From the NCBI GenBank assembly GCA_951406725.2, contig OX597821.1:7440001-7504000 (forward strand): a stretch of 64,000 bases of DNA. The letters are read 5' to 3'. Positions 1-64,000 of the stretch are shown here, piece after piece. How positions within the stretch are numbered: the stretch's first letter is position 1; the number at the start of each line of letters is the position of its first letter. A program made the translations under genes and the position numbers. Origin of the DNA: Octopus vulgaris (Eukaryota). The notes beneath the pieces are model-generated. The model had not been told where the DNA came from. It made no database searches and was given only the letters and a program-made list of their open reading frames with translations.

Positions 1-277
1 AAGAAACAATATATATTTAATCTGTAATATATTATATAATTACTATATATTTTTTGTATAAAACACTTGTATATCTATTCCATCCAGGATATCTTATGTA
101 TGTCACTCTCTTCATCTAATCAGCTTTTATTTTCTGTTTCTTCAGACCTTCTTGATATTAACCCACACATGGTTGATCTGGTTTGGTGATAGAAACTTCC
201 TGTTTTAAAATGATCTAAATTTAGACCTCACTTTCTTTGTTAATATGTCCCAGACGCCAGTTTAACAACAATGGTTA

Positions 278-556
278 TCTTTATATATAAAAGTAAGGTT
301 GTGTGTCTGTCTCCTACGATTTTTAAAAAATTTACCATCATTTTTTTCTATTTTAATGCATTTTTTTCGCTATTATATAAGGGAAGTAACTCTCTAAAAA
401 TGTTTATGATGAGTCAACGATTTAAAAAAAAAATTACCATCATATTTTTTTCCATTTTTAATGCATTTTTTTGCTATGTTTTGGCTATAACTCTCTAAAA
501 ATGCTTATATAGTTATTTCCCTTACAAACCCAAGCAACGCTGGGTGATACTGCTAG
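278..556 (+). mobile_element. Non-autonomous Helitron
   Basis: A|TC at 277-279; ends CCCAAGCAACGCTGGG hairpin ...CTAG|T at 553-557; 3' ~90 bp shared with element 30908-31283. Confidence 0.8.
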
Positions 557-671
557 TTTTTACTAAATATTTCATAATAAAAAATAAAGGCAGTGTATTT
601 CTATGGAAATTTGGTAATGAAAGGCTTAACTCCTTAGCATTCAGATTACTGTAAAATATATCTTTTTTTTT

Positions 672-1053
672 TCTTTATCTTTTACTTGTTTTAGTCATTA
701 GACTTTGGCCATGCTGGGGCACCACCTAAAAGAATTTTTAGCTGAATAAACAAATCAACCACAGTACTCAGTTATTTTGCTAAGTCTGGTACTTATTTTA
801 TCGGTCTCTTTTGCTAAGTTATGGGGACATAAACACACCAAGACTGGTTGTCAAGCAGTGATAGGGGACAGACACACACACACACACACACAATGGCTTT
901 CTTTCAGTATCTACCTATCAAATCTACTCAAAAGGTTTTGGTCGGCCTGAGTCTATAGTAGAAGACAGTTGCCCGAGGTGCCATGCATTGGGAGTGAACC
1001 TGGAACCATGTGGTTGGGAAGCAAGTGTCTTACCACACAGCCACATCTGCGCC
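672..1053 (-). mobile_element. SINE family A (tRNA-derived, internal microsatellite)
   Basis: Colinear with the young copies at 10316 and 60303; tRNA-like head at the 1053 end, (CA)n core, GTAAAAGA-type tail. Confidence 0.85.
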
Positions 1054-1233
1054 TATAGTAAAATATATTGATCATTTATTCACATTGATTTGAATTAATC
1101 ATGCATTATTTTATAACTTCGAGATTTCTATGATGTAATTGTTTATTTCTAGAATGGCAATGTAGGGTAGGTGTAAGAGGTTGGATCTGATCAGTTTCAA
1201 TCTAAAGCAAAGCAGTATTTTTGGGCCAGATAA

Positions 1234-1672
1234 TGGTTTCAAATTTTGGCACAAAGCCAGCAAGTTCAGGAACGGGGTTAAGTCAATTACATTGACCCTA
1301 GTACTCAACTGGTACTTATTTTATCAACCCTGAAAGGATGAAAAGTAAAGTTACCTTGGTGGAATTTGAACTCAGAATGTAAAGACAAACAAAATGCCAC
1401 TAAGCATTTTGCTTAGTATACTGATTCTGCCAGCTTGCTGCCTTAATAATAAGAAGAAGAAGAAGAAAAAGGGTTTCAAATTTTGCCACAAGGGCAGCAA
1501 TTTTGGGGAACATGATGAGCCGATTACATCTACCACAATGTTCAACTGGTACTTATTTTATTGACCCTGAAAGGATGAAAGGCAAAGTCGACTTTGGCAG
1601 AATTTGAACTCAGAAAATAAAGGTGGACGAAATGCTGCCAAGCATTTTGCTCAGCGTGCTAACGATTCTGCC
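1234..1672 (-). mobile_element. Two tandem SINE family B copies (tRNA head plus Meta/MESC-like core)
   Basis: Reverse complement of GAGCTGGCAGAA...GAGTTCAAAT...TTTGCCTTTCATCCTTTCGGGGTCGATAAA.TAAGTACCAG, twice, separated by (AAT)/(AAG) tracts. Confidence 0.8.
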
Positions 1673-2115
1673 TTAATAATAATAATCCTTGCCTTCATAA
1701 TAATAATGATGATGATGATGATATTTTTTTTATAAGAAATAGTAGAAGAAAATGCACAAATGTGTTAAAAAACAAAATGTCTGAATTCTAAATTTAGCAA
1801 TGGCTGATGGTGTAAAAGTTGTTTTGTGTGTTATGAACTATTTTACATACAAATATGTCCTTCAGTGTTTTCATGGTTCACTAAATACTTCACCCCACTC
1901 CTACTACTGCTATTTCTTTCTCTCTGTAATACTTATCTCTCTTCCTCACCATCTCCTTCCCCTGTCTGTCTGCCTCTCTCTCTCCTTGTCTCTTTTTCCT
2001 CACCTCTCTCATTCTCTCATTTTTCTTTACTCTTCTCTCACCCACTCTTTTCTGTCAGGCAGTCCATTTTCACTTAGTAAAATAAGTACACTCCCTAGAA
2101 ACTATTTTGAAAATG

Positions 2116-2152
<37 letters not shown>

Positions 2153-2274
2153 TATATTATATTAAAATTTATTTCAAGATGAATGAAGCCATATATGGTG
2201 TGTGTGTGTGTGTGTGTGTGTGCTTCTATGGTGTATATACACATAGCTCATAATAATAATAATAATAATGATAA

Positions 2275-2840
2275 TCCTTTCTACTAAAGACACAAGGCCA
2301 GAAATTTTGTTGAGGTGGTGGTGGTGGTGGGGGGTCTAGCTGATTGCATCAACTCCAGTGTTTCCCTGGTACTTAATTTGTTGACCCTGAGAGGATAAAA
2401 GGCAAAGTTGACCTTGGCGGAATTTGACCTCTGAACGTAGCAACAGGCGAAATACTGCTAAGCATATTGCCTGCTATGCAATAATAATAATAATGATAAT
2501 AATAATGGTTTTAGATTTTGGCACAAGGACAACAACTTTTGGTGGGAGGAGATGAGTCTATTACATCAACCCCTGTGTTCAACTGGTACTTATTTCATAG
2601 ACAGTGAAAGGATGAAAGGCAAAGTCAACCTCAGTGGAATTTGAACTCAGAATGTAACGATTGGCAAAATACCATTAAGCATATTACCCAGCATGCCACC
2701 TTCAAATAGGAATGGTTTCAAATTTTGGTACAAAGCCAACAAATTCTGGGAACTGGGTAAGCCAATTACATCGACCCTAGTGTTCAACTGGTATATATTT
2801 TATCAACACTAAGACAAAGTTGACCACAACATCATTTGAA
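2275..2840 (-). mobile_element. Cluster of three SINE family B copies in (AAT)n tracts
   Basis: Same core motif three times, same orientation, with (AAT)n tracts between and flanking. Confidence 0.75.
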
Positions 2841-2868
2841 TAATAATAATAATAATAATAGTAGTAGT

Positions 2869-3237
2869 AACAAGAGCACTCAGAAAGTGCAAACCTCCAT
2901 CAAGGCAACACTAACGTCCTCTCAACGATTAGCCAGAGAGGATTTTTAAAATGAGAATATCTGAAATAAACTTGACTGCTCTCACAAACAAGGATACTAA
3001 AAATGAACCTGACTTCTCTCAAAAATTAAGTAAAAAAAAACAGGAAAAATAATCCAAAATCCTTGTCTGGTACTGGATTGATCCTAAAATTTAATCAGTT
3101 TGTGCCAGTCAAGAGACAAAACATCCCTGAAAGTTTCATCCAAATCCATCCAGCAGTTCTTGAGATATCTTGTCCAAGGACAAACAAACAAACGCGACTG
3201 AAAACAATTCCTCCACCTTCACTAAGGTGAAGATATT
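2869..3237. mobile_element. Helentron/HINE-like non-autonomous element
   Basis: AACCTCC..CAAGGC near one end; AAGTTTCATCCAAATC motif, (CAAA)n and a terminal hairpin CCTCCACCTT...AAGGTGAAG at the other. Confidence 0.5.
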
Positions 3238-3280
3238 GATAATAATCTAGAGTATAACAAACTAGACCTAGTGGTTAGAG

Positions 3281-3614
3281 CAGGGATTCTCAACCATTTT
3301 TAACTATGGACCCCTTCAATTACTATTTTATTCTTGTGGACCTCCAACAGCCGTTCGATGTTTATAAACACATTTTGAAAGATTCTTCTTTCAAAATTCC
3401 TGTCTTGTTTTTTGCACATTAACTTGTGTAGGTAGAACTGTGTAAACTTGGCTGTTTCTTGCAATGCATACCAATAAATACATCATACATAAAATTTTTT
3501 AAAGGGCCCTTGAAATACTACTGTGGATTCCAATCTACTATTTTGTTATATGGCCCCCAAAAAATCTTACATGGACCCTGAGAAGCCATACGGCCCCCAT
3601 TTGAGAGCCACTTG
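3281..3614. mobile_element. hAT (Charlie-like) MITE
   Basis: TIRs CAGGGATTCTCAA / TTGAGAGCCACT; homologous to 30256-30607, 17345-17652 and 38657-39300. Confidence 0.7.
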
Positions 3615-3659
3615 TCTGGAGTATAACAGACTGAACTTAGTGGTGGTGGACACTTATAC

Positions 3660-3962
3660 AAAATAGTCCAGCTATGGAAAATGAAGAAGGTGAAGACAGT
3701 GCCAATTATTGCTGGGTCCTTGGGGACAGTACCAGAAGGCATCAAGAGGAATATAAAGGAAATCAGAATAGAGAGCCTAGTAGAACTGTTACAAAAGGTT
3801 TGCCACCTTTGCACGGCCTGAATAATCAAGAAAGCATTTGATAGTTGAAAAGAACAAATAACATGGTATTGTAAACTGCAGGTAGCAAGCTTGCTATGCA
3901 TGCAGGAATCCAGGAGTTCCAAACAAAATCTGAGTTAAAAGAATAAAAATAATAATAATAAT
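3660..3962 (+). pseudogene. 3' remnant of R4/Dong-type non-LTR retrotransposon (restriction-like endonuclease C-terminus)
   Basis: Reads IVQLWKMKKVKTVPIIAGSLGTVPEGIKRNIKEIRIESLVELLQKVCHLCTA*IIKKAF, matching the RLE C-terminal pattern LW...VPIVIGALG...LLQK..LLGTA.I; ends in (TAA)n. Confidence 0.75.
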
Positions 3963-4695
3963 CTTTATTATTTTTTATGCATATACCCCTTCTTTTTCAG
4001 TGTATACTTCCTTTCTTGCCTTTTTTTTTATCATTTCACTATATGTAAACTCCCACACTTTGTCTTCGTATTGTCCCCCTCAACTTTTGCCCTTGTGGCA
4101 AACAAATGAAATCATCATCATCATCATTATTATTATTATTGTGTGAGAGAGCAGTGCATGCCATCAAAGTGACACTGGGGTAAAATATACGAAGCCCAGT
4201 ATACCCATCATGACCACCTGTCTGATAAGGGTACACCAGGCACATGCATCACAACCATATGTGTGCGACATGGTGATCTCATATCAAGATAAACAGCGCA
4301 TGACCTTGCAGGTGGGGCCCAGTTAGAATTTTTATTCTGGTCGAGTAACCCATTCCGCTCAAGAAGTCCCTGAATAAGGGTTGTTTAAGGATGTTGAATG
4401 AAACACCCATGTTTCCAGAGGTGAATTATTCAAACCCCAAAGAATCCCTCTCAACACATGGCTATGATGCTCCCCAACTACTTCTGCTCGTGATTAGAGA
4501 TGCACATATCGTCAGCCACTAAGGGACATGCTCAACTGGTTACGGTCAAACAACTGACAAGCAAATCTGTGGTATTGAGCAGAATATTTGCTGTAGCCCA
4601 TCTTTTATACCAAGACAAAACAATGTACATGATAACACTTCCAATCAGTTAAGATCAGAAGCCATGAGAGCCACTGCCTGGTACTGCATCAGGGC

Positions 4696-4747
<52 letters not shown>

Positions 4748-6204
4748 TTCTGATTGAATTGCAGTTCATCTTCTGAGAATGTGGGCAGTTGATGTCAACA
4801 CGATTTTTGGTTTATTATCTTATTAGCCACAGGGGCATAGATGAGGGGTCATCGCAAGGATTGATGAGTAGCAAAGTCTGGGCTGGCACCTACTTTGTTC
4901 TGTTTGATACCCACCCCATTCCAAGGCACCGTTACATCCACCCAATGAAAGAAGGAGCCTCTACATCAGGCTTGGGGGTTGACAAGGTTCACTGTGAGCT
5001 GGACTATGTTATTAAAAAACAAAAGTCAAGATAATTTTTCATTAGGCTTTGTAGGCCACAATTTGCCCATGTCTATTTTATGTGGCCATGTTGACTTTGA
5101 AATAGCAGCCAAACAAATTTTCCTCAAATGACACACCTTAAGAAGGCTGGGGTAGTGTCTATCACATAATGTATTTTTAGATACAACATCCGGAAAGACA
5201 GGACAAGACAGTCACAGTTGGGATAATTTAGATCATAGATACCCTGAATCAGATCAAGGTCAGCATGACATTGAGCTACTAAAAATAAAACACAAGAAAG
5301 AAAAAGTGAAGAGTAAAAGGAGAATATGAAAATGGCTTACCTCCCACCTATTCACTGTACCCTCTTATACAATAAATAAAATTTTTTTGTTGATTTACAT
5401 TCAATGCCAGAGATTGTTAATTGGTCTGTTTGCATACGATTGGGGCAGATAGGCAGCTGTTATATATGTTTCTATTTGTATGAGATTGCTTTCCTAATAA
5501 GGTAATTCAGTATAACAGTTTGGGGCGGGGGGTGGGGGTCAGTTAAGTTTTCTTGTTTTGTGATAGGGCCATACTTTGAAGATCTTTCTCTTGTTTTTCC
5601 TCTTACTTGTTTCAATCATTGGATTGCAGCCATGATAAGGCACCACCTTTGAAAAGGTTTTAGTCAAATGACTAGATCCCCAACACTAATTTTTAAGTCC
5701 TGTATTTGTTCTGTTTCAGGTCTTTTGCCAAATCACTAAGTTATGGGGCTGCAAACAAACTAACAAGGATTGCCAAGCAGCGGTGATAGTGGGAGAGAGG
5801 GGACAAACATGGACATACGTACATACAAACATATCATTATCATCATCCTTTAACATCCATTTTCCATGGGTTGGATGGTTTGACCAGAACTGGGGAGCTA
5901 CACCAGGTTCTAGTCTGATTTGGCTTGGTTTCTACAGTTGGTTGCCCCTCCTAACACCAACCACTTTACAATGTGTGCTGGGTGTTTTTAACATGCCACC
6001 AACATGAGTGCTTTTTACATTGCACCAGCACAGGACTCTAGCAAGCCAATCCTCTTCACCCGGGGATGCAGCCATAACACTTCTGTTCTGTAGGACAGGT
6101 CCTTTGTCATCTCTTCTGAAAGGACCAGCGTCCTGAGGTCATCCTTCAGTATCTCATCCCTAGTACATATACATAGTTTCTGTCAATCAAAAACCACAGT
6201 ATTG

Positions 6205-6429
6205 GAGCTGGCAGAAACATTAGCGCGCCGGGCGAAATGCTTAGTGGTATTTCGTCTGCGTTATGTTGTGAGTTCAAATTCCGCCGAGGTCGACTTTGCC
6301 TTTCATCCTTTCGGGGTCGATAAATTAAGTACCAGTTACACACCGGGGTCGATGTAATCGACTTAATACCTATGTCTGTCCTTGTTTGTCCCCTCTATGT
6401 GTAGCCCCTTGTGGGCAGTAAAGAAATAA
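6205..6429 (+). mobile_element. Young SINE family B copy with alternative tail
   Basis: CpG-rich copy; tail TGTCTGTCCTTGTTTGTCCCCTC...GAAATAAG; flanked by AGTATTGG direct repeats. Confidence 0.85.
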
Positions 6430-6872
6430 GTATTGGTCTGCTTGAGGCTTTATAAGAAGACATTTACCCCAGATGCTGCAGAGTGGGACTGAACCTGAAA
6501 TTATGTGATTTCAAAGTGGGCTTCATAACCACTCAATCATGCCAAACATTTGGCTGATGGATGAAACAGGGTACTTCTTAGAAAATCTATTATCATCTTC
6601 ATCAGTTAACACTTTTTCATGCTTGCATAGGTAAGATGAAATTTGTTGGGGCAGATTTTTTTTTATGACCAGATGCTCTTCCTGTCACCAATCCTTACCT
6701 GTTTTCAAGCAAGGTAATATTTTCACATGGTTAGATATGTTTTTACAGAAGGCTGAACACAAACAAACAAGCCCGCTTGCATGACAGTGATGTTCATTTA
6801 CAACCATCACATGATGTCTAGCCACGGGCTACACACAAATACATACATACATATATATATATTTATATATAC

Positions 6873-7077
6873 CGGAGTAAACACATAAATGTGAAACAAG
6901 GTGGAAAAAAGAGCACTCAAATACCAGGAGTAGAGTAATATGCTTTATTTAAAGGCAGCAGAAATTCAACAAAACCTGTTACTTGGAGTTTCACGTTCCC
7001 ATTTGTCAACGAACGGGAACGTGAAACTCCGAGTAACAGGTTTTGTTGAATTTCTGCTGCTTTTAAATAAAGTATAT
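6873..7077. mobile_element. Asymmetric palindromic Penelope-like insertion with decayed hammerhead motif
   Basis: ~65-bp inverted arms (6938-7077) plus one-sided extension, inside (TA)n; ACG-GGAA-CGT-GAAA-CTCCGAG-TA-ACA at 7013-7038. Confidence 0.6.
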
Positions 7078-10000
7078 ATATATATATATATACACTCACA
7101 CATACATGTCTGAATATATGTATCTGTATGTATGTACAACAAGCTTCTTCAAGTTTCTGTCTACCAAATTCCCTCAGAAGGCTTTGGTCAGCCTTGGGCT
7201 ATAGTAGAACATAGCTGCCCTTGGTGCCATCCAGTGGGGCTGAAGCAAAGTCTGGTTGGAAAGCAAGCTTCTTATCCACACATTCATACCTGCACCTGTC
7301 TTTGTTTACCTATGCCATCATATAGGGGTCCATATACAGCATGGGCTCCCAACTTCTGGTGGATTTTTTGGTGTACAATCATGCCATGTGGAACGTTGTG
7401 GGAATTTTATACCCAGCAGAGCTCATCACTCTTTGAGTTGGAACACAAGTGATTCCTTCCTGAAAGAGTGACAGACAGACAGACAGAGCAGAATTGACTC
7501 TGTACAGAACTGGTACTTTATTTATTGAGTAAAAGACAAAGTTGACCTCAACAGGATTTAACTCTGAGTACAGAGATTAAGAACGAATATAATACTGCAA
7601 GACAATCTGTCTGATGGCCTACAATCTCTGCCATTTGGCCTTGTCTTGTTTTTATATGTGTATGTTTGAGTTTTGTAAAATAATATGGTTTAGTGTTCTG
7701 CTAGGAGAGGTGAGCCCTGACATTCTAGGTAGAACCCTTCTTATCCCATGGCTGTATGGTTAAGGATCTTGCTTTGCAGTCATGTCGTTTCAGGTTCTGT
7801 CACACTATATGGCACTTTGGGCAAATGTCTTCAGCCCAAGGCTGACCAATGCTTTTTAAGTAAATTTGGATGATGGAAACTTTGTGGAAGCCCATTGTGT
7901 GCGTGTGTGCCTTTATCTTTCAGTTTGTCCCCCTCTTGTCAACCAGAATTAGCTTGTTTAAACTGCTATAACTTAGTGGTCTGGTGAAAGGCATCAATAG
8001 CAGAAGCACCAAACTAAGCCCTTCAATGCAGTAATCCAGCATGGCCACAGCCCAATGTAAAAGAAAAACTAAAATGTATTTCACTAATTTCACCAGGTTT
8101 CCTTTGTGTTTGTGAAACCCAATCGTATGGATGATGCTTAATAGACCCTAGATTTCTGACCACATCATGCTGATTCAAACTGATGAGATCAAACTAGATC
8201 AAAATAGTAGCCATCTACGAATGTTAAGGACTGTGATTAAAATGGAAAAAGAAAAACAATTTAGTCCAATGCATAAAGATAACATATTTTATTTATATCT
8301 TTCATTTCACTCGCAAAAATACATAAATAAATAAAAGCAATATGGATTCTTGATGATAACTCCCTCTCTTGCCACAGTAAAAAAACTGCCTACTGATATA
8401 TTTGTTTGTGTGTATTGTGTGTGTCTGAGTGCTGCACTTTGTTTAGAGTGTCATGGAATATTAAAAGAAGCAGTGATTTATAGCAGAGTGTCTTATGGGA
8501 GTACTGAACACATGTGAAATATTTATTTATTTATTTTGTTTGTTAATTTTATTTATTAATTTGTTCATTACAGAGATTTGTAGTTAGTCAAATACAAGTC
8601 GGGTAGGTGCATGTGTGTGCATAGAGCTTCATAATACTTAATGATTTAAAGCCAAAATAACTAATAGCTACACATTACTTAGTATCCATGGAGAAGATGG
8701 AGAATTGGGGAAAAGTCTAAGTGTATACTGCCAGAAAATGCCTGTGTATAATGATGCCAACAGAAGAATTTCTGAGATCTACAGTGATTAATATAGATTT
8801 TAAATTTTGGCATAAGGTTAGCAAGTTTTGGGGGAAGGGGTAAGTTGATTATAACGACCCCTGTGCTCAACTGGTACTTATTTTATCAACCCCAAAAGGA
8901 TGAAAGGCAAAGTTGATCTCAGCAGGATCTGAACTCAGAGACTCAGAATATAAGAGCAGATGAAATGCTTCTAAGCATACTAACGATTCTGCCAGCTTGC
9001 TGCCTTTATAGTGATTAATATCAAAATTAGCTGACTGAATCGCTACTGTGTTGCAAAAAAGTACTTAGCAGCATTTCTTCCAATTTAACAATCTGAGTTC
9101 ATCTTCCACCAAGGTCAGCTTTGCCTACCATTCTTTCAGGGTCGATAAACTAGGTACCAGCTGAACACTGGGGTTGATATAATCGACTTACTCGCTCCCC
9201 CAAAATTGCTGGCCTTGCTCAAGACTCCAGGAGTTTGGGGGAGTATAGAAATACCCTTATTCCCAGGCTCCCTTTAGACACCACTGTCCCTGACTTGGGA
9301 TTATAGTCCCTGTGAAGGGTGGCCCCAGTTATGGATCAATTAACAGAATTTGGTCCTATGGTTATGGCATACTTGATTTGAAGGTGGGGTGGTCCCTAGA
9401 CATGTGTCATACATGACCCATTGATGTGTGGGCATACCCTGATATTATGTGGACTGGTCAAGTTCCTTGAGCCATAGGTTCTACTCCCCAGGTCTGGGTT
9501 TAGATATTCCTCTTCTGGATGGGACACCAGTCTGTCACAGAGTCACTTATTTTTGCCAGTTGAGAATAGAGTGGAGAAACATGAAATGAAGCGATTTGCT
9601 GCTGAACACACTGCATCGGCTGCTCCAGGAATCAAAACCATAATCTTAGGATCATGAGTGCAGCTGTAAACCACAGAGCACCACATGTGAGCCAGTGTCC
9701 TTACTTAAAAGTTAAATAGACCCTGTGCCTGAAGGTTAAGGATACCAGCAGAGTAAATATAAATAATCAAGTGAGAGGAAATGCAAAACACCAGTGGTGT
9801 ATCTTACCCGCAAAAAATCATGTCTTTTCAGACTTCTGAATGGATGCGCAGACACAGCTGTGTGGTTAAAAATCTTCCTTCCTAATCATGTAATCTTGTG
9901 TTCAAACCCACTGCAAGGCATTTTTGGCTTGTGGCTTCTACTGTTGTCAACCAAAGCCTTGTGAATGGATTTGCTAGACAGACACTGAAAAAGGCTCATC

Positions 10001-10315
10001 ACACATGCACACACACACACACACACACACACGTGTTATACAAGCAGTGTCAATCATTTCCAATATTCTTTGAAAACCTGTCTGGCCATTGAAAACTATT
10101 ACCTTGCTTGGAAACCGGTTAGAAAATCTGCTTGAATAAACTCCATTTAACCCATTCAAGCAAACGTTTAAACAATGATGACGATGACATTAGAAATTCT
10201 AGTTAAATTATTAAACTACCATGCTTTGATTCCACATTAGAAAGTGGGGCTAATTTACATTGACTCTCGGAACTGGTGCTAAATTTTTAAAAATTATTTT
10301 AATTGCCACTGCATA

Positions 10316-10486
10316 GGCGCAGGAGTGGCTGTGTGGTAAGTAGCTTGCTTACCAACCACATGGTTCTGGGTTCAGTCCCACTGCGTGGCATCTTGGGCAA
10401 GTGTCTTCTGCTATAGCCTCGGGCCGACCAAAGCCTTGTGAGTGGATTTGGTAGACGGAAACTGAAAGAAACCCGTCGTATATATG

Positions 10487-10525
<39 letters not shown>

Positions 10526-10706
10526 ATGTTTGTGTGTCTGTGTTTCTCCCTCTAGCATTGCTTGACAACCGATGCTGGTGTGTTTACGTCCCCGTCACTT
10601 AGCGGTTCGGCAAAAGAGACCGATAGAATAAGTACTAAAGGTGGTGCTCCAGCATGGCCGCAGTCAAATGACTGAAACAAGTAAAAGAGAAAAGAGTAAA
10701 GAGAGA
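10316..10706 (+). mobile_element. SINE family A, young copy
   Basis: A-box TGGCTGTGTGG, B-box GGTTCAGTCC, internal (TA)n(TG)n, tail GACTGAAACAAGTAAAAGAG; ~40-bp internal deletion versus 60303. Confidence 0.9.
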
Positions 10707-11025
10707 GTGCCAAAGATGCCAACATTGCCGTGAAAATACAAGACCAGGTACTGCAACAGCTTGGGTTTCAAGAGCCCTACAGCTCTTCAATATTCTTCCA
10801 AAATGGTGTGGATGTAGGTGTTTTCAGAGCAAAACTGGTTCTCCTCCTGTCAAGGGTTCTGGATGAGCCTATCTCACAGCAGGAAACGCAGATGAGGGCA
10901 GCAACATCAAACTCCCTCATTCACCAAATGCCGCAATATCAGAGGTGATTTCAAATGGTGAAGGTTTAGCTAAGCCAACGGTGGTGCCCCAGTGTTCAAA
11001 TTGAAACTAGTAAAAGAGAGAAATA
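10707..11025 (+). pseudogene. 3' end of CR1-group LINE (ORF2 C-terminus plus 3' UTR)
   Basis: Frameshifted VPKMPTLP*KYKTRYCNSLGF/RALQLFNILPK/GVDVGVFRAKLVLLLSRVLDEP...RAATSNSLIHQ, stop at 10948; 3' UTR resembles the SINE A tail. Confidence 0.7.
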
Positions 11026-11268
11026 AATCTTTTAACTGACCGCATTCAGGCACTCACTGAATTAAACAGCAAAATTATTTTGTATTTTAACTACCATTAT
11101 TAAACTCAGTCCAAACCCATTTCATCTGGCCATTTTGTAATTGTAACATCATCACATCTGTCGCCCTTGTTGTAGTAATTGCAGAATCAATTAAATTATG
11201 GTAAATATAGTAATTTTTTTTTGTTGTTTTTGTTTTTCCCTTTCAATTATTATTATCATTATTAGGAA

Positions 11269-11670
11269 GGCAGCTAGCTGGCAGAATTATTCAAACGCCA
11301 GACAAAATGCTTAGTATTTCGTCTGCTGCTATGTTCTTAGTTTAAATTCCACTGAGGTCAGCTTTGCCTTTAATACTTTCAGGGTCGATGAATTAATTAC
11401 CAGTTACACACTGGGGTCAATATAATCAACTAGCCCTCTTCCCCAAAAGTTTTCAAGGCCTTGTGTCTAGAGTAGAAATAATGATAATAATAATAATAAT
11501 TATTATTATTATTATTATTAAGGTGGTGAGCTGGCAGAATTGTTAGCATGCTGGGTGAATTGCTTAATATTTCATCTGTTGCTACATTCTGAGATCAAAT
11601 TCTGTCAAGGTTGACGTCGCCTTTCGTCTTTCAGGCTCGATAAAGTAAGTACCAGTGAAATACTGGGGTT
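11269..11670 (+). mobile_element. Two tandem SINE family B copies
   Basis: GGC/TGGTGAGCTGGCAGAA heads at ~11269 and ~11522, core motif, (AAT)n(ATT)n spacer. Confidence 0.75.
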
Positions 11671-11738
11671 TCCACCTTGGCATCTAAAACTCGGAGTTTT
11701 ATCATGGCTACCAAATAATAGTCACATATTACTTTTAC

Positions 11739-11804
<66 letters not shown>

Positions 11805-12100
11805 GCAAGCTATGACCCTAACAAACTTCTTAGTTCTTAGAAGTATAGTATACTCTGAGTCACATTAGTAGCAACATGGACCTTTTCCCTCTTCTTGCTC
11901 TATTAGAGAATTGGAGTAAAATTATATTAATGTGTCCAACTGATTAAAAAATTATATTTAATTTATGCAGCTGAGGATAGCCCTGCATTTAATTTGATTT
12001 AATGATTCCATTGTTCAATTAAATGAAGCCGCTTGAAACGGTCGTACTGCATCACCTCTTGACATCCTGTTGCTTATTTTGATTATATATATATATATAT

Positions 12101-12500
12101 TACTCTTTACTCTTTTACTTGTTTCAGTCAGTTGACTGCGGCCATGCTGGAGCACCGCCTTTAGTCGAGCAAATCGACCCCGGGACTTATTCTTTGTAAG
12201 CCCAGTACTTATTCTATCAGTCTCTTTTGCCGAACCGCTAAGTGACGGGGACGTAAACACACCAGCATTGGTTGTCAAGCAATGCTAGGGGGACAAACAC
12301 GGACACACAAACACACACATACATATATATACATATATACGACAGGCTTCTTTCAGTTTCCGTCTACCAAATCCACTCACAAGGCATTGGTTGGCCCGAG
12401 GCTATAGCAGAAGACACTTGCCCAAGATGCCACGCAGTGGGACTGAACCCGGAACCATGTGGTTAGTAAGCGAGCCACTTACCACACAGCCACTCCTGCG
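12101..12500 (-). mobile_element. SINE family A, young near-full-length copy
   Basis: Near-identical reverse complement of 59850-60251 and 60303-60703. Confidence 0.9.
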
Positions 12501-12531
12501 TATATATATGTATATATATATATGTGTGTAC

Positions 12532-12562
<31 letters not shown>

Positions 12563-13166
12563 TGAACATATGTACTGCACTGTGTGTGCCTGTAGTCAGT
12601 TTTCCATTCAATGTGTTTTTTTTGTTTTTTAATTTCTATTTATTTATTTATTATAGTTTCTTCTTCCCTCACCAGTTCTATGATATTGATTTCTTTCTTT
12701 TGCCCTTTCTTCTTTGCTTGAGATTTCCTTCTGGTTAAAAACTTCTTCGAAATTAATCATTATATGTATGTGTATGTAGGTATATGTATATATGTGTACA
12801 TGTATGCTTGTATGTTTGTACATGTATGCTTGTATATATGTATATATATATGTATCTGTATGTGTGTGTATATTTAGATATTGCTGTTGTTTCTGTTCTA
12901 CACGTCTATCATTCCTTTTTTTCTTTACCACATGATGTTTTTGATGTGATGAAATTATTTCAAGTTTTAACAAGAATTATTAGAAAATATTTTTTTCTTT
13001 ACATACTATCTCCTCCTCATCCTCCCCCCTCTCTCTCTCTCTCACTCACTCACTTTCTCTTCCCCCCCCTCTCTCTCTCTCACTCACTGAAATACATTGT
13101 TATAATTTTCATGAAAATATTTCATGTTTCAACAAGAATTATTAAAATTTTTAGAAAAGCTTCTTT

Positions 13167-13167
<1 letters not shown>

Positions 13168-13210
<43 letters not shown>

Positions 13211-13235
13211 ATATATAAATTGATAGATATAGATA

Positions 13236-13276
<41 letters not shown>

Positions 13277-13301
13277 ATATATAAATTGATAGATATAGAT
13301 A

Positions 13302-13338
<37 letters not shown>

Positions 13339-13465
13339 ATATATAAATTGATAGATATAGATAGACATATATATATATCCATATATAAATTGATAGATAT
13401 AGATAGACATATGTGTATATATATATATATATATATCCACATATAAATTGATAGATGTAGACAGA
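13168..13465. repeat. Compound minisatellite: constant ~30-bp core separated by variable (AT)n
   Basis: Five copies of CCATATATAAATTGATAGATATAGATAGAC, each separated by (AT)n of different length. Confidence 0.9.
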
Positions 13466-15596
13466 CACACACATGCATATATACATACATTAGACAGAGA
13501 GATTGTACTGTATCTTACTCATTAAAATCTATATAGTTGAGATTTCCCAATTTCCTCTCCGACTAAATAGTATTTTAAACAAGAGTAAATCTCTTCAATA
13601 TTTTCATAATACTGGTTTTCATTTTTTTCCTCTTTCCCCGTATTATTCTTCTACCGTTTTTTTTTTTTCTTTGTTTTTCTCACTCATCTTGAACACATTC
13701 AAGTTCAGTCTAATGTCTTTTAGCCCTTATAGCCCTACGTCCTTGGGCTTCTGCTGAGACTATTGTCCTTGTGCTTCTTAAGTGACTGTGTTCAGGTTCT
13801 TGCGATCTGTGTGTGTGTGAATCTCATCAACAGTAGCAGTATTGTTCTTATGTATTCTTTTCTGTGCCGGCATGAGTTAGATGTGACTTCCTAAGGCAGG
13901 TTTGTTTCCTTGAGGCCAGTCCTTTCAGTGACCTGTTCTAATGTGTCAGAAATGCCCATATACCAAGAATTGATGTGGTTTCAGTATCTAGGATGCATAT
14001 TTGATGCTAGCATGAGTCAGTCATAATTTTTTGAGACAGATTTTCCACAGCCCACGTCTTTCAGGTTTTGGATTGTCAATTTCAGGCAATCCAAAGCCTG
14101 AAAGAGACAAAGCTTCTCTGTTTGAGGCTTGCAAAAAAGTTGCTTGGAACTGGATCAAATTATTAAAAATAATACATGTAACTCTTACTAAATGTACTGA
14201 GTGTCCTTTTCTTTTGTTAATCCACTCACGTAATAGCATCCATGCGGTGCCACATAAAAGCACCTTCTACACTCTGTAAAGTGGTTGGTGTTAGGAAGGG
14301 CATCCAGCCGCAGAAACTATGTCAAATCAGACTGGAGTCTGGGGATACCGCCCACCACCACCATCATGCCAGCTCTGGTCACGCCATCAAATCCATGCCA
14401 GCATGGACGATGGATGTTAAATGATGATGATGATATATAGCCACCTGGATGAATTCTAACCCATGTAGGCATGGAAAAATGGATGTGAAAATGGTGGCGA
14501 TGATCAATGATTATCTATACTTTGGTAAACATTTTTCTTGCAAAATTTCAGTAAAAAGCATGCATTATTAAATAAGTTCTAAGAAAACCTGTTGGAACTG
14601 GTGGTGGTGGTGGTGGTGGTGGTGGTGGTGGACATTACACTCTAGTTATGCCAAGAATCAATTCTCAGATCTGTAAGACCTTCACTTAGAGTTAACAGTT
14701 ATGATAGTTGTGTGTAACGAAGATACTTTCTCTTCTCCGGAAACCCTACATAGAACACAATCTAAATCCAATGGATTGATAGCTTGATCTTGGCTCTAGT
14801 ATTAAAGCAGAGACTTCAATTAATACTAATTAGTTATTTCTCTGTAAATACTGAACAGTTGAGGAATTTGTCAAATAAATCTGTCAGTCTACTCAGTTAA
14901 TAAGTTAACTTTAATTAAATTTAATTAATTAACAAGAAGCTGTTACTGAAATTGGTTTCTATTTGGCATGGTTTTATTTTATTTTTTTCATCTTTTTTTT
15001 TCTTTTAGTTTTCTCCGTAGGAAACTGCAAATGTTGAATATTTTAATTAAAAAAAAGAAAAGACTTTTATCTCACATTTCATCATTTAAAGGATTAATTG
15101 TTAATTAATAACTTACTGGTCAGTAAAATTATTCTGGATTAAAAGAAGGAATGTGTTTTTAATCTGCATAAAAAGTAATTATGTTTCATATTAGAATCAT
15201 GATTATAAATATCTTTCATCTTTTACTTGTTTCAGTCATTGGGCTGCGGCCGTGCTGGGGCACTGTCTTGAAGGGGTTTTAGTGAAACAAATCAACCCCA
15301 GTACTTTCTTTTTTATAGAGTTTCAGCATTAGGAAGGGCATCCAACCATAGAAACCATGCCAAAACAGACATGGGGCCCAAGCAGCTCTTCAGCTCCTGT
15401 CAAACCATCCAACAGATGTCAGCATCGAAAACAGACATTAAATGATGATGATTATGATGATGGTGGTGACTTATTCTATCAGCCTCTTGTTCTGAACCAC
15501 TAAGTTACAGGGATGTAAACAAACCAGCACTGGTTGTCAAGCAGTTGGTAGGGGAACATACACAGGCACAAAGATATGCATACAGGTGTGTGTATG

Positions 15597-15630
<34 letters not shown>

Positions 15631-16512
15631 CATGCACACACACACACACACACATAATGGGCTTCCACATAGTTTTCATTTGCCAAATTCACTCCACAAG
15701 TATTAGTGAGCTTGTGGCTATAGTAGATGGTGCTGCAGAGTGAGATTGAACCCTGAACCCGAAACATTGTGGGTGCAAAATGAGCCTCTTAACCACACAG
15801 TCATGCCATAACTCTCTTAATACTTAAAAATATCGATTTCTGCTTTTGGCCCCAAGGCCACGAATTTCGCAGGGGACAAGCATTACAGTCCAATACTTGA
15901 CTCGTACTTTATTCTATCCACCCAGGAAGGTCAAAAGATGGAGTTGAAGTCATGTGATATCGTAGTTCCACTGCTGGCACTTGATATTCTTCATCTGTTA
16001 TTGATATCTCTTTACTTAGATGCACTAGACTTATATGAGAGTTTCTCAGGATGGTGTCTCAGCATTGTCATAATACATCCACATTACGTAGACTGCCATT
16101 AAGTGTGTGTATGTGTGTATGTGTGTGTGTGTGTGTGTATATATATAATCTACATGTGTATTTCTATGTCTGTGTGTATATATATGTAAAAGACAGGGTG
16201 GTCACAGCTGGAATGCTTTTTCATGCAAAGCAGAGAATGTAAACATTTACACATGCACTCACACATGTACATACACACACACGCCAGGCTTTGTACAGTT
16301 TCTGTCTACCAAATTCACTCACAAGTCATTGGTCAACCAAGAGCTTTATTAGCAGACAATCGCCTATGGTGCCATGCAATAGGACTGAACCCAAAACTAC
16401 ATGGTTGCAAAATGAACTCCTTAACCACACAGCCACCCCTCGCATAATATAATGTGATTGTATTTATTTTAGGATGCTAATAAACTCTGGCAAAGCCAGC
16501 TACCACTATCAG

Positions 16513-16556
<44 letters not shown>

Positions 16557-17743
16557 GGGACATGTGACGTGGGATTACAGCTAAAGTTTCCTAGCCTTTA
16601 TGAATAGCAAAAAAGGTTTATTTAAAAAGGAAAAATCACAGGAGGGGATGTAATACTAGAACTATCAAAACATTTGATATTCTCAGCTGGAAAAGTTATA
16701 GTAATTGCAGCAGGTATGTTCATTAATAAGTAGTGTGTGTGTGTGTATGTGTGTCTTTGTACATGTGTCACCTTTTTAAATAATCCCCCCCACCCGTCTC
16801 CCAGTATATCACATGTCAGCTGTTTCACGGTGTTGGCTGTTGTTGTTGTTATGTATCTGACTTTCTTCATGAGGTTTTGTTCCTCTTTTACTTGTTTCAG
16901 TCATTGGATTGCAGCCATGCTGGAGCACTGCTTTGAAGAGTTTTTTTTTCACTTGAACAAATTGACACTGGTACTTTTTTTTTTTTTTAACTCCCAATAC
17001 TTATTCTGTTGTTGGTCTCTTTTGTTGAATTGCTAAGTTGCAGGGATGTAAATCGGGGGGGGGGTGTCCCCCTCCCCCCCTCCTCCAATGTCTGCCTTCC
17101 ATGCAGGCATGGGTTGGACAGTTTGACAGAAGCTGGCCAGGCAGAAACCTGCACTATACCTTTGAGTCTGCTTTGGTGTGGGTTTTTTACAGCTGGATGC
17201 CATTCCTAACACCAACCACCCTGCAGAGTTGACTGAGTGCTTTTTACATGTCACCAGCATAGGTGAGATCAGTTTTGGCATGGTTTTTACAGCTGGATGC
17301 CCTTCCAAATGCCAACCACTTCACAGTGTGCACTAGATGCTTTTTTTTATTTATGGGCCCTTTTGACTACTATTTCAATCTGGTAGATCCCACATAGCCA
17401 TTCAGTGTTTAAAACTAGTTTTATAGAAACTTCTTTCAAAATACCTATTTAGTAGTTCACATATTAGCTTGTGTAGGTTGAACTGTGTAAAAGTTTAGAT
17501 AAAGAAACCTAGCTGATTCTTGCTATACATGCCAATACATACATCTAAAGCAAAAATTTTTCAGAGACCCTTAAATTACTATTGAGGAACCACAATTATT
17601 TTGTTGTGTGGACCCCACAAAATCTTATATGGATCCTTATAGAGGACCACTGATTTAACCTTTTCATAACCGTATTTATTTTGAGAAGCTCACAAAGCAT
17701 TTTGTACTGTAGCTAATGCTTTTGCCAGCTCTGTATCATTATT

Positions 17744-17953
17744 GATTTCAAATTTTGGCTCAAGGCCAGCAATTCCAGTGGTGGGAGTAAATTGATTACA
17801 TCGACCCCAGTGTTCAACAGGTACTTATTTTATTGACCCTGAAAGGATTAAAGGCAAAATCAGCCTCGGAGGTATTTGAAATCGGAATTTAAAGACAAAA
17901 TGCTGCTACTAAGCATTTTGCCTGGCACGGTAACAAGTTTGTCAGCTCACCAC

Positions 17954-17992
<39 letters not shown>

Positions 17993-18185
17993 TCTTTCTA
18001 CTAAAGGCACAAGGCATGAAATTTGGGGGAAGGGGACTAGTTGATTATATCACCTCATGTGTTTCACTGGTACTTAATTTTCTTGACCCCAAAAGGACGA
18101 AAGGTAAAGTTGACCTTGGCAGAATTTGAACTCAGAACACGAAGATGAAAGAAATACCACTGACGATTCTGTCAGCTCACCACCT

Positions 18186-18218
<33 letters not shown>

Positions 18219-18431
18219 CCTTTCTACTATAGGCACAAGGCCCAAAATCTGCGGGGAGGTGGCCATTCAATTAGATCAACAACAGTACACAACTGTTACT
18301 TAATTTATTGACTCCAAAAGGATGAAAAACTAAGTCGACCTCTGCAGAATTTGAACTCAGGACATTGCGACGGGCAAAATACTGCTAAGCATTTCACTCA
18401 GCATGCTAATGTTTCTGCCAGCTCACCACCT
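17744..18431 (-). mobile_element. Cluster of three SINE family B copies in (AAT)n tracts
   Basis: Three same-orientation copies separated by (AAT)n. Confidence 0.8.
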
Positions 18432-18474
18432 TATAACAACAACAACAATAATAATAATAATAATAATAATAATG

Positions 18475-18506
<32 letters not shown>

Positions 18507-18522
18507 CTTTTTAAATATTTGA

Positions 18523-18719
18523 TTCTTTTACTTGTTTCAGTCATTTGACTGTGGCCATGCTGGAGCACCCCACCTTTTTAGTCGAGCAAATCGACCCCAG
18601 GACTTATTCTTTGTAAGCCTAGTACTTATTCTATCGGTCTCTTTTGCCAAACCACTAAGTTACAGGGACGTAAACACACCAGCATCGGTTGTCAAACAAT
18701 GTTGGGGGGACAAACATAT

Positions 18720-18788
<69 letters not shown>

Positions 18789-18988
18789 CATACATACATA
18801 CATACATACATACATACATACATACAACAGGCTTCTTTCAGTTTCCAGCCACGAAATCCACTTACAAGGCTTTGGTCGGCCTGAAGCTATAGTAGAAGAC
18901 ACTTGCCCAAGGTGCCACGCAGTGGGACTGAACCCGGAACCATGTGGTTCGTAAGCAAGCTACTTACCACACAGCCACTCCTATACCT
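18523..18988 (-). mobile_element. SINE family A with expanded (CA)n(TA)n(TACA)n core
   Basis: Full head-to-tail colinearity with other family A copies. Confidence 0.9.
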
Positions 18989-19514
18989 ATAGGAGTGTTT
19001 ATTATTTGTGACAATACAGTCACTAATAGTAAATATACAAATGCTTTGTAGTTAATCTTGCATTACAGACTTTCTTTCTACTGTGTTACTACACAGTGAA
19101 CTAAACAGACTGATTGCTGAGGATCACTGTCATGTCACTTACAACCATAACCACAGATATACACACACATACAGACACACACGTGTATATGTGTTCATAG
19201 ACACACATTAAATAGTATTATGTGTACACTTGTACAAGCACACACACTTGCAAACTTAACATGCTCACATATCCATAAATGTACATAGGCTCACTTGTAT
19301 ACATACTTGCATACACACACACACACACTTGGATTCACATATATGCATATGCACATATGTTCACTTATATATATATAGACACATTTATACACATAGATAC
19401 AGGTCGTCGTCAACTTACGACCCATCCGACTTATGACTGATCGACTTTATGATGATTGGCATGCCAGCTTCCGGCAACAATAACAAATGATCCGGTTGAA
19501 ATCTAATGGGTTTA

Positions 19515-19868
19515 CGGAGATGTACTCGCATAGCAAGTGATTTGATCTGAGATCGTGTGCTGGAACAAAAACAATTGCAGCGTGGAAGGTGTTTGTAAGC
19601 CATTTAAGAAACACACAAAAGCCGTTCGATTCACTTCAACATTTAAGTTTAATTTGTCTAAATATTTTCGTCACTTTAAGACCGTGACCTGTTCACTGAC
19701 AAAATCCGTGCTGCATCTCTGAGATGCAGCACGGATTTTTGTCAGTGAACAGGTCGCGGATTTTAGCGACGAAAATATTTTGACAAATTAAACTTAAATG
19801 TTGAAGTGAATCGAACAGCTTTTGTGTGTTTCTTAAATGGCTTACAAACACCTTCCATGCTGCAATTG
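19515..19868. mobile_element. Asymmetric palindromic retro-insertion (Penelope-like) with 13-bp TSD
   Basis: 149-bp arms centred on 19720 plus ~56-bp left extension; direct repeat TCTAATGGGTTTA at 19502-19514 and 19869-19881. Confidence 0.75.
19738..19787 (+). ncRNA. Minimal type-I hammerhead ribozyme-like motif, G3-C8 core variant
   Basis: UUUGUCA-GUGAACA-G-GUCGC(GGAUUUUA)GCGAC-GAAA-AUAU-UU-UGACAAA: 7-bp stem I, 5-bp stem II, palindromic stem III. Confidence 0.6.
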
Positions 19869-20387
19869 TCTAATGGGTTTAATTTCTTGGAAATTAACCT
19901 GTCTATGGATGATGTCAGCTAACAAACGCTTCCCCTGGGTTTGGTTATCGGTTGCCACTGTGTTGGCTGACAACTATCCTGTCATGGAGACATCTAGGCA
20001 ACCCTGCATTTGTTTGTAAGATGATTGCTTGAGACTCCGAAATTTTTGACTAATGCCAAAATTATAATAGTATAATACAGAATGCTGTGTGTGTCTTTTA
20101 CCTGAGAATTTACCTTAAGAATGTAAAAATATAAAACAAAGCTATGTAAGCCTCTATAGGCCGACTTACAACCAAATCAACTTACGACCAGTCAGCTGAA
20201 ACCAATTGTGGTCCTCAGTCGAAGATGACCTGTACACAATAAGTTATATTACATGAATACCTATTCAAGCACACAGATACTCTCATGCTTACACACACAC
20301 TGAGACTTACATATATATATATTTAATAACAAAGGGTAAAATTCATGGCAAACTTAAGTAATACTAATAAAAGGGTTCAGCAAAGAT

Positions 20388-20541
20388 TTGCTTCACCACA
20401 CACCGAATTTAGAAATAGCAGCCAAAAATCTTAGCTATTTCTTCTACTTTAAAAAGGGTATCTGGAAGACCCTTTTTAAAGTAGAAGAAATAGTTAAGAT
20501 TTTTGGCTGTTATTTCTAAACTTCGGTGTGTGGTGAAGCAA
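20388..20541. repeat. Near-perfect palindrome, ~72-bp arms
   Basis: TTGCTTCACCACACACCGAA...AAAAAGGGT / ACCCTTTTT...TTCGGTGTGTGGTGAAGCAA with ~9-nt loop. Confidence 0.9.
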
Positions 20542-20551
20542 TTTTTTATTA

Positions 20552-20594
<43 letters not shown>

Positions 20595-22485
20595 CATGTG
20601 TGTGTCTTTGTATCTGTGTTTGTTCCCCACTATTGCTTGATGAGTAAAAGATAAAATATATGCACAAGTAGCCTGTCATATGTATGTGTGTGTGTTTTGG
20701 TGTTTGTCTTTGCCCCACCACCCCACCACCACTTGGCAACCAGTGTTAGTGTGTTTACATTCCCATAGCTTAGCAGTTCAGTAAAAGAGACCAATAGAAT
20801 AAGTACCAGGTTTAAAAAAAGAAAACTAAGTACCACGATGGATTCACTTGGCAAAAAACCCTGCAAGGTGGTGCCCCAGCATGATCTCAGTTTAATGACT
20901 GAAACAGATAAAAAATAGAAGGCAAACGATACTTAGATACGCTGTGACACGTTTACCTATTTTCTGCATTTGAAATCGTCATATATTTGTTTTTACTTCG
21001 TTTCTTGTTTTCTTTGTTATGTATTATATAAATGCTATTTGTCAAATAGGTGTTAGGCTCAACTTTCCACCTAACTTAATACAACTGTCAGCTAGCCCTA
21101 GGGTGTCTAGGTACTAAGTACAATAAACAACACGGTTTAGTACTACAGTCAGCTGGTCCTTTCCTGATAGTTCTAAATACATCACTTGGTTTAACCCTTC
21201 TAGCATTCAGATTACTCTGATAAATGTGATTATTCACATCGTTTTGAGTTAATCGTGCATTCTGTTGTAGTTCCATGATGTCAGTGATGTAATTGTTTTT
21301 CTCTTCAGCATGACATTGTAGAATAGATCAGCTTAGCTTTTTTTTTAAGTCATGGAGACTCATTGGGACCATTTCTCAGTTTCTGTGGTGTACATATCCA
21401 CCCCCTGGAGTGCATTTATTTTGCCAACTGAGTGAACTGGAGCATAAACACAACACATCGCCAGGCCCAGGAATTGAAACTATAATCTTATGATCGTGAG
21501 ACCAACACCCTAACTAGTAAGCCACATACCTCCACATTGTAGGATAGATGTGAGTGGCTGGGTCTGAGTCAGTTTGGACATAAAACGGGCAGCATATTTG
21601 GGGTAGATATCGGTTTCAAATTTTGGCACAAGGCCAGTAATTTCAAGGGAAGAGGTAAGTCGATTAGATCAACCCCAGTGCTCAACTGGTTTGTATTTTA
21701 TTGACCCCAAAACAATGAAAGGCAAAGTCGACCTTGGCAGAAGTTGAACTCAGAATATAAAGACAGATGGAATGTAAAGACGTTCTAGAATGGCAATGTA
21801 GGGTAGGTATGAGAGGCTGGATCTGGTCAGCTTGAATATAAGCAAGCAGAATATTTGGGCCAGATAATGGTTTCAGATTTTGGCCAACAAGTTCAGGGGT
21901 GGGGACAAGTTGATTACAATGACCCTAGTGCTCAACTGGTACTTATTTCATTGACCCTGAAAGGATGGAAGGCAAAGTCACCTCGGTGGAATTTGAACTC
22001 GGAACATAAAGACGAACGAAATGCCACTAAGCATTTTGCCCGGCATGTTAACAATTCTGCTAACTCATCACCTTATATGGTGTAGATATTGCCAATACAA
22101 ATGCTAAAGGATTATAAACATCATTGTCATGTAGGAATGGACATGGCATCTGAGAGTCCTTTAGTGAAATTCATTGTTGCTTGCATTCAGACTAGATCCT
22201 GCAGTTGCTTCCCTGCTTAAGTTATCACTACACATGTTCAGGTTTGGTCTTGGATACATTTAGCTCTCCATTCTGAAAGAGCTTGCAAAGATCAAGGAGA
22301 CTAGCCCTATCCAACTAATTTTGTTTTATATCAAGGTATATAATGAAAAACATGGAACTGTAAATGTTTGGAAAAAAACAAATTAGGAGTTGGCCATTTT
22401 ATCTTGTATTTTTTTGTTTTCCCATTTTCTTATTTTAGTCATTGGATTGCTGCTATGCTGGGGCACTGCCTTGAAGGGTTTAGTC

Positions 22486-22800
22486 CAGGGGTTGCCAAAG
22501 GATAGTCCAAGAGACCTAGGAGTCAGTGACGGATTGCAAGGGGTCGATGTTTGCCAAGGGGTTGAATGGGGGTCGGCATGCGAAAGACCAGCTCACCCAG
22601 ATAAACTGTTTGAAATACTTAGTCAGCATCATACCTGTATATTTTAGCTAACATTTTAATTGCTTGCATCAGTATCCAGTACGCTTTTAAGATATGATAA
22701 CGTAGGGTAGAGTAGTGAGATATTTTAAATGAGGAAGGTGGTCGATGCAGGAAGAAGTGGCTAAAGGGGGTCAATGGTTGAAAAAGGTTGGTGACCTCTG
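22486..22800. mobile_element. hAT MITE inserted in a SINE A copy
   Basis: TIRs CAGGGGTTGCCAA / TTGGTGACCTCTG; perfect 8-bp TSD GTTTAGTC (22478-22485, 22801-22808). Confidence 0.85.
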
Positions 22801-23254
22801 GTTTAGTCAAACAGATCAACTCCAGTATTTATTCTTTTAAGTCTGGTACTTTATTGGTTTCTTAAATTGAACCACTAAGTCATGAGGACATAAACAAACA
22901 CCAGTTGTCAAGCAGTGTGTGAGGGGGAAGACATGCACACACACACACACGCACACACACACACATATATGATGGGCTTTCACAAAGTTTCCTTCTACCA
23001 AAGTCACTCACAAAGCATTTATCAGCCCAGGGCTATAATAGATGACATTGCCAAAGGTGCTGCATGGTGGGACTGAACTGGGATTCATGGCTGTAAAGCA
23101 AGCTTGTTAACCACATAACCAGGCATGCTTGTTAACCACATGAGCATGCCTGCATCTACTGATACATCAAATTTTCATATTTTCTATCTTGTGTGTGTGT
23201 GTGTGTGTGTGTGCTGTATTTTTGAGTGAGTTTCAGTACTCTAACTTAGGTTTA

Positions 23255-23765
23255 AGGTGCTGAGCTGGCAGAATCCTTACCATGCTGGACAAAATACTTG
23301 ACAGTATTTCTTTCTGGACAGAGCGACGAGCAGGCAGAAATGTTAGCACACTGGGTGAAATGCTTAGCAGTATTTTGTCTGCCGTTACATTCTGAGTTCA
23401 AATTCTGCCGAGGTCGACTTTGCCTTTCATCCTTTCGGGGTCGATAAATTAAGTACCAATTGCACACTGGGGGTCAATGTTATCAACTTAAATTCCTTTG
23501 TCTGTCCTTGTTTGTCTCCTCTATGTTTGGCCCCTTGTGGGCAATAAAGAAATAAGAATCCTTACCATGCTGGACAAAATACTTGACAGTATTTCTTTCT
23601 GTTTTACACTCTGATTTCAAAGGTCACCTGGGTCAACTTTTTGCCTTTCATCGTTTTGGGGTCTGTAATGTAAATCAGTTGAGCATTGGAGTCCGATGTA
23701 ATCACCTTGCAAACCCCCACCCACTTCCCACGAAATTGCTGGCCCTGTGCCAGAATTTGAAACCA
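23255..23765 (+). mobile_element. Young SINE B (about 23317-23554) nested in an older SINE B
   Basis: Two heads and two cores; 47-bp direct repeat flanks the inner copy. Confidence 0.8.
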
Positions 23766-24166
23766 ATGTTCCAACATTGGTTAACCATGGTGGAACCAGA
23801 TACAATTAAAAGACTAATCAAATTGATAAAGAGTTGTGAGATCAGTTTTAATTACCTGCTTTGATCTCACCCAACCACGACCAACACCACCAAAAAAAAA
23901 AAAAAATGGAAAACAAGGCATGGTCTTTTGACATAATTTCTGCAGAACCTTTCATTTGCGGTTCCCTAATTTCTTCTCTTTGCAAGAGAAGAGGTTCAAA
24001 CACAGACAGCAACTGCTGCCTATCATATTACACCTGCAGCTCTTTATAGAAAAATGTTGGGTAACTGAATACCTCCTCCTCCTGACTTTTATAGGAGTTT
24101 CGTGTTTCTGTGATGATATGCTGCTGTCATCATCATTCATTTCACATCCGGATACGGGGGGGGGGG

Positions 24167-24435
24167 ATTCTTTCTTTTTCTTTCTTTCTTTTTGTCTTTC
24201 TTTCTTTCTGTCTGTCATTCTTTTATTCTCCTTTATTTCCTTCTCCTTTTCTTTCCTTCCTTCCTTCATTCTTTCCTTTCATTCTCATCCTTCCTTTCTT
24301 TCTCCTTTTTTTTTTGCTTTCTTTCCCTCTTTTCTTTTTACTTTCTTTCCTTCTTTCTTTCACATTCTTCCTTTCTTTCTTCCTTTCCCTTTTCTTTCTT
24401 TCCCTCCCTCTTTCCATCCATCCATCTATCCATCT
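24167..24435. repeat. Polypyrimidine (TTTC/TTCC)n low-complexity tract
   Basis: Direct reading; source of the F/L/S-rich ORFs. Confidence 0.95.
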
Positions 24436-25365
24436 TTGTGTTGGTTAGAAGCAACTCACAGACTGTCACATGTTGGTGCATATTTTCACATGGCAACAAC
24501 AGACAAAATTACCATTCATTGTGTTTTGGGGGAGATTTTCATAAAGGCTTTCTTTTTTTCCTTATTTTTTTTATGCGTGGCTAGAAAATGCCCTTCTCAT
24601 CTCAGACTGGGGAACCTTTTATCATGTCACTGGCATTAGAGATGTTGACTACACCAGGACTAAAAAGCCCTTTTTTACCCATATCAGTTTTTCTCATTTA
24701 TAAGCACAGGCATAGCTGTGTGGTAAGAATCTTACTTCACAACCACATGGTTTCTGGTTCACTCCCACTGCAAGGCACCTTGGGCAAGTGTCTTCTACTA
24801 TAGCAGCTGGATGATTGAAACTTTCTTAGAGTATTTGGCAGGCAAGGGTTGTCAACAGAGAGGACATCTGGACATAGAAGATCTGCCTCAGCAAATTCCA
24901 TCTGATTCCTGCAAGCATGAAACAATAAACATTAAAATGATGATGATGAACACTGGCCAATGCCAGTGTTGCAGAACTGGCACCAATGCTGATGGCATGT
25001 AAAAAGCACCTTTTGACCTTTGGGCCTCAAGGAGGCAATGACAAGTGACTGAGTCCTTTGGCAATATACTGTGCTTGAGGAGACTGATCAAGCCAAGTGA
25101 GATTGTAGTTGTGGCTGACGCTGGTGTTTTGTAACTGGCACATAAACAGCACCCACTACACTCTTGGAATTGTTGGCATTAGGAAGGGCATCCAGCTGTA
25201 GAAACTGCCATATCAGATTGGAACCTGGGGTAGCTCCCCAGCATGGAAAGTGGACATTAAATGGTGATGATGATGATGAGTTTCATATGATAGAACTCCT
25301 GGTGGTCTTAGGCAGGTCAATATCAAAGATGTTAATCAGCTATATTCTATCCCCGCCACTCTCTC

Positions 25366-25421
<56 letters not shown>

Positions 25422-25439
25422 ATATAGTCTTGTACCAAA

Positions 25440-25725
25440 GTTAGAAATCAGCTTTATTAGTTCTGCCGTTTTGTTTGGATTGATGTGTATTGCAACATTC
25501 TTGGCAATAAATATTTTAATTCCTTCCAGAATTTTCTGTGTTGTATTGAAGCCATGTTGAGTAAAAACAATTATTTTGTCTTAAACTTTGGTGATGTTGT
25601 TGTCATAGTATCGAGTATCAGCCATCGCACTGGAGAATGTCAAGTTAGACAGGGAAATCTTAAGAATTCCAGTTGATATTCTATCGCCGTCCAGAATCTT
25701 CAAGATGTGTAGTGTTTGTTTAGGA
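25440..25725 (-). pseudogene. Possible highly decayed LINE reverse-transcriptase fragment
   Basis: One frame with a single stop: DTRYYDNNITKV*DKIIVF...TTQKILEGIKIFIAKNVAIHINPNKTAEL, resembling the YADD...LQ.LL...GL.IN..KT region. Confidence 0.35.
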
Positions 25726-25931
25726 AGCTTATAATTTTGGATAACTGCATCATATCTTCTTCATAAATACAGCATAACTTCATCATAATCACATCATGAA
25801 AATACAATATCGTATCACCATCAAAACATAACGTCATAAAAACATCATGTCATCATAAAAATTTGACAAAGTGTGACATCATAAAAAATACAACTACACT
25901 ATTACTCCATCAAAATTTAACATCATAGCTA

Positions 25932-26860
25932 TGAGGTGCATTCAAAAAGTATCCACTTTTATTTTACCCACCAAAATTAATACCTCATGGATAAAATCTT
26001 TTGGATGGGAGGTGACACCACCCTTCCTGCACATGCATGAAACTTTTTGTGCTGGTAGGCCACATTAGTTCCTGGCTGTTACACCTAGAATCCAGACGTG
26101 CAGGGCATGCTCATCAGATTTTCATTTTCACAAAAGGGGACTGAATGCATTGAGCAGAGATATTGCATCAAGTTTTGCCAAAATCCTGGTGAGATTCAAG
26201 CTCAAAACACCCAGAAGTTCCAACAGACCTTTGATGAAAATGCCATGGGCAAAACCCTGATCAAGAGGTGGTAGATCCACTTGAAAAATGGCTGCACCTC
26301 AGTGGAGAGCGAAACATGCTCAGGCAGGCCATCCACATACTGAAATGAGGAGCCAATTGAGAAGGTTCTGTGAATAGTCATGGAAGACCATCATGTAACA
26401 ATCTAGGAAATTGCTCACGAAATGGGAATGAGCACAGGATGAGCTGATTCCATTGTAATGGAGGGTTTGTGCATCTGGGGAGTAGCAGCAAAAAAATAAA
26501 GTTCGATACTTTTTGAACACACTCTGTGACCCAACTTCTCTGGTCAAGAACAACAACATATCGCATGTTTGACAGGCTCCCTGCTCTCCCAACTTGGTAC
26601 CGTGCAACTTCTGGTTCCTCTCCAAACTGAAAACCATGTTGAAAGGGAAGCAATTTGAGTTGTGAGAGGAAACGACGAGAAAAGAAACTGTAGAGCATCA
26701 TAACATTTCAGAGTAGGTGTCCTCTAAGTGTTACCAGCAGTGACAGAACCACCGGGAGGCATGTGTGAACCCTCAAGGGCATTATCTTGAAGGTGAACAA
26801 AATAAAAATTTGTGATATGTGCAAAATTTAAAAAGTCCAATACTTTTTGAACACACCTCA
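25932..26860 (+). mobile_element. Decayed, internally deleted mariner transposon
   Basis: TIRs TGAGGTGCATTCAAAAAGTATCCACTTTT / AAAAGTCCAATACTTTTTGAACACACCTCA; IEQRYCIKFC...RW*...SGRPST and QAPCSPNLVPCNFWF (YSPDLAP-like); sits in a (CATAA/CAT)-rich degenerate satellite. Confidence 0.9.
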
Positions 26861-28523
26861 TGCATCATAGTTACATCATAACTACATTATTATTATAATG
26901 TACCTAACTTCATAATTACATATATATATATACACGTCATAACTTCATAATTATTATATCATACCTTCATTGTAACTACATCATACTGTCATCACAGCTT
27001 CATAACTACCTCTTAACAGCATCATAACTATGTCATAATTACTGTCAGCTGCATCTTACAATAAAAACACCCCCACAGAATCTCATCCCTCACTATATGT
27101 AGTCTTTGATCTCATCCTTTCAACCCCTCAACACGTCTTTAGCAATGCCAACCAAGAAACTTCTGTTCCGTTTCAATACACTGGAATCTTGACTTGTTTT
27201 GTCAGCAATAACAAGACACAGATCTAACGTGTTTGGTACTGGTGAGGATAATAATGGTTAATATATTAACCAATATGTCTCAAAAGAAGCTGTCACATTT
27301 TGTGATCTGCTAATTCTGCCTGAGAATTGAATTAAAGGTATGCATGTCTTTGATGCCTGTGGAGTACTCAGCCATTTATGTATTAATTTTGAAGTTCAGT
27401 TTATTCAGCAACTGAATGCTTACCATCAAAAGTGTCAGAGGAACCATCAGATATGTTTAATCTACCAGCTTGGTTTTCTTTTGTGTGTGTTGTCTTTACT
27501 GCTCCCTTTCTCTTCAGTGAGAATTTTGAAACTGCTTAGTACCAAACTTGAGATTCCCATGACTCTCTCTGTCAATCCTGAGATTTCTGTGGATGTATGT
27601 CAACCCAAAGATTTTCATGGTTATCTACATCAGCCCAGAAATGCTCTCTGAACCTAGAAATCTCTCTGGCTCTCCACATCAATTGAGAGATTCTTGTGAC
27701 TATCTCTGCCAACTAGTATTGAAAAATAGATGTTGAATAAACAAACAGATACATGTTCTGATTACTTTTACAATCTGGTTGGTTCAACAACTGATGGAAG
27801 CATGACAAAACAGTGTAATGGTGTTTACATTCATGGTTGACATCATGTCCGATCACTCTGATCTCTCAAGGACTTGTCGAATATAGAGAGAAAGAAAACA
27901 ATCTCTTGAAAGACAGGTAAGTGTTGGTGACATCAAGAGCGTCTGGCCATAAAAACCCTACCTCAAATGTGTCCTTATGCAACCCATGCTAGTATTAAAA
28001 AACAGATGTTAAACAAATGAACAAACACCTACATGTTCTTTTTCACCTTTACCATCTGGTTAGTTCGACATTTTGATAGATATCCATCTGATTCACAATC
28101 TGTTAAAGAGAGAAACCAACAGAAAAATAACAACAATTCCCGGCTATTCTCTCTATATGTAGCTACCATCCCACTCTCTTCCCCCTCCCCCCCAAGCACT
28201 ATTTTGGATTGGGTTGGTTATTTTTTTTGTTAAATACACTTTATATCTTTATTAATACTTTTAGTTTTATCAGACCTCATTCAATACGGCAACTAAAATT
28301 ACCTATTTGTCTGCAAGTTCCACGCTTCTGTTGTTGTTGTTGTTGGTGGTGGTGGTAGTGGTGTAGCAGCAGCAGCAGTAGTAGTAGTAGTAGATAAAAT
28401 AAAAATTATTTTTTCCTGTCTGGTGGCTATATTGGTAAATAGTAACCATTATCCAAATTGGTTCACAATGGAACATTCTTACTAGTTAACTCTAATTGAC
28501 AAGCCTGATTTATTATTTGCGTA

Positions 28524-28579
<56 letters not shown>

Positions 28580-29290
28580 GTATATATGTGTTTGCATGTT
28601 CATGTGTGTGTGTGTGTGCATATATATATATATATATATAAAAATGTTTATATATTATTTATTGTTCCTTGTTAGTTTCAATCAATCACTCAAGTCAATC
28701 AATCGATACAGAGCAGTAATGAGTGAGCCGGTTGTTTTGTGGATAAACCTGTAGAACCAGACCAAAGTTAAACTAAATCTGTCCGCATGGCTGACATGAA
28801 AGAATCAATCTCTAATGAAAATCCAACTGCTTCAGACCAAAGTAATATCACTTTGATTTTCTGAAGAGTTCATTGATATCTAACACCATTCCAGAGTTTG
28901 TATAATGCTACTCTTTTACTCTTTCATAACTGGTTTAGCATGTTGTGCTGTGACCACACTGAAGTACCCACATGATAGGGGGGTTTTTGTGGGTTTTTTT
29001 TTTTTTTTTGTTTAGTTAATCAAATTTACCTCAGTACTTAATTTTATGTTTTTCCAGAGTTTGTGGAATACTACTCTTTTACTCTTTTATAACTGGCATA
29101 ACTTGATGGGCTGCAGCCAATGAATAGTTTTTTTTTTCCATGGCAGTCAAATTAATCCCACTGCTTTTTTTATTTTTTTAATCTTATATTCATTCTGTCT
29201 AGCTCTGTTTTGCTGAACTGCTAAGTTATGAGAACTTTAAACAAAAAAAAAAAGCTAAGTCAAGTACAGCATACGTATCATCATTGTTAT

Positions 29291-29490
29291 CCATGCTTGT
29301 ATTGGTCAGATGGAATTGGACTATGCTTGTATTGGTCAGATGGAATTTGGCCATGCTTGTATTGGTCAGATGGAATTGGGCCATGCTTGTATTGGTCAGA
29401 TGGAATTGGACTATGCTTGTATTGGTCAGATGGAATTGGTCTATGCTTCTATTGGTCAGATGGAATTTGGCCATGCTTTATTGGTCAGAT
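29291..29490. repeat. 30-bp minisatellite, about 6.5 units
   Basis: Unit CCATGCTTGTATTGGTCAGATGGAATTGGA/TTTGG, head-to-tail, no spacers. Confidence 0.95.
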
Positions 29491-30255
29491 AGAGTTCATT
29501 GTAGCAGATTTTCTACAGTCAGATGCCCTTACTGTCACCAATCCTTCAACCACTGGCTCAGGAATGAAATTTGTTTAGGGGCTTCAAACCCAAGTCCAAA
29601 ATTTTTGCAAACAAAATTGTTATTTTATATATTTTTTCTCTGTTCTTTGAGAAGAAACTGAACTTCTAGCAACTTTTTACAAACCACTTTTGAAGCAGTA
29701 TTTTCTAAACCTAAGAAAAATAAGTAGGGGTACAAATTTTGATTTTTCATCCCCAAAACATTTCAGGCGATGCACTTGCATCCCGTGTTCCCAGGCCCAT
29801 GCTCACAACATTAGACATATCTCCAAAGATTGGAAACAAAGGAGATCACTCACATGACAGTGACACTAGCTTACAACTATCATGCAATGTCAAAGAAAGG
29901 AGAGAGCAACGCCATTCTGTCAACAAATACAGGAGGACATATGGATTCTTAGACAGCTGTGTGTGTGTGTCCTGCTACAGTATATTGGATAACCAACAAG
30001 GTAGAGGAGTCCTAGATCAAAGGCTTGAAGATTATTGTGGCCAAGTGGAAGATCTGTACCTTCAGACAACAGTTGGGTGTTATCTAGCAAGTGAGCTGCT
30101 ACTGCAGAGCAGTCTCATCATTGACCATGTTCATTGTGCTCTTGTGCACCACTTGGTACCTACCATGGAGGCCCAGAGTACCTCCCATGGAGGCCTGGCA
30201 GGAGAATGGCACCAACTGCCTTACTCACCATCCAAAGTGTTTTGTTCATCTGAAC

Positions 30256-30607
30256 CAGTCATTCTCAATCAATGTCCATGTGGCCCTTGAAGGTTCATTG
30301 TAAAATATTTGGGTGTCCATGCAACAAAATAGTAAACTGGGGATCCACAAAAGTATTTTAAGGGTCCCTGAAAAAGTTTTGCTTTAGATGTATGTATTGG
30401 TATGTATAGCAAGAAGCAGTTGGGTTTCTTTCTCTAACATTTTACAGAATTCAACCTACACAAGTTAATGTGTAAAAAACAAAATAGGGGTTTTGAAAGT
30501 AATTTCTATGAAACTAGTTTTTAGACATTGAATAGCTATGGGGATCCACCAGAATAAAATAGTAATCAAAGGGGTCATAGATTAAAAAAAAATGATTGAG
30601 AACCCTG
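30256..30607. mobile_element. hAT (Charlie-like) MITE
   Basis: CAGTCATTCTCAATCA / TGATTGAGAACCCTG; perfect 8-bp TSD ATCTGAAC. Confidence 0.9.
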
Positions 30608-30699
30608 ATCTGAACAGAACAGTTAACATCAACCTATGACAGGCAGCCACCACATACATACACACCCATGCACATATGTGCATGTGAATAATTTTGTAA

Positions 30700-30860
30700 G
30701 GCATGGGAGTGGCTGTGTGGTAAGTAGCTTGCTTACGAACCACATGGTTCGGGTTCAGTACCACTGCGTGGCACCTTAGGCAAGTGTCTTTTACTATAGC
30801 CTTGGGCCAACCAAAGCCTTGGGAGTGGATTTGGTAGACAGAAACTGAAAGCAGCCCATC

Positions 30861-30908
<48 letters not shown>

Positions 30909-31506
30909 TAGCAGTATCGCCCGGCGTTGCTCGGGTTTGTAAGGGAAATAACTATACAGCATTTTTAGAGAGTTATAGCCAAAAAATGGGAAAAAAATGA
31001 TGGTAAATTTTTTTTGAGAGTTAAAAAGGTCGAGTTGCGTCCCCTAGACAGTCTGTGGTTTGTGTTTCTGATTGTCGACCCCCATGTCGAATTTATCAAT
31101 TTTTTTTTCAGAACTGGGGGAACTTTTCAAAATTTTCGCTGCGTTAGTTTTGAATTATGACATTGAGCTATGTGTGTGTCAAGTTTCATCAGAATCGGTT
31201 GAAAGCCGTGGTCAGGGTGAGGGTACAACCTAACAGACACACAGACACGCAGACAGACAAACTGCCGTTTATATAGAGAGAGATATATATATGTATGCAT
31301 GTGTGTCTATGTTTGTCCCCCCTAACATTGCTTGACAACCGATGCTGGTGTGTTTTCGTCCCCGTAACTTAGTGGTTCGGTGAAAGAGACCGATAGAATA
31401 AGTACTAGGCTTACAAAGAATAAGTCCTTGGATCGATTTGCTCGACTAAAGGCGGTGCTCCAGCATGGCCACAGTCAAATGACTGAAACAAGTAAAAGAG
31501 TAAGAG
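30700..31506 (+). mobile_element. SINE family A interrupted by a Helitron
   Basis: Head 30700-30862 and tail 31300-31506 match family A. Confidence 0.85.
30908..31283 (-). mobile_element. Non-autonomous Helitron inserted in the SINE A (TA)n tract
   Basis: Minus strand A|TCTCTC...CCCGAGCAACGCCGGG hairpin...CTAG|T; CpG-rich, so probably young. Confidence 0.85.
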
Positions 31507-33384
31507 TATATTCAAGATTCATTCTTTCAATTCATTCATTTCACATAGATATTGATCTCTAAGAACCCTGACTAATTTCAAATTAATTGTGGAGCCCTGC
31601 TCTCAGTGAGTAAATGCTTCAGTTTCTCTAATTAAGCTCTTACCTTGTTAAGTTAATGTGTATCTGGTTACTATAAATAAACTCATGCAGATACATGTAT
31701 GAATGAATGTGTGTGCATATATATATATATATATATATTTAGTCAGCCTCATAGCTATAGAGGTGTGTGTGGTGTGCATTCATGCACATATGCACACACA
31801 CCCACACACTCTTTTTGAAAGTTTGGGGAAGTAGAAAAATGTTATATATATAAGTGTGTGTGTGTAAACATCAAATTAAAATTTCTATTTTTTATGAACT
31901 TCCTTTCAAAAACTTACTGTTACTAATACTACTACTACAACAACTACCACCACCATTACTACTGCCACAGCTACAATATTTAGCAGTGGTGGTGGTGTTG
32001 TTGTTGTTGTTGAGGCAAACAGGTCATTTCCAGTTTTATGATTTCATGATAATGAAAGAGCTGACTGTTTTAAGGGCACTTCATTTAGCAACTGGGGAAT
32101 CAACACAAACTTCTTTACGTAATTTTCTAACAAGGGACATTATTTTGTTTATGCACACACACATACATTTACGTTTGTGGTGGGAGGGGGTAAACCTTGC
32201 TCTGTGTGTGCTTGACTGCATTTGTGAATGTGCGTAAGGGGGGAAGGACCGTTATGTACAGTTACATAGTAATGAGCTTCTTTAAGAAGGAAATAGTTTC
32301 TTATCCAAGAGAAGAGCATTAAATCAATATGTCAGAAATCATCATCACTGTCATTATTGTTATTATTATTATTATTGTTATTGTTGTTGTTGTTGCTATT
32401 TACCCATAAGAAAATGATTTTTAACCAGTATGTATGACGATGCAGAGTGCACTAATTAGGGGTGCTCAATTTGACAGCATCAATTAAATGTCATGTATTG
32501 CCATGTAGGTATGTTTGCCCACCCCCACACACAGAGATTCATTCACATATACATACATACAAGCGTATACATATACATACCAATGTGTGAGCCTCAACAT
32601 GGATTAGTCAACCTACTTGAAATAACAGCCAAATCTCCCTCAAATCATTCTTTACTATTTTTTTCACAAAAGAGGAAAGACAAATTGGATAATGTTGTTT
32701 AGATACTCTATGTAAAACGACAAAAAATTTTGAGAATGATGGGATGGTCATATCTGGAATGCTTTAATCATAGACCTCTTCACTCAAGGTTCGTCTGGGA
32801 CCAAGCAACACAGATGAATACCCCTTTGTGACCTTTAGCATGGTGAGCAGACTTGGTAAAAATAACAACCAAATCTCCCTCAAATTACAAAAGGACATGC
32901 AAAAACAAAAGGACACATTGGGTAATGTATACTTGGGAGGGAAGAAAAAGACAGGTTGGTCGAGGATGGAATGTCTTTGTTGGTTTTAGTTATAGATCTG
33001 CTCAGTTTAGTTACAGTTCTGACTTGCCGGTTAGCAACAATGAAATGAATGGAACATTAGCAACATTGATCAAATGAATGGAGCATTGACTTGGCTGCCC
33101 TGTTCAGCTCTAAAGTAACCAGAAGTTTGGTTTGCTTAGGGTTAAAATAGAAGATACCTGCTTAAAATCTATGATGCAGTAGCACCAGAGGCCATACGTT
33201 GAGAAATGTATGAGGCTGCATCTCTTGCACTGAATTTAACATTTAATGCATCCAAACCTTTCTTCATTAATCAATCATCAATACTGTTCATAGATGACAA
33301 ATTTTTGATATCTTCGTTATCTGTTATTGATTTCAGCCAGAAGCTGTGGTCATGCTGGAGGTTCATAATAAATCATTGACTTAA

Positions 33385-33786
33385 GCACAGGTGTGACTGT
33401 GTGGTCAGATGTTTGCTTCCCGATCACATGGTACCAGGTTCAGTCTTACTGCGTGGTACCTTGGGCATGTGTCTGCTTCTATAGCTTTGGGCCAACCAAT
33501 GCGTTGTGAGTAGATTTGGTAGAGAAACTGAAAGAAGCTTGTCGTATATGTGTGCGTGAGGGCACACCTGTGTTTGTGTTTGTTCCTCACCAGCACTTGA
33601 CAACTGGTGTTGGTGTGTTTATATCCCTGTAACTTAGCGGTTCAACTAAAGGAACCAATATAATAAGTATGAGTCTTCAAACAAAAAAAATAAGTACTGG
33701 AAATGATTCGTTCAACTGAAACTCTTCAATACAGTACCCCAGCATGGCCACAGTGGAATAATTGAAATGCGTAGAAGTTAAAAGAT
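33385..33786 (+). mobile_element. SINE family A, older copy
   Basis: Colinear but diverged. Confidence 0.8.
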
Positions 33787-34576
33787 ACTTGATTGTTATT
33801 GTTCTTTATGTCTGGTTCAACCCTGATTGAATAGACTTATGATCAAAGGCATTCCAGCCATGGCCTTCTTGTTGACTTTTAGTAATTGATCCAACTCTCT
33901 ATACTCTGTATTCTGAGTTCAAATCCCACTGAGGTCACCACTGAGGTCTCTCCTTCCCTCTGGCCAAATGAACAGGACTTAAAATGTTAATTCAAAAACA
34001 GAGAATTCTCTATGCAGAATTGGTAAACAAAGTAGTATTATATGCTGAAGATTTGATACCTTCTCCTGCTTCTTGTAGAATCCATATTCCCATATTGACT
34101 GTGAAAGGTGTCTGTATGTATACATGTGTGTATCATTCTATGACACTACTAAGCTGGTTTCTGTAGCAAGGTTCAGTATCACTCCGGTCGTTTCAGTGAA
34201 TTCTTACTTTCTCTCTGTGAATGGTTTCAGCCTACAAAAGAATATATTCCAATATCATTATTCATTCTGTAATGTTACAATGTTTAATGGTTTATTCAGA
34301 CATTTTTTTTTTTTTCTCTGCAATATTTCTAAACAAATTTTTTTGTAAGAAAAGTTGCCGTTTCTGTTTATGAAAATCTTTAATATTCTGTAATTATTAT
34401 CGGTTGTTTTTTTTATATATATTTTTGTTTATTTCAGTTTAATGAAAATCTAGGCTGATAGTTTCTTGGCATTAACACAAATTCACAGTTAAAAACACAC
34501 ACACATAACTATATATATAAATCAACATAATTATATAAACATGTGCTATGTATATATGTGGGTGTATATGCACACA

Positions 34577-34772
34577 CTTTACACTTTTACTGCAGCCATG
34601 CTGGAGCACCACCTTTAATCAAGCAAATTGACCCCAGGACTTATTCTTCGTAAGCCTTGTACTTATTCTATCGGTCTCTTTTGCCGAACTGCTAGGTTAT
34701 GGAGATGCAAACACACCACCATCGGTTGTCAAGCGATGTTGGGGGGACAGACACACAAACACATACATATAC

Positions 34773-34820
<48 letters not shown>

Positions 34821-34995
34821 TAACATATATATGACAGGCTTCTTTCAGTTTCCGTCTACCAAATCCACTCACAAGGATTTGGTCAGCCTGAGGCTATAGT
34901 AGAAGGCACTTGCCTAAGGTGCCACGCAGTGGGACTGAACCCAGAACTATGTGGTTGGTAAGCAAGCTACTTACCACACAGCCACTCCTGCGCCT
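34577..34995 (-). mobile_element. SINE family A
   Basis: Colinear with young copies. Confidence 0.85.
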
Positions 34996-35249
34996 ATTAC
35001 ATATTATATGTATGTATGCTTTATCTTTTACTTGTTTCAGTCATTAGACTGCGGTCATGCTAGGGCCACCACATTGAAGAACTTTTAGTCAAAAAAATCT
35101 GCCCCAGAACTTTTTCTTTAAATTCCATGTACTAATTCATTTGCCGAACTGCTATGGTAAGGGGATGTAAACACACCAACACTGGTTGTCAAGTGGTGGT
35201 AGATAAATACTGACACAAACATGCACACACATACTTACAGGCATATATA

Positions 35250-35815
35250 TCATCATTTAATATCCGTTGTCCATACTGGCATGGGTTGGATGGTTTGACC
35301 AGGGCTGGTAAACTGTGGGGCTGCACCAGACTCTAGTCTGATTTAGCATGGTTTCTATGGCAGGATGCCCCTAATTCCAAACACTCAGAGAGTGTAATGG
35401 GTTCTTTCATGACACCAGTATCTGCCACGACAATGATTTCACTTGGCAGGATGTGTCTTCTCAAGCACGGCGTATTGCCAAGGGTCTCAGTCATTAGTCA
35501 TTGCCTCCATGACGCCCAATGCTTGAATTGTGCTTTTTATGTGCCACTGGTACAGGTGCCAGTTATGTGATACCAGCATTGGCCACAACTGATTTCACTC
35601 TGCTTGACGGGTCGTCTCAAGCACAGCATATCGCTAAAGGTCTCAGTCACCAGTCATTTCCTTTGTCAGGCCCAACATTCAAAGATCATGCTTTACCACC
35701 TTGTCCCATGTCTTCCTGGGTCTACCTGTACCACAGGTTCCCTCTACAGTTAGAGATCGGCACTTCTTTGCACAACTGTCCTCATCCATATGCATCACAT
35801 GATCATACCAGCACA
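35250..35815 (-). pseudogene. 3' end of RTE-clade LINE
   Basis: CWYDHVMHMDEDSCAKKCRSLTVEGTCGTGRPRKTWDKVVKHDL (RWxGHV...GRPxxxW motif); 3' UTR with (GAT)n tail; UTR-only copies near 14240, 24950, 41742, 45581 and 48120. Confidence 0.85.
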
Positions 35816-36239
35816 CGTGTGTGTGTGTGTGATCATCATTTAATGTCTGTGTTTCATGCTGGCATGGGTTGGATGGTTTGACAAGATCTGAAATGTCAAA
35901 GGTCTTTCCTAATGCCAATCACTTTATACCTTGGACTGCATGCTTTTTTCTGGGTCACCTGCATGATTGAGGTCACCATACAGCTCACAGAGCTACAAAC
36001 CCAAGGGGCTGGGGTGCAATGTAGTTATATAAACCTACATATGTATATATGTGTATCATCATCATCATGTGTGTGTGTTTATAGATATGTATGTATGTTA
36101 TATTGATATTAAGAAGGGTAATCAGCCACAGATACCATACCAAAGCTCATACTGGAGCTTCGCACAGCCCTGCAGCTTTCCAGAACCTGTCAATCTGAGA
36201 ACAGTGCATGTACCTACATCAATTGCTGGGGGATGGGGG

Positions 36240-36690
36240 GTAGTGCTGTCCTGGGTCAAGGATGACTCTGTACCATGCCACACAAGCAAGAGAACCTAGT
36301 CATGGCTGTCTGGCAATTTCTGAAACTACATCACCCCTAATATCTGGCCACCTAACTCCCCAGACTGCCATCCCCTTGATTATTATTTATTTGTGGAGCG
36401 CAGTTGAGCAAAGGACCAACAAAATTCCTTGTAACACCAAATTTGAACTGAAGGCAAGGATTAAGGCAGCATTCACTAACTTAAACACACACCATCCAGA
36501 AGAGTTGCAGGAGATTCTAAAGCCATCTGGAGGCTGTGGTTGAAGCTAATGGCGATTTTATCGAATAAATTTACTCTTTAGTATTTCAAGATATTTTTAT
36601 GTAATTTTGGTCAATATATCTATTAAAATGAGATGTCAGAGTTATTTTCATTTTTGCGTAATTTAGACAACAATTTATTCACCATACCTT
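36240..36690 (+). pseudogene. 3' half of DD37D (maT-type) transposon
   Basis: DSVPCHTSKRT*SWLSGNF*NYITPNIWPPNSPDCHPLDY with 37 residues between D and D; ends ...EANGDFIE*; terminus ...CCTTG|TA. Confidence 0.85.
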
Positions 36691-36771
36691 GTATATATAT
36701 ATGTGTGTGTCTGTGTGTATATATATACTTATGTGTGTGTGTGTGTGTTATATATGTGGTGTGTGTGTGTG

Positions 36772-36814
<43 letters not shown>

Positions 36815-37298
36815 ATGCATGTCTACACACACACATAGAAATGATGAATAGCTTTCATCAAATGGCATTAGTTATATAAAACTTTCAACAGGAAGTTATT
36901 ATTTTTGTTTTGTTTTGTTCTTGTTTTTGTAATGAAATGATATAAATAAAAACTAAGAATATTTATCTGTATGTCTTCTGCCATTCCTTGCTGTATTTAT
37001 TATTCCACTCAATATTAGGTTATTTAAAGGAGCACTTAACTAGTCCCTCGTAACGGTGATGATTCACATTGCTAACTCTACTATTAAAAGTTTCCATAGC
37101 AATAATATTCTCCACCAATCAAAATATATTTACTTCAGAATTTTTTTTTTCTTCAATGTCATTTGAAAGAAAAAGGAAACCAGAAAGATAATATTTAAAA
37201 TTGATTTTAAAAACTCATTAAAAAATTTCTGTTTGGAATTGTATTTAACCCTTTCCTTACTGTCTACCTTATTTCTCTTCAAATATACTGTCCTTTGT

Positions 37299-38170
37299 GA
37301 AGGCACCTGGCTTAGTGCTTAGGGTATTCAGCTCACAATCGTAAGGTTATGAGTTCAATTTCCAGTGGCATGTGTTCTTGAACAAGACACTTTATTTCAT
37401 GTTGCTCCAGTCCACTCAAGTGGCAAAATTTTATCGTACCAGTCTTGCCACATTCTGTGTCACACTGAATCTTCCTGAGAACTACAAGGGTGAGTCAAAA
37501 AGTAATGCCATTTTGTTTAGGACAGGTATAATTACCAACACAGGAACATGTATCACACATCAAAATGAAGCTGGTTCTCTGTGGATCACATCCCTACTTC
37601 TCAACTTAATCACCATTTCTTTCAATAGCAATGTTTCACCTTTGAATGAGAGCGTCTATCCCTGCCCCGTAAAATTCTGTTGACTGTTCTTTGAGCCACT
37701 TCTTCACTACAGTTTTCACTTCCTTGTCACTGGAATAATTTAGCGCCTTCAGACTATCATCTCTTCGGCCCCATGAAAGAGGGTTTGAGAGGCAAACATT
37801 ATTCTAGTGACGAGGAAGTGAAAACTGTAGTGAAGAAGTGGCTCAAAGAACAGTCAACAGAATTTTACGGGGCAGGGATACATGCTCTCATTCGAAGGTG
37901 GAACATTGCTATTGAGAGAAATGGTGACTATGTTGAGAAGTAGGGATGTGATCCACAGAGGACCAGCTTCATTTTGATGTATGATATATGTTCCTGTGTT
38001 GGTAATTGTATCTGTCCTAAACAAAATGGCATTACTTTTTGACTCACCTTCGACCATTAAGAGTACATGTGTCTGTGGAGTGCTCAGCCACTTGCTCCTT
38101 AATTTCCCAAGTAGGCTGTTATGTTGACTGGATCAACTGGAACTCATTGCTGGAACCAACAGAGTGCCAA
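37299..38170 (+). mobile_element. SINE family C (tRNA head, CORE-like), interrupted
   Basis: Matches 44988-45305 and 51248-51541; TSD TATACTG(T)CCTTTGT at 37284-37298 and 38172-38185. Confidence 0.85.
37485..38052. mobile_element. Foldback mariner derivative made of two inverted 3' ends
   Basis: ~255-bp inverted arms; 37740-37943 reads LAPSDYHLFGPMKEGLRGKHYSSDEEVKTVVKKWLKEQSTEFYGAGIHALIRRWNIAIERNGDYVEK*. Confidence 0.9.
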
Positions 38171-38656
38171 TTATACTGCCTTTGTTCCAATTAATTTTTA
38201 AAATAATGAAAAATTTGGTTAAGTAACTTTGCTGTTATTATGCTGGTGTTTGGAATGTAAAATTAGCATGAAAGTTTTTCATGGAAAGGTTTTATTTTGG
38301 AACAGTTTAAAACCAGTGGGTTGTATCAGAGAACCAAGGGTAGTTTCAGGCTGGTTGATATTAAAAGGGTTAGTAAAAAAACAAAAATATAGTTTTTTTA
38401 TTCCCATTCTTCATCATCATCAGCTCGAGATGAAGATGGGTAAGAAGGTCCTCTCAAAATTTAGAGAATTGAGCTTTTATATTTGAATCCCCATAACTTA
38501 GCAGTTTGGCAGAAAAAACTGACAGAATGAGTACCAGACTTCAAGAAGTAAATATGGGGGTTTATTTCTTTTAAAAACCCTTCATGGCAGTACCCCAGCA
38601 TGGCCACAGTCCACTAATTGAAACAAAAGATAAATATTCTAGGGATGGTTCTAGGG

Positions 38657-39300
38657 CAGTGATTTTCAACTGAAGTCCACAAGACCCTTGGGGGTTCATA
38701 TGTGACTTAGTTGTTAAAAATTAGGTACAGGCAAGGCTGTGTGGTAAGTAGCTTGCTTACCAACCACATGGTTCCAGGTTCAGTCCCACTGCATTGCACT
38801 TTGGGCAGGTGTCTTCTATATTCTCAGGCCAACCAAAGCCTTGTGAGTAGATTCGGTAGATGGAAAGAAGCCCATCATGTGTGTGTGTGTGTGTTTGGGT
38901 CTGTGTTTGTTCCCCATCATCGCTTACCAACCCCAACCGGTGCTGGTGTGTTTACATCATTGTAACTTAGTGGTTCAGCAAAAGAGACTGATAGAATATG
39001 TATCAGGCTTACAAAAAAAGCACTGGGTTCGATACATTCGATTAAAAATTCTTCGTGGCCATGCTGGGGCATCATGCTGGTGCCCCAGCATGGCCACGGT
39101 GTAGTGGCTGAAGCAAGACAAAGATAAAAGAATAAATCAGTTAATTTCTTACAATAAACAAATAATTTAACAATTTTTTTCTTATACTATTCCTGATAAT
39201 ATTTAATTATATAAACATGGATTTTTTAAAACTGCAAATGGCTAAAGGAGTCCACCAGAGTAAAATAGGAATGAAAAACAAAGATGTTTGAGAATCACCA
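38657..39300. mobile_element. hAT MITE interrupted by SINE A (about 38724-39135)
   Basis: CAGTGATTTTCAAC ... TTTGAGAATCACC; SINE A head and tail inside. Confidence 0.65.
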
Positions 39301-41092
39301 TTTTGGGGTTTGGTTTTTTTTACATGTTGCTGCTATTTCTAGCTACTTGGGTGGATCACATAAAGGTTCCCAGCACATTGTTGGTGGTCATTCATCAGTT
39401 GAGATGAATGACTGTTCGCATCCTCCTCCCCTGTCACACCACTGTCCCTCTCTATTCTAAAGTGGACTCTGTCATCACATACAGTTGTAGTACTATGCTC
39501 CAAGCCACACAGCCACCACTCCACTCCTCTTTGTTGTTTGGAGAGACTGTTTTGAGTGGCTGAATTAAGGATAACCATTCTAACAATGGATCAACAGATA
39601 AGCAATTGTGTGGAGTGGTGTAATGGCTTCAGTGGTTATCTTCCTACTTATGTGCTCCTTCCTTCCTTCTGCCATGTCTGTGTGTGTGTGTGTCATAGTA
39701 TATGTATGTGTGCATGTTTGAAGGGATAGAATCTGAGGATAGTAGAGTCACCATGGCTGGCATTTCTTAAAGATGGACAGCAACGTATTGACTGTTTAAC
39801 GGCTGGCGTAAAATTTTGAACTTGATGTAAAAGAAAAATCATAAACACCAAGTTTTGAAGTGATTCTTTCTCACAACAGTAGACTCACCATGGCAAGCAT
39901 TCAAAACTTCTTCATCATGGACGGCAACACATTGAAGATTAAAAGGCTGGTGCAAATTTTTTAGCTTGATGTAACAGAGAATTCCTAAACACTCACTCCT
40001 TTAAATTTTAATCCCCTTCCAGCCCCATTTAAACCCCTTTTCACATTTTGGTTAATATAACCCGATTTCCTTCGGGTCTACTGGAGCCACATTTTATAAG
40101 ATGAGGAATTTTGTCCTAGAGGTCACGCCTTTCATTTGAGGAAAAAAATAGTTGTCATGCAAACTTGCCAGCACTTTTAACATAGGTGTGCGTATTTTCA
40201 GCTGAACCGACTGACCACATAATGCACACATTCATCATCATCATCATCATCGTTTAACGTCCGTTTTCCGTGCTAGCACGGGTTGGACGGTTCGACCAGG
40301 GTCTGGGGAGCCAGGGGCTGCCCCAGGCTCATATATGTATATATGTGTGTGTGTGTGTGTGTGTGCACGCATTATATATACAAATGTATACAAATTATAT
40401 ATATATATATATATATGTATAAATTAAATTAGAGATAAAACCTCTAATAGGCAAATCAAACAGTGAAAAACCAAAAACAAAAACATAAAAATATAATATA
40501 GAAAATATAAAATTAAAAAATTTAAATTATTTAAATTTAAAATAAAAATTATTAAATTATATTTATAATTTGTTTAAAAATATATATAACTATCAAAAAG
40601 TATTAAAACGTTTAATATACATAAATACAGATATATACACTTTGTATATATACATTATATACATATTTATATATAGAACACACACACACACACACATATA
40701 TAAATGAACGCAAGAAATATCTGATTCATAATATTTGTTCTCATGATTGTGTGTTGTTTGTGCCGATGATAATTCTCTCTATGAATGCAGACAGCGAGAT
40801 AAAGAACACCGTTTGACGAAGTTATAAAGGGAAAGTGAAGGGGAGTTATACGGGAAGGGAGGAAATAGCATGAGTGAGGAAGACAGATACGTAAAAGAAT
40901 GGGAGTGGACTTGTCAAAGTGGGTTTTTGGCCCTAGCAACGACACCTTTTAAGATAGTGGTTTCTAAGGTAGCCCACGGGCATCGTCACCTCATTTTACA
41001 TGTCCCTGTAAATTTTGGAGTCAATCCAACGGGATGTAGTGGCCTTGAAAGTGATCCAAGCGGTGGAAACGCATTTCAGTTTTATATATAGA

Positions 41093-41145
<53 letters not shown>

Positions 41146-41244
41146 GGTGTATACATATATGTATTTATGTATACTTGTATGGGGGTGTGTGCATATATAT
41201 CTATCTACATACATATACATCTTTATATATCTCTATACTCTTCA

Positions 41245-41278
<34 letters not shown>

Positions 41279-42283
41279 AGCACACACATACACACACTCT
41301 CTTATGTAAGTTCAACCCATGGTGATTAGAGCAAAGCAGGTGCGGTTGTGAGTTCTAAGCATTGTTTACATTTATACAGTTGTTAGTGGGAGTTTTTTTT
41401 TTTTTTTTCTTTCCAATAATCTACAGTTGTTGTGTAAAAGAACCAGAATGTATCAGTCCATATAATTGGAAAAGTTACGGATGTTTCAAAAAACTCCGTC
41501 CTCCTTTCATTTCATCAGCTATTACTAACATTAAAACATTGATCCACGCATCTATTTATTTTATTTATATTAAGGCAAACATGTGGCTTTGTGGTTTCCT
41601 GACTACATGGTTCCAGGTTCAGTCCCTCTGCGTGACTCCTTGGCCAAGTGTCTTCTATATCTTCAGGATCCACCAAAGCCTTGTGAGTGGATTTGACAGA
41701 CGGAACCTGAAACAAGCTCACCATATATATATATATATATAATCATCATCGTTTAACATCCACTTTCCATGGGTTGGACAGTTTGACTGAGGACTGGCAA
41801 GCCAGGAGGCTGCACCAGGCTCCAATCTGATCTGGCATGGTTTCTACAGTTGGATACCCTTCCTAATGCCAACCACTCTGAGAGTGTAGTACAGTGGGTG
41901 CTTTTTATGTGCCACCTGCATGAGGGCCTGTCAGGTGGCACTGGCATCAACCACACTCGAATGGTGCTAAAAAGCAGTTGGACACCCTTCCTAATGCCAA
42001 CCACTCCAAGAGTGTTGTGCAGTGGGTGCTTTTTATGTGCCACCGGCATGGGTGCCAGTTAGGCAGCACTGGCATTGGCCAAGACTAAGATTTTGCTTGA
42101 CTTAGCAGGTCTTCTCAAGCACAGTATACCACCCGATGATTCAAGGGTACTTTTAAACGGGATGGTTATGTGACACTGGTATTGGCCACAGCTACAATCT
42201 CACTTGACTTGATGGGTCTTCTCAGTCACAACATATCTCTAAAGAGATAATGGAAAATCAAAGGTTATGTAATGAACTTCATT

Positions 42284-42365
42284 AGCTTACAGCTGTTTCC
42301 ACTATAAGTTTGCAGTCAACTCCTACTTGAGTTCCTGGATAACATGCTATAGCTTCATCAGAGCC
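42284..42365 (-). ncRNA. Type-I hammerhead ribozyme-like motif with long stem II
   Basis: GGCU-CUGAUGA-AGCUAUA...UAUAGUG-GAAA-CAGCUG-UA-AGCU. Confidence 0.55.
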
Positions 42366-42649
42366 TTGAACATGAAGTTCACTTTATTTGGGAAAATTAC
42401 GTTTTCAGTCCATACAGGCATTATGAGTGAAAAAGTCTATCTTGATGCCTATGGAGAATTCTGTCCAAAAGTAGGAAAAAACTTGCAAATATATGCATGT
42501 GCCTTTCGGTGTCATCTCTTAGTTCCTCTTACCATTCTATACTTATCTAACATCGTATTCTGAAGCATATGTGTATTGAGTTCTACATCAGGTTATTAGC
42601 CTCACTATGCCTAAACGATATATTGAAATATATATATATATATATATAT

Positions 42650-42932
42650 ATGATGATGGCTGTCCACTCGTGACCGAGGAAGACCATTGCCGATCTTCAG
42701 GAACATTGTGCGTTCTAGGACTAACTTATATTTTGCATTTGCGGCTCCGTTGGTGGCAAATGAGCCCTGCTCTTGACAAGCATACACAACTGCAAACATT
42801 GCAGACCAAGCTTTCCCCATTCACTATACGAGCCGTGCGCTTTCGTGCAGCTTGCTTAAGTTCTTCATGCTGGATACGTGCTCTCTCAAAAGTGTCGATT
42901 CCTCCCTTAACTTGCTTCCTCCATCTGTGGCA
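42650..42932 (-). pseudogene. 3' end of a second RTE-clade LINE with C-terminal zinc finger
   Basis: RWRKQVKGGIDTFERARIQHEELKQAARK...LVCNVCSCVCLSRAGLICHQRSRKCKI*; short 3' UTR ending (CAT)n. Confidence 0.8.
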
Positions 42933-42946
42933 TGTATATGTGTATG

Positions 42947-42993
<47 letters not shown>

Positions 42994-43598
42994 GTGTTTG
43001 CATGCATTTGTGTGTGTTTGCGGTTCCTTGTGTTGAGGTCATCTGATTGTGTAAATGAGTGCTTTTGATTTCCAATATTCTACAACAAAATGTCTCACCA
43101 TAGGGAAATGTTAGCTTGCTTGGAAACGGGAGGGATAGCAGCAGGAAGGAGCATCTGGCTCTGGGATGTCCACATTTGGGTAATACTGTCCCAAATGTGA
43201 AAGCAAAATTCTCACTGTGGGCTTCATCTGCATTTCGTAGAGTATCATTGATTATTGGGCATTGAAGGGCATGTATGTCTCTGGCGCTGCAAACTGCATA
43301 ATAGCCATATATACACACACACACACACACATGTATATATTTATAAACTGATACCAGAATATACACACATGCACATGTATATATTCCTAAATTAATACCA
43401 GAAAGTCTGGCACAAATCTAGGACCGGAGGCATTGTTTATATAGATTCATGTTCGTAGTCATCATCATCATCATCATCAACACTATTATTGTCATCAACT
43501 TTGTTATTGTTGTAGTTAATGAAATACTATCAAACCACTACCCCTACACACATGCACATCCTCTCTCTTACACACACACACACACACACATGCACATC

Positions 43599-43630
<32 letters not shown>

Positions 43631-44987
43631 GACATAAACACAAAGAGTCTGACAAGGTATAATAACAATAAATAGTATATTTTACTTCCTGAAAATAACT
43701 GTTTGAAGACAATTATCTACTTCGAGTAATAATAACAACAATAATAATAATAATAATAATGGTAATAATGTTTATGATGATGATGATGATAATAATTATG
43801 ACAAAAAGTAATAGTAGTAGTAGTAGTAGTAGTAATATCAACAACAACAATGATGATAGTGACTATTATTATTATTATTCCTTATTCCATTTCCAAGGAA
43901 AAAAAAGTTAATTCTCCTGGTATTTCAAAATACATTTTTAAACAAGTAAACACCAGATGGCAAATATTATTTTCAACTCAGAGAAACATGTTATCCCAAC
44001 ATTCATTAAAAAAAAAACCATTCTTACATGATATTACATACACACACAGTGTGTGTGTGTGTGTGAAGGGAGGAAGTTTAGTAGTTAGGCTATCGCACTC
44101 ATGATCCCAAGATTGTGGTTTCAAGACCAGATGTGCACTGTGTTCTTCAGCAAAATACTTCATTTTATGCTTCTCCAGTCTGCTCAGCTGTAAATAGGTG
44201 ACCCTGTGATGGACTGGCCTTCTACTCTGAAGGCAGTGCTGGCCTGCCCGACTACTAAAGCCTCAGCTCAACCAAGGCCTTGTGAGCTGATTTGTATGTG
44301 TGTATTTGTGTTAGTCTGCACCTCACTGTTTGACAAATTCTTCTTGATGTGTTTATGTCCCCATAGCAGTTCAGTAATAGGGATCAATAGAAAAATACTG
44401 GGGTTGATTCATTTGACTAAAAATTCTTCAAGGCAGTGCCCCAGCATGGCCAAAGTCTAATGACTGAAACAAAAGATTATATATATATATATATATATAT
44501 ATATAATGGTGGAAATTAACTTCTGACCGAGTAAGAGCACTTCCTAAACTTAGAAAGTCAGTGCAAACATCTCCAAGAGTTCAAGAAGTTCCTGCACGTG
44601 AATTTACTTTGAGTGGAGAAAGTGTTGCACTGCACTGAACCGACTTTCTAGTGCAGTCGGTTATAACACCAGTGGCTCAACTGTGATTGAGATGGCCAGG
44701 AACCAAATGCATCTCAGGGTTTTTTTTTTTTTTTTTTTTTGTTTTTTTTGTATATGAGTTTACCTTCTGAAAAGAACAAGGGGTCCTTGTCTCCTGTTGG
44801 ATCACATGCTTATTAACCTATAGTTGGGACCCTAGCAGGTGCTGATATTCCAGATCAGAATAGACCTGAGGACAATAGCAGCTAATAGGTGGTACCATAC
44901 TCCTCAAAACTCTGGGACTCCTGTGTTAGGGCCCTTCTACCAGATGTAATTTGAAGTCATGCTTACACACACACTCACACTCACACT

Positions 44988-45305
44988 GGCACTCTATCAA
45001 TTATGACAAAGATTCCAGTTGATCCAATCAACGGAACAGCCTGCCTGTGAAATTAACACGCAAGTGGCTGAGCACTCCACAGACATGCATACCCTTAACA
45101 TAGTACTCAGGAAGATTCACTGTGACACAGAGCGTGACAAGGCTAACCCTTTGAAATAGAGGTGCAACTCATTTGTGCCAGCGGAGTGGACTGGAGCAAT
45201 GTGAAATAAAGTGTCTTGCTCAAGGACACAACATGCTGCTGGGAATTGAACTTGCGACCTTACAATCATGAGCGAAATACCCTAACCACTAAGCCACATG
45301 CCTTC
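44988..45305 (-). mobile_element. SINE family C, full length
   Basis: Head TGGCTTAGTGG ... AGTTCAATTCC; core CCTTGAGCAAGACACTTTATTTCACATTGCTCCAGTCCAC. Confidence 0.85.
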
Positions 45306-45897
45306 ATGTATATATAAGCAAATCCAAAAAGAAAAACAGGAAAAGTCAATTAGACGTACACCGTGAATATATTATACTGATGGTCAGTGGAAGTTTTAGA
45401 TGGTAAAATAGGAATGGAAATGACGTTTTGAGCATGGCTCTTCATCAGATAGGGGAAAACGTCCGGAGAGGAAGAAAAGGAGGAAGGAACCGATAGTCTG
45501 GAGAAACGTATGTATGTCATTGCATGGCCTAATATGTGTGTATATATGCACACATACATATATGTATATATGTATGCATATCATCATCATCATCATTTAG
45601 CGTCTGCTTTCCATGCTGGCATGGGTTGGATGGTTCAACTGGGGTCTGTGAAGCCAGAAGGCTGCATCAGGCCCAGTCTGATCTGGCAGTGTTTCTACAG
45701 CTGGATGCCCTTCCTAACGCCAACCACTCCGTGAGTGTAGTGGGTGCTTTTTACGTGCCACCCGCACAGGTGCCAGACGGTGCTAGAAAACGGCCACGGA
45801 CGGATAGTGCTTTTTACGTGCCACCGGCACGGGGGCCAGGCAAAGCTGGCAACGGCCACGATCGGATGGTGCTTGTATATATATATCCATATATACA

Positions 45898-45934
<37 letters not shown>

Positions 45935-45963
45935 ATATATACATGCATATATATATATATATA

Positions 45964-47203
45964 CACAGACATGAGAAGAAAATAGACATCCTTATAATCA
46001 TTAAACTTTATTTAAGTCTGAAATTATACATTCAAATTATTTATTAACTAATATAATGAGAATATTTAATCATTAGTAGACATGCCCATTGCATTTTCCA
46101 GTGCAAGGACCATATTTGGTATGTTACTGATCAGATGACGAATATTCTCTTGTGGAATTTCTTGCCAAGTTTCATGCAGTAATCTCAAAAGATTTGGCTT
46201 TGAATATACTTTCTTGTTCTTTTTATGAAGTGTCCTGTCCATTATGTCCCAGAAGTGTTCAATAAGGTTCATATCTGGTGACTGGTTTGGACAAGAAAAC
46301 TTTCTAATGCCATTCTCATCCAACAAATCTTGAGTCATTTTAGCTGTGTGACAAGGAGTCCCATCTTGCATAAATAAAGAATGTTCATTAATCATTTCAC
46401 CACTGGAGAAAATTGGAAGGAGCGCTTTCTGCAATATGGACACATATTTATCTGAGTTTATGTTTCCCTCACACTCCACCAGCTCCGATTAACCATTGCT
46501 CCAAGTTGCTCCCCAGACCATCACAGAATAGCTGCCATGTTTCATTGTTGGCTGCAATCTTTTCGCATCAAATTCTTGATCACAAAGTCCCCAGACCCAC
46601 ACTCGACCACTGTTAGGAAATACAGCAAATCTGGACTCATCAGAGAATATGACAGTGTCCTGTTAGTGGCCTCTCCACCATCTCACTGGCCCAATCTTTT
46701 CTCCACTTGATGTTGGCTGGTCGAAGAAGTGGTTTTCTTCTTACTGCTCTGTCATAGTAACCAAGTTTGTGGAGATACCTGACAGGTGTTCTGGGACTGA
46801 CATCAACTTATTCTGCTATGTCAGATGCCTTGCAATGAAGATTATCCTCCACACTTCTCTTAGCAAAGAGAAGGGTCTTGTCAGAGGGCCCTAAAGTGAA
46901 GTGATGTTGACTCTTTTCCCTCTCTGGTGAGTTGCACAATCACTCCATTAACTGTAGAAAACGGGATCCCAAGGCTTTCTGTGACTTTACACTGACTATG
47001 TCCACCTTCAGAATGACCCACAATACAGCCTCTTTGAAATTCAGACAGTTCCAAGGCTTCTTTTGTACATGGCATGATTAAACAGTCTCATATAGAACCT
47101 GAAACATAAAAATGTCAATTCATAAGAAATATAAACCTTTACAAGTTAGAATAAACAGTAAACGATGTTTTATGTGGAGTCTATTTACTTCTGTCATGTG
47201 TGC
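45964..47203 (-). mobile_element. Decayed full-length Tc1-like (DD34E) transposon
   Basis: N-terminal [12 protein letters not shown] (46881-47075), VIFSDESRF (~46640), FMQDGTPCH...SPDMNLIE with 34-residue spacing (46066-46479); imperfect TIRs; frame broken. Confidence 0.92.
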
Positions 47204-47221
47204 GAGTGTGTGTATATAAAT

Positions 47222-47353
47222 CAATGAAATTCCAATTTAGTCGGATTTTCACATTTTACTATTTGCAATTTTTACAATTTTACAATATTGAAATTGTAAA
47301 AATTGCAAATAATAAAACGTGAAAATCAGAAGAAGTTGAAATTTAATTGATTA
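47222..47353. repeat. AT-rich imperfect palindrome, ~60-bp arms
   Basis: GATTTTCACATTTTACTATTTGCAATTTTTACAATTT / AAATTGTAAAAATTGCAAATAATAAAACGTGAAAATC. Confidence 0.8.
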
Positions 47354-48584
47354 ATCTTCTATACCCAATCATACAAACTTGGATATATATATATATATAT
47401 ATCATGACAGGTTTCTGTCTACCAAATTCACATGCATGGCATCGGTCAGTGCTCAGCACTGTAGTAGAAGACACCTGGCCATTGTGTCTCAGCATGTGAC
47501 TAAACCTTCTGGCAGTGAATCAGTTTTCTCAGCTACCACAGCCATGCCCGTACCTATATCGTAAAATAATCAAGAACTAAATTACAACTATTCAATGAAC
47601 AACATATTTCATTTCAATTCTAAAAATTTCTTATAAGATTTAATTTGTATATATCAAAATAACCATAAATTTTATTTCTTAAGCATCCTCCTTTCTTCTC
47701 TTCAGCTTTAAATATCAAGTTTGTATCAAGAACATGATTGCTTTCTCAAGAATTTTGTGTAGAAAAGAATGTTTTTTTGTTGCATATTTTTTTATATATA
47801 TATATAACTGTTAATATAAAAATATGATTATGCTTCAATATGGAAATAGAAACTAGGAAAATAAATCTTTATTTTCAAGTATTTGTGTTTTATAAATATG
47901 TGTATGTGTTAGATATGTATCTATCAACACACACACATACACACACGTGTGTATGTATATATTTAACAGTATATATATATATATATGTGAGTACATGTGT
48001 ACACACATATGCACATATACACATATATATATATATACATACATTCATAAATATACACACATATATATACATAGATTTACACATTCATACACACTCATAT
48101 ATATTTATAGCTCCATCTGAGCAGGATCACTACCAGAGCAGCCGCCTGGCTTCCGTGCCGGTGGCACGTAAAAATCACCATTTGAGCATGATCATTATCA
48201 GCGTCGCCTTACTGGCATGTGGACAAAACATTTGAGCTATGTTGTTGCCAGTGCCACTGGACTGACTCCTGTGCAGGTGAAATGTAAAAAACACCATTTG
48301 AGCGTGGCCGTTGCCAGTACCGCCAGACTGGCCCTCGTGCTGGTGGCACGTAAAAGCACCCACTACACTCTCGGAGTGGTTGGCATTAGGAAGGGCATCC
48401 AGCTGTAGAAACTCTGCCAGATCAGATTGGAGCCTAGTGCAGCCATCTGGTTCGCCAGTCCTCAGTCAAATCGTCCAACCCATGCTAGCATGGAAAGCGA
48501 ATGTTAAATGATGATGATATATATATATATATATATATACATATAATATATATATATATCATTATCATCATCATCATGTGTATT

Positions 48585-48631
<47 letters not shown>

Positions 48632-48660
48632 ATACATGTATGTATGTCTGTGTGTGTGTG

Positions 48661-48692
<32 letters not shown>

Positions 48693-49150
48693 TACATACA
48701 TACATACATTCATGCACACAAACACACACACACACACATGTAATCGTTAGATTGTGCAAACGGTAGATATTTACAAATGATGTGAGTTCAAACCTCATGG
48801 ATAGCTTTTGATTTCTTCCATCGAAAGGAACTATTAAACCCAATATTCTGCACTCTATTACTTATTGCTTTATGTGCTTCAAGTTCCACTGTTCCAAAAA
48901 TGATTTCTATGACCTTGTATCTTTTACCTTTTGCTTGCTTCATTCATTTGTCTGTGGCCATGCTGGGGCACCATTTTAAAGGTTTTCTTACTCGAATGAA
49001 TCAAAACTAGTACTTCTTTTTTTTCTGTCAGCCTGGTCCCAATTCTGTCAATTTCTTTTTGCTGAACTGCTGAGAGGCAGAGATGTCAACAAACCAACAT
49101 TGGTTGTCAACCGGTGGTATCAATCACAGACACACACACAAACACACACG

Positions 49151-49193
<43 letters not shown>

Positions 49194-50709
49194 TTAGACA
49201 CGACTGGCTTCTATTGGTTTCTAACTACCAAATCCACTCATAAGGTTTTGGTTGACCTAAGGATATAGTAGAAGATACTTACCCAAGGTGCCACATAGTG
49301 GCACTGGACCCAGAAGTAAACTTTTCACCACACAGCCACAACTGCACATGTGGTATATAAAACAAACACATGACAAATGCTTGAAATTGCCAGGGTTCAT
49401 TAGAGCATTGGTTCCAGTCCTCCGTGGCCTGAGTTCAAACCTTGCCAAGGTTGGCTTTGACTTTCATCCTTCCGGACTTGAATAAACAAAGTACTTGTGC
49501 AGGACAGTAGATTGATGGAATTCTTAGAGTACCAGATGAGACAGATTCCCTTGCAGCTGGTTCTTCCTTGTACCATTCCTTATCTACAATGTAGTTTTAA
49601 GTGAAATTTTTGCAAGCTTGGCTTAAGTGAGGAGATAGTGGATATTATTTCAAGATGTCAGTGCATGAAATAAACATTAAGAAGTGTTGGGTGGCTGCAA
49701 GCGTCCTTCAAAGTTCTTACACACATACATCAATACACATGTACACATACACACGTGTGTGCACTTGCACGCACACACACAATGCAAAAAACAAAATATG
49801 AAATAGAGAGGTAGTCAGAGAGAGACAGAAAAGCAGAGAAGGAAAGAGAGAGACAGAATGTATGAGAGAGATAAGGGGGTGACAAAATGAGAGGCAGAAA
49901 AGGAAAGAGAGAGAAAGAGACAGAGTGAGAGAGGGGGGGGGGCAGGGGTGGACTGAGAGACAGAAGAAAAGAGTTAGATAGAGATACAAAGAGGGCTGCA
50001 AAGTGAAAGGCAGAGAAAGAAACGGGGGGGGGGTGAGAGAGGGGGAAGGGGTGCAAAGTGAAAGGCAGAGAAAGAAAGGAAGAGTTAGAGGCCAAGAGAG
50101 AAAGGAAAGATCTACACATGCTCTGAAACAAAAACAATGACAACAACAATTATAAAACCTAATTATATTATATATGTTAGTTAATTGCAAATGGAATTAT
50201 TGTCAATATTATTTAAAAGGGAAAATAGGTGGTGGAAGGAGAGATTGAGAATGATTAATTAAAAATATTGTTTCATTAAAATTTCTAATGAGAACAGACA
50301 AATGTTGATAATTGCTACAACTTTAGAAGAATCCGAAGACGAATAATGACAACAACAACAACAACAGTAATAATAATAATAATAACGGTGATTTATGTCC
50401 CACCAAAGTGACGGATGTGTGGTGGAGGTGGACAATACAGAGACGAACTTAAAATGGGGTGTGCAAAAGTAAATTTAATAGCCTTGGAAATTTAAAAAAT
50501 AAAATAGATATTTGCATTGTTTTAACTACTGTTTGAACAAATTCAAACACACGCACACACTCTTTTACTCTTTTACTTGTTTCAGTCATTTGACTGTGGC
50601 CACGCTGGAGCACCGCATTTAGTCGAGCAAATCGACCTCAGGACTTATTCTTTTGTAAGCCTAGACAACAAAAAGATATATTAGTATAACGCTCGGGAAG
50701 TGAAAAAGT

Positions 50710-50745
50710 CTTTAACGTTTCGAGCCTACGCTCGTCCACAGAAAG
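50710..50745 (-). ncRNA. Minimal hammerhead-like motif, A6U core (sister copies 52127-52161 and 53157-53192)
   Basis: CUUU-CUGUGGA-C-GAGC(GUAG)GCUC-GAAA-CG-UU-AAAG. Confidence 0.45.
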
Positions 50746-51049
50746 GAACACAGAAAGAAACAGGGAGAGAAAATAAAGAATGCGTAGTGGCTAGCAATCT
50801 ATCAAAGACAAGGCATAAATAATGGTTATTACCTTTTTCTTTATTGTTGTTGTAATAACTGTTATTTATGCCTAGTCTTGTATATCGCTCTGTTAAAAAC
50901 CAGTTTAACTGGAACACAACCACAGATTTACAAAAGAGAATGGTAATGAACTATAACCTGAGACTCTGCCACAAGAATACACAAAATTCTTTACTAATCT
51001 AAACAATATCGTTAGTCTGCTGTACTAACAGAGAGCTTAACAGTCCAGA

Positions 51050-51198
51050 AGTGGCAGTTCAGTAAGTAGTTTGCTCACCAACCACATGGTTCCAGGTTCA
51101 GTCCCACTATGTGGAACTTTGGGCAAGTGTCTTCTTCTATAGCCTTGGGCCAGCCAAAGCCTTGTGAGTGGATTTGGTAGACGGAAACTGAAAGAAGC

Positions 51199-51243
<45 letters not shown>

Positions 51244-51742
51244 ATGGTGGAGGTGCAATGGCCCAGTGGTGAGGGCAGCGAACTCTCAGTCATAGGATCG
51301 CAGTTTCAATCCCCATGAGGCTCCTTCTGTACTCTTTCACCTCAACCTTCTCTCACTCTTTCTTCCTGTATTTCAAAGGGCCAGCCTTGTCACACACTGT
51401 GTCACACTGAATCTCCCTGAGAATTACATTTAGGATACACGTGTCTGTGGTGTGCTCAGCCATTTGCACATTAATTTCACAAGTAGTCTGTTCTGTTGAT
51501 CAGATCAACTGGAACCCTCGTCACCGCTGACGGCGTGCCACAATGTATGCATGTGTGTGTGAGTGTGTGTTTATCACCCCACCATCGCTTGACAACCGAT
51601 GTTGGTGTGTTTATATTCCTGTAACTTAGTGGTTCAGCTAAAGAGACCAATAGAATATGTACTAGGCTTACAAAGAATAAGTCCTGGGGTGGTACTCCAA
51701 CATGGCTGCAGTTAAGATGACTGAAACAAGTAAAACAAAAGA
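51050..51742 (+). mobile_element. SINE A with SINE C (51248-51541) inserted at its microsatellite
   Basis: Family A head and tail flank a family C copy. Confidence 0.8.
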
Positions 51743-51840
51743 ATATATATATATAGTTTAACAATCCAATGGAGGTAGAATCAACAAAAAACGTGCTCCC
51801 TCTGGTGAGAGATAAATACTAATTTAAATACACAACCGAA

Positions 51841-51930
51841 AGAGCCACTAATAGTTTCATACTATTATGATACTTGAACAGAAATATTTATAAAATATTC
51901 CATTGTATCTTAAAGCAATCTTCAGGCCCT
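51841..51930 (-). ncRNA. Hammerhead-like motif with extended AT-rich stem II, probably inactive
   Basis: AGGGC-CUGAAGA-...-GAAA-CUAUUAG-UG-GCUCU; the inverted partial arm at ~51987 retains UA-GCUCU. Confidence 0.45.
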
Positions 51931-52853
51931 GCTTTCAGATACATGGTGTATTTTATAAATATGCCTGTTCAATTATCATAATAGCCTGAAACTATTAGTA
52001 GCTCTTTTGGTTGTGTATTTTTGATATAGATATATAGTTGAAATTTACAGTAAAACAAAGGACGAAGGACAGATGTATGAACCACAAGCAGGTGTAATAG
52101 TTTGGAGCTCAAGAAAGTAACATGTGTTTTAGGTTTCAAGCCTATGCTCTTCAACAGAAAGGAATAAGGGAAAATGTGTGTGTGTGTGTGTGTAAAATAT
52201 CTATTACTAGATAAAGATCCTTCCCCAGTCATATAGCCTCATGGGACTGATTTTTCCCAGTTTCCAGTGCTTGTCCACTGGATGTACTCATTTTTGCCAG
52301 CTCAGTGGACTGGGGCAATGTGAAAAAAAAGTATTTTGCTCAAGAGCTCAATGCATCACCCAGTCCAGGAATCGAAACCACAATCTTACGATCATGAGTC
52401 CAACACCCAAACATTAAGCCATGCACCTCCATACACACACACACACACACACATATATTGTGGAGTGTGGTGAATATATATATATATATATTAGCTGTGT
52501 GTGTGTACATAACCTGAATACCTTTCTGCCTGTACTGCAGTACTCGGGTACTCGCGTATATATTTGTCGTGTTTGCATTTTAATTTTGACCCAACCTGGT
52601 TCTTACTATTTAAGTGCCTGATTCACTTGAATCCTAGTCTTTTGTTATATGTATTTTCAAATTTGTGCAAATGTGTATAAAATAATATAACAATGGAATA
52701 AAGTTACAACATGGTCTGGTTTTCACGTATGAAAGCACTACTTGAACATACTAAATATTTTTTTATTGTTAAACACACTTCAACATGTAAAAAAATGTTT
52801 TTGAATACAATAACGGAACTGTGAAAACCAGACCATGTTGTAACTTTATTCAA

Positions 52854-52894
<41 letters not shown>

Positions 52895-53505
52895 TACATA
52901 TAATATTTATAAACAAACCAGAAGGCTTTGTAAGTTGCAGAGAGAAAATTGAGCTATGGGTTAGCTCATTTTTCAGTCAATTTCTTTATATATAAATGTC
53001 GCTTTATATTGGAGAGTATATATATTATTTGTTATGATATATTATTATAGTTATTATATATATGTAGTATTTATTTATAGAAAAACAAAAGACGAAGACA
53101 GGTGTATGAACAACGAGCAAGTGTATTAGTTTGATGCTTGGGAAAAATGAAAAGGTCTTTTATGTTTCGAGCCTATGCTCTTCAACAGAAAGGAATAAGA
53201 GAAAATAAACAGGGAGAGAATGAAAAACACTTGTAGATTTCAGTGGCCCAACATGGTGAATAATTGGGGGAAAAGAGGTTGAAAGAAATGGAGATAATAA
53301 TAAAAAAGGAGGCTGAATGAAAGGGAGATAAAGTGCTAGTGATCCCAACAAGAAAAGGTGCATGTGTGTGTATGTGAGAATGGTGTGTGTGTATGTGTAT
53401 GTGAATAGGGGTGAGTGACTCTGACATGTGTGTGTAGTAGTTGTGTGCTTTTTCACGTGGTGTGTGTGTGTGTCTGTCTGCAACCAAACGGTGTGCATGT
53501 GTATG

Positions 53506-53556
<51 letters not shown>

Positions 53557-53980
53557 GGCAAAAGTTACCTTTGTCTATGTATGTTGCATGTGTTGATGCG
53601 TGTGTATGCATTCAGGAATTACGTGCTTGTGTGGGTGTAGTGTGTGCACTCAGTGTGTGTGTGTGGCTGCTCATATGGTGGTATGTGTGTTGACACTATT
53701 GAAGATTGTGTGTGTGGGTATGTGGATGATGGTGTGGGTGATGGGAAGTGGTCAGCGCTAGTGTATGGAGAGTGGTGTGGGGTTGGTATCAAAAATATAT
53801 ATAAATCTGTCTAATAAAGGCCCGAAACATATGTACCGCTGAATCCTTCGCATCATGTTTTTATTTTATTTTGATCAATTTACTCCACCACCTACACCAC
53901 CAAACGGTATACACAGGTGCTTATAATTATCAAGTACTCACCCCGAATTTCTATATAAGTATATATATATATATATATAT

Positions 53981-54181
53981 GTAGGTCCCGGGTTGAGTCG
54001 GGGTTAACCACAGTAAATAAGGTACTCAATACATAGCAGAGTAAATTAATTTATTTTATAGAAGGAGCTTCTACAGGACTAGAACTGTTTCATTCAAAAG
54101 AAATCATCAGGAAGCTCCTGATGATTTCTTTTGAATGAAACAGTTCTAGTCCTGTAGAAGCTCCTTCTATAAAATAAATTA
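53981..54181. mobile_element. Asymmetric palindromic Penelope-like insertion in (TA)n
   Basis: Essentially perfect arms 54047-54181 plus one-sided extension; (TA)n on both sides. Confidence 0.75.
54064..54118 (-). ncRNA. Type-I hammerhead ribozyme motif
   Basis: GGAGCUUC-CUGAUGA-UUUC(UUUU)GAAU-GAAA-CAG(UUCUAGUC)CUG-UA-GAAGCUCC: 8-bp stem I, canonical core, U-U at the base of stem II. Confidence 0.7.
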
Positions 54182-54223
<42 letters not shown>

Positions 54224-55255
54224 TATGTAAAATTTTTACGCAGTATTTTTGGCCAGATATTCTTTCTTTAGCTGACTCCAGCACCACCACCACCCTCTAT
54301 CTCACTTATTTTTCAAGGGAATGATTTTTGTCCCCTGGTTGTCACAAGCTGGGAGTGCAAGAGTTGTGATATTTATTATTTACAACAGATATAAACAGAG
54401 GTGAATACATCATCGCTTTACTTAAACAGGGGTTATGCAATGTCAAGCTGACTCAAAATACACAACACATGCTCATACACACACACACACATATATATAT
54501 ATTCATCCATCCGTACACACACGCACACACACACATGATGGACTTGCATCTGGTTCCCATGTACCAATTTTAGTCACAGAGCTTTGGTCAGTGTCATCTA
54601 TGAAACAATATATGATATGAAAAACTGTGTTGATGATTGTGTGTGTAAATTAAATTGTGCAAAGAAACTCTCTTTTTTACACCACCATCGGTTGTCAAGG
54701 GATGTTGGGAGCACAAACACACCCACACATATATACATATACATATATACGACGGGCTTCTTTCAGTTTCCATCTACCAAATCCACTCACAAGGCTTTGG
54801 TCGGTCAAGGCTATAGTAGAAGACACTTGCCCAAGGTGCCAAGCCACTCCTGCGCCTATACAATATCACTGGTTATAACTGATAACAATTACATTACTTT
54901 AAAAGCATCATTCACTGATTTCAGTCATTAGACTGTGGCCATGCTGGGGCACTGCCTTGAAGAATTTTTAGTCAAATGTATTGGCCCAGTACTTGTTTTT
55001 TAAAGCCTGGTACTTCAAAGAATTCTATCAGTCTTTGTTGTTGAACTACTAAGTTACAGGGGTGTAAACATACCAGCACCAGTTGTCAAGCAGTGGTGAG
55101 AGAAGAGACACAAACACACACACACACACACGACAGGCGTCTTTCAGTTTCTATCTAAAAAATAAGAAATAGGTATTTTATTCCAAGCTTTGGAGATTTC
55201 ACTGCTTCAATCAACAATTTGAAAATATGCAGTTTCAATGTATGAAGAGCTTTAA

Positions 55256-55474
55256 CCCTTTAGTGTTTAAACCGGCTATATCCGGCCCAAATATTCTGCT
55301 CGTTTTATGCTCAAACTGGCCAGAGCCAGTATCTCACACTTACCCTGCAATGTCATTCTAAAAATGAACAATTACATCTTTCAAATCTTGAAGTTACAAG
55401 ATAAATACCAGATTAATTTTTAAAAGTGTAAATGAATAAGGATTACTTTTGACATTAATTTGAACGCTAAAGGG
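55256..55474. mobile_element. piggyBac-like MITE (family D)
   Basis: TTAA TSD on both sides; TIRs CCCTTTAGTGTTTAAA / TTTGAACGCTAAAGGG; relatives near 630-1230, 21195-22110 and 55530-55745. Confidence 0.85.
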
Positions 55475-56539
55475 TTAAGGAATTCCTGCAATAATCTATG
55501 ATTTCTAAATAATATCAGTTTCTCATTTGGCCCTTAAGCATTCAGATTGCCCTATCAAACGTAATGCTTATATATTTACATTATTTTAAATTACGCATTC
55601 ATTGTGTTGTAGCCTTGAGATTTCAGTGACGTGACTCTTCTGGAATGACATTGTAGGATTGGTGTAAGAGGCCAGATCTGGCTAGTTTGAACATAAAACA
55701 AGAATAATATTTGGGTTGGATATGGCTGGTTGAAATGCTAAACAATTAAACCATGCTTGTTATATATACATAGCTATATTTATGGGAGGTGAAGTGTGGC
55801 TGGATGGTTAATAAGTTTCATTTTGAAACCTCAAGGTTCTGGGTTCAGTCCTACTGTATGGCATATTATGCAAATTTTTTTTCTCTATAACCTAGAGTGA
55901 AACTGGGCTGGCAGAAACTTCATAGAAGACTATCGGGTGGGTTTTACCTGTAATTCAAAAGGTACAGCTTTGCTGCACACTTTTAGGGGTACACATACAT
56001 GTGCAGTCCTCAACTACATACACATTAATTCAAGAGCAGGTAATTCATTTGAGTGGACAATTGGATCCACATCATCAAATGCTGATGATCTTTTACCACC
56101 ATATGTACGCACACACAAAAACATGACTTCTGGCAGGATTTGAACTCAGAACATAAAGAGATGGAAGAAAGCCTTGAAAACATTTTCTCTGATGCTGTAA
56201 TGATTCTGCCAATCCACCAGTCTTAATGATTTAATGATGATAATAATAACGATACTAATAATCATCACCATCATCAGTTCTGAGTAAGTTTGAGTGCAAA
56301 GTGTTTAATCTTCTTGTAGAACTCTAAACAATCATTTCCAATATACAAAAGGCCATTAACAAAAAGTGAATGTACTGGATGTTCAAATGAAGTGGAAAGA
56401 TAACAGAAAGTTTCTCTCTGATGGTTTTATCAGTTGAACTTTGTCACAGTTCAAAGAATTTTTGGAGAAATTATTTTTTTTTTTCCCCTCTCTTTGCTGA
56501 TAACATTGATGACAAAAGGGATTTTTTTCGCCATTATGT

Positions 56540-56735
56540 ATTCTTTTATTCTTTTACTTCTTTCAGTCATTTGACTGTGGCCATGCTGGAGCACCACTTT
56601 TAGTCGAGCAACTCAACCTCAGGACTTATTCTTTGTAAGCCTAGTACTTATTCTATTGGTCGCCTTTGCCGGACCGCTAAGTTGTCAAGTGATGTTGGGG
56701 GGGATAAACACAGACACACAAACATATACACACAC

Positions 56736-56793
<58 letters not shown>

Positions 56794-56930
56794 GATGGGC
56801 TTCTTTCAGTTTCCGTCTACCAAGTCCACTCACAAGGCTTTGGTCAGCCAGAGGCTCTAATAGAAGACACATGCTCAAGGTGCCATGCAGTGGGACTGAA
56901 CCTAGAACCATGAAGTTGGTAAGCAAGTGT
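56540..56930 (-). mobile_element. SINE family A
   Basis: Colinear, with internal deletion and 5' truncation. Confidence 0.85.
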
Positions 56931-57574
56931 TAAGAAAAACAAACTAGCCATTCTTTTTGTTGTTGGTTAACCCTAGGTTGACCCTGATTGAGCAAACCTG
57001 TGATCAAAGACATACCTATCATGTCTTTTTCCTATGTGCAGAGAACCCAGCTTCAGATTATCCAAACTGTTCCCCCCCCCCTTTTTTTTTATTTTTGCTT
57101 GTTTGAGATAATAGGGTATGATTTGAAGGATAATTAACCTGTTATTTCTACAATACCATGTGGCCAAATAGAGCACTGATTCTTTGACTGGTTTTGGCAC
57201 AGAACTTCTATCTATACTCCACAGACAGTCCCCACTACCCTAACTTTAATACAACATTGAATTAAGCAAGCATTCTTATCATTATACAAATTATTATTGT
57301 TGTTGTTGTTGTTATTTGTAGCAGTAATGTTAATGCTGTTAACAAGCAGTAGAACTCATGGAATTGAGTATTACTGTGACAGATTAACAGATTAAATGTC
57401 TTGTGATATTTTTAGTTCAACTCTTCACATTCTGAATTCAGATCCCATCAGGCTTACTCAAATATGCTCCCTTCATATACTGAAATTACCTGTAACCAAC
57501 TGTGACCTGGGATCAATGTTAGAAATTATTTATTCAATTTTATAATTTATGTTATTATTATATTATTATATAAA

Positions 57575-58070
57575 AGGCAGTGAGTTGGCAGAATCATTAG
57601 CACACTGAGCAAAATGCTTAGCAGCATTTCGTCTGTTTGAATTCCACTGAGGTCAACTTTACCTTTCATATTTTGGGGATTGATAAATAAAGTACCAGGG
57701 AAACCTGAGGTCGATGTAATTGACTGGTCTCCTCCATTATCATCATCATCATGTGCATTATTGTTAGAGCAGTAAGTTGGCAAGATGGTCAGTGCTTTGG
57801 ACAAAATGCTTAGTGGCATTTCTTCCATCTTTATGTTCTGAGTTCAAATACTGCTTGAGGTTGACTTTGCCTTTCATCCTCTCAGGCTTGATGAAATAAG
57901 TACCTGGTGAATACTGGGGTCAGTATAATTGACAATCCCCCACTAAAAAAATTCCAGGCCTTGTGCTTCTAGTAGAATGGATTATTATTATCATTATTAT
58001 TAGGGCAGTGAGTTGGCAGGATGATGAGTGTTTCAGAGAAAACATTTGGTGGGCATTTCTTCCTGTTGTT
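57575..58070 (+). mobile_element. Cluster of SINE family B copies
   Basis: Three same-orientation heads separated by (ATT)/(CAT) tracts. Confidence 0.7.
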
Positions 58071-58359
58071 TAGGTTCTAATCAGATATGAGATAATAACA
58101 ATTCAAAGTAAATAACTCTGAAAAGGACTTTTGTGTGTTCCCAGAGAATATTACCCTCAGGGGCGCTAGTGTTAGTATATTTGTGAATATAACTAACTGA
58201 AAGTCACTAACTGAAATAAGTGGATCTATTGTTTAGGAAAATACTATTTACTTGTTTAAGGGTTGTACTGGATAAATTGCAAAAATAACTCTAACAGTTT
58301 AAATACTAAGAAATAAGCATGCTCAATTTGATTTATACCAAATAATTTAGGAAATGAAT

Positions 58360-58642
58360 GGTTATTTTCCTTGGTTATATATAAGGATCCCTTCCAGTGG
58401 CAAATAGGTTATTTCCCTTGGTTTTTAAAATAAAATATTATATGTATATATATATAAGGATCCCTTCCAGGGGGCCTATTATCGATTTTTTTTTCAACAA
58501 TCTGAGTATGCCATGAGGTTTCCAGACATGAGTTCTATTCAAATGTCAAGTTTCATGAAAATCGATAGAACGATGCAGGAGGAGTTAGCTAACAACTCTG
58601 CAAACACATCCACAGACAGAATTTCTCATTTATGTAGTAGAT
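58360..58642 (-). mobile_element. Helitron-like fragment
   Basis: Minus-strand A|TCTACTAC start; AAGTTTCATGAAAATCG motif as at 31181; internal duplication; 3' CTAG not located. Confidence 0.45.
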
Positions 58643-58812
58643 ATATAAAGCGCAAATTATTTGTGATCAGAGGCGTTCAAAAGCCAAGGTACTACTATAC
58701 TTGTCATGCGCTGGGGTTGATGAAATTGACTTGGCTCCTCTCACTAAAATTGTGTCAAAATTTGAAACATTTATTATTCTTTTATTCAATTATGGGACTG
58801 CAGGATGGCAAA

Positions 58813-59305
58813 ATGTGAAGGAGCAGCAGAAGAGCTGAACTGAGCCAATGGTAGTTCTTACATTGATTCTGAGCAAAGGAATCCTAGAAGACCAATGGGC
58901 AGGATCACTAAGTTCTATCAAGAGAATAATGGCCTTCATGATTGTGTAATCAGCTATGGAGTTGTTATGGCTGAAGCTCCCAATTCCTGATAATGGATTT
59001 AGATGGTAACAGGGAGTGATGGGAATCTGTGAAAGTAGCATCGCAGATTGTGAAGAGGCAGTGGAAGAACTCAACTGAGCTAATGATGCTCCTTACATTG
59101 ATGCTGAGCGGAGAAATCCTTGAAGACCAACGGTTAGGATCACCAAGCTCTCTTCCAAGAGAGTAACTGCAACGCATTCGTGGGGATGGCGTCCATGTTT
59201 GTGTAATCAGTTAATGAAAGATTCATTATGACTCAAACTCCCAACTCAAATTCATAATAATGGAATTGGATGGCGGCAGAGAGTCATGGGAATACTCGAA
59301 AGCAT
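58813..59305. repeat. Diverged tandem duplication, ~240-bp unit, two copies
   Basis: AACTGAGC...CTTACATTGAT.CTGAGC...GAAGACCAA...GGATCAC..AG and TGTGTAATCAG...GGGAAT recur about 236 bp apart. Confidence 0.85.
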
Positions 59306-59849
59306 TGAAAGAGAATTGAAGGTGGTGAGCTGGAAGAATCGTTAGCATGCCAGGAAAAATGCTTAGCAGCATTTCTTTTGACTTTTTACATTCTGAGTTC
59401 AAATCCTGCTTAGACCATTCTTCTGAGTTGATAAATAATTAAGTCAAAGACTCAATTGCTAGCCTTGTTGCAAAACCAGAAATAATTGTTGTTATGTGAC
59501 TGCATAGTGCAGCAGTCCTCTTTGGTATCAGCAATGCACTCTGTGAGCCACTTAGAACCACATAACTCTGCTTCATGTCCTTTAACAAATGCATCAACAA
59601 GAGCAGCAGCAAAACCAGCAACACAGTAAGAATAGTAATTTCCTAATTCTGCTCTCTAAGGCTTCTTCCCTAATTAAGAAAACATTGTTGTTAAATTTGA
59701 TATATGTAAACATATTTACTTTTCATTGAAAGGAATTTATGAAACGAGAGAAGGCAGCAGCAGCAGCAACCATAACACAGTTATTTTGTGATGTCATAGG
59801 GTAGTTGAAATTTTATATATGTTGTTATGCATTGTATGTGTGTGTGTGC

Positions 59850-60254
59850 ATGGCTTGCTAACCAACCACATGGTTCTGGGTTCAGTCCCACTGCGTGGCA
59901 TCTTGAGCAAGTGTCTTCTGCTATAGCCCTGGGCTGACCAATGCCTTGTGAGTGGATTTGGTAGACGGAAACTGAAAGAAGCCTGTCGTATATATGTATA
60001 TATATATGTATAAATATATATGTGTGTGTGTGTGTGTGTGTGTTTGTGTGTCTGTGTTTGTCCCCCTAGCATTGCTTGACAACCGATGCTGGTGTGTTTA
60101 CGTCCCCGTCACTTAGCGGTTCGGCAAAAGAGACCGATAGAATAAGTACTGGGCTTACAAAGAATAAGTCCCGGGGTCGATTTGCTCGACTAAAGGCGGT
60201 GCTCCAGCATGGCCGCAGTCAAATGACTGAAACAAGTAAAAGAGTAAAAGAATA

Positions 60255-60304
<50 letters not shown>

Positions 60305-60703
60305 CGCAGGAGTGGCTGTGTGGTAAGTAGCTTGCTAACCAACCACATGGTTCCAGGTTCAGTCCCACTGCGTGGCATCTTGGGCAAGTGTCTTCTACTA
60401 TAGCCCCGGGCTGACCAATGCCTTGTGAGTGGATTTGGTAGATGGAAACTGAAAGAAGCCTGTCGTATATATATATATGTGTGTGTGTGTGTGTCTGTGT
60501 TTGTCCCCCTAGCATTGCTTGACAACAAATGTTGGTATGCTTACGTCCCCGTCACTTAGCGGTTCGGCAAAAGAGACCGATAGAATAAGTACTGGGCTTA
60601 CAAAGAATAAGTCTCAGGATCGATTTGCTCGACTAAAAGGCGGTGCTCCAGCATGGCCGCAGCCACGTGACTGAGACAAATAAAAGAGTAAAAAGAGAAA
60701 AGA
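59850..60703 (+). mobile_element. Head-to-tail pair of young SINE A copies
   Basis: 59850-60251 (5'-truncated) and 60303-60703, joined by (TA)n; near-identical. Confidence 0.92.
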
Positions 60704-60734
<31 letters not shown>

Positions 60735-60737
<3 letters not shown>

Positions 60738-61490
60738 TTTATCTTGTTTCTGTAGTTAGACTATGGCCATGCTGCAGCCCTGCCTTGGAAAATTTTTAGT
60801 TGAATGTCTCCACCACAGAATTTATTCTGTCGTTCTTTATTGTCAAACTGCTAAGTTATGGGGGCATAAACACACAACACTGGTTCTTGTGTTGGGGGGG
60901 GGGACAAACAGACACAGATACGCATGCACACTCACACACACACATATATATAGGCACAGGAGTGGCTGTGTGATAAGAAGCTTGCTTTCCAACCACATGG
61001 TTCTGGGTTCAGTCTCACTACATGCTACCTTGGGCAAGCATCTTCTACTATAGCATCGGGCTGACCAAAGCCTTGTGAGTGGGTTTGGTGGATGGAAACT
61101 GAAATATATATCTGTGTGTGTCTGTTTGTCCCCCCACGTCACTTGACAACCAATGTTGGCGTGTTTACATCCCCATAACTTAGCGATTCGGCAAAAGAGA
61201 TCGATAGAATAAGTACTAGGACTACAAAGAATAAGTCCTGGGGTCAATTTGTTCAACTAAAGATGGTGCTCCTGCATGGCCGCAGTCAAATAGCTGAAAG
61301 AAGTAAAACACTGAAAAAATAAATATGTCTCATGGGCTTCTTTCAGTTTCCATCTACCAAATCCACTCACAAGGCTTTGGTTGGCATGAGACTATAGTAG
61401 AAGACAGTTGCCCAAGGTACCATGCAGTGGGACTGAACCCCAAACCATGTGGTCGGGAGGCAAGCTTCTTACCATACACCCATGCCTGTG
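60735..61490. mobile_element. Three further SINE A segments in alternating orientation
   Basis: Minus 60735-60950, plus 60952-61320, minus 61330-61490; consistent with a plus copy nested in a minus copy. Confidence 0.75.
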
Positions 61491-63180
61491 ATACACACAC
61501 ACACACACACATGTATATATATATATATATATATATATATGTAGAAAAATACAAACTGGGACAAGAACGTAAAACATTTAGAAGACGAAACAAAAAACAC
61601 GGATGGGACATTCAAAGCCTTCAATCTTCAGTCAAGAACCAGATCATCCTAGCAATTTCGGCTGATTAATCTTGAGATCGCTCAGATCCGGCCAGCCCCA
61701 AGGAAAAACTAAGCTACGAGCATTAGATTTCTTGGAAATATATATATATATATATATATAATATTGTGTGTGTGTGTGTATGAAAGGCTCCTGGAATTGT
61801 TAATTTAACATTGGCATGCTGGGAGGAAATGTTCCTATCACCAAGCCCTATTTGTTTTTGTTTTTTTTTGTTTTTTGCTTTTTTTTTTAAGTGGAAGGAA
61901 TTTTTATTCCCTTTGTTTCTGAAGGTACAGAAGGAATTCTCTGTTGCTCTTGCTAAGAATTGAACCAAGTGCTGTGAAAAAACAAGCAACTTGTCCATTG
62001 ACTGAGAGCCTCTACATTGCTTCTTGACCAGTTAGAAATATCAGCTGAAATCTCCTTCAGATCACACAGGATAGTGCAGATTTGAGCTCCCTGCACATGG
62101 GAGAAAGATGATCATAGTTGAAACATTTTTTATCATAGGTCTACTCTACTCAGTCGTGGATGACCAAGGGCTAAACAGCAACCCACAAACTTGTCTACTG
62201 GTTTTATTGGATTTACTAAAAATTTCTAATTCAAGAGAAGCCCAAAGGTCAAATAGACTTTGGTGTACTGGCTGAGAATTTAACCCTTTGGTAGCCACTT
62301 GTCTAATGGAATATATTGTTTACTTGTTTCAATTATCTTCTAGAAAATAATTAACAGTTTTAATGGATTTAGTGAAATAATTAACTTTTTCATTATTAAA
62401 TCTGGTGTTTGTAGCGTAATTTTATAAAAGTTTGTTTCATAAAATTAAGGATGGAAGCTTTTAATTTAAAACATGATCACTTTAAAATAGACAGTTTGAT
62501 GTTTTAAGAAATGGGAGTGGGTGGAGCTGGGTTTGTATTAATTGTGGGTTAATCATAATTTATGCTACATTCTTAGACGAGTGTTGATGACGATGATGAT
62601 AGTGGTGATCATGGGGTATTTTCTAAAGTGAGGTAGTAGTGGTTGTAGCTATTATTGTAGGTCTATCAAAAGCTGGTTTTGACTTACACCTTCCTAGTTT
62701 AGCCAAGCAGAATGAGTGAGGTTGCATTCCAGATTTATATTTTGTTGAGGGGGTCTCTGGCACCTATAGCCCCAAGCCACCCAGAGCTTTGTTAGAGGAT
62801 TTACTAAATGGAGACTGAAAGAAGCCTGTCACATATATGTAGGTAGGCAGGTAGGTGTGAGGGCACATGGCATAGTGGCTAAGTGTTGCACTCGTGATTG
62901 TGAGTTTGTGGTTTCAATTCATGGACCCGGTGGTGTATTGTTTTCTTGAGCGAAACACTTCATCTCACCTTTACTCTGCAACCACTTTGCCACCTGACTT
63001 TTGGTACACTGTGCACCTGTTCCTGTGCTGCCAATTTGAGAGAGAGAGAGAGAGCTAAGGTACAGCACAAGCCTTTGATCACTATAAGCAAATCCTTTGT
63101 GCAGGTTGTTGAGCCAGAAATTGCTAGGCCAGCTTTCATAGACTATGTGAGACCACCATCATTCCTCTATGGAGAGAATG

Positions 63181-63786
63181 GGATCTTTACCTTTTGACCT
63201 ACAGATTTTAAAAATAATTTTTTGTAACTAAACACTTTCAAACTTCGGACACTGGTAGAATGTGTCATATAAAACATATTTTATTCCTAGCATTTTTGAG
63301 AAAAACTTATATTTATGAAGATATTTCACCTTAAAGTTCTCATATTTCGGTAATTTCAACCAATCAATGACATGTATTCAGCTGAATAAAATTACTGCTT
63401 TTGTTTGTCAACAAGAACTTCCGGCGGTGTATATTTCGTTTGTCACTGTTATTTATGACAGCCCTAACCCTAAAACCTTAAAGCTAAAACCAGTACAAAC
63501 GCACAAACGATGTCATAAATAAGTGACAAACAAAAAACACCACCAATAGTTGTTGTTGACAAACAATGGCAGTAATTTTATTCAGCTGAATACATGTCAT
63601 TGATTGGTTGAAATGACCGAAATAGGACAACTCTAACGTGAAATATCTTCGTAAATATAAGTTTTTCTCAAAAATGCTAAGAGTAAAAGATGTTTTATAT
63701 GACACATTCTACCAGTGTCCGAAGTTTTAAAGTGTTTAGTTGCAATAAATTATTTTTAAAATCTGTAGGTCAAAAGGTCAAGATCC
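63181..63786. mobile_element. Foldback non-autonomous DNA transposon with ~280-bp TIRs and 8-bp TSD
   Basis: GGATCTTT...AAAGATCC termini; TSD AGAGAATG at 63173-63180 and 63787-63794; CCCTAA-like repeats in the spacer. Confidence 0.9.
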
Positions 63787-64000
63787 AGAGAATGTGCAAG
63801 GGGAAGAACTGTGCAGAGTGGTTAGCAAGAAGCTTGTCAGGCAGGGAGTTGACACGAGGGCAGAATCATGTCTGTTTGTGAATCCGTGTGTGTGTGTACA
63901 TATGTGTATGTGTCTTTGTGTGCATGCATTAGTGTTTGTTCTATGTAGCCATGATATGCAACTAGTTAATTCATGGTAAGAGAAGTCATCGTAAAAACAA

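What the first reader, a model, noticed from the sequence alone, without database searches (positions are those of the whole stretch)
6873..54181. Several unrelated short insertion families each carry a minimal hammerhead ribozyme motif
Seen: about ten type-I hammerhead-like motifs in at least six sequence-unrelated contexts (7004, both arms around 19720, ~41475, 42284, 45419, 50710/52127/53157, 51841, 54064). The three best-preserved share one layout: one-sided extension, arm, inverted arm, with the motif beside the symmetry centre. Two sit in (TA)n and one has a 13-bp TSD. Known: Penelope-like elements carry minimal type-I hammerheads with palindromic stem III in their pseudo-LTRs and often insert with inverted termini. 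Inference: a diverse, non-coding, ribozyme-bearing retroelement system (Penelope-dependent or retrozyme-like) at roughly one copy per 6-7 kb here, which ordinary annotation would miss.
Basis: partly seen in the sequence, partly recalled or inferred. Interest (0 to 1): 0.8.

Follow-up and report, generated by a model that had tools for sequence, protein, structure and literature searches.

The report
Penelope retroelement tail-end remnants with hammerheads
These short hairpin-shaped inserts are the usual tail-end leftovers of Penelope-like jumping genes, which carry a small self-cutting RNA motif; the one unusual point is a very abundant family whose motif has two paired core letters swapped, and cutting has not been shown.

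Summary
The motifs are real: 6 hits against 0.18 expected, 0 of 300 shuffles. The rest are swapped (19720, both arms), truncated, decayed or unsupported (41475). One canonical motif was missed (11971). The layout of arm, inverted arm, one-sided tail and (TA)n or a 13-bp TSD is the published insertion form of 5'-truncated Penelope-like elements (Craig 2021; Cervera 2014). Three inserts (7004, 51841, 54064) share stem III sequences, (TA)n context and a downstream hairpin with published Hydra-clade PLE 3' ends. There are no tandem units, and all inserts keep sequence 5' of the cut site, so they are not retrozymes. No PLE ORF was found, so the link rests on resemblance. The novel part is the 19720 family. 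It is laid by thousands of contigs in runs of three organism codes and has a G3-C8 core in place of C3-G8, with stems intact. I found no natural G3-C8 report, but one key paper was unreadable. This scan has noted both the layout and G3-C8 before on other DNA. Activity is untested.

The parts
6873..7077 (-). Fold-back PLE remnant in (TA)n: 65-nt tail 6873-6937, sense arm 6938-7007, inverted arm 7008-7077; hammerhead 5' core cut at the pivot; Hydra-type stem III; bulged hairpin at 6935
   Evidence: comparison
11965..12052 (+).
19515..19869 (-). Fold-back remnant of a very high-copy family: tail 19515-19570, arms 19571-19719 and 19722-19869, 13-bp TSD; inserted in a MITE-like host (about 19400-20243)
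19738..19787 (+). Hammerhead-like motif with G3-C8 core and an extra G after A9; stem I 7 bp, stem II 5 bp, 6-nt palindromic stem III, U17 at 19780
   Evidence: family check
19653..19703 (-). Second G3-C8 motif (tail-bearing arm); mismatch next to the cut site; the family majority base restores the pair
   Evidence: row 19659
42284..42365 (-). Canonical core, 8-nt perfect palindromic stem III, stem I 4 bp, 54-nt stem II region; single arm
45420..45450 (-). Decayed minimal hammerhead (G12A, stem I 2 bp)
   Evidence: (loosest tier only)
50710..50745 (-). Minimal hammerhead-like motif, family with U6
51757..52020 (-). Fold-back remnant: tail about 51757-51825 (boundary by eye), arms 51826-51910 and 51937-52020; hammerhead 51841-51930 with long loop II and G17; Hydra-type stem III; hairpin at 51811
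52126..52161 (-). Decayed copy of the U6 family
53157..53192 (-). Decayed copy of the U6 family
53982..54181 (-). Young fold-back remnant in (TA)n: 65-nt tail 53982-54046, arms 66/66 identical; intact canonical hammerhead 54063-54119 (cut after 54072); hairpin at 54041

Best explanation
These are extremely 5'-truncated insertions of several Penelope-like element (PLE) families, at least three of them Hydra-clade-like. Shown: hammerhead motifs above chance, head-to-head arms, a one-sided tail, (TA)n or TSD flanks, no tandem units, sequence kept 5' of the cut site, and a very high copy number for the 19720 family. Inferred from published PLE biochemistry: the PLE protein nicks AT-rich DNA on both strands and primes reverse transcription inside its RNA at two sites just 3' of the hammerhead. 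Each cDNA stops shortly 5' of the hammerhead and the two are joined head to head; the one from the distal site carries the tail. The template was uncleaved RNA. The genomic fold-backs are inert, because a read-through transcript has only one sense hammerhead and pairs it into the arm-arm duplex. The 19720 family carries a natural G3-C8 version of the core pair, probably a slow or protein-assisted ribozyme in its parent element.
For: Shuffle tests. Craig 2021 describes 5'-truncated copies with an adjacent inverted copy and a one-sided tail. Cervera 2014 reports solitary min-HHRs from truncated PLEs, pairs on opposite strands, an extra nucleotide after A9 and palindromic stem III. Craig File S2 lists Hydra-clade hammerheads with the same stem III as 7004 (Hydra-1/2_aJap) and 51841 (Penelope-1_HM), and the same ACAG/CTGT stem III arms as 42284 and 54064; 26 of 27 listed Hydra families prefer (TA)n. 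A bulged hairpin sits 31-45 nt after the cut site, at the arm/tail junction, in 7004, 51841 and 54064; these are the only 3 descriptor hits in 64 kb. I read a similar hairpin by eye in 3 of the 5 Hydra consensus 3' ends I saw; the other 2 end before it. Frangieh 2024: two internal RT start sites define the tail, uncleaved RNA is the main template, and C3G/G8C partly rescues cleavage. 19720 family: 17,644, 15,186, 1,523 and 6,805 contigs laid in four runs, with a shared end at 19511-19512 in all four. Whole-element folds are one long duplex, -100 to -244 kcal/mol.
Against: No direct link to a PLE ORF. None of 450 ORFs hit an RT or GIY-YIG family. Two protein searches with the 19720 frame found nothing. 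Six window 13-14-mers had no match in the Craig supplement. Tails are 56-69 nt, longer than the 30-40 bp quoted. The hairpin count alone is not significant (18 of 300 shuffles reach 3) and its descriptor was built from these copies. The 19720 family has no such junction hairpin and no assigned clade. Its stem III self-duplex is weak (-0.2 kcal/mol), and the G after A9 departs from the published H consensus. No whole genome was available.
Confidence: 0.8

Rival explanations
1. At least the 19720 family is a self-standing non-autonomous element (PLE-mobilised, SINE-like) with its own short transcript of about 200-250 nt, not a truncation product of a coding PLE.
For: Very high abundance; many contigs lose shared sequence near the pivot (loose ends at 19705 in 54, 61 and 41 contigs become AT-rich and discordant); no protein match. 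Li 2026 proposes non-autonomous PLE derivatives.
Against: Other contigs (43, 53, 8, 21) continue 5' with one shared sequence that resembles an intron end (the resemblance is my reading), and joints show many different pivots. Truncation just before the hammerhead is seen in all four fold-backs here.
Confidence: 0.15
2. Non-LTR retrozymes that spread through circular RNA made by two hammerhead cuts.
For: Type-I hammerheads in short non-coding repeats; retrozymes are known in molluscs.
Against: No head-to-tail hammerhead repeat; arms are inverted; copies keep sequence 5' of the cut site; motifs are minimal or decayed.
Confidence: 0.04
3. The G3-C8 motif at 19720 is a dead or chance look-alike, or the fold-backs are MITEs.
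For: 1 of 300 shuffles gave a G3-C8 hit at loose thresholds; activity is untested; fewer than half of the loose ends reach the core (median 11-15 nt) and the 4-contig consensus of run X5 does not show it. The U6 family suggests that dead cores can spread.
Against: 0 of 150 shuffles at stem I >=7 and stem II >=5; both arms carry it; the consensus shows it in 3 of 4 runs; stems I and II are the predicted fold (P 0.87-1.0 for 11 of 12 pairs); a one-sided tail and a 13-bp TSD are not MITE features (own knowledge).
Confidence: 0.25

Closest known systems
EN+ Penelope-like element insertion unit (Craig et al. 2021, PMC8557442; read: passages, File S1/S2 tables and part of the consensus file)
   Same: 5'-truncated copy with adjacent inverted copy, one-sided tail, hammerhead near the 3' end, microsatellite targets.
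   Different: Only the last 100-200 nt are present; tails are 56-69 nt rather than 30-40; no ORF.
Hydra-clade PLEs (same paper)
   Same: Stem III palindromes, U-U beside the core, (TA)n targets and downstream hairpin for 7004, 51841, 54064; a Hydra family is listed for Octopus bimaculoides.
   Different: The window motifs are not Hydra-1_Obim (different hammerhead); long stem II regions at 11971, 42284 and 51841; membership by RT phylogeny is untestable here.
Minimal type-I hammerheads of metazoan PLEs (Cervera and de la Pena 2014, PMC4209133; read: parts 1-2 of 4 and passages of one supplement)
   Same: Extra nucleotide after A9, G10.1-C11.1, palindromic stem III, many divergent families per genome, opposite-strand pairs; natural U3-A8 variant.
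   Different: The G3-C8 core with G after A9 (19720) and U6 (50710 family) are not described in the parts read.
Poseidon element PAc of Anolis (Frangieh et al. 2024, PMC11167929; read: parts 1-2 of 4)
   Same: Explains the tail and the use of uncleaved RNA; C3G/G8C partly active.
   Different: There the swap is a laboratory mutant, here a family sequence; a different clade.
Metazoan non-LTR retrozymes (Cervera and de la Pena 2020, PMC7229834, passages; Li et al. 2026, 10.64898/2026.07.22.740005, parts 1-3 of 5)
   Same: Non-coding, type-I hammerhead, PLE-related.
   Different: Defined by head-to-tail repeats and circular RNAs; neither is seen here.

Membership tests
Penelope-like elements (EN+) | ORF with PLE-type RT and GIY-YIG endonuclease | tested here: inconclusive
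   0 of 450 window ORFs hit such families; this is expected for 3' remnants; no genome to follow longer copies.
Penelope-like elements (EN+) | 5'-truncated copy with adjacent inverted copy and one-sided tail | tested here: met
   4 fold-backs; tails longer than published.
Penelope-like elements (EN+) | Minimal type-I hammerhead with palindromic stem III near the 3' end | tested here: met
   compared.
Penelope-like elements (EN+) | AT-rich or (TA)n target, variable TSD | tested here: met
   (TA)n at 7004 and 54064; 13-bp TSD at 19720; none found at 51841.
Hydra clade | RT/EN phylogeny | not testable with these tools
   No coding sequence in the window.
Hydra clade | Hydra-type hammerhead and (TA)n preference | tested here: met
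   7004, 51841, 54064 against File S2, by eye; not met for the 19720 and 50710 families.
Non-LTR retrozyme | Head-to-tail repeats each with a hammerhead | tested here: not met
Non-LTR retrozyme | Circular RNA monomers | not testable with these tools
   Only contigs were available.
Hammerhead ribozyme (19720 motif) | Core C3 U4 G5 A6 N7 G8 A9 | tested here: not met
   G3 and C8; the 3-8 pair is kept.
Hammerhead ribozyme (19720 motif) | Three stems, GAAA, A15.1-U16.1, H17 | tested here: met
   Stem I 7 bp, stem II 5 bp, palindromic stem III (weak), U17.
Hammerhead ribozyme (all motifs) | Self-cleavage after H17 | not testable with these tools
   Needs an in vitro assay.

The most novel reading that the evidence does not exclude
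A very high-copy animal PLE family, shared by several related species, uses a working hammerhead with a natural G3-C8 core that standard CUGANGA descriptors miss. A neighbouring family spread with a U6 core that should be nearly dead, and Hydra-type ends carry an undescribed conserved hairpin marking the RT start site. This would give natural comparisons for whether PLE hammerhead cleavage matters, and may mean that some PLEs called hammerhead-less carry swapped-core motifs.
Probability: 0.35. Interest if true: 0.55.

Novelty: new variant of a known kind. Interest (0 to 1): 0.33.

Why it matters
The system as a whole is known, so it matters mainly for repeat annotation: such remnants are easily filed as MITEs or unknown repeats. 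The role of PLE hammerheads is still open (PMC8557442, PMC11167929). A very abundant family with a G3-C8 core would show natural covariation of the 3-8 pair in an animal retroelement, and would show that ribozyme counts based on CUGANGA are too low.

Tried and rejected
Rfam scan: no hammerhead among the 150 hits shown, only microsatellite and hairpin look-alikes. A metagenome scan with a 22-nt stretch gave one hit, L001, without hammerhead stems or family context, taken as chance. A viral-contig scan for a generic G3-C8 pattern gave 62 loci; 1 of 62 had a stem I of 4 or more pairs, with a poor stem III, and was not counted. The 68-codon frame through the 19720 arm and tail (one stop) has no protein relative, so a coding role is unsupported. 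No RNA holder is on record; run X5 is only guessed to be RNA, so nothing is said about expression. No end pile-up at the cut site among the rows shown (1,603 loose-end rows not shown; contigs cannot show RNA ends). Summed contig depth is not used as a copy number. The 42361 and 11971 energy rows had wrong bounds and were dropped (redone). The A-U versus G-C change in stem II between the two 19720 arms is not counted as covariation: both changes are CpG-type and the family majority has G-C. 41475 rejected as a hammerhead. Fold-backs at 20382, 37489, 47216, 52685 and 63181 show no convincing motif. Six G3-C8 9-mers in the Craig supplement gave 3 hits, none in a 3' hammerhead. Literature searches for a natural G3-C8 core found only laboratory mutants; a search for hammerheads in octopus found only Craig 2021 as relevant. 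Lunse 2017 (about PLE hammerhead variants, recalled) is not held, and one supplement of PMC4209133 could not be searched; either may already list G3-C8.
Full report
Setting. The window is 33-42% GC and full of microsatellites and short interspersed repeats. No whole genome is held. The repeat landscape looks like an octopus genome to me; this is recalled and no call names the organism. Of 450 filtered stop-to-stop ORFs of 45 aa or more, only two Tc1-type transposase pieces and one tandem-repeat artefact hit Pfam.

Observation. I searched both strands with a type-I descriptor taken from the published PLE min-HHR and compared with local dinucleotide shuffles. Canonical core: 3 hits (11971, 42361, 54110), shuffle mean 0.01, 0 of 300 reach 3. 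With one mismatch, any Watson-Crick 3-8 pair or G17: 6 hits (adds 19745, 50741, 51925), mean 0.18, 0 of 300. The loosest tier gave 16 against 3.9, so several of those are chance. The descriptor was adjusted twice, which inflates significance somewhat, but the margins are large. 11971 was missed.

Anatomy. Four inserts have head-to-head arms with the motif next to the pivot and a tail on one side only. Arm identity runs from 66/66 (54064, young) to 75/85. Tails are 65, 56, 65 and about 69 nt. Two inserts lie in (TA)n and one has a 13-bp TSD inside a MITE-like host. In every case the sense strand reads: inverted copy, pivot, hammerhead, a short stretch, tail. All arms keep sequence 5' of the cut site, so the template RNA was not cleaved (inference). 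No hammerhead is in a direct tandem repeat. A transcript through a fold-back has one sense hammerhead only, and the predicted fold pairs it into the arm-arm duplex, so these copies should be inert.

Identity. Craig 2021 gives this layout as typical of PLE insertions. Cervera 2014 reports thousands of heterogeneous solitary min-HHRs per genome, pairs on opposite strands, and links them to truncated PLEs. In Craig File S2 (34 rows) Hydra-clade hammerheads have the stem III of 7004 and of 51841 exactly, and the ACAG/CTGT arms of 42284 and 54064; 26 of 27 Hydra families are listed with (TA)n preference. A bulged hairpin lies 31-45 nt after the cut site and 3-15 nt beyond the end of the short arm in 7004, 54064 and 51841. 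These are the only 3 hits of its descriptor, though the count is not significant (18 of 300 shuffles) and the descriptor was built from them. I read a similar hairpin by eye in 3 of 5 Hydra consensus ends; 'hairpin' and 'stem-loop' do not occur in that paper's main text. Six window motifs had no exact match in the supplement, so these are not the published octopus consensus families as far as that test reaches.

Mechanism. Frangieh 2024 showed for an Anolis PLE that the protein cuts both strands of AT-rich DNA and starts reverse transcription at two internal sites 3' of the hammerhead, the stretch between them being the tail, and that cleavage is not needed. Two short cDNAs, one from each site, stopping just 5' of the hammerhead and joined head to head, give the structures seen. 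Applying this here is inference. Whether the stop reflects truncation or run-off at the RNA 5' end is open.

The G3-C8 family. The 19745 motif has stem I of 7 bp, stem II of 5 bp with G10.1-C11.1, an extra nucleotide after A9, GAAA, a 6-nt palindrome and U17, but G3 and C8. Stems I and II are the predicted fold. No shuffle of 150 gave a hit of this quality. Laid on four public runs of three organism codes, 1,523-17,644 contigs per run map here, summed depth rises about 400-fold at the tail end in run X1, and all four runs share an end at 19511-19512. Loose-end consensuses at 19765 from 57, 51 and 39 contigs read through the same G3-C8 core in three runs. Against this: median loose length is 11-15 nt, so under half reach the core, and the 4-contig consensus of X5 does not show it. 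None of the 40 substitution rows shown falls on the core, while neighbouring positions do; 259 rows were not shown. So the swap is most likely the family sequence, not damage to this copy. Laboratory C3G/G8C mutants are partly active, G3-C8 is reported as poorer with C17, and this family has U17. Natural U3-A8 is known. My searches found no natural G3-C8, but Lunse 2017 was not readable. Earlier notes of this scan record G3-C8 in phages and beside PLE RT genes of other genomes; I did not check them, and my own viral scan found no clean case.

Papers seen: PMC8557442 passages and supplement parts; PMC4209133 parts 1-2 of 4 and passages of one of its supplements; PMC11167929 parts 1-2 of 4; Li 2026 parts 1-3 of 5 (its supplements are closed); PMC3088659 passages and section 8; passages of PMC6765202, PMC8495972, PMC3884650, PMC6155905, PMC7229834 and PMC13282606 (which lists 31 recently active Penelope-like families in O. 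vulgaris and does not contain the word hammerhead).

Verdict. Real motifs in a known system: PLE 3' remnants (0.8), not retrozymes. One probable new natural core variant in a very abundant family, activity unproven. Interest 0.33.

Noticed in passing
   Followed up: partly
window 19400-20243: MITE-like host with inverted ends into which the 19720 element inserted; itself a repeat family. Tc1/pogo affinity is recalled, not tested.
   Followed up: partly
5' of window 19718 (loose ends): Longer copies of the 19720 family continue with a shared sequence that resembles a branch point, pyrimidine tract and AG just before the pivot, as for the intron end beside the D. virilis Penelope hammerhead.
   Followed up: no
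window 50741, 52157, 53188 (-): All three copies of this family have U at core position 6, which should cripple cleavage; may be a family that spread with a dead ribozyme.
   Followed up: partly
window 46069-46807 (-): Broken Tc1-type transposase (DDE_3 E 3e-9, HTH_Tnp_Tc3_2 E 6e-8).
   Followed up: no
window 37489-38048 and 63181-63786: Long fold-back elements (about 250-nt arms) without convincing hammerheads; probably DNA-transposon MITEs.
   Followed up: partly
window 20382-20547, 47216-47355, 52685-52862: Shorter fold-backs next to (TA)n without a detected hammerhead; could be PLE remnants cut 3' of the motif or MITEs.
   Followed up: partly
window 42726-43079 (-): ORF ending in a C2H2-like motif, resembling the 3' end of an RTE-type LINE (recalled; not among the ORFs scanned).
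   Followed up: no
window 29291-29490: 30-bp tandem repeat, 6.7 copies; gives a spurious Pfam DUF5001 hit.
   Followed up: no
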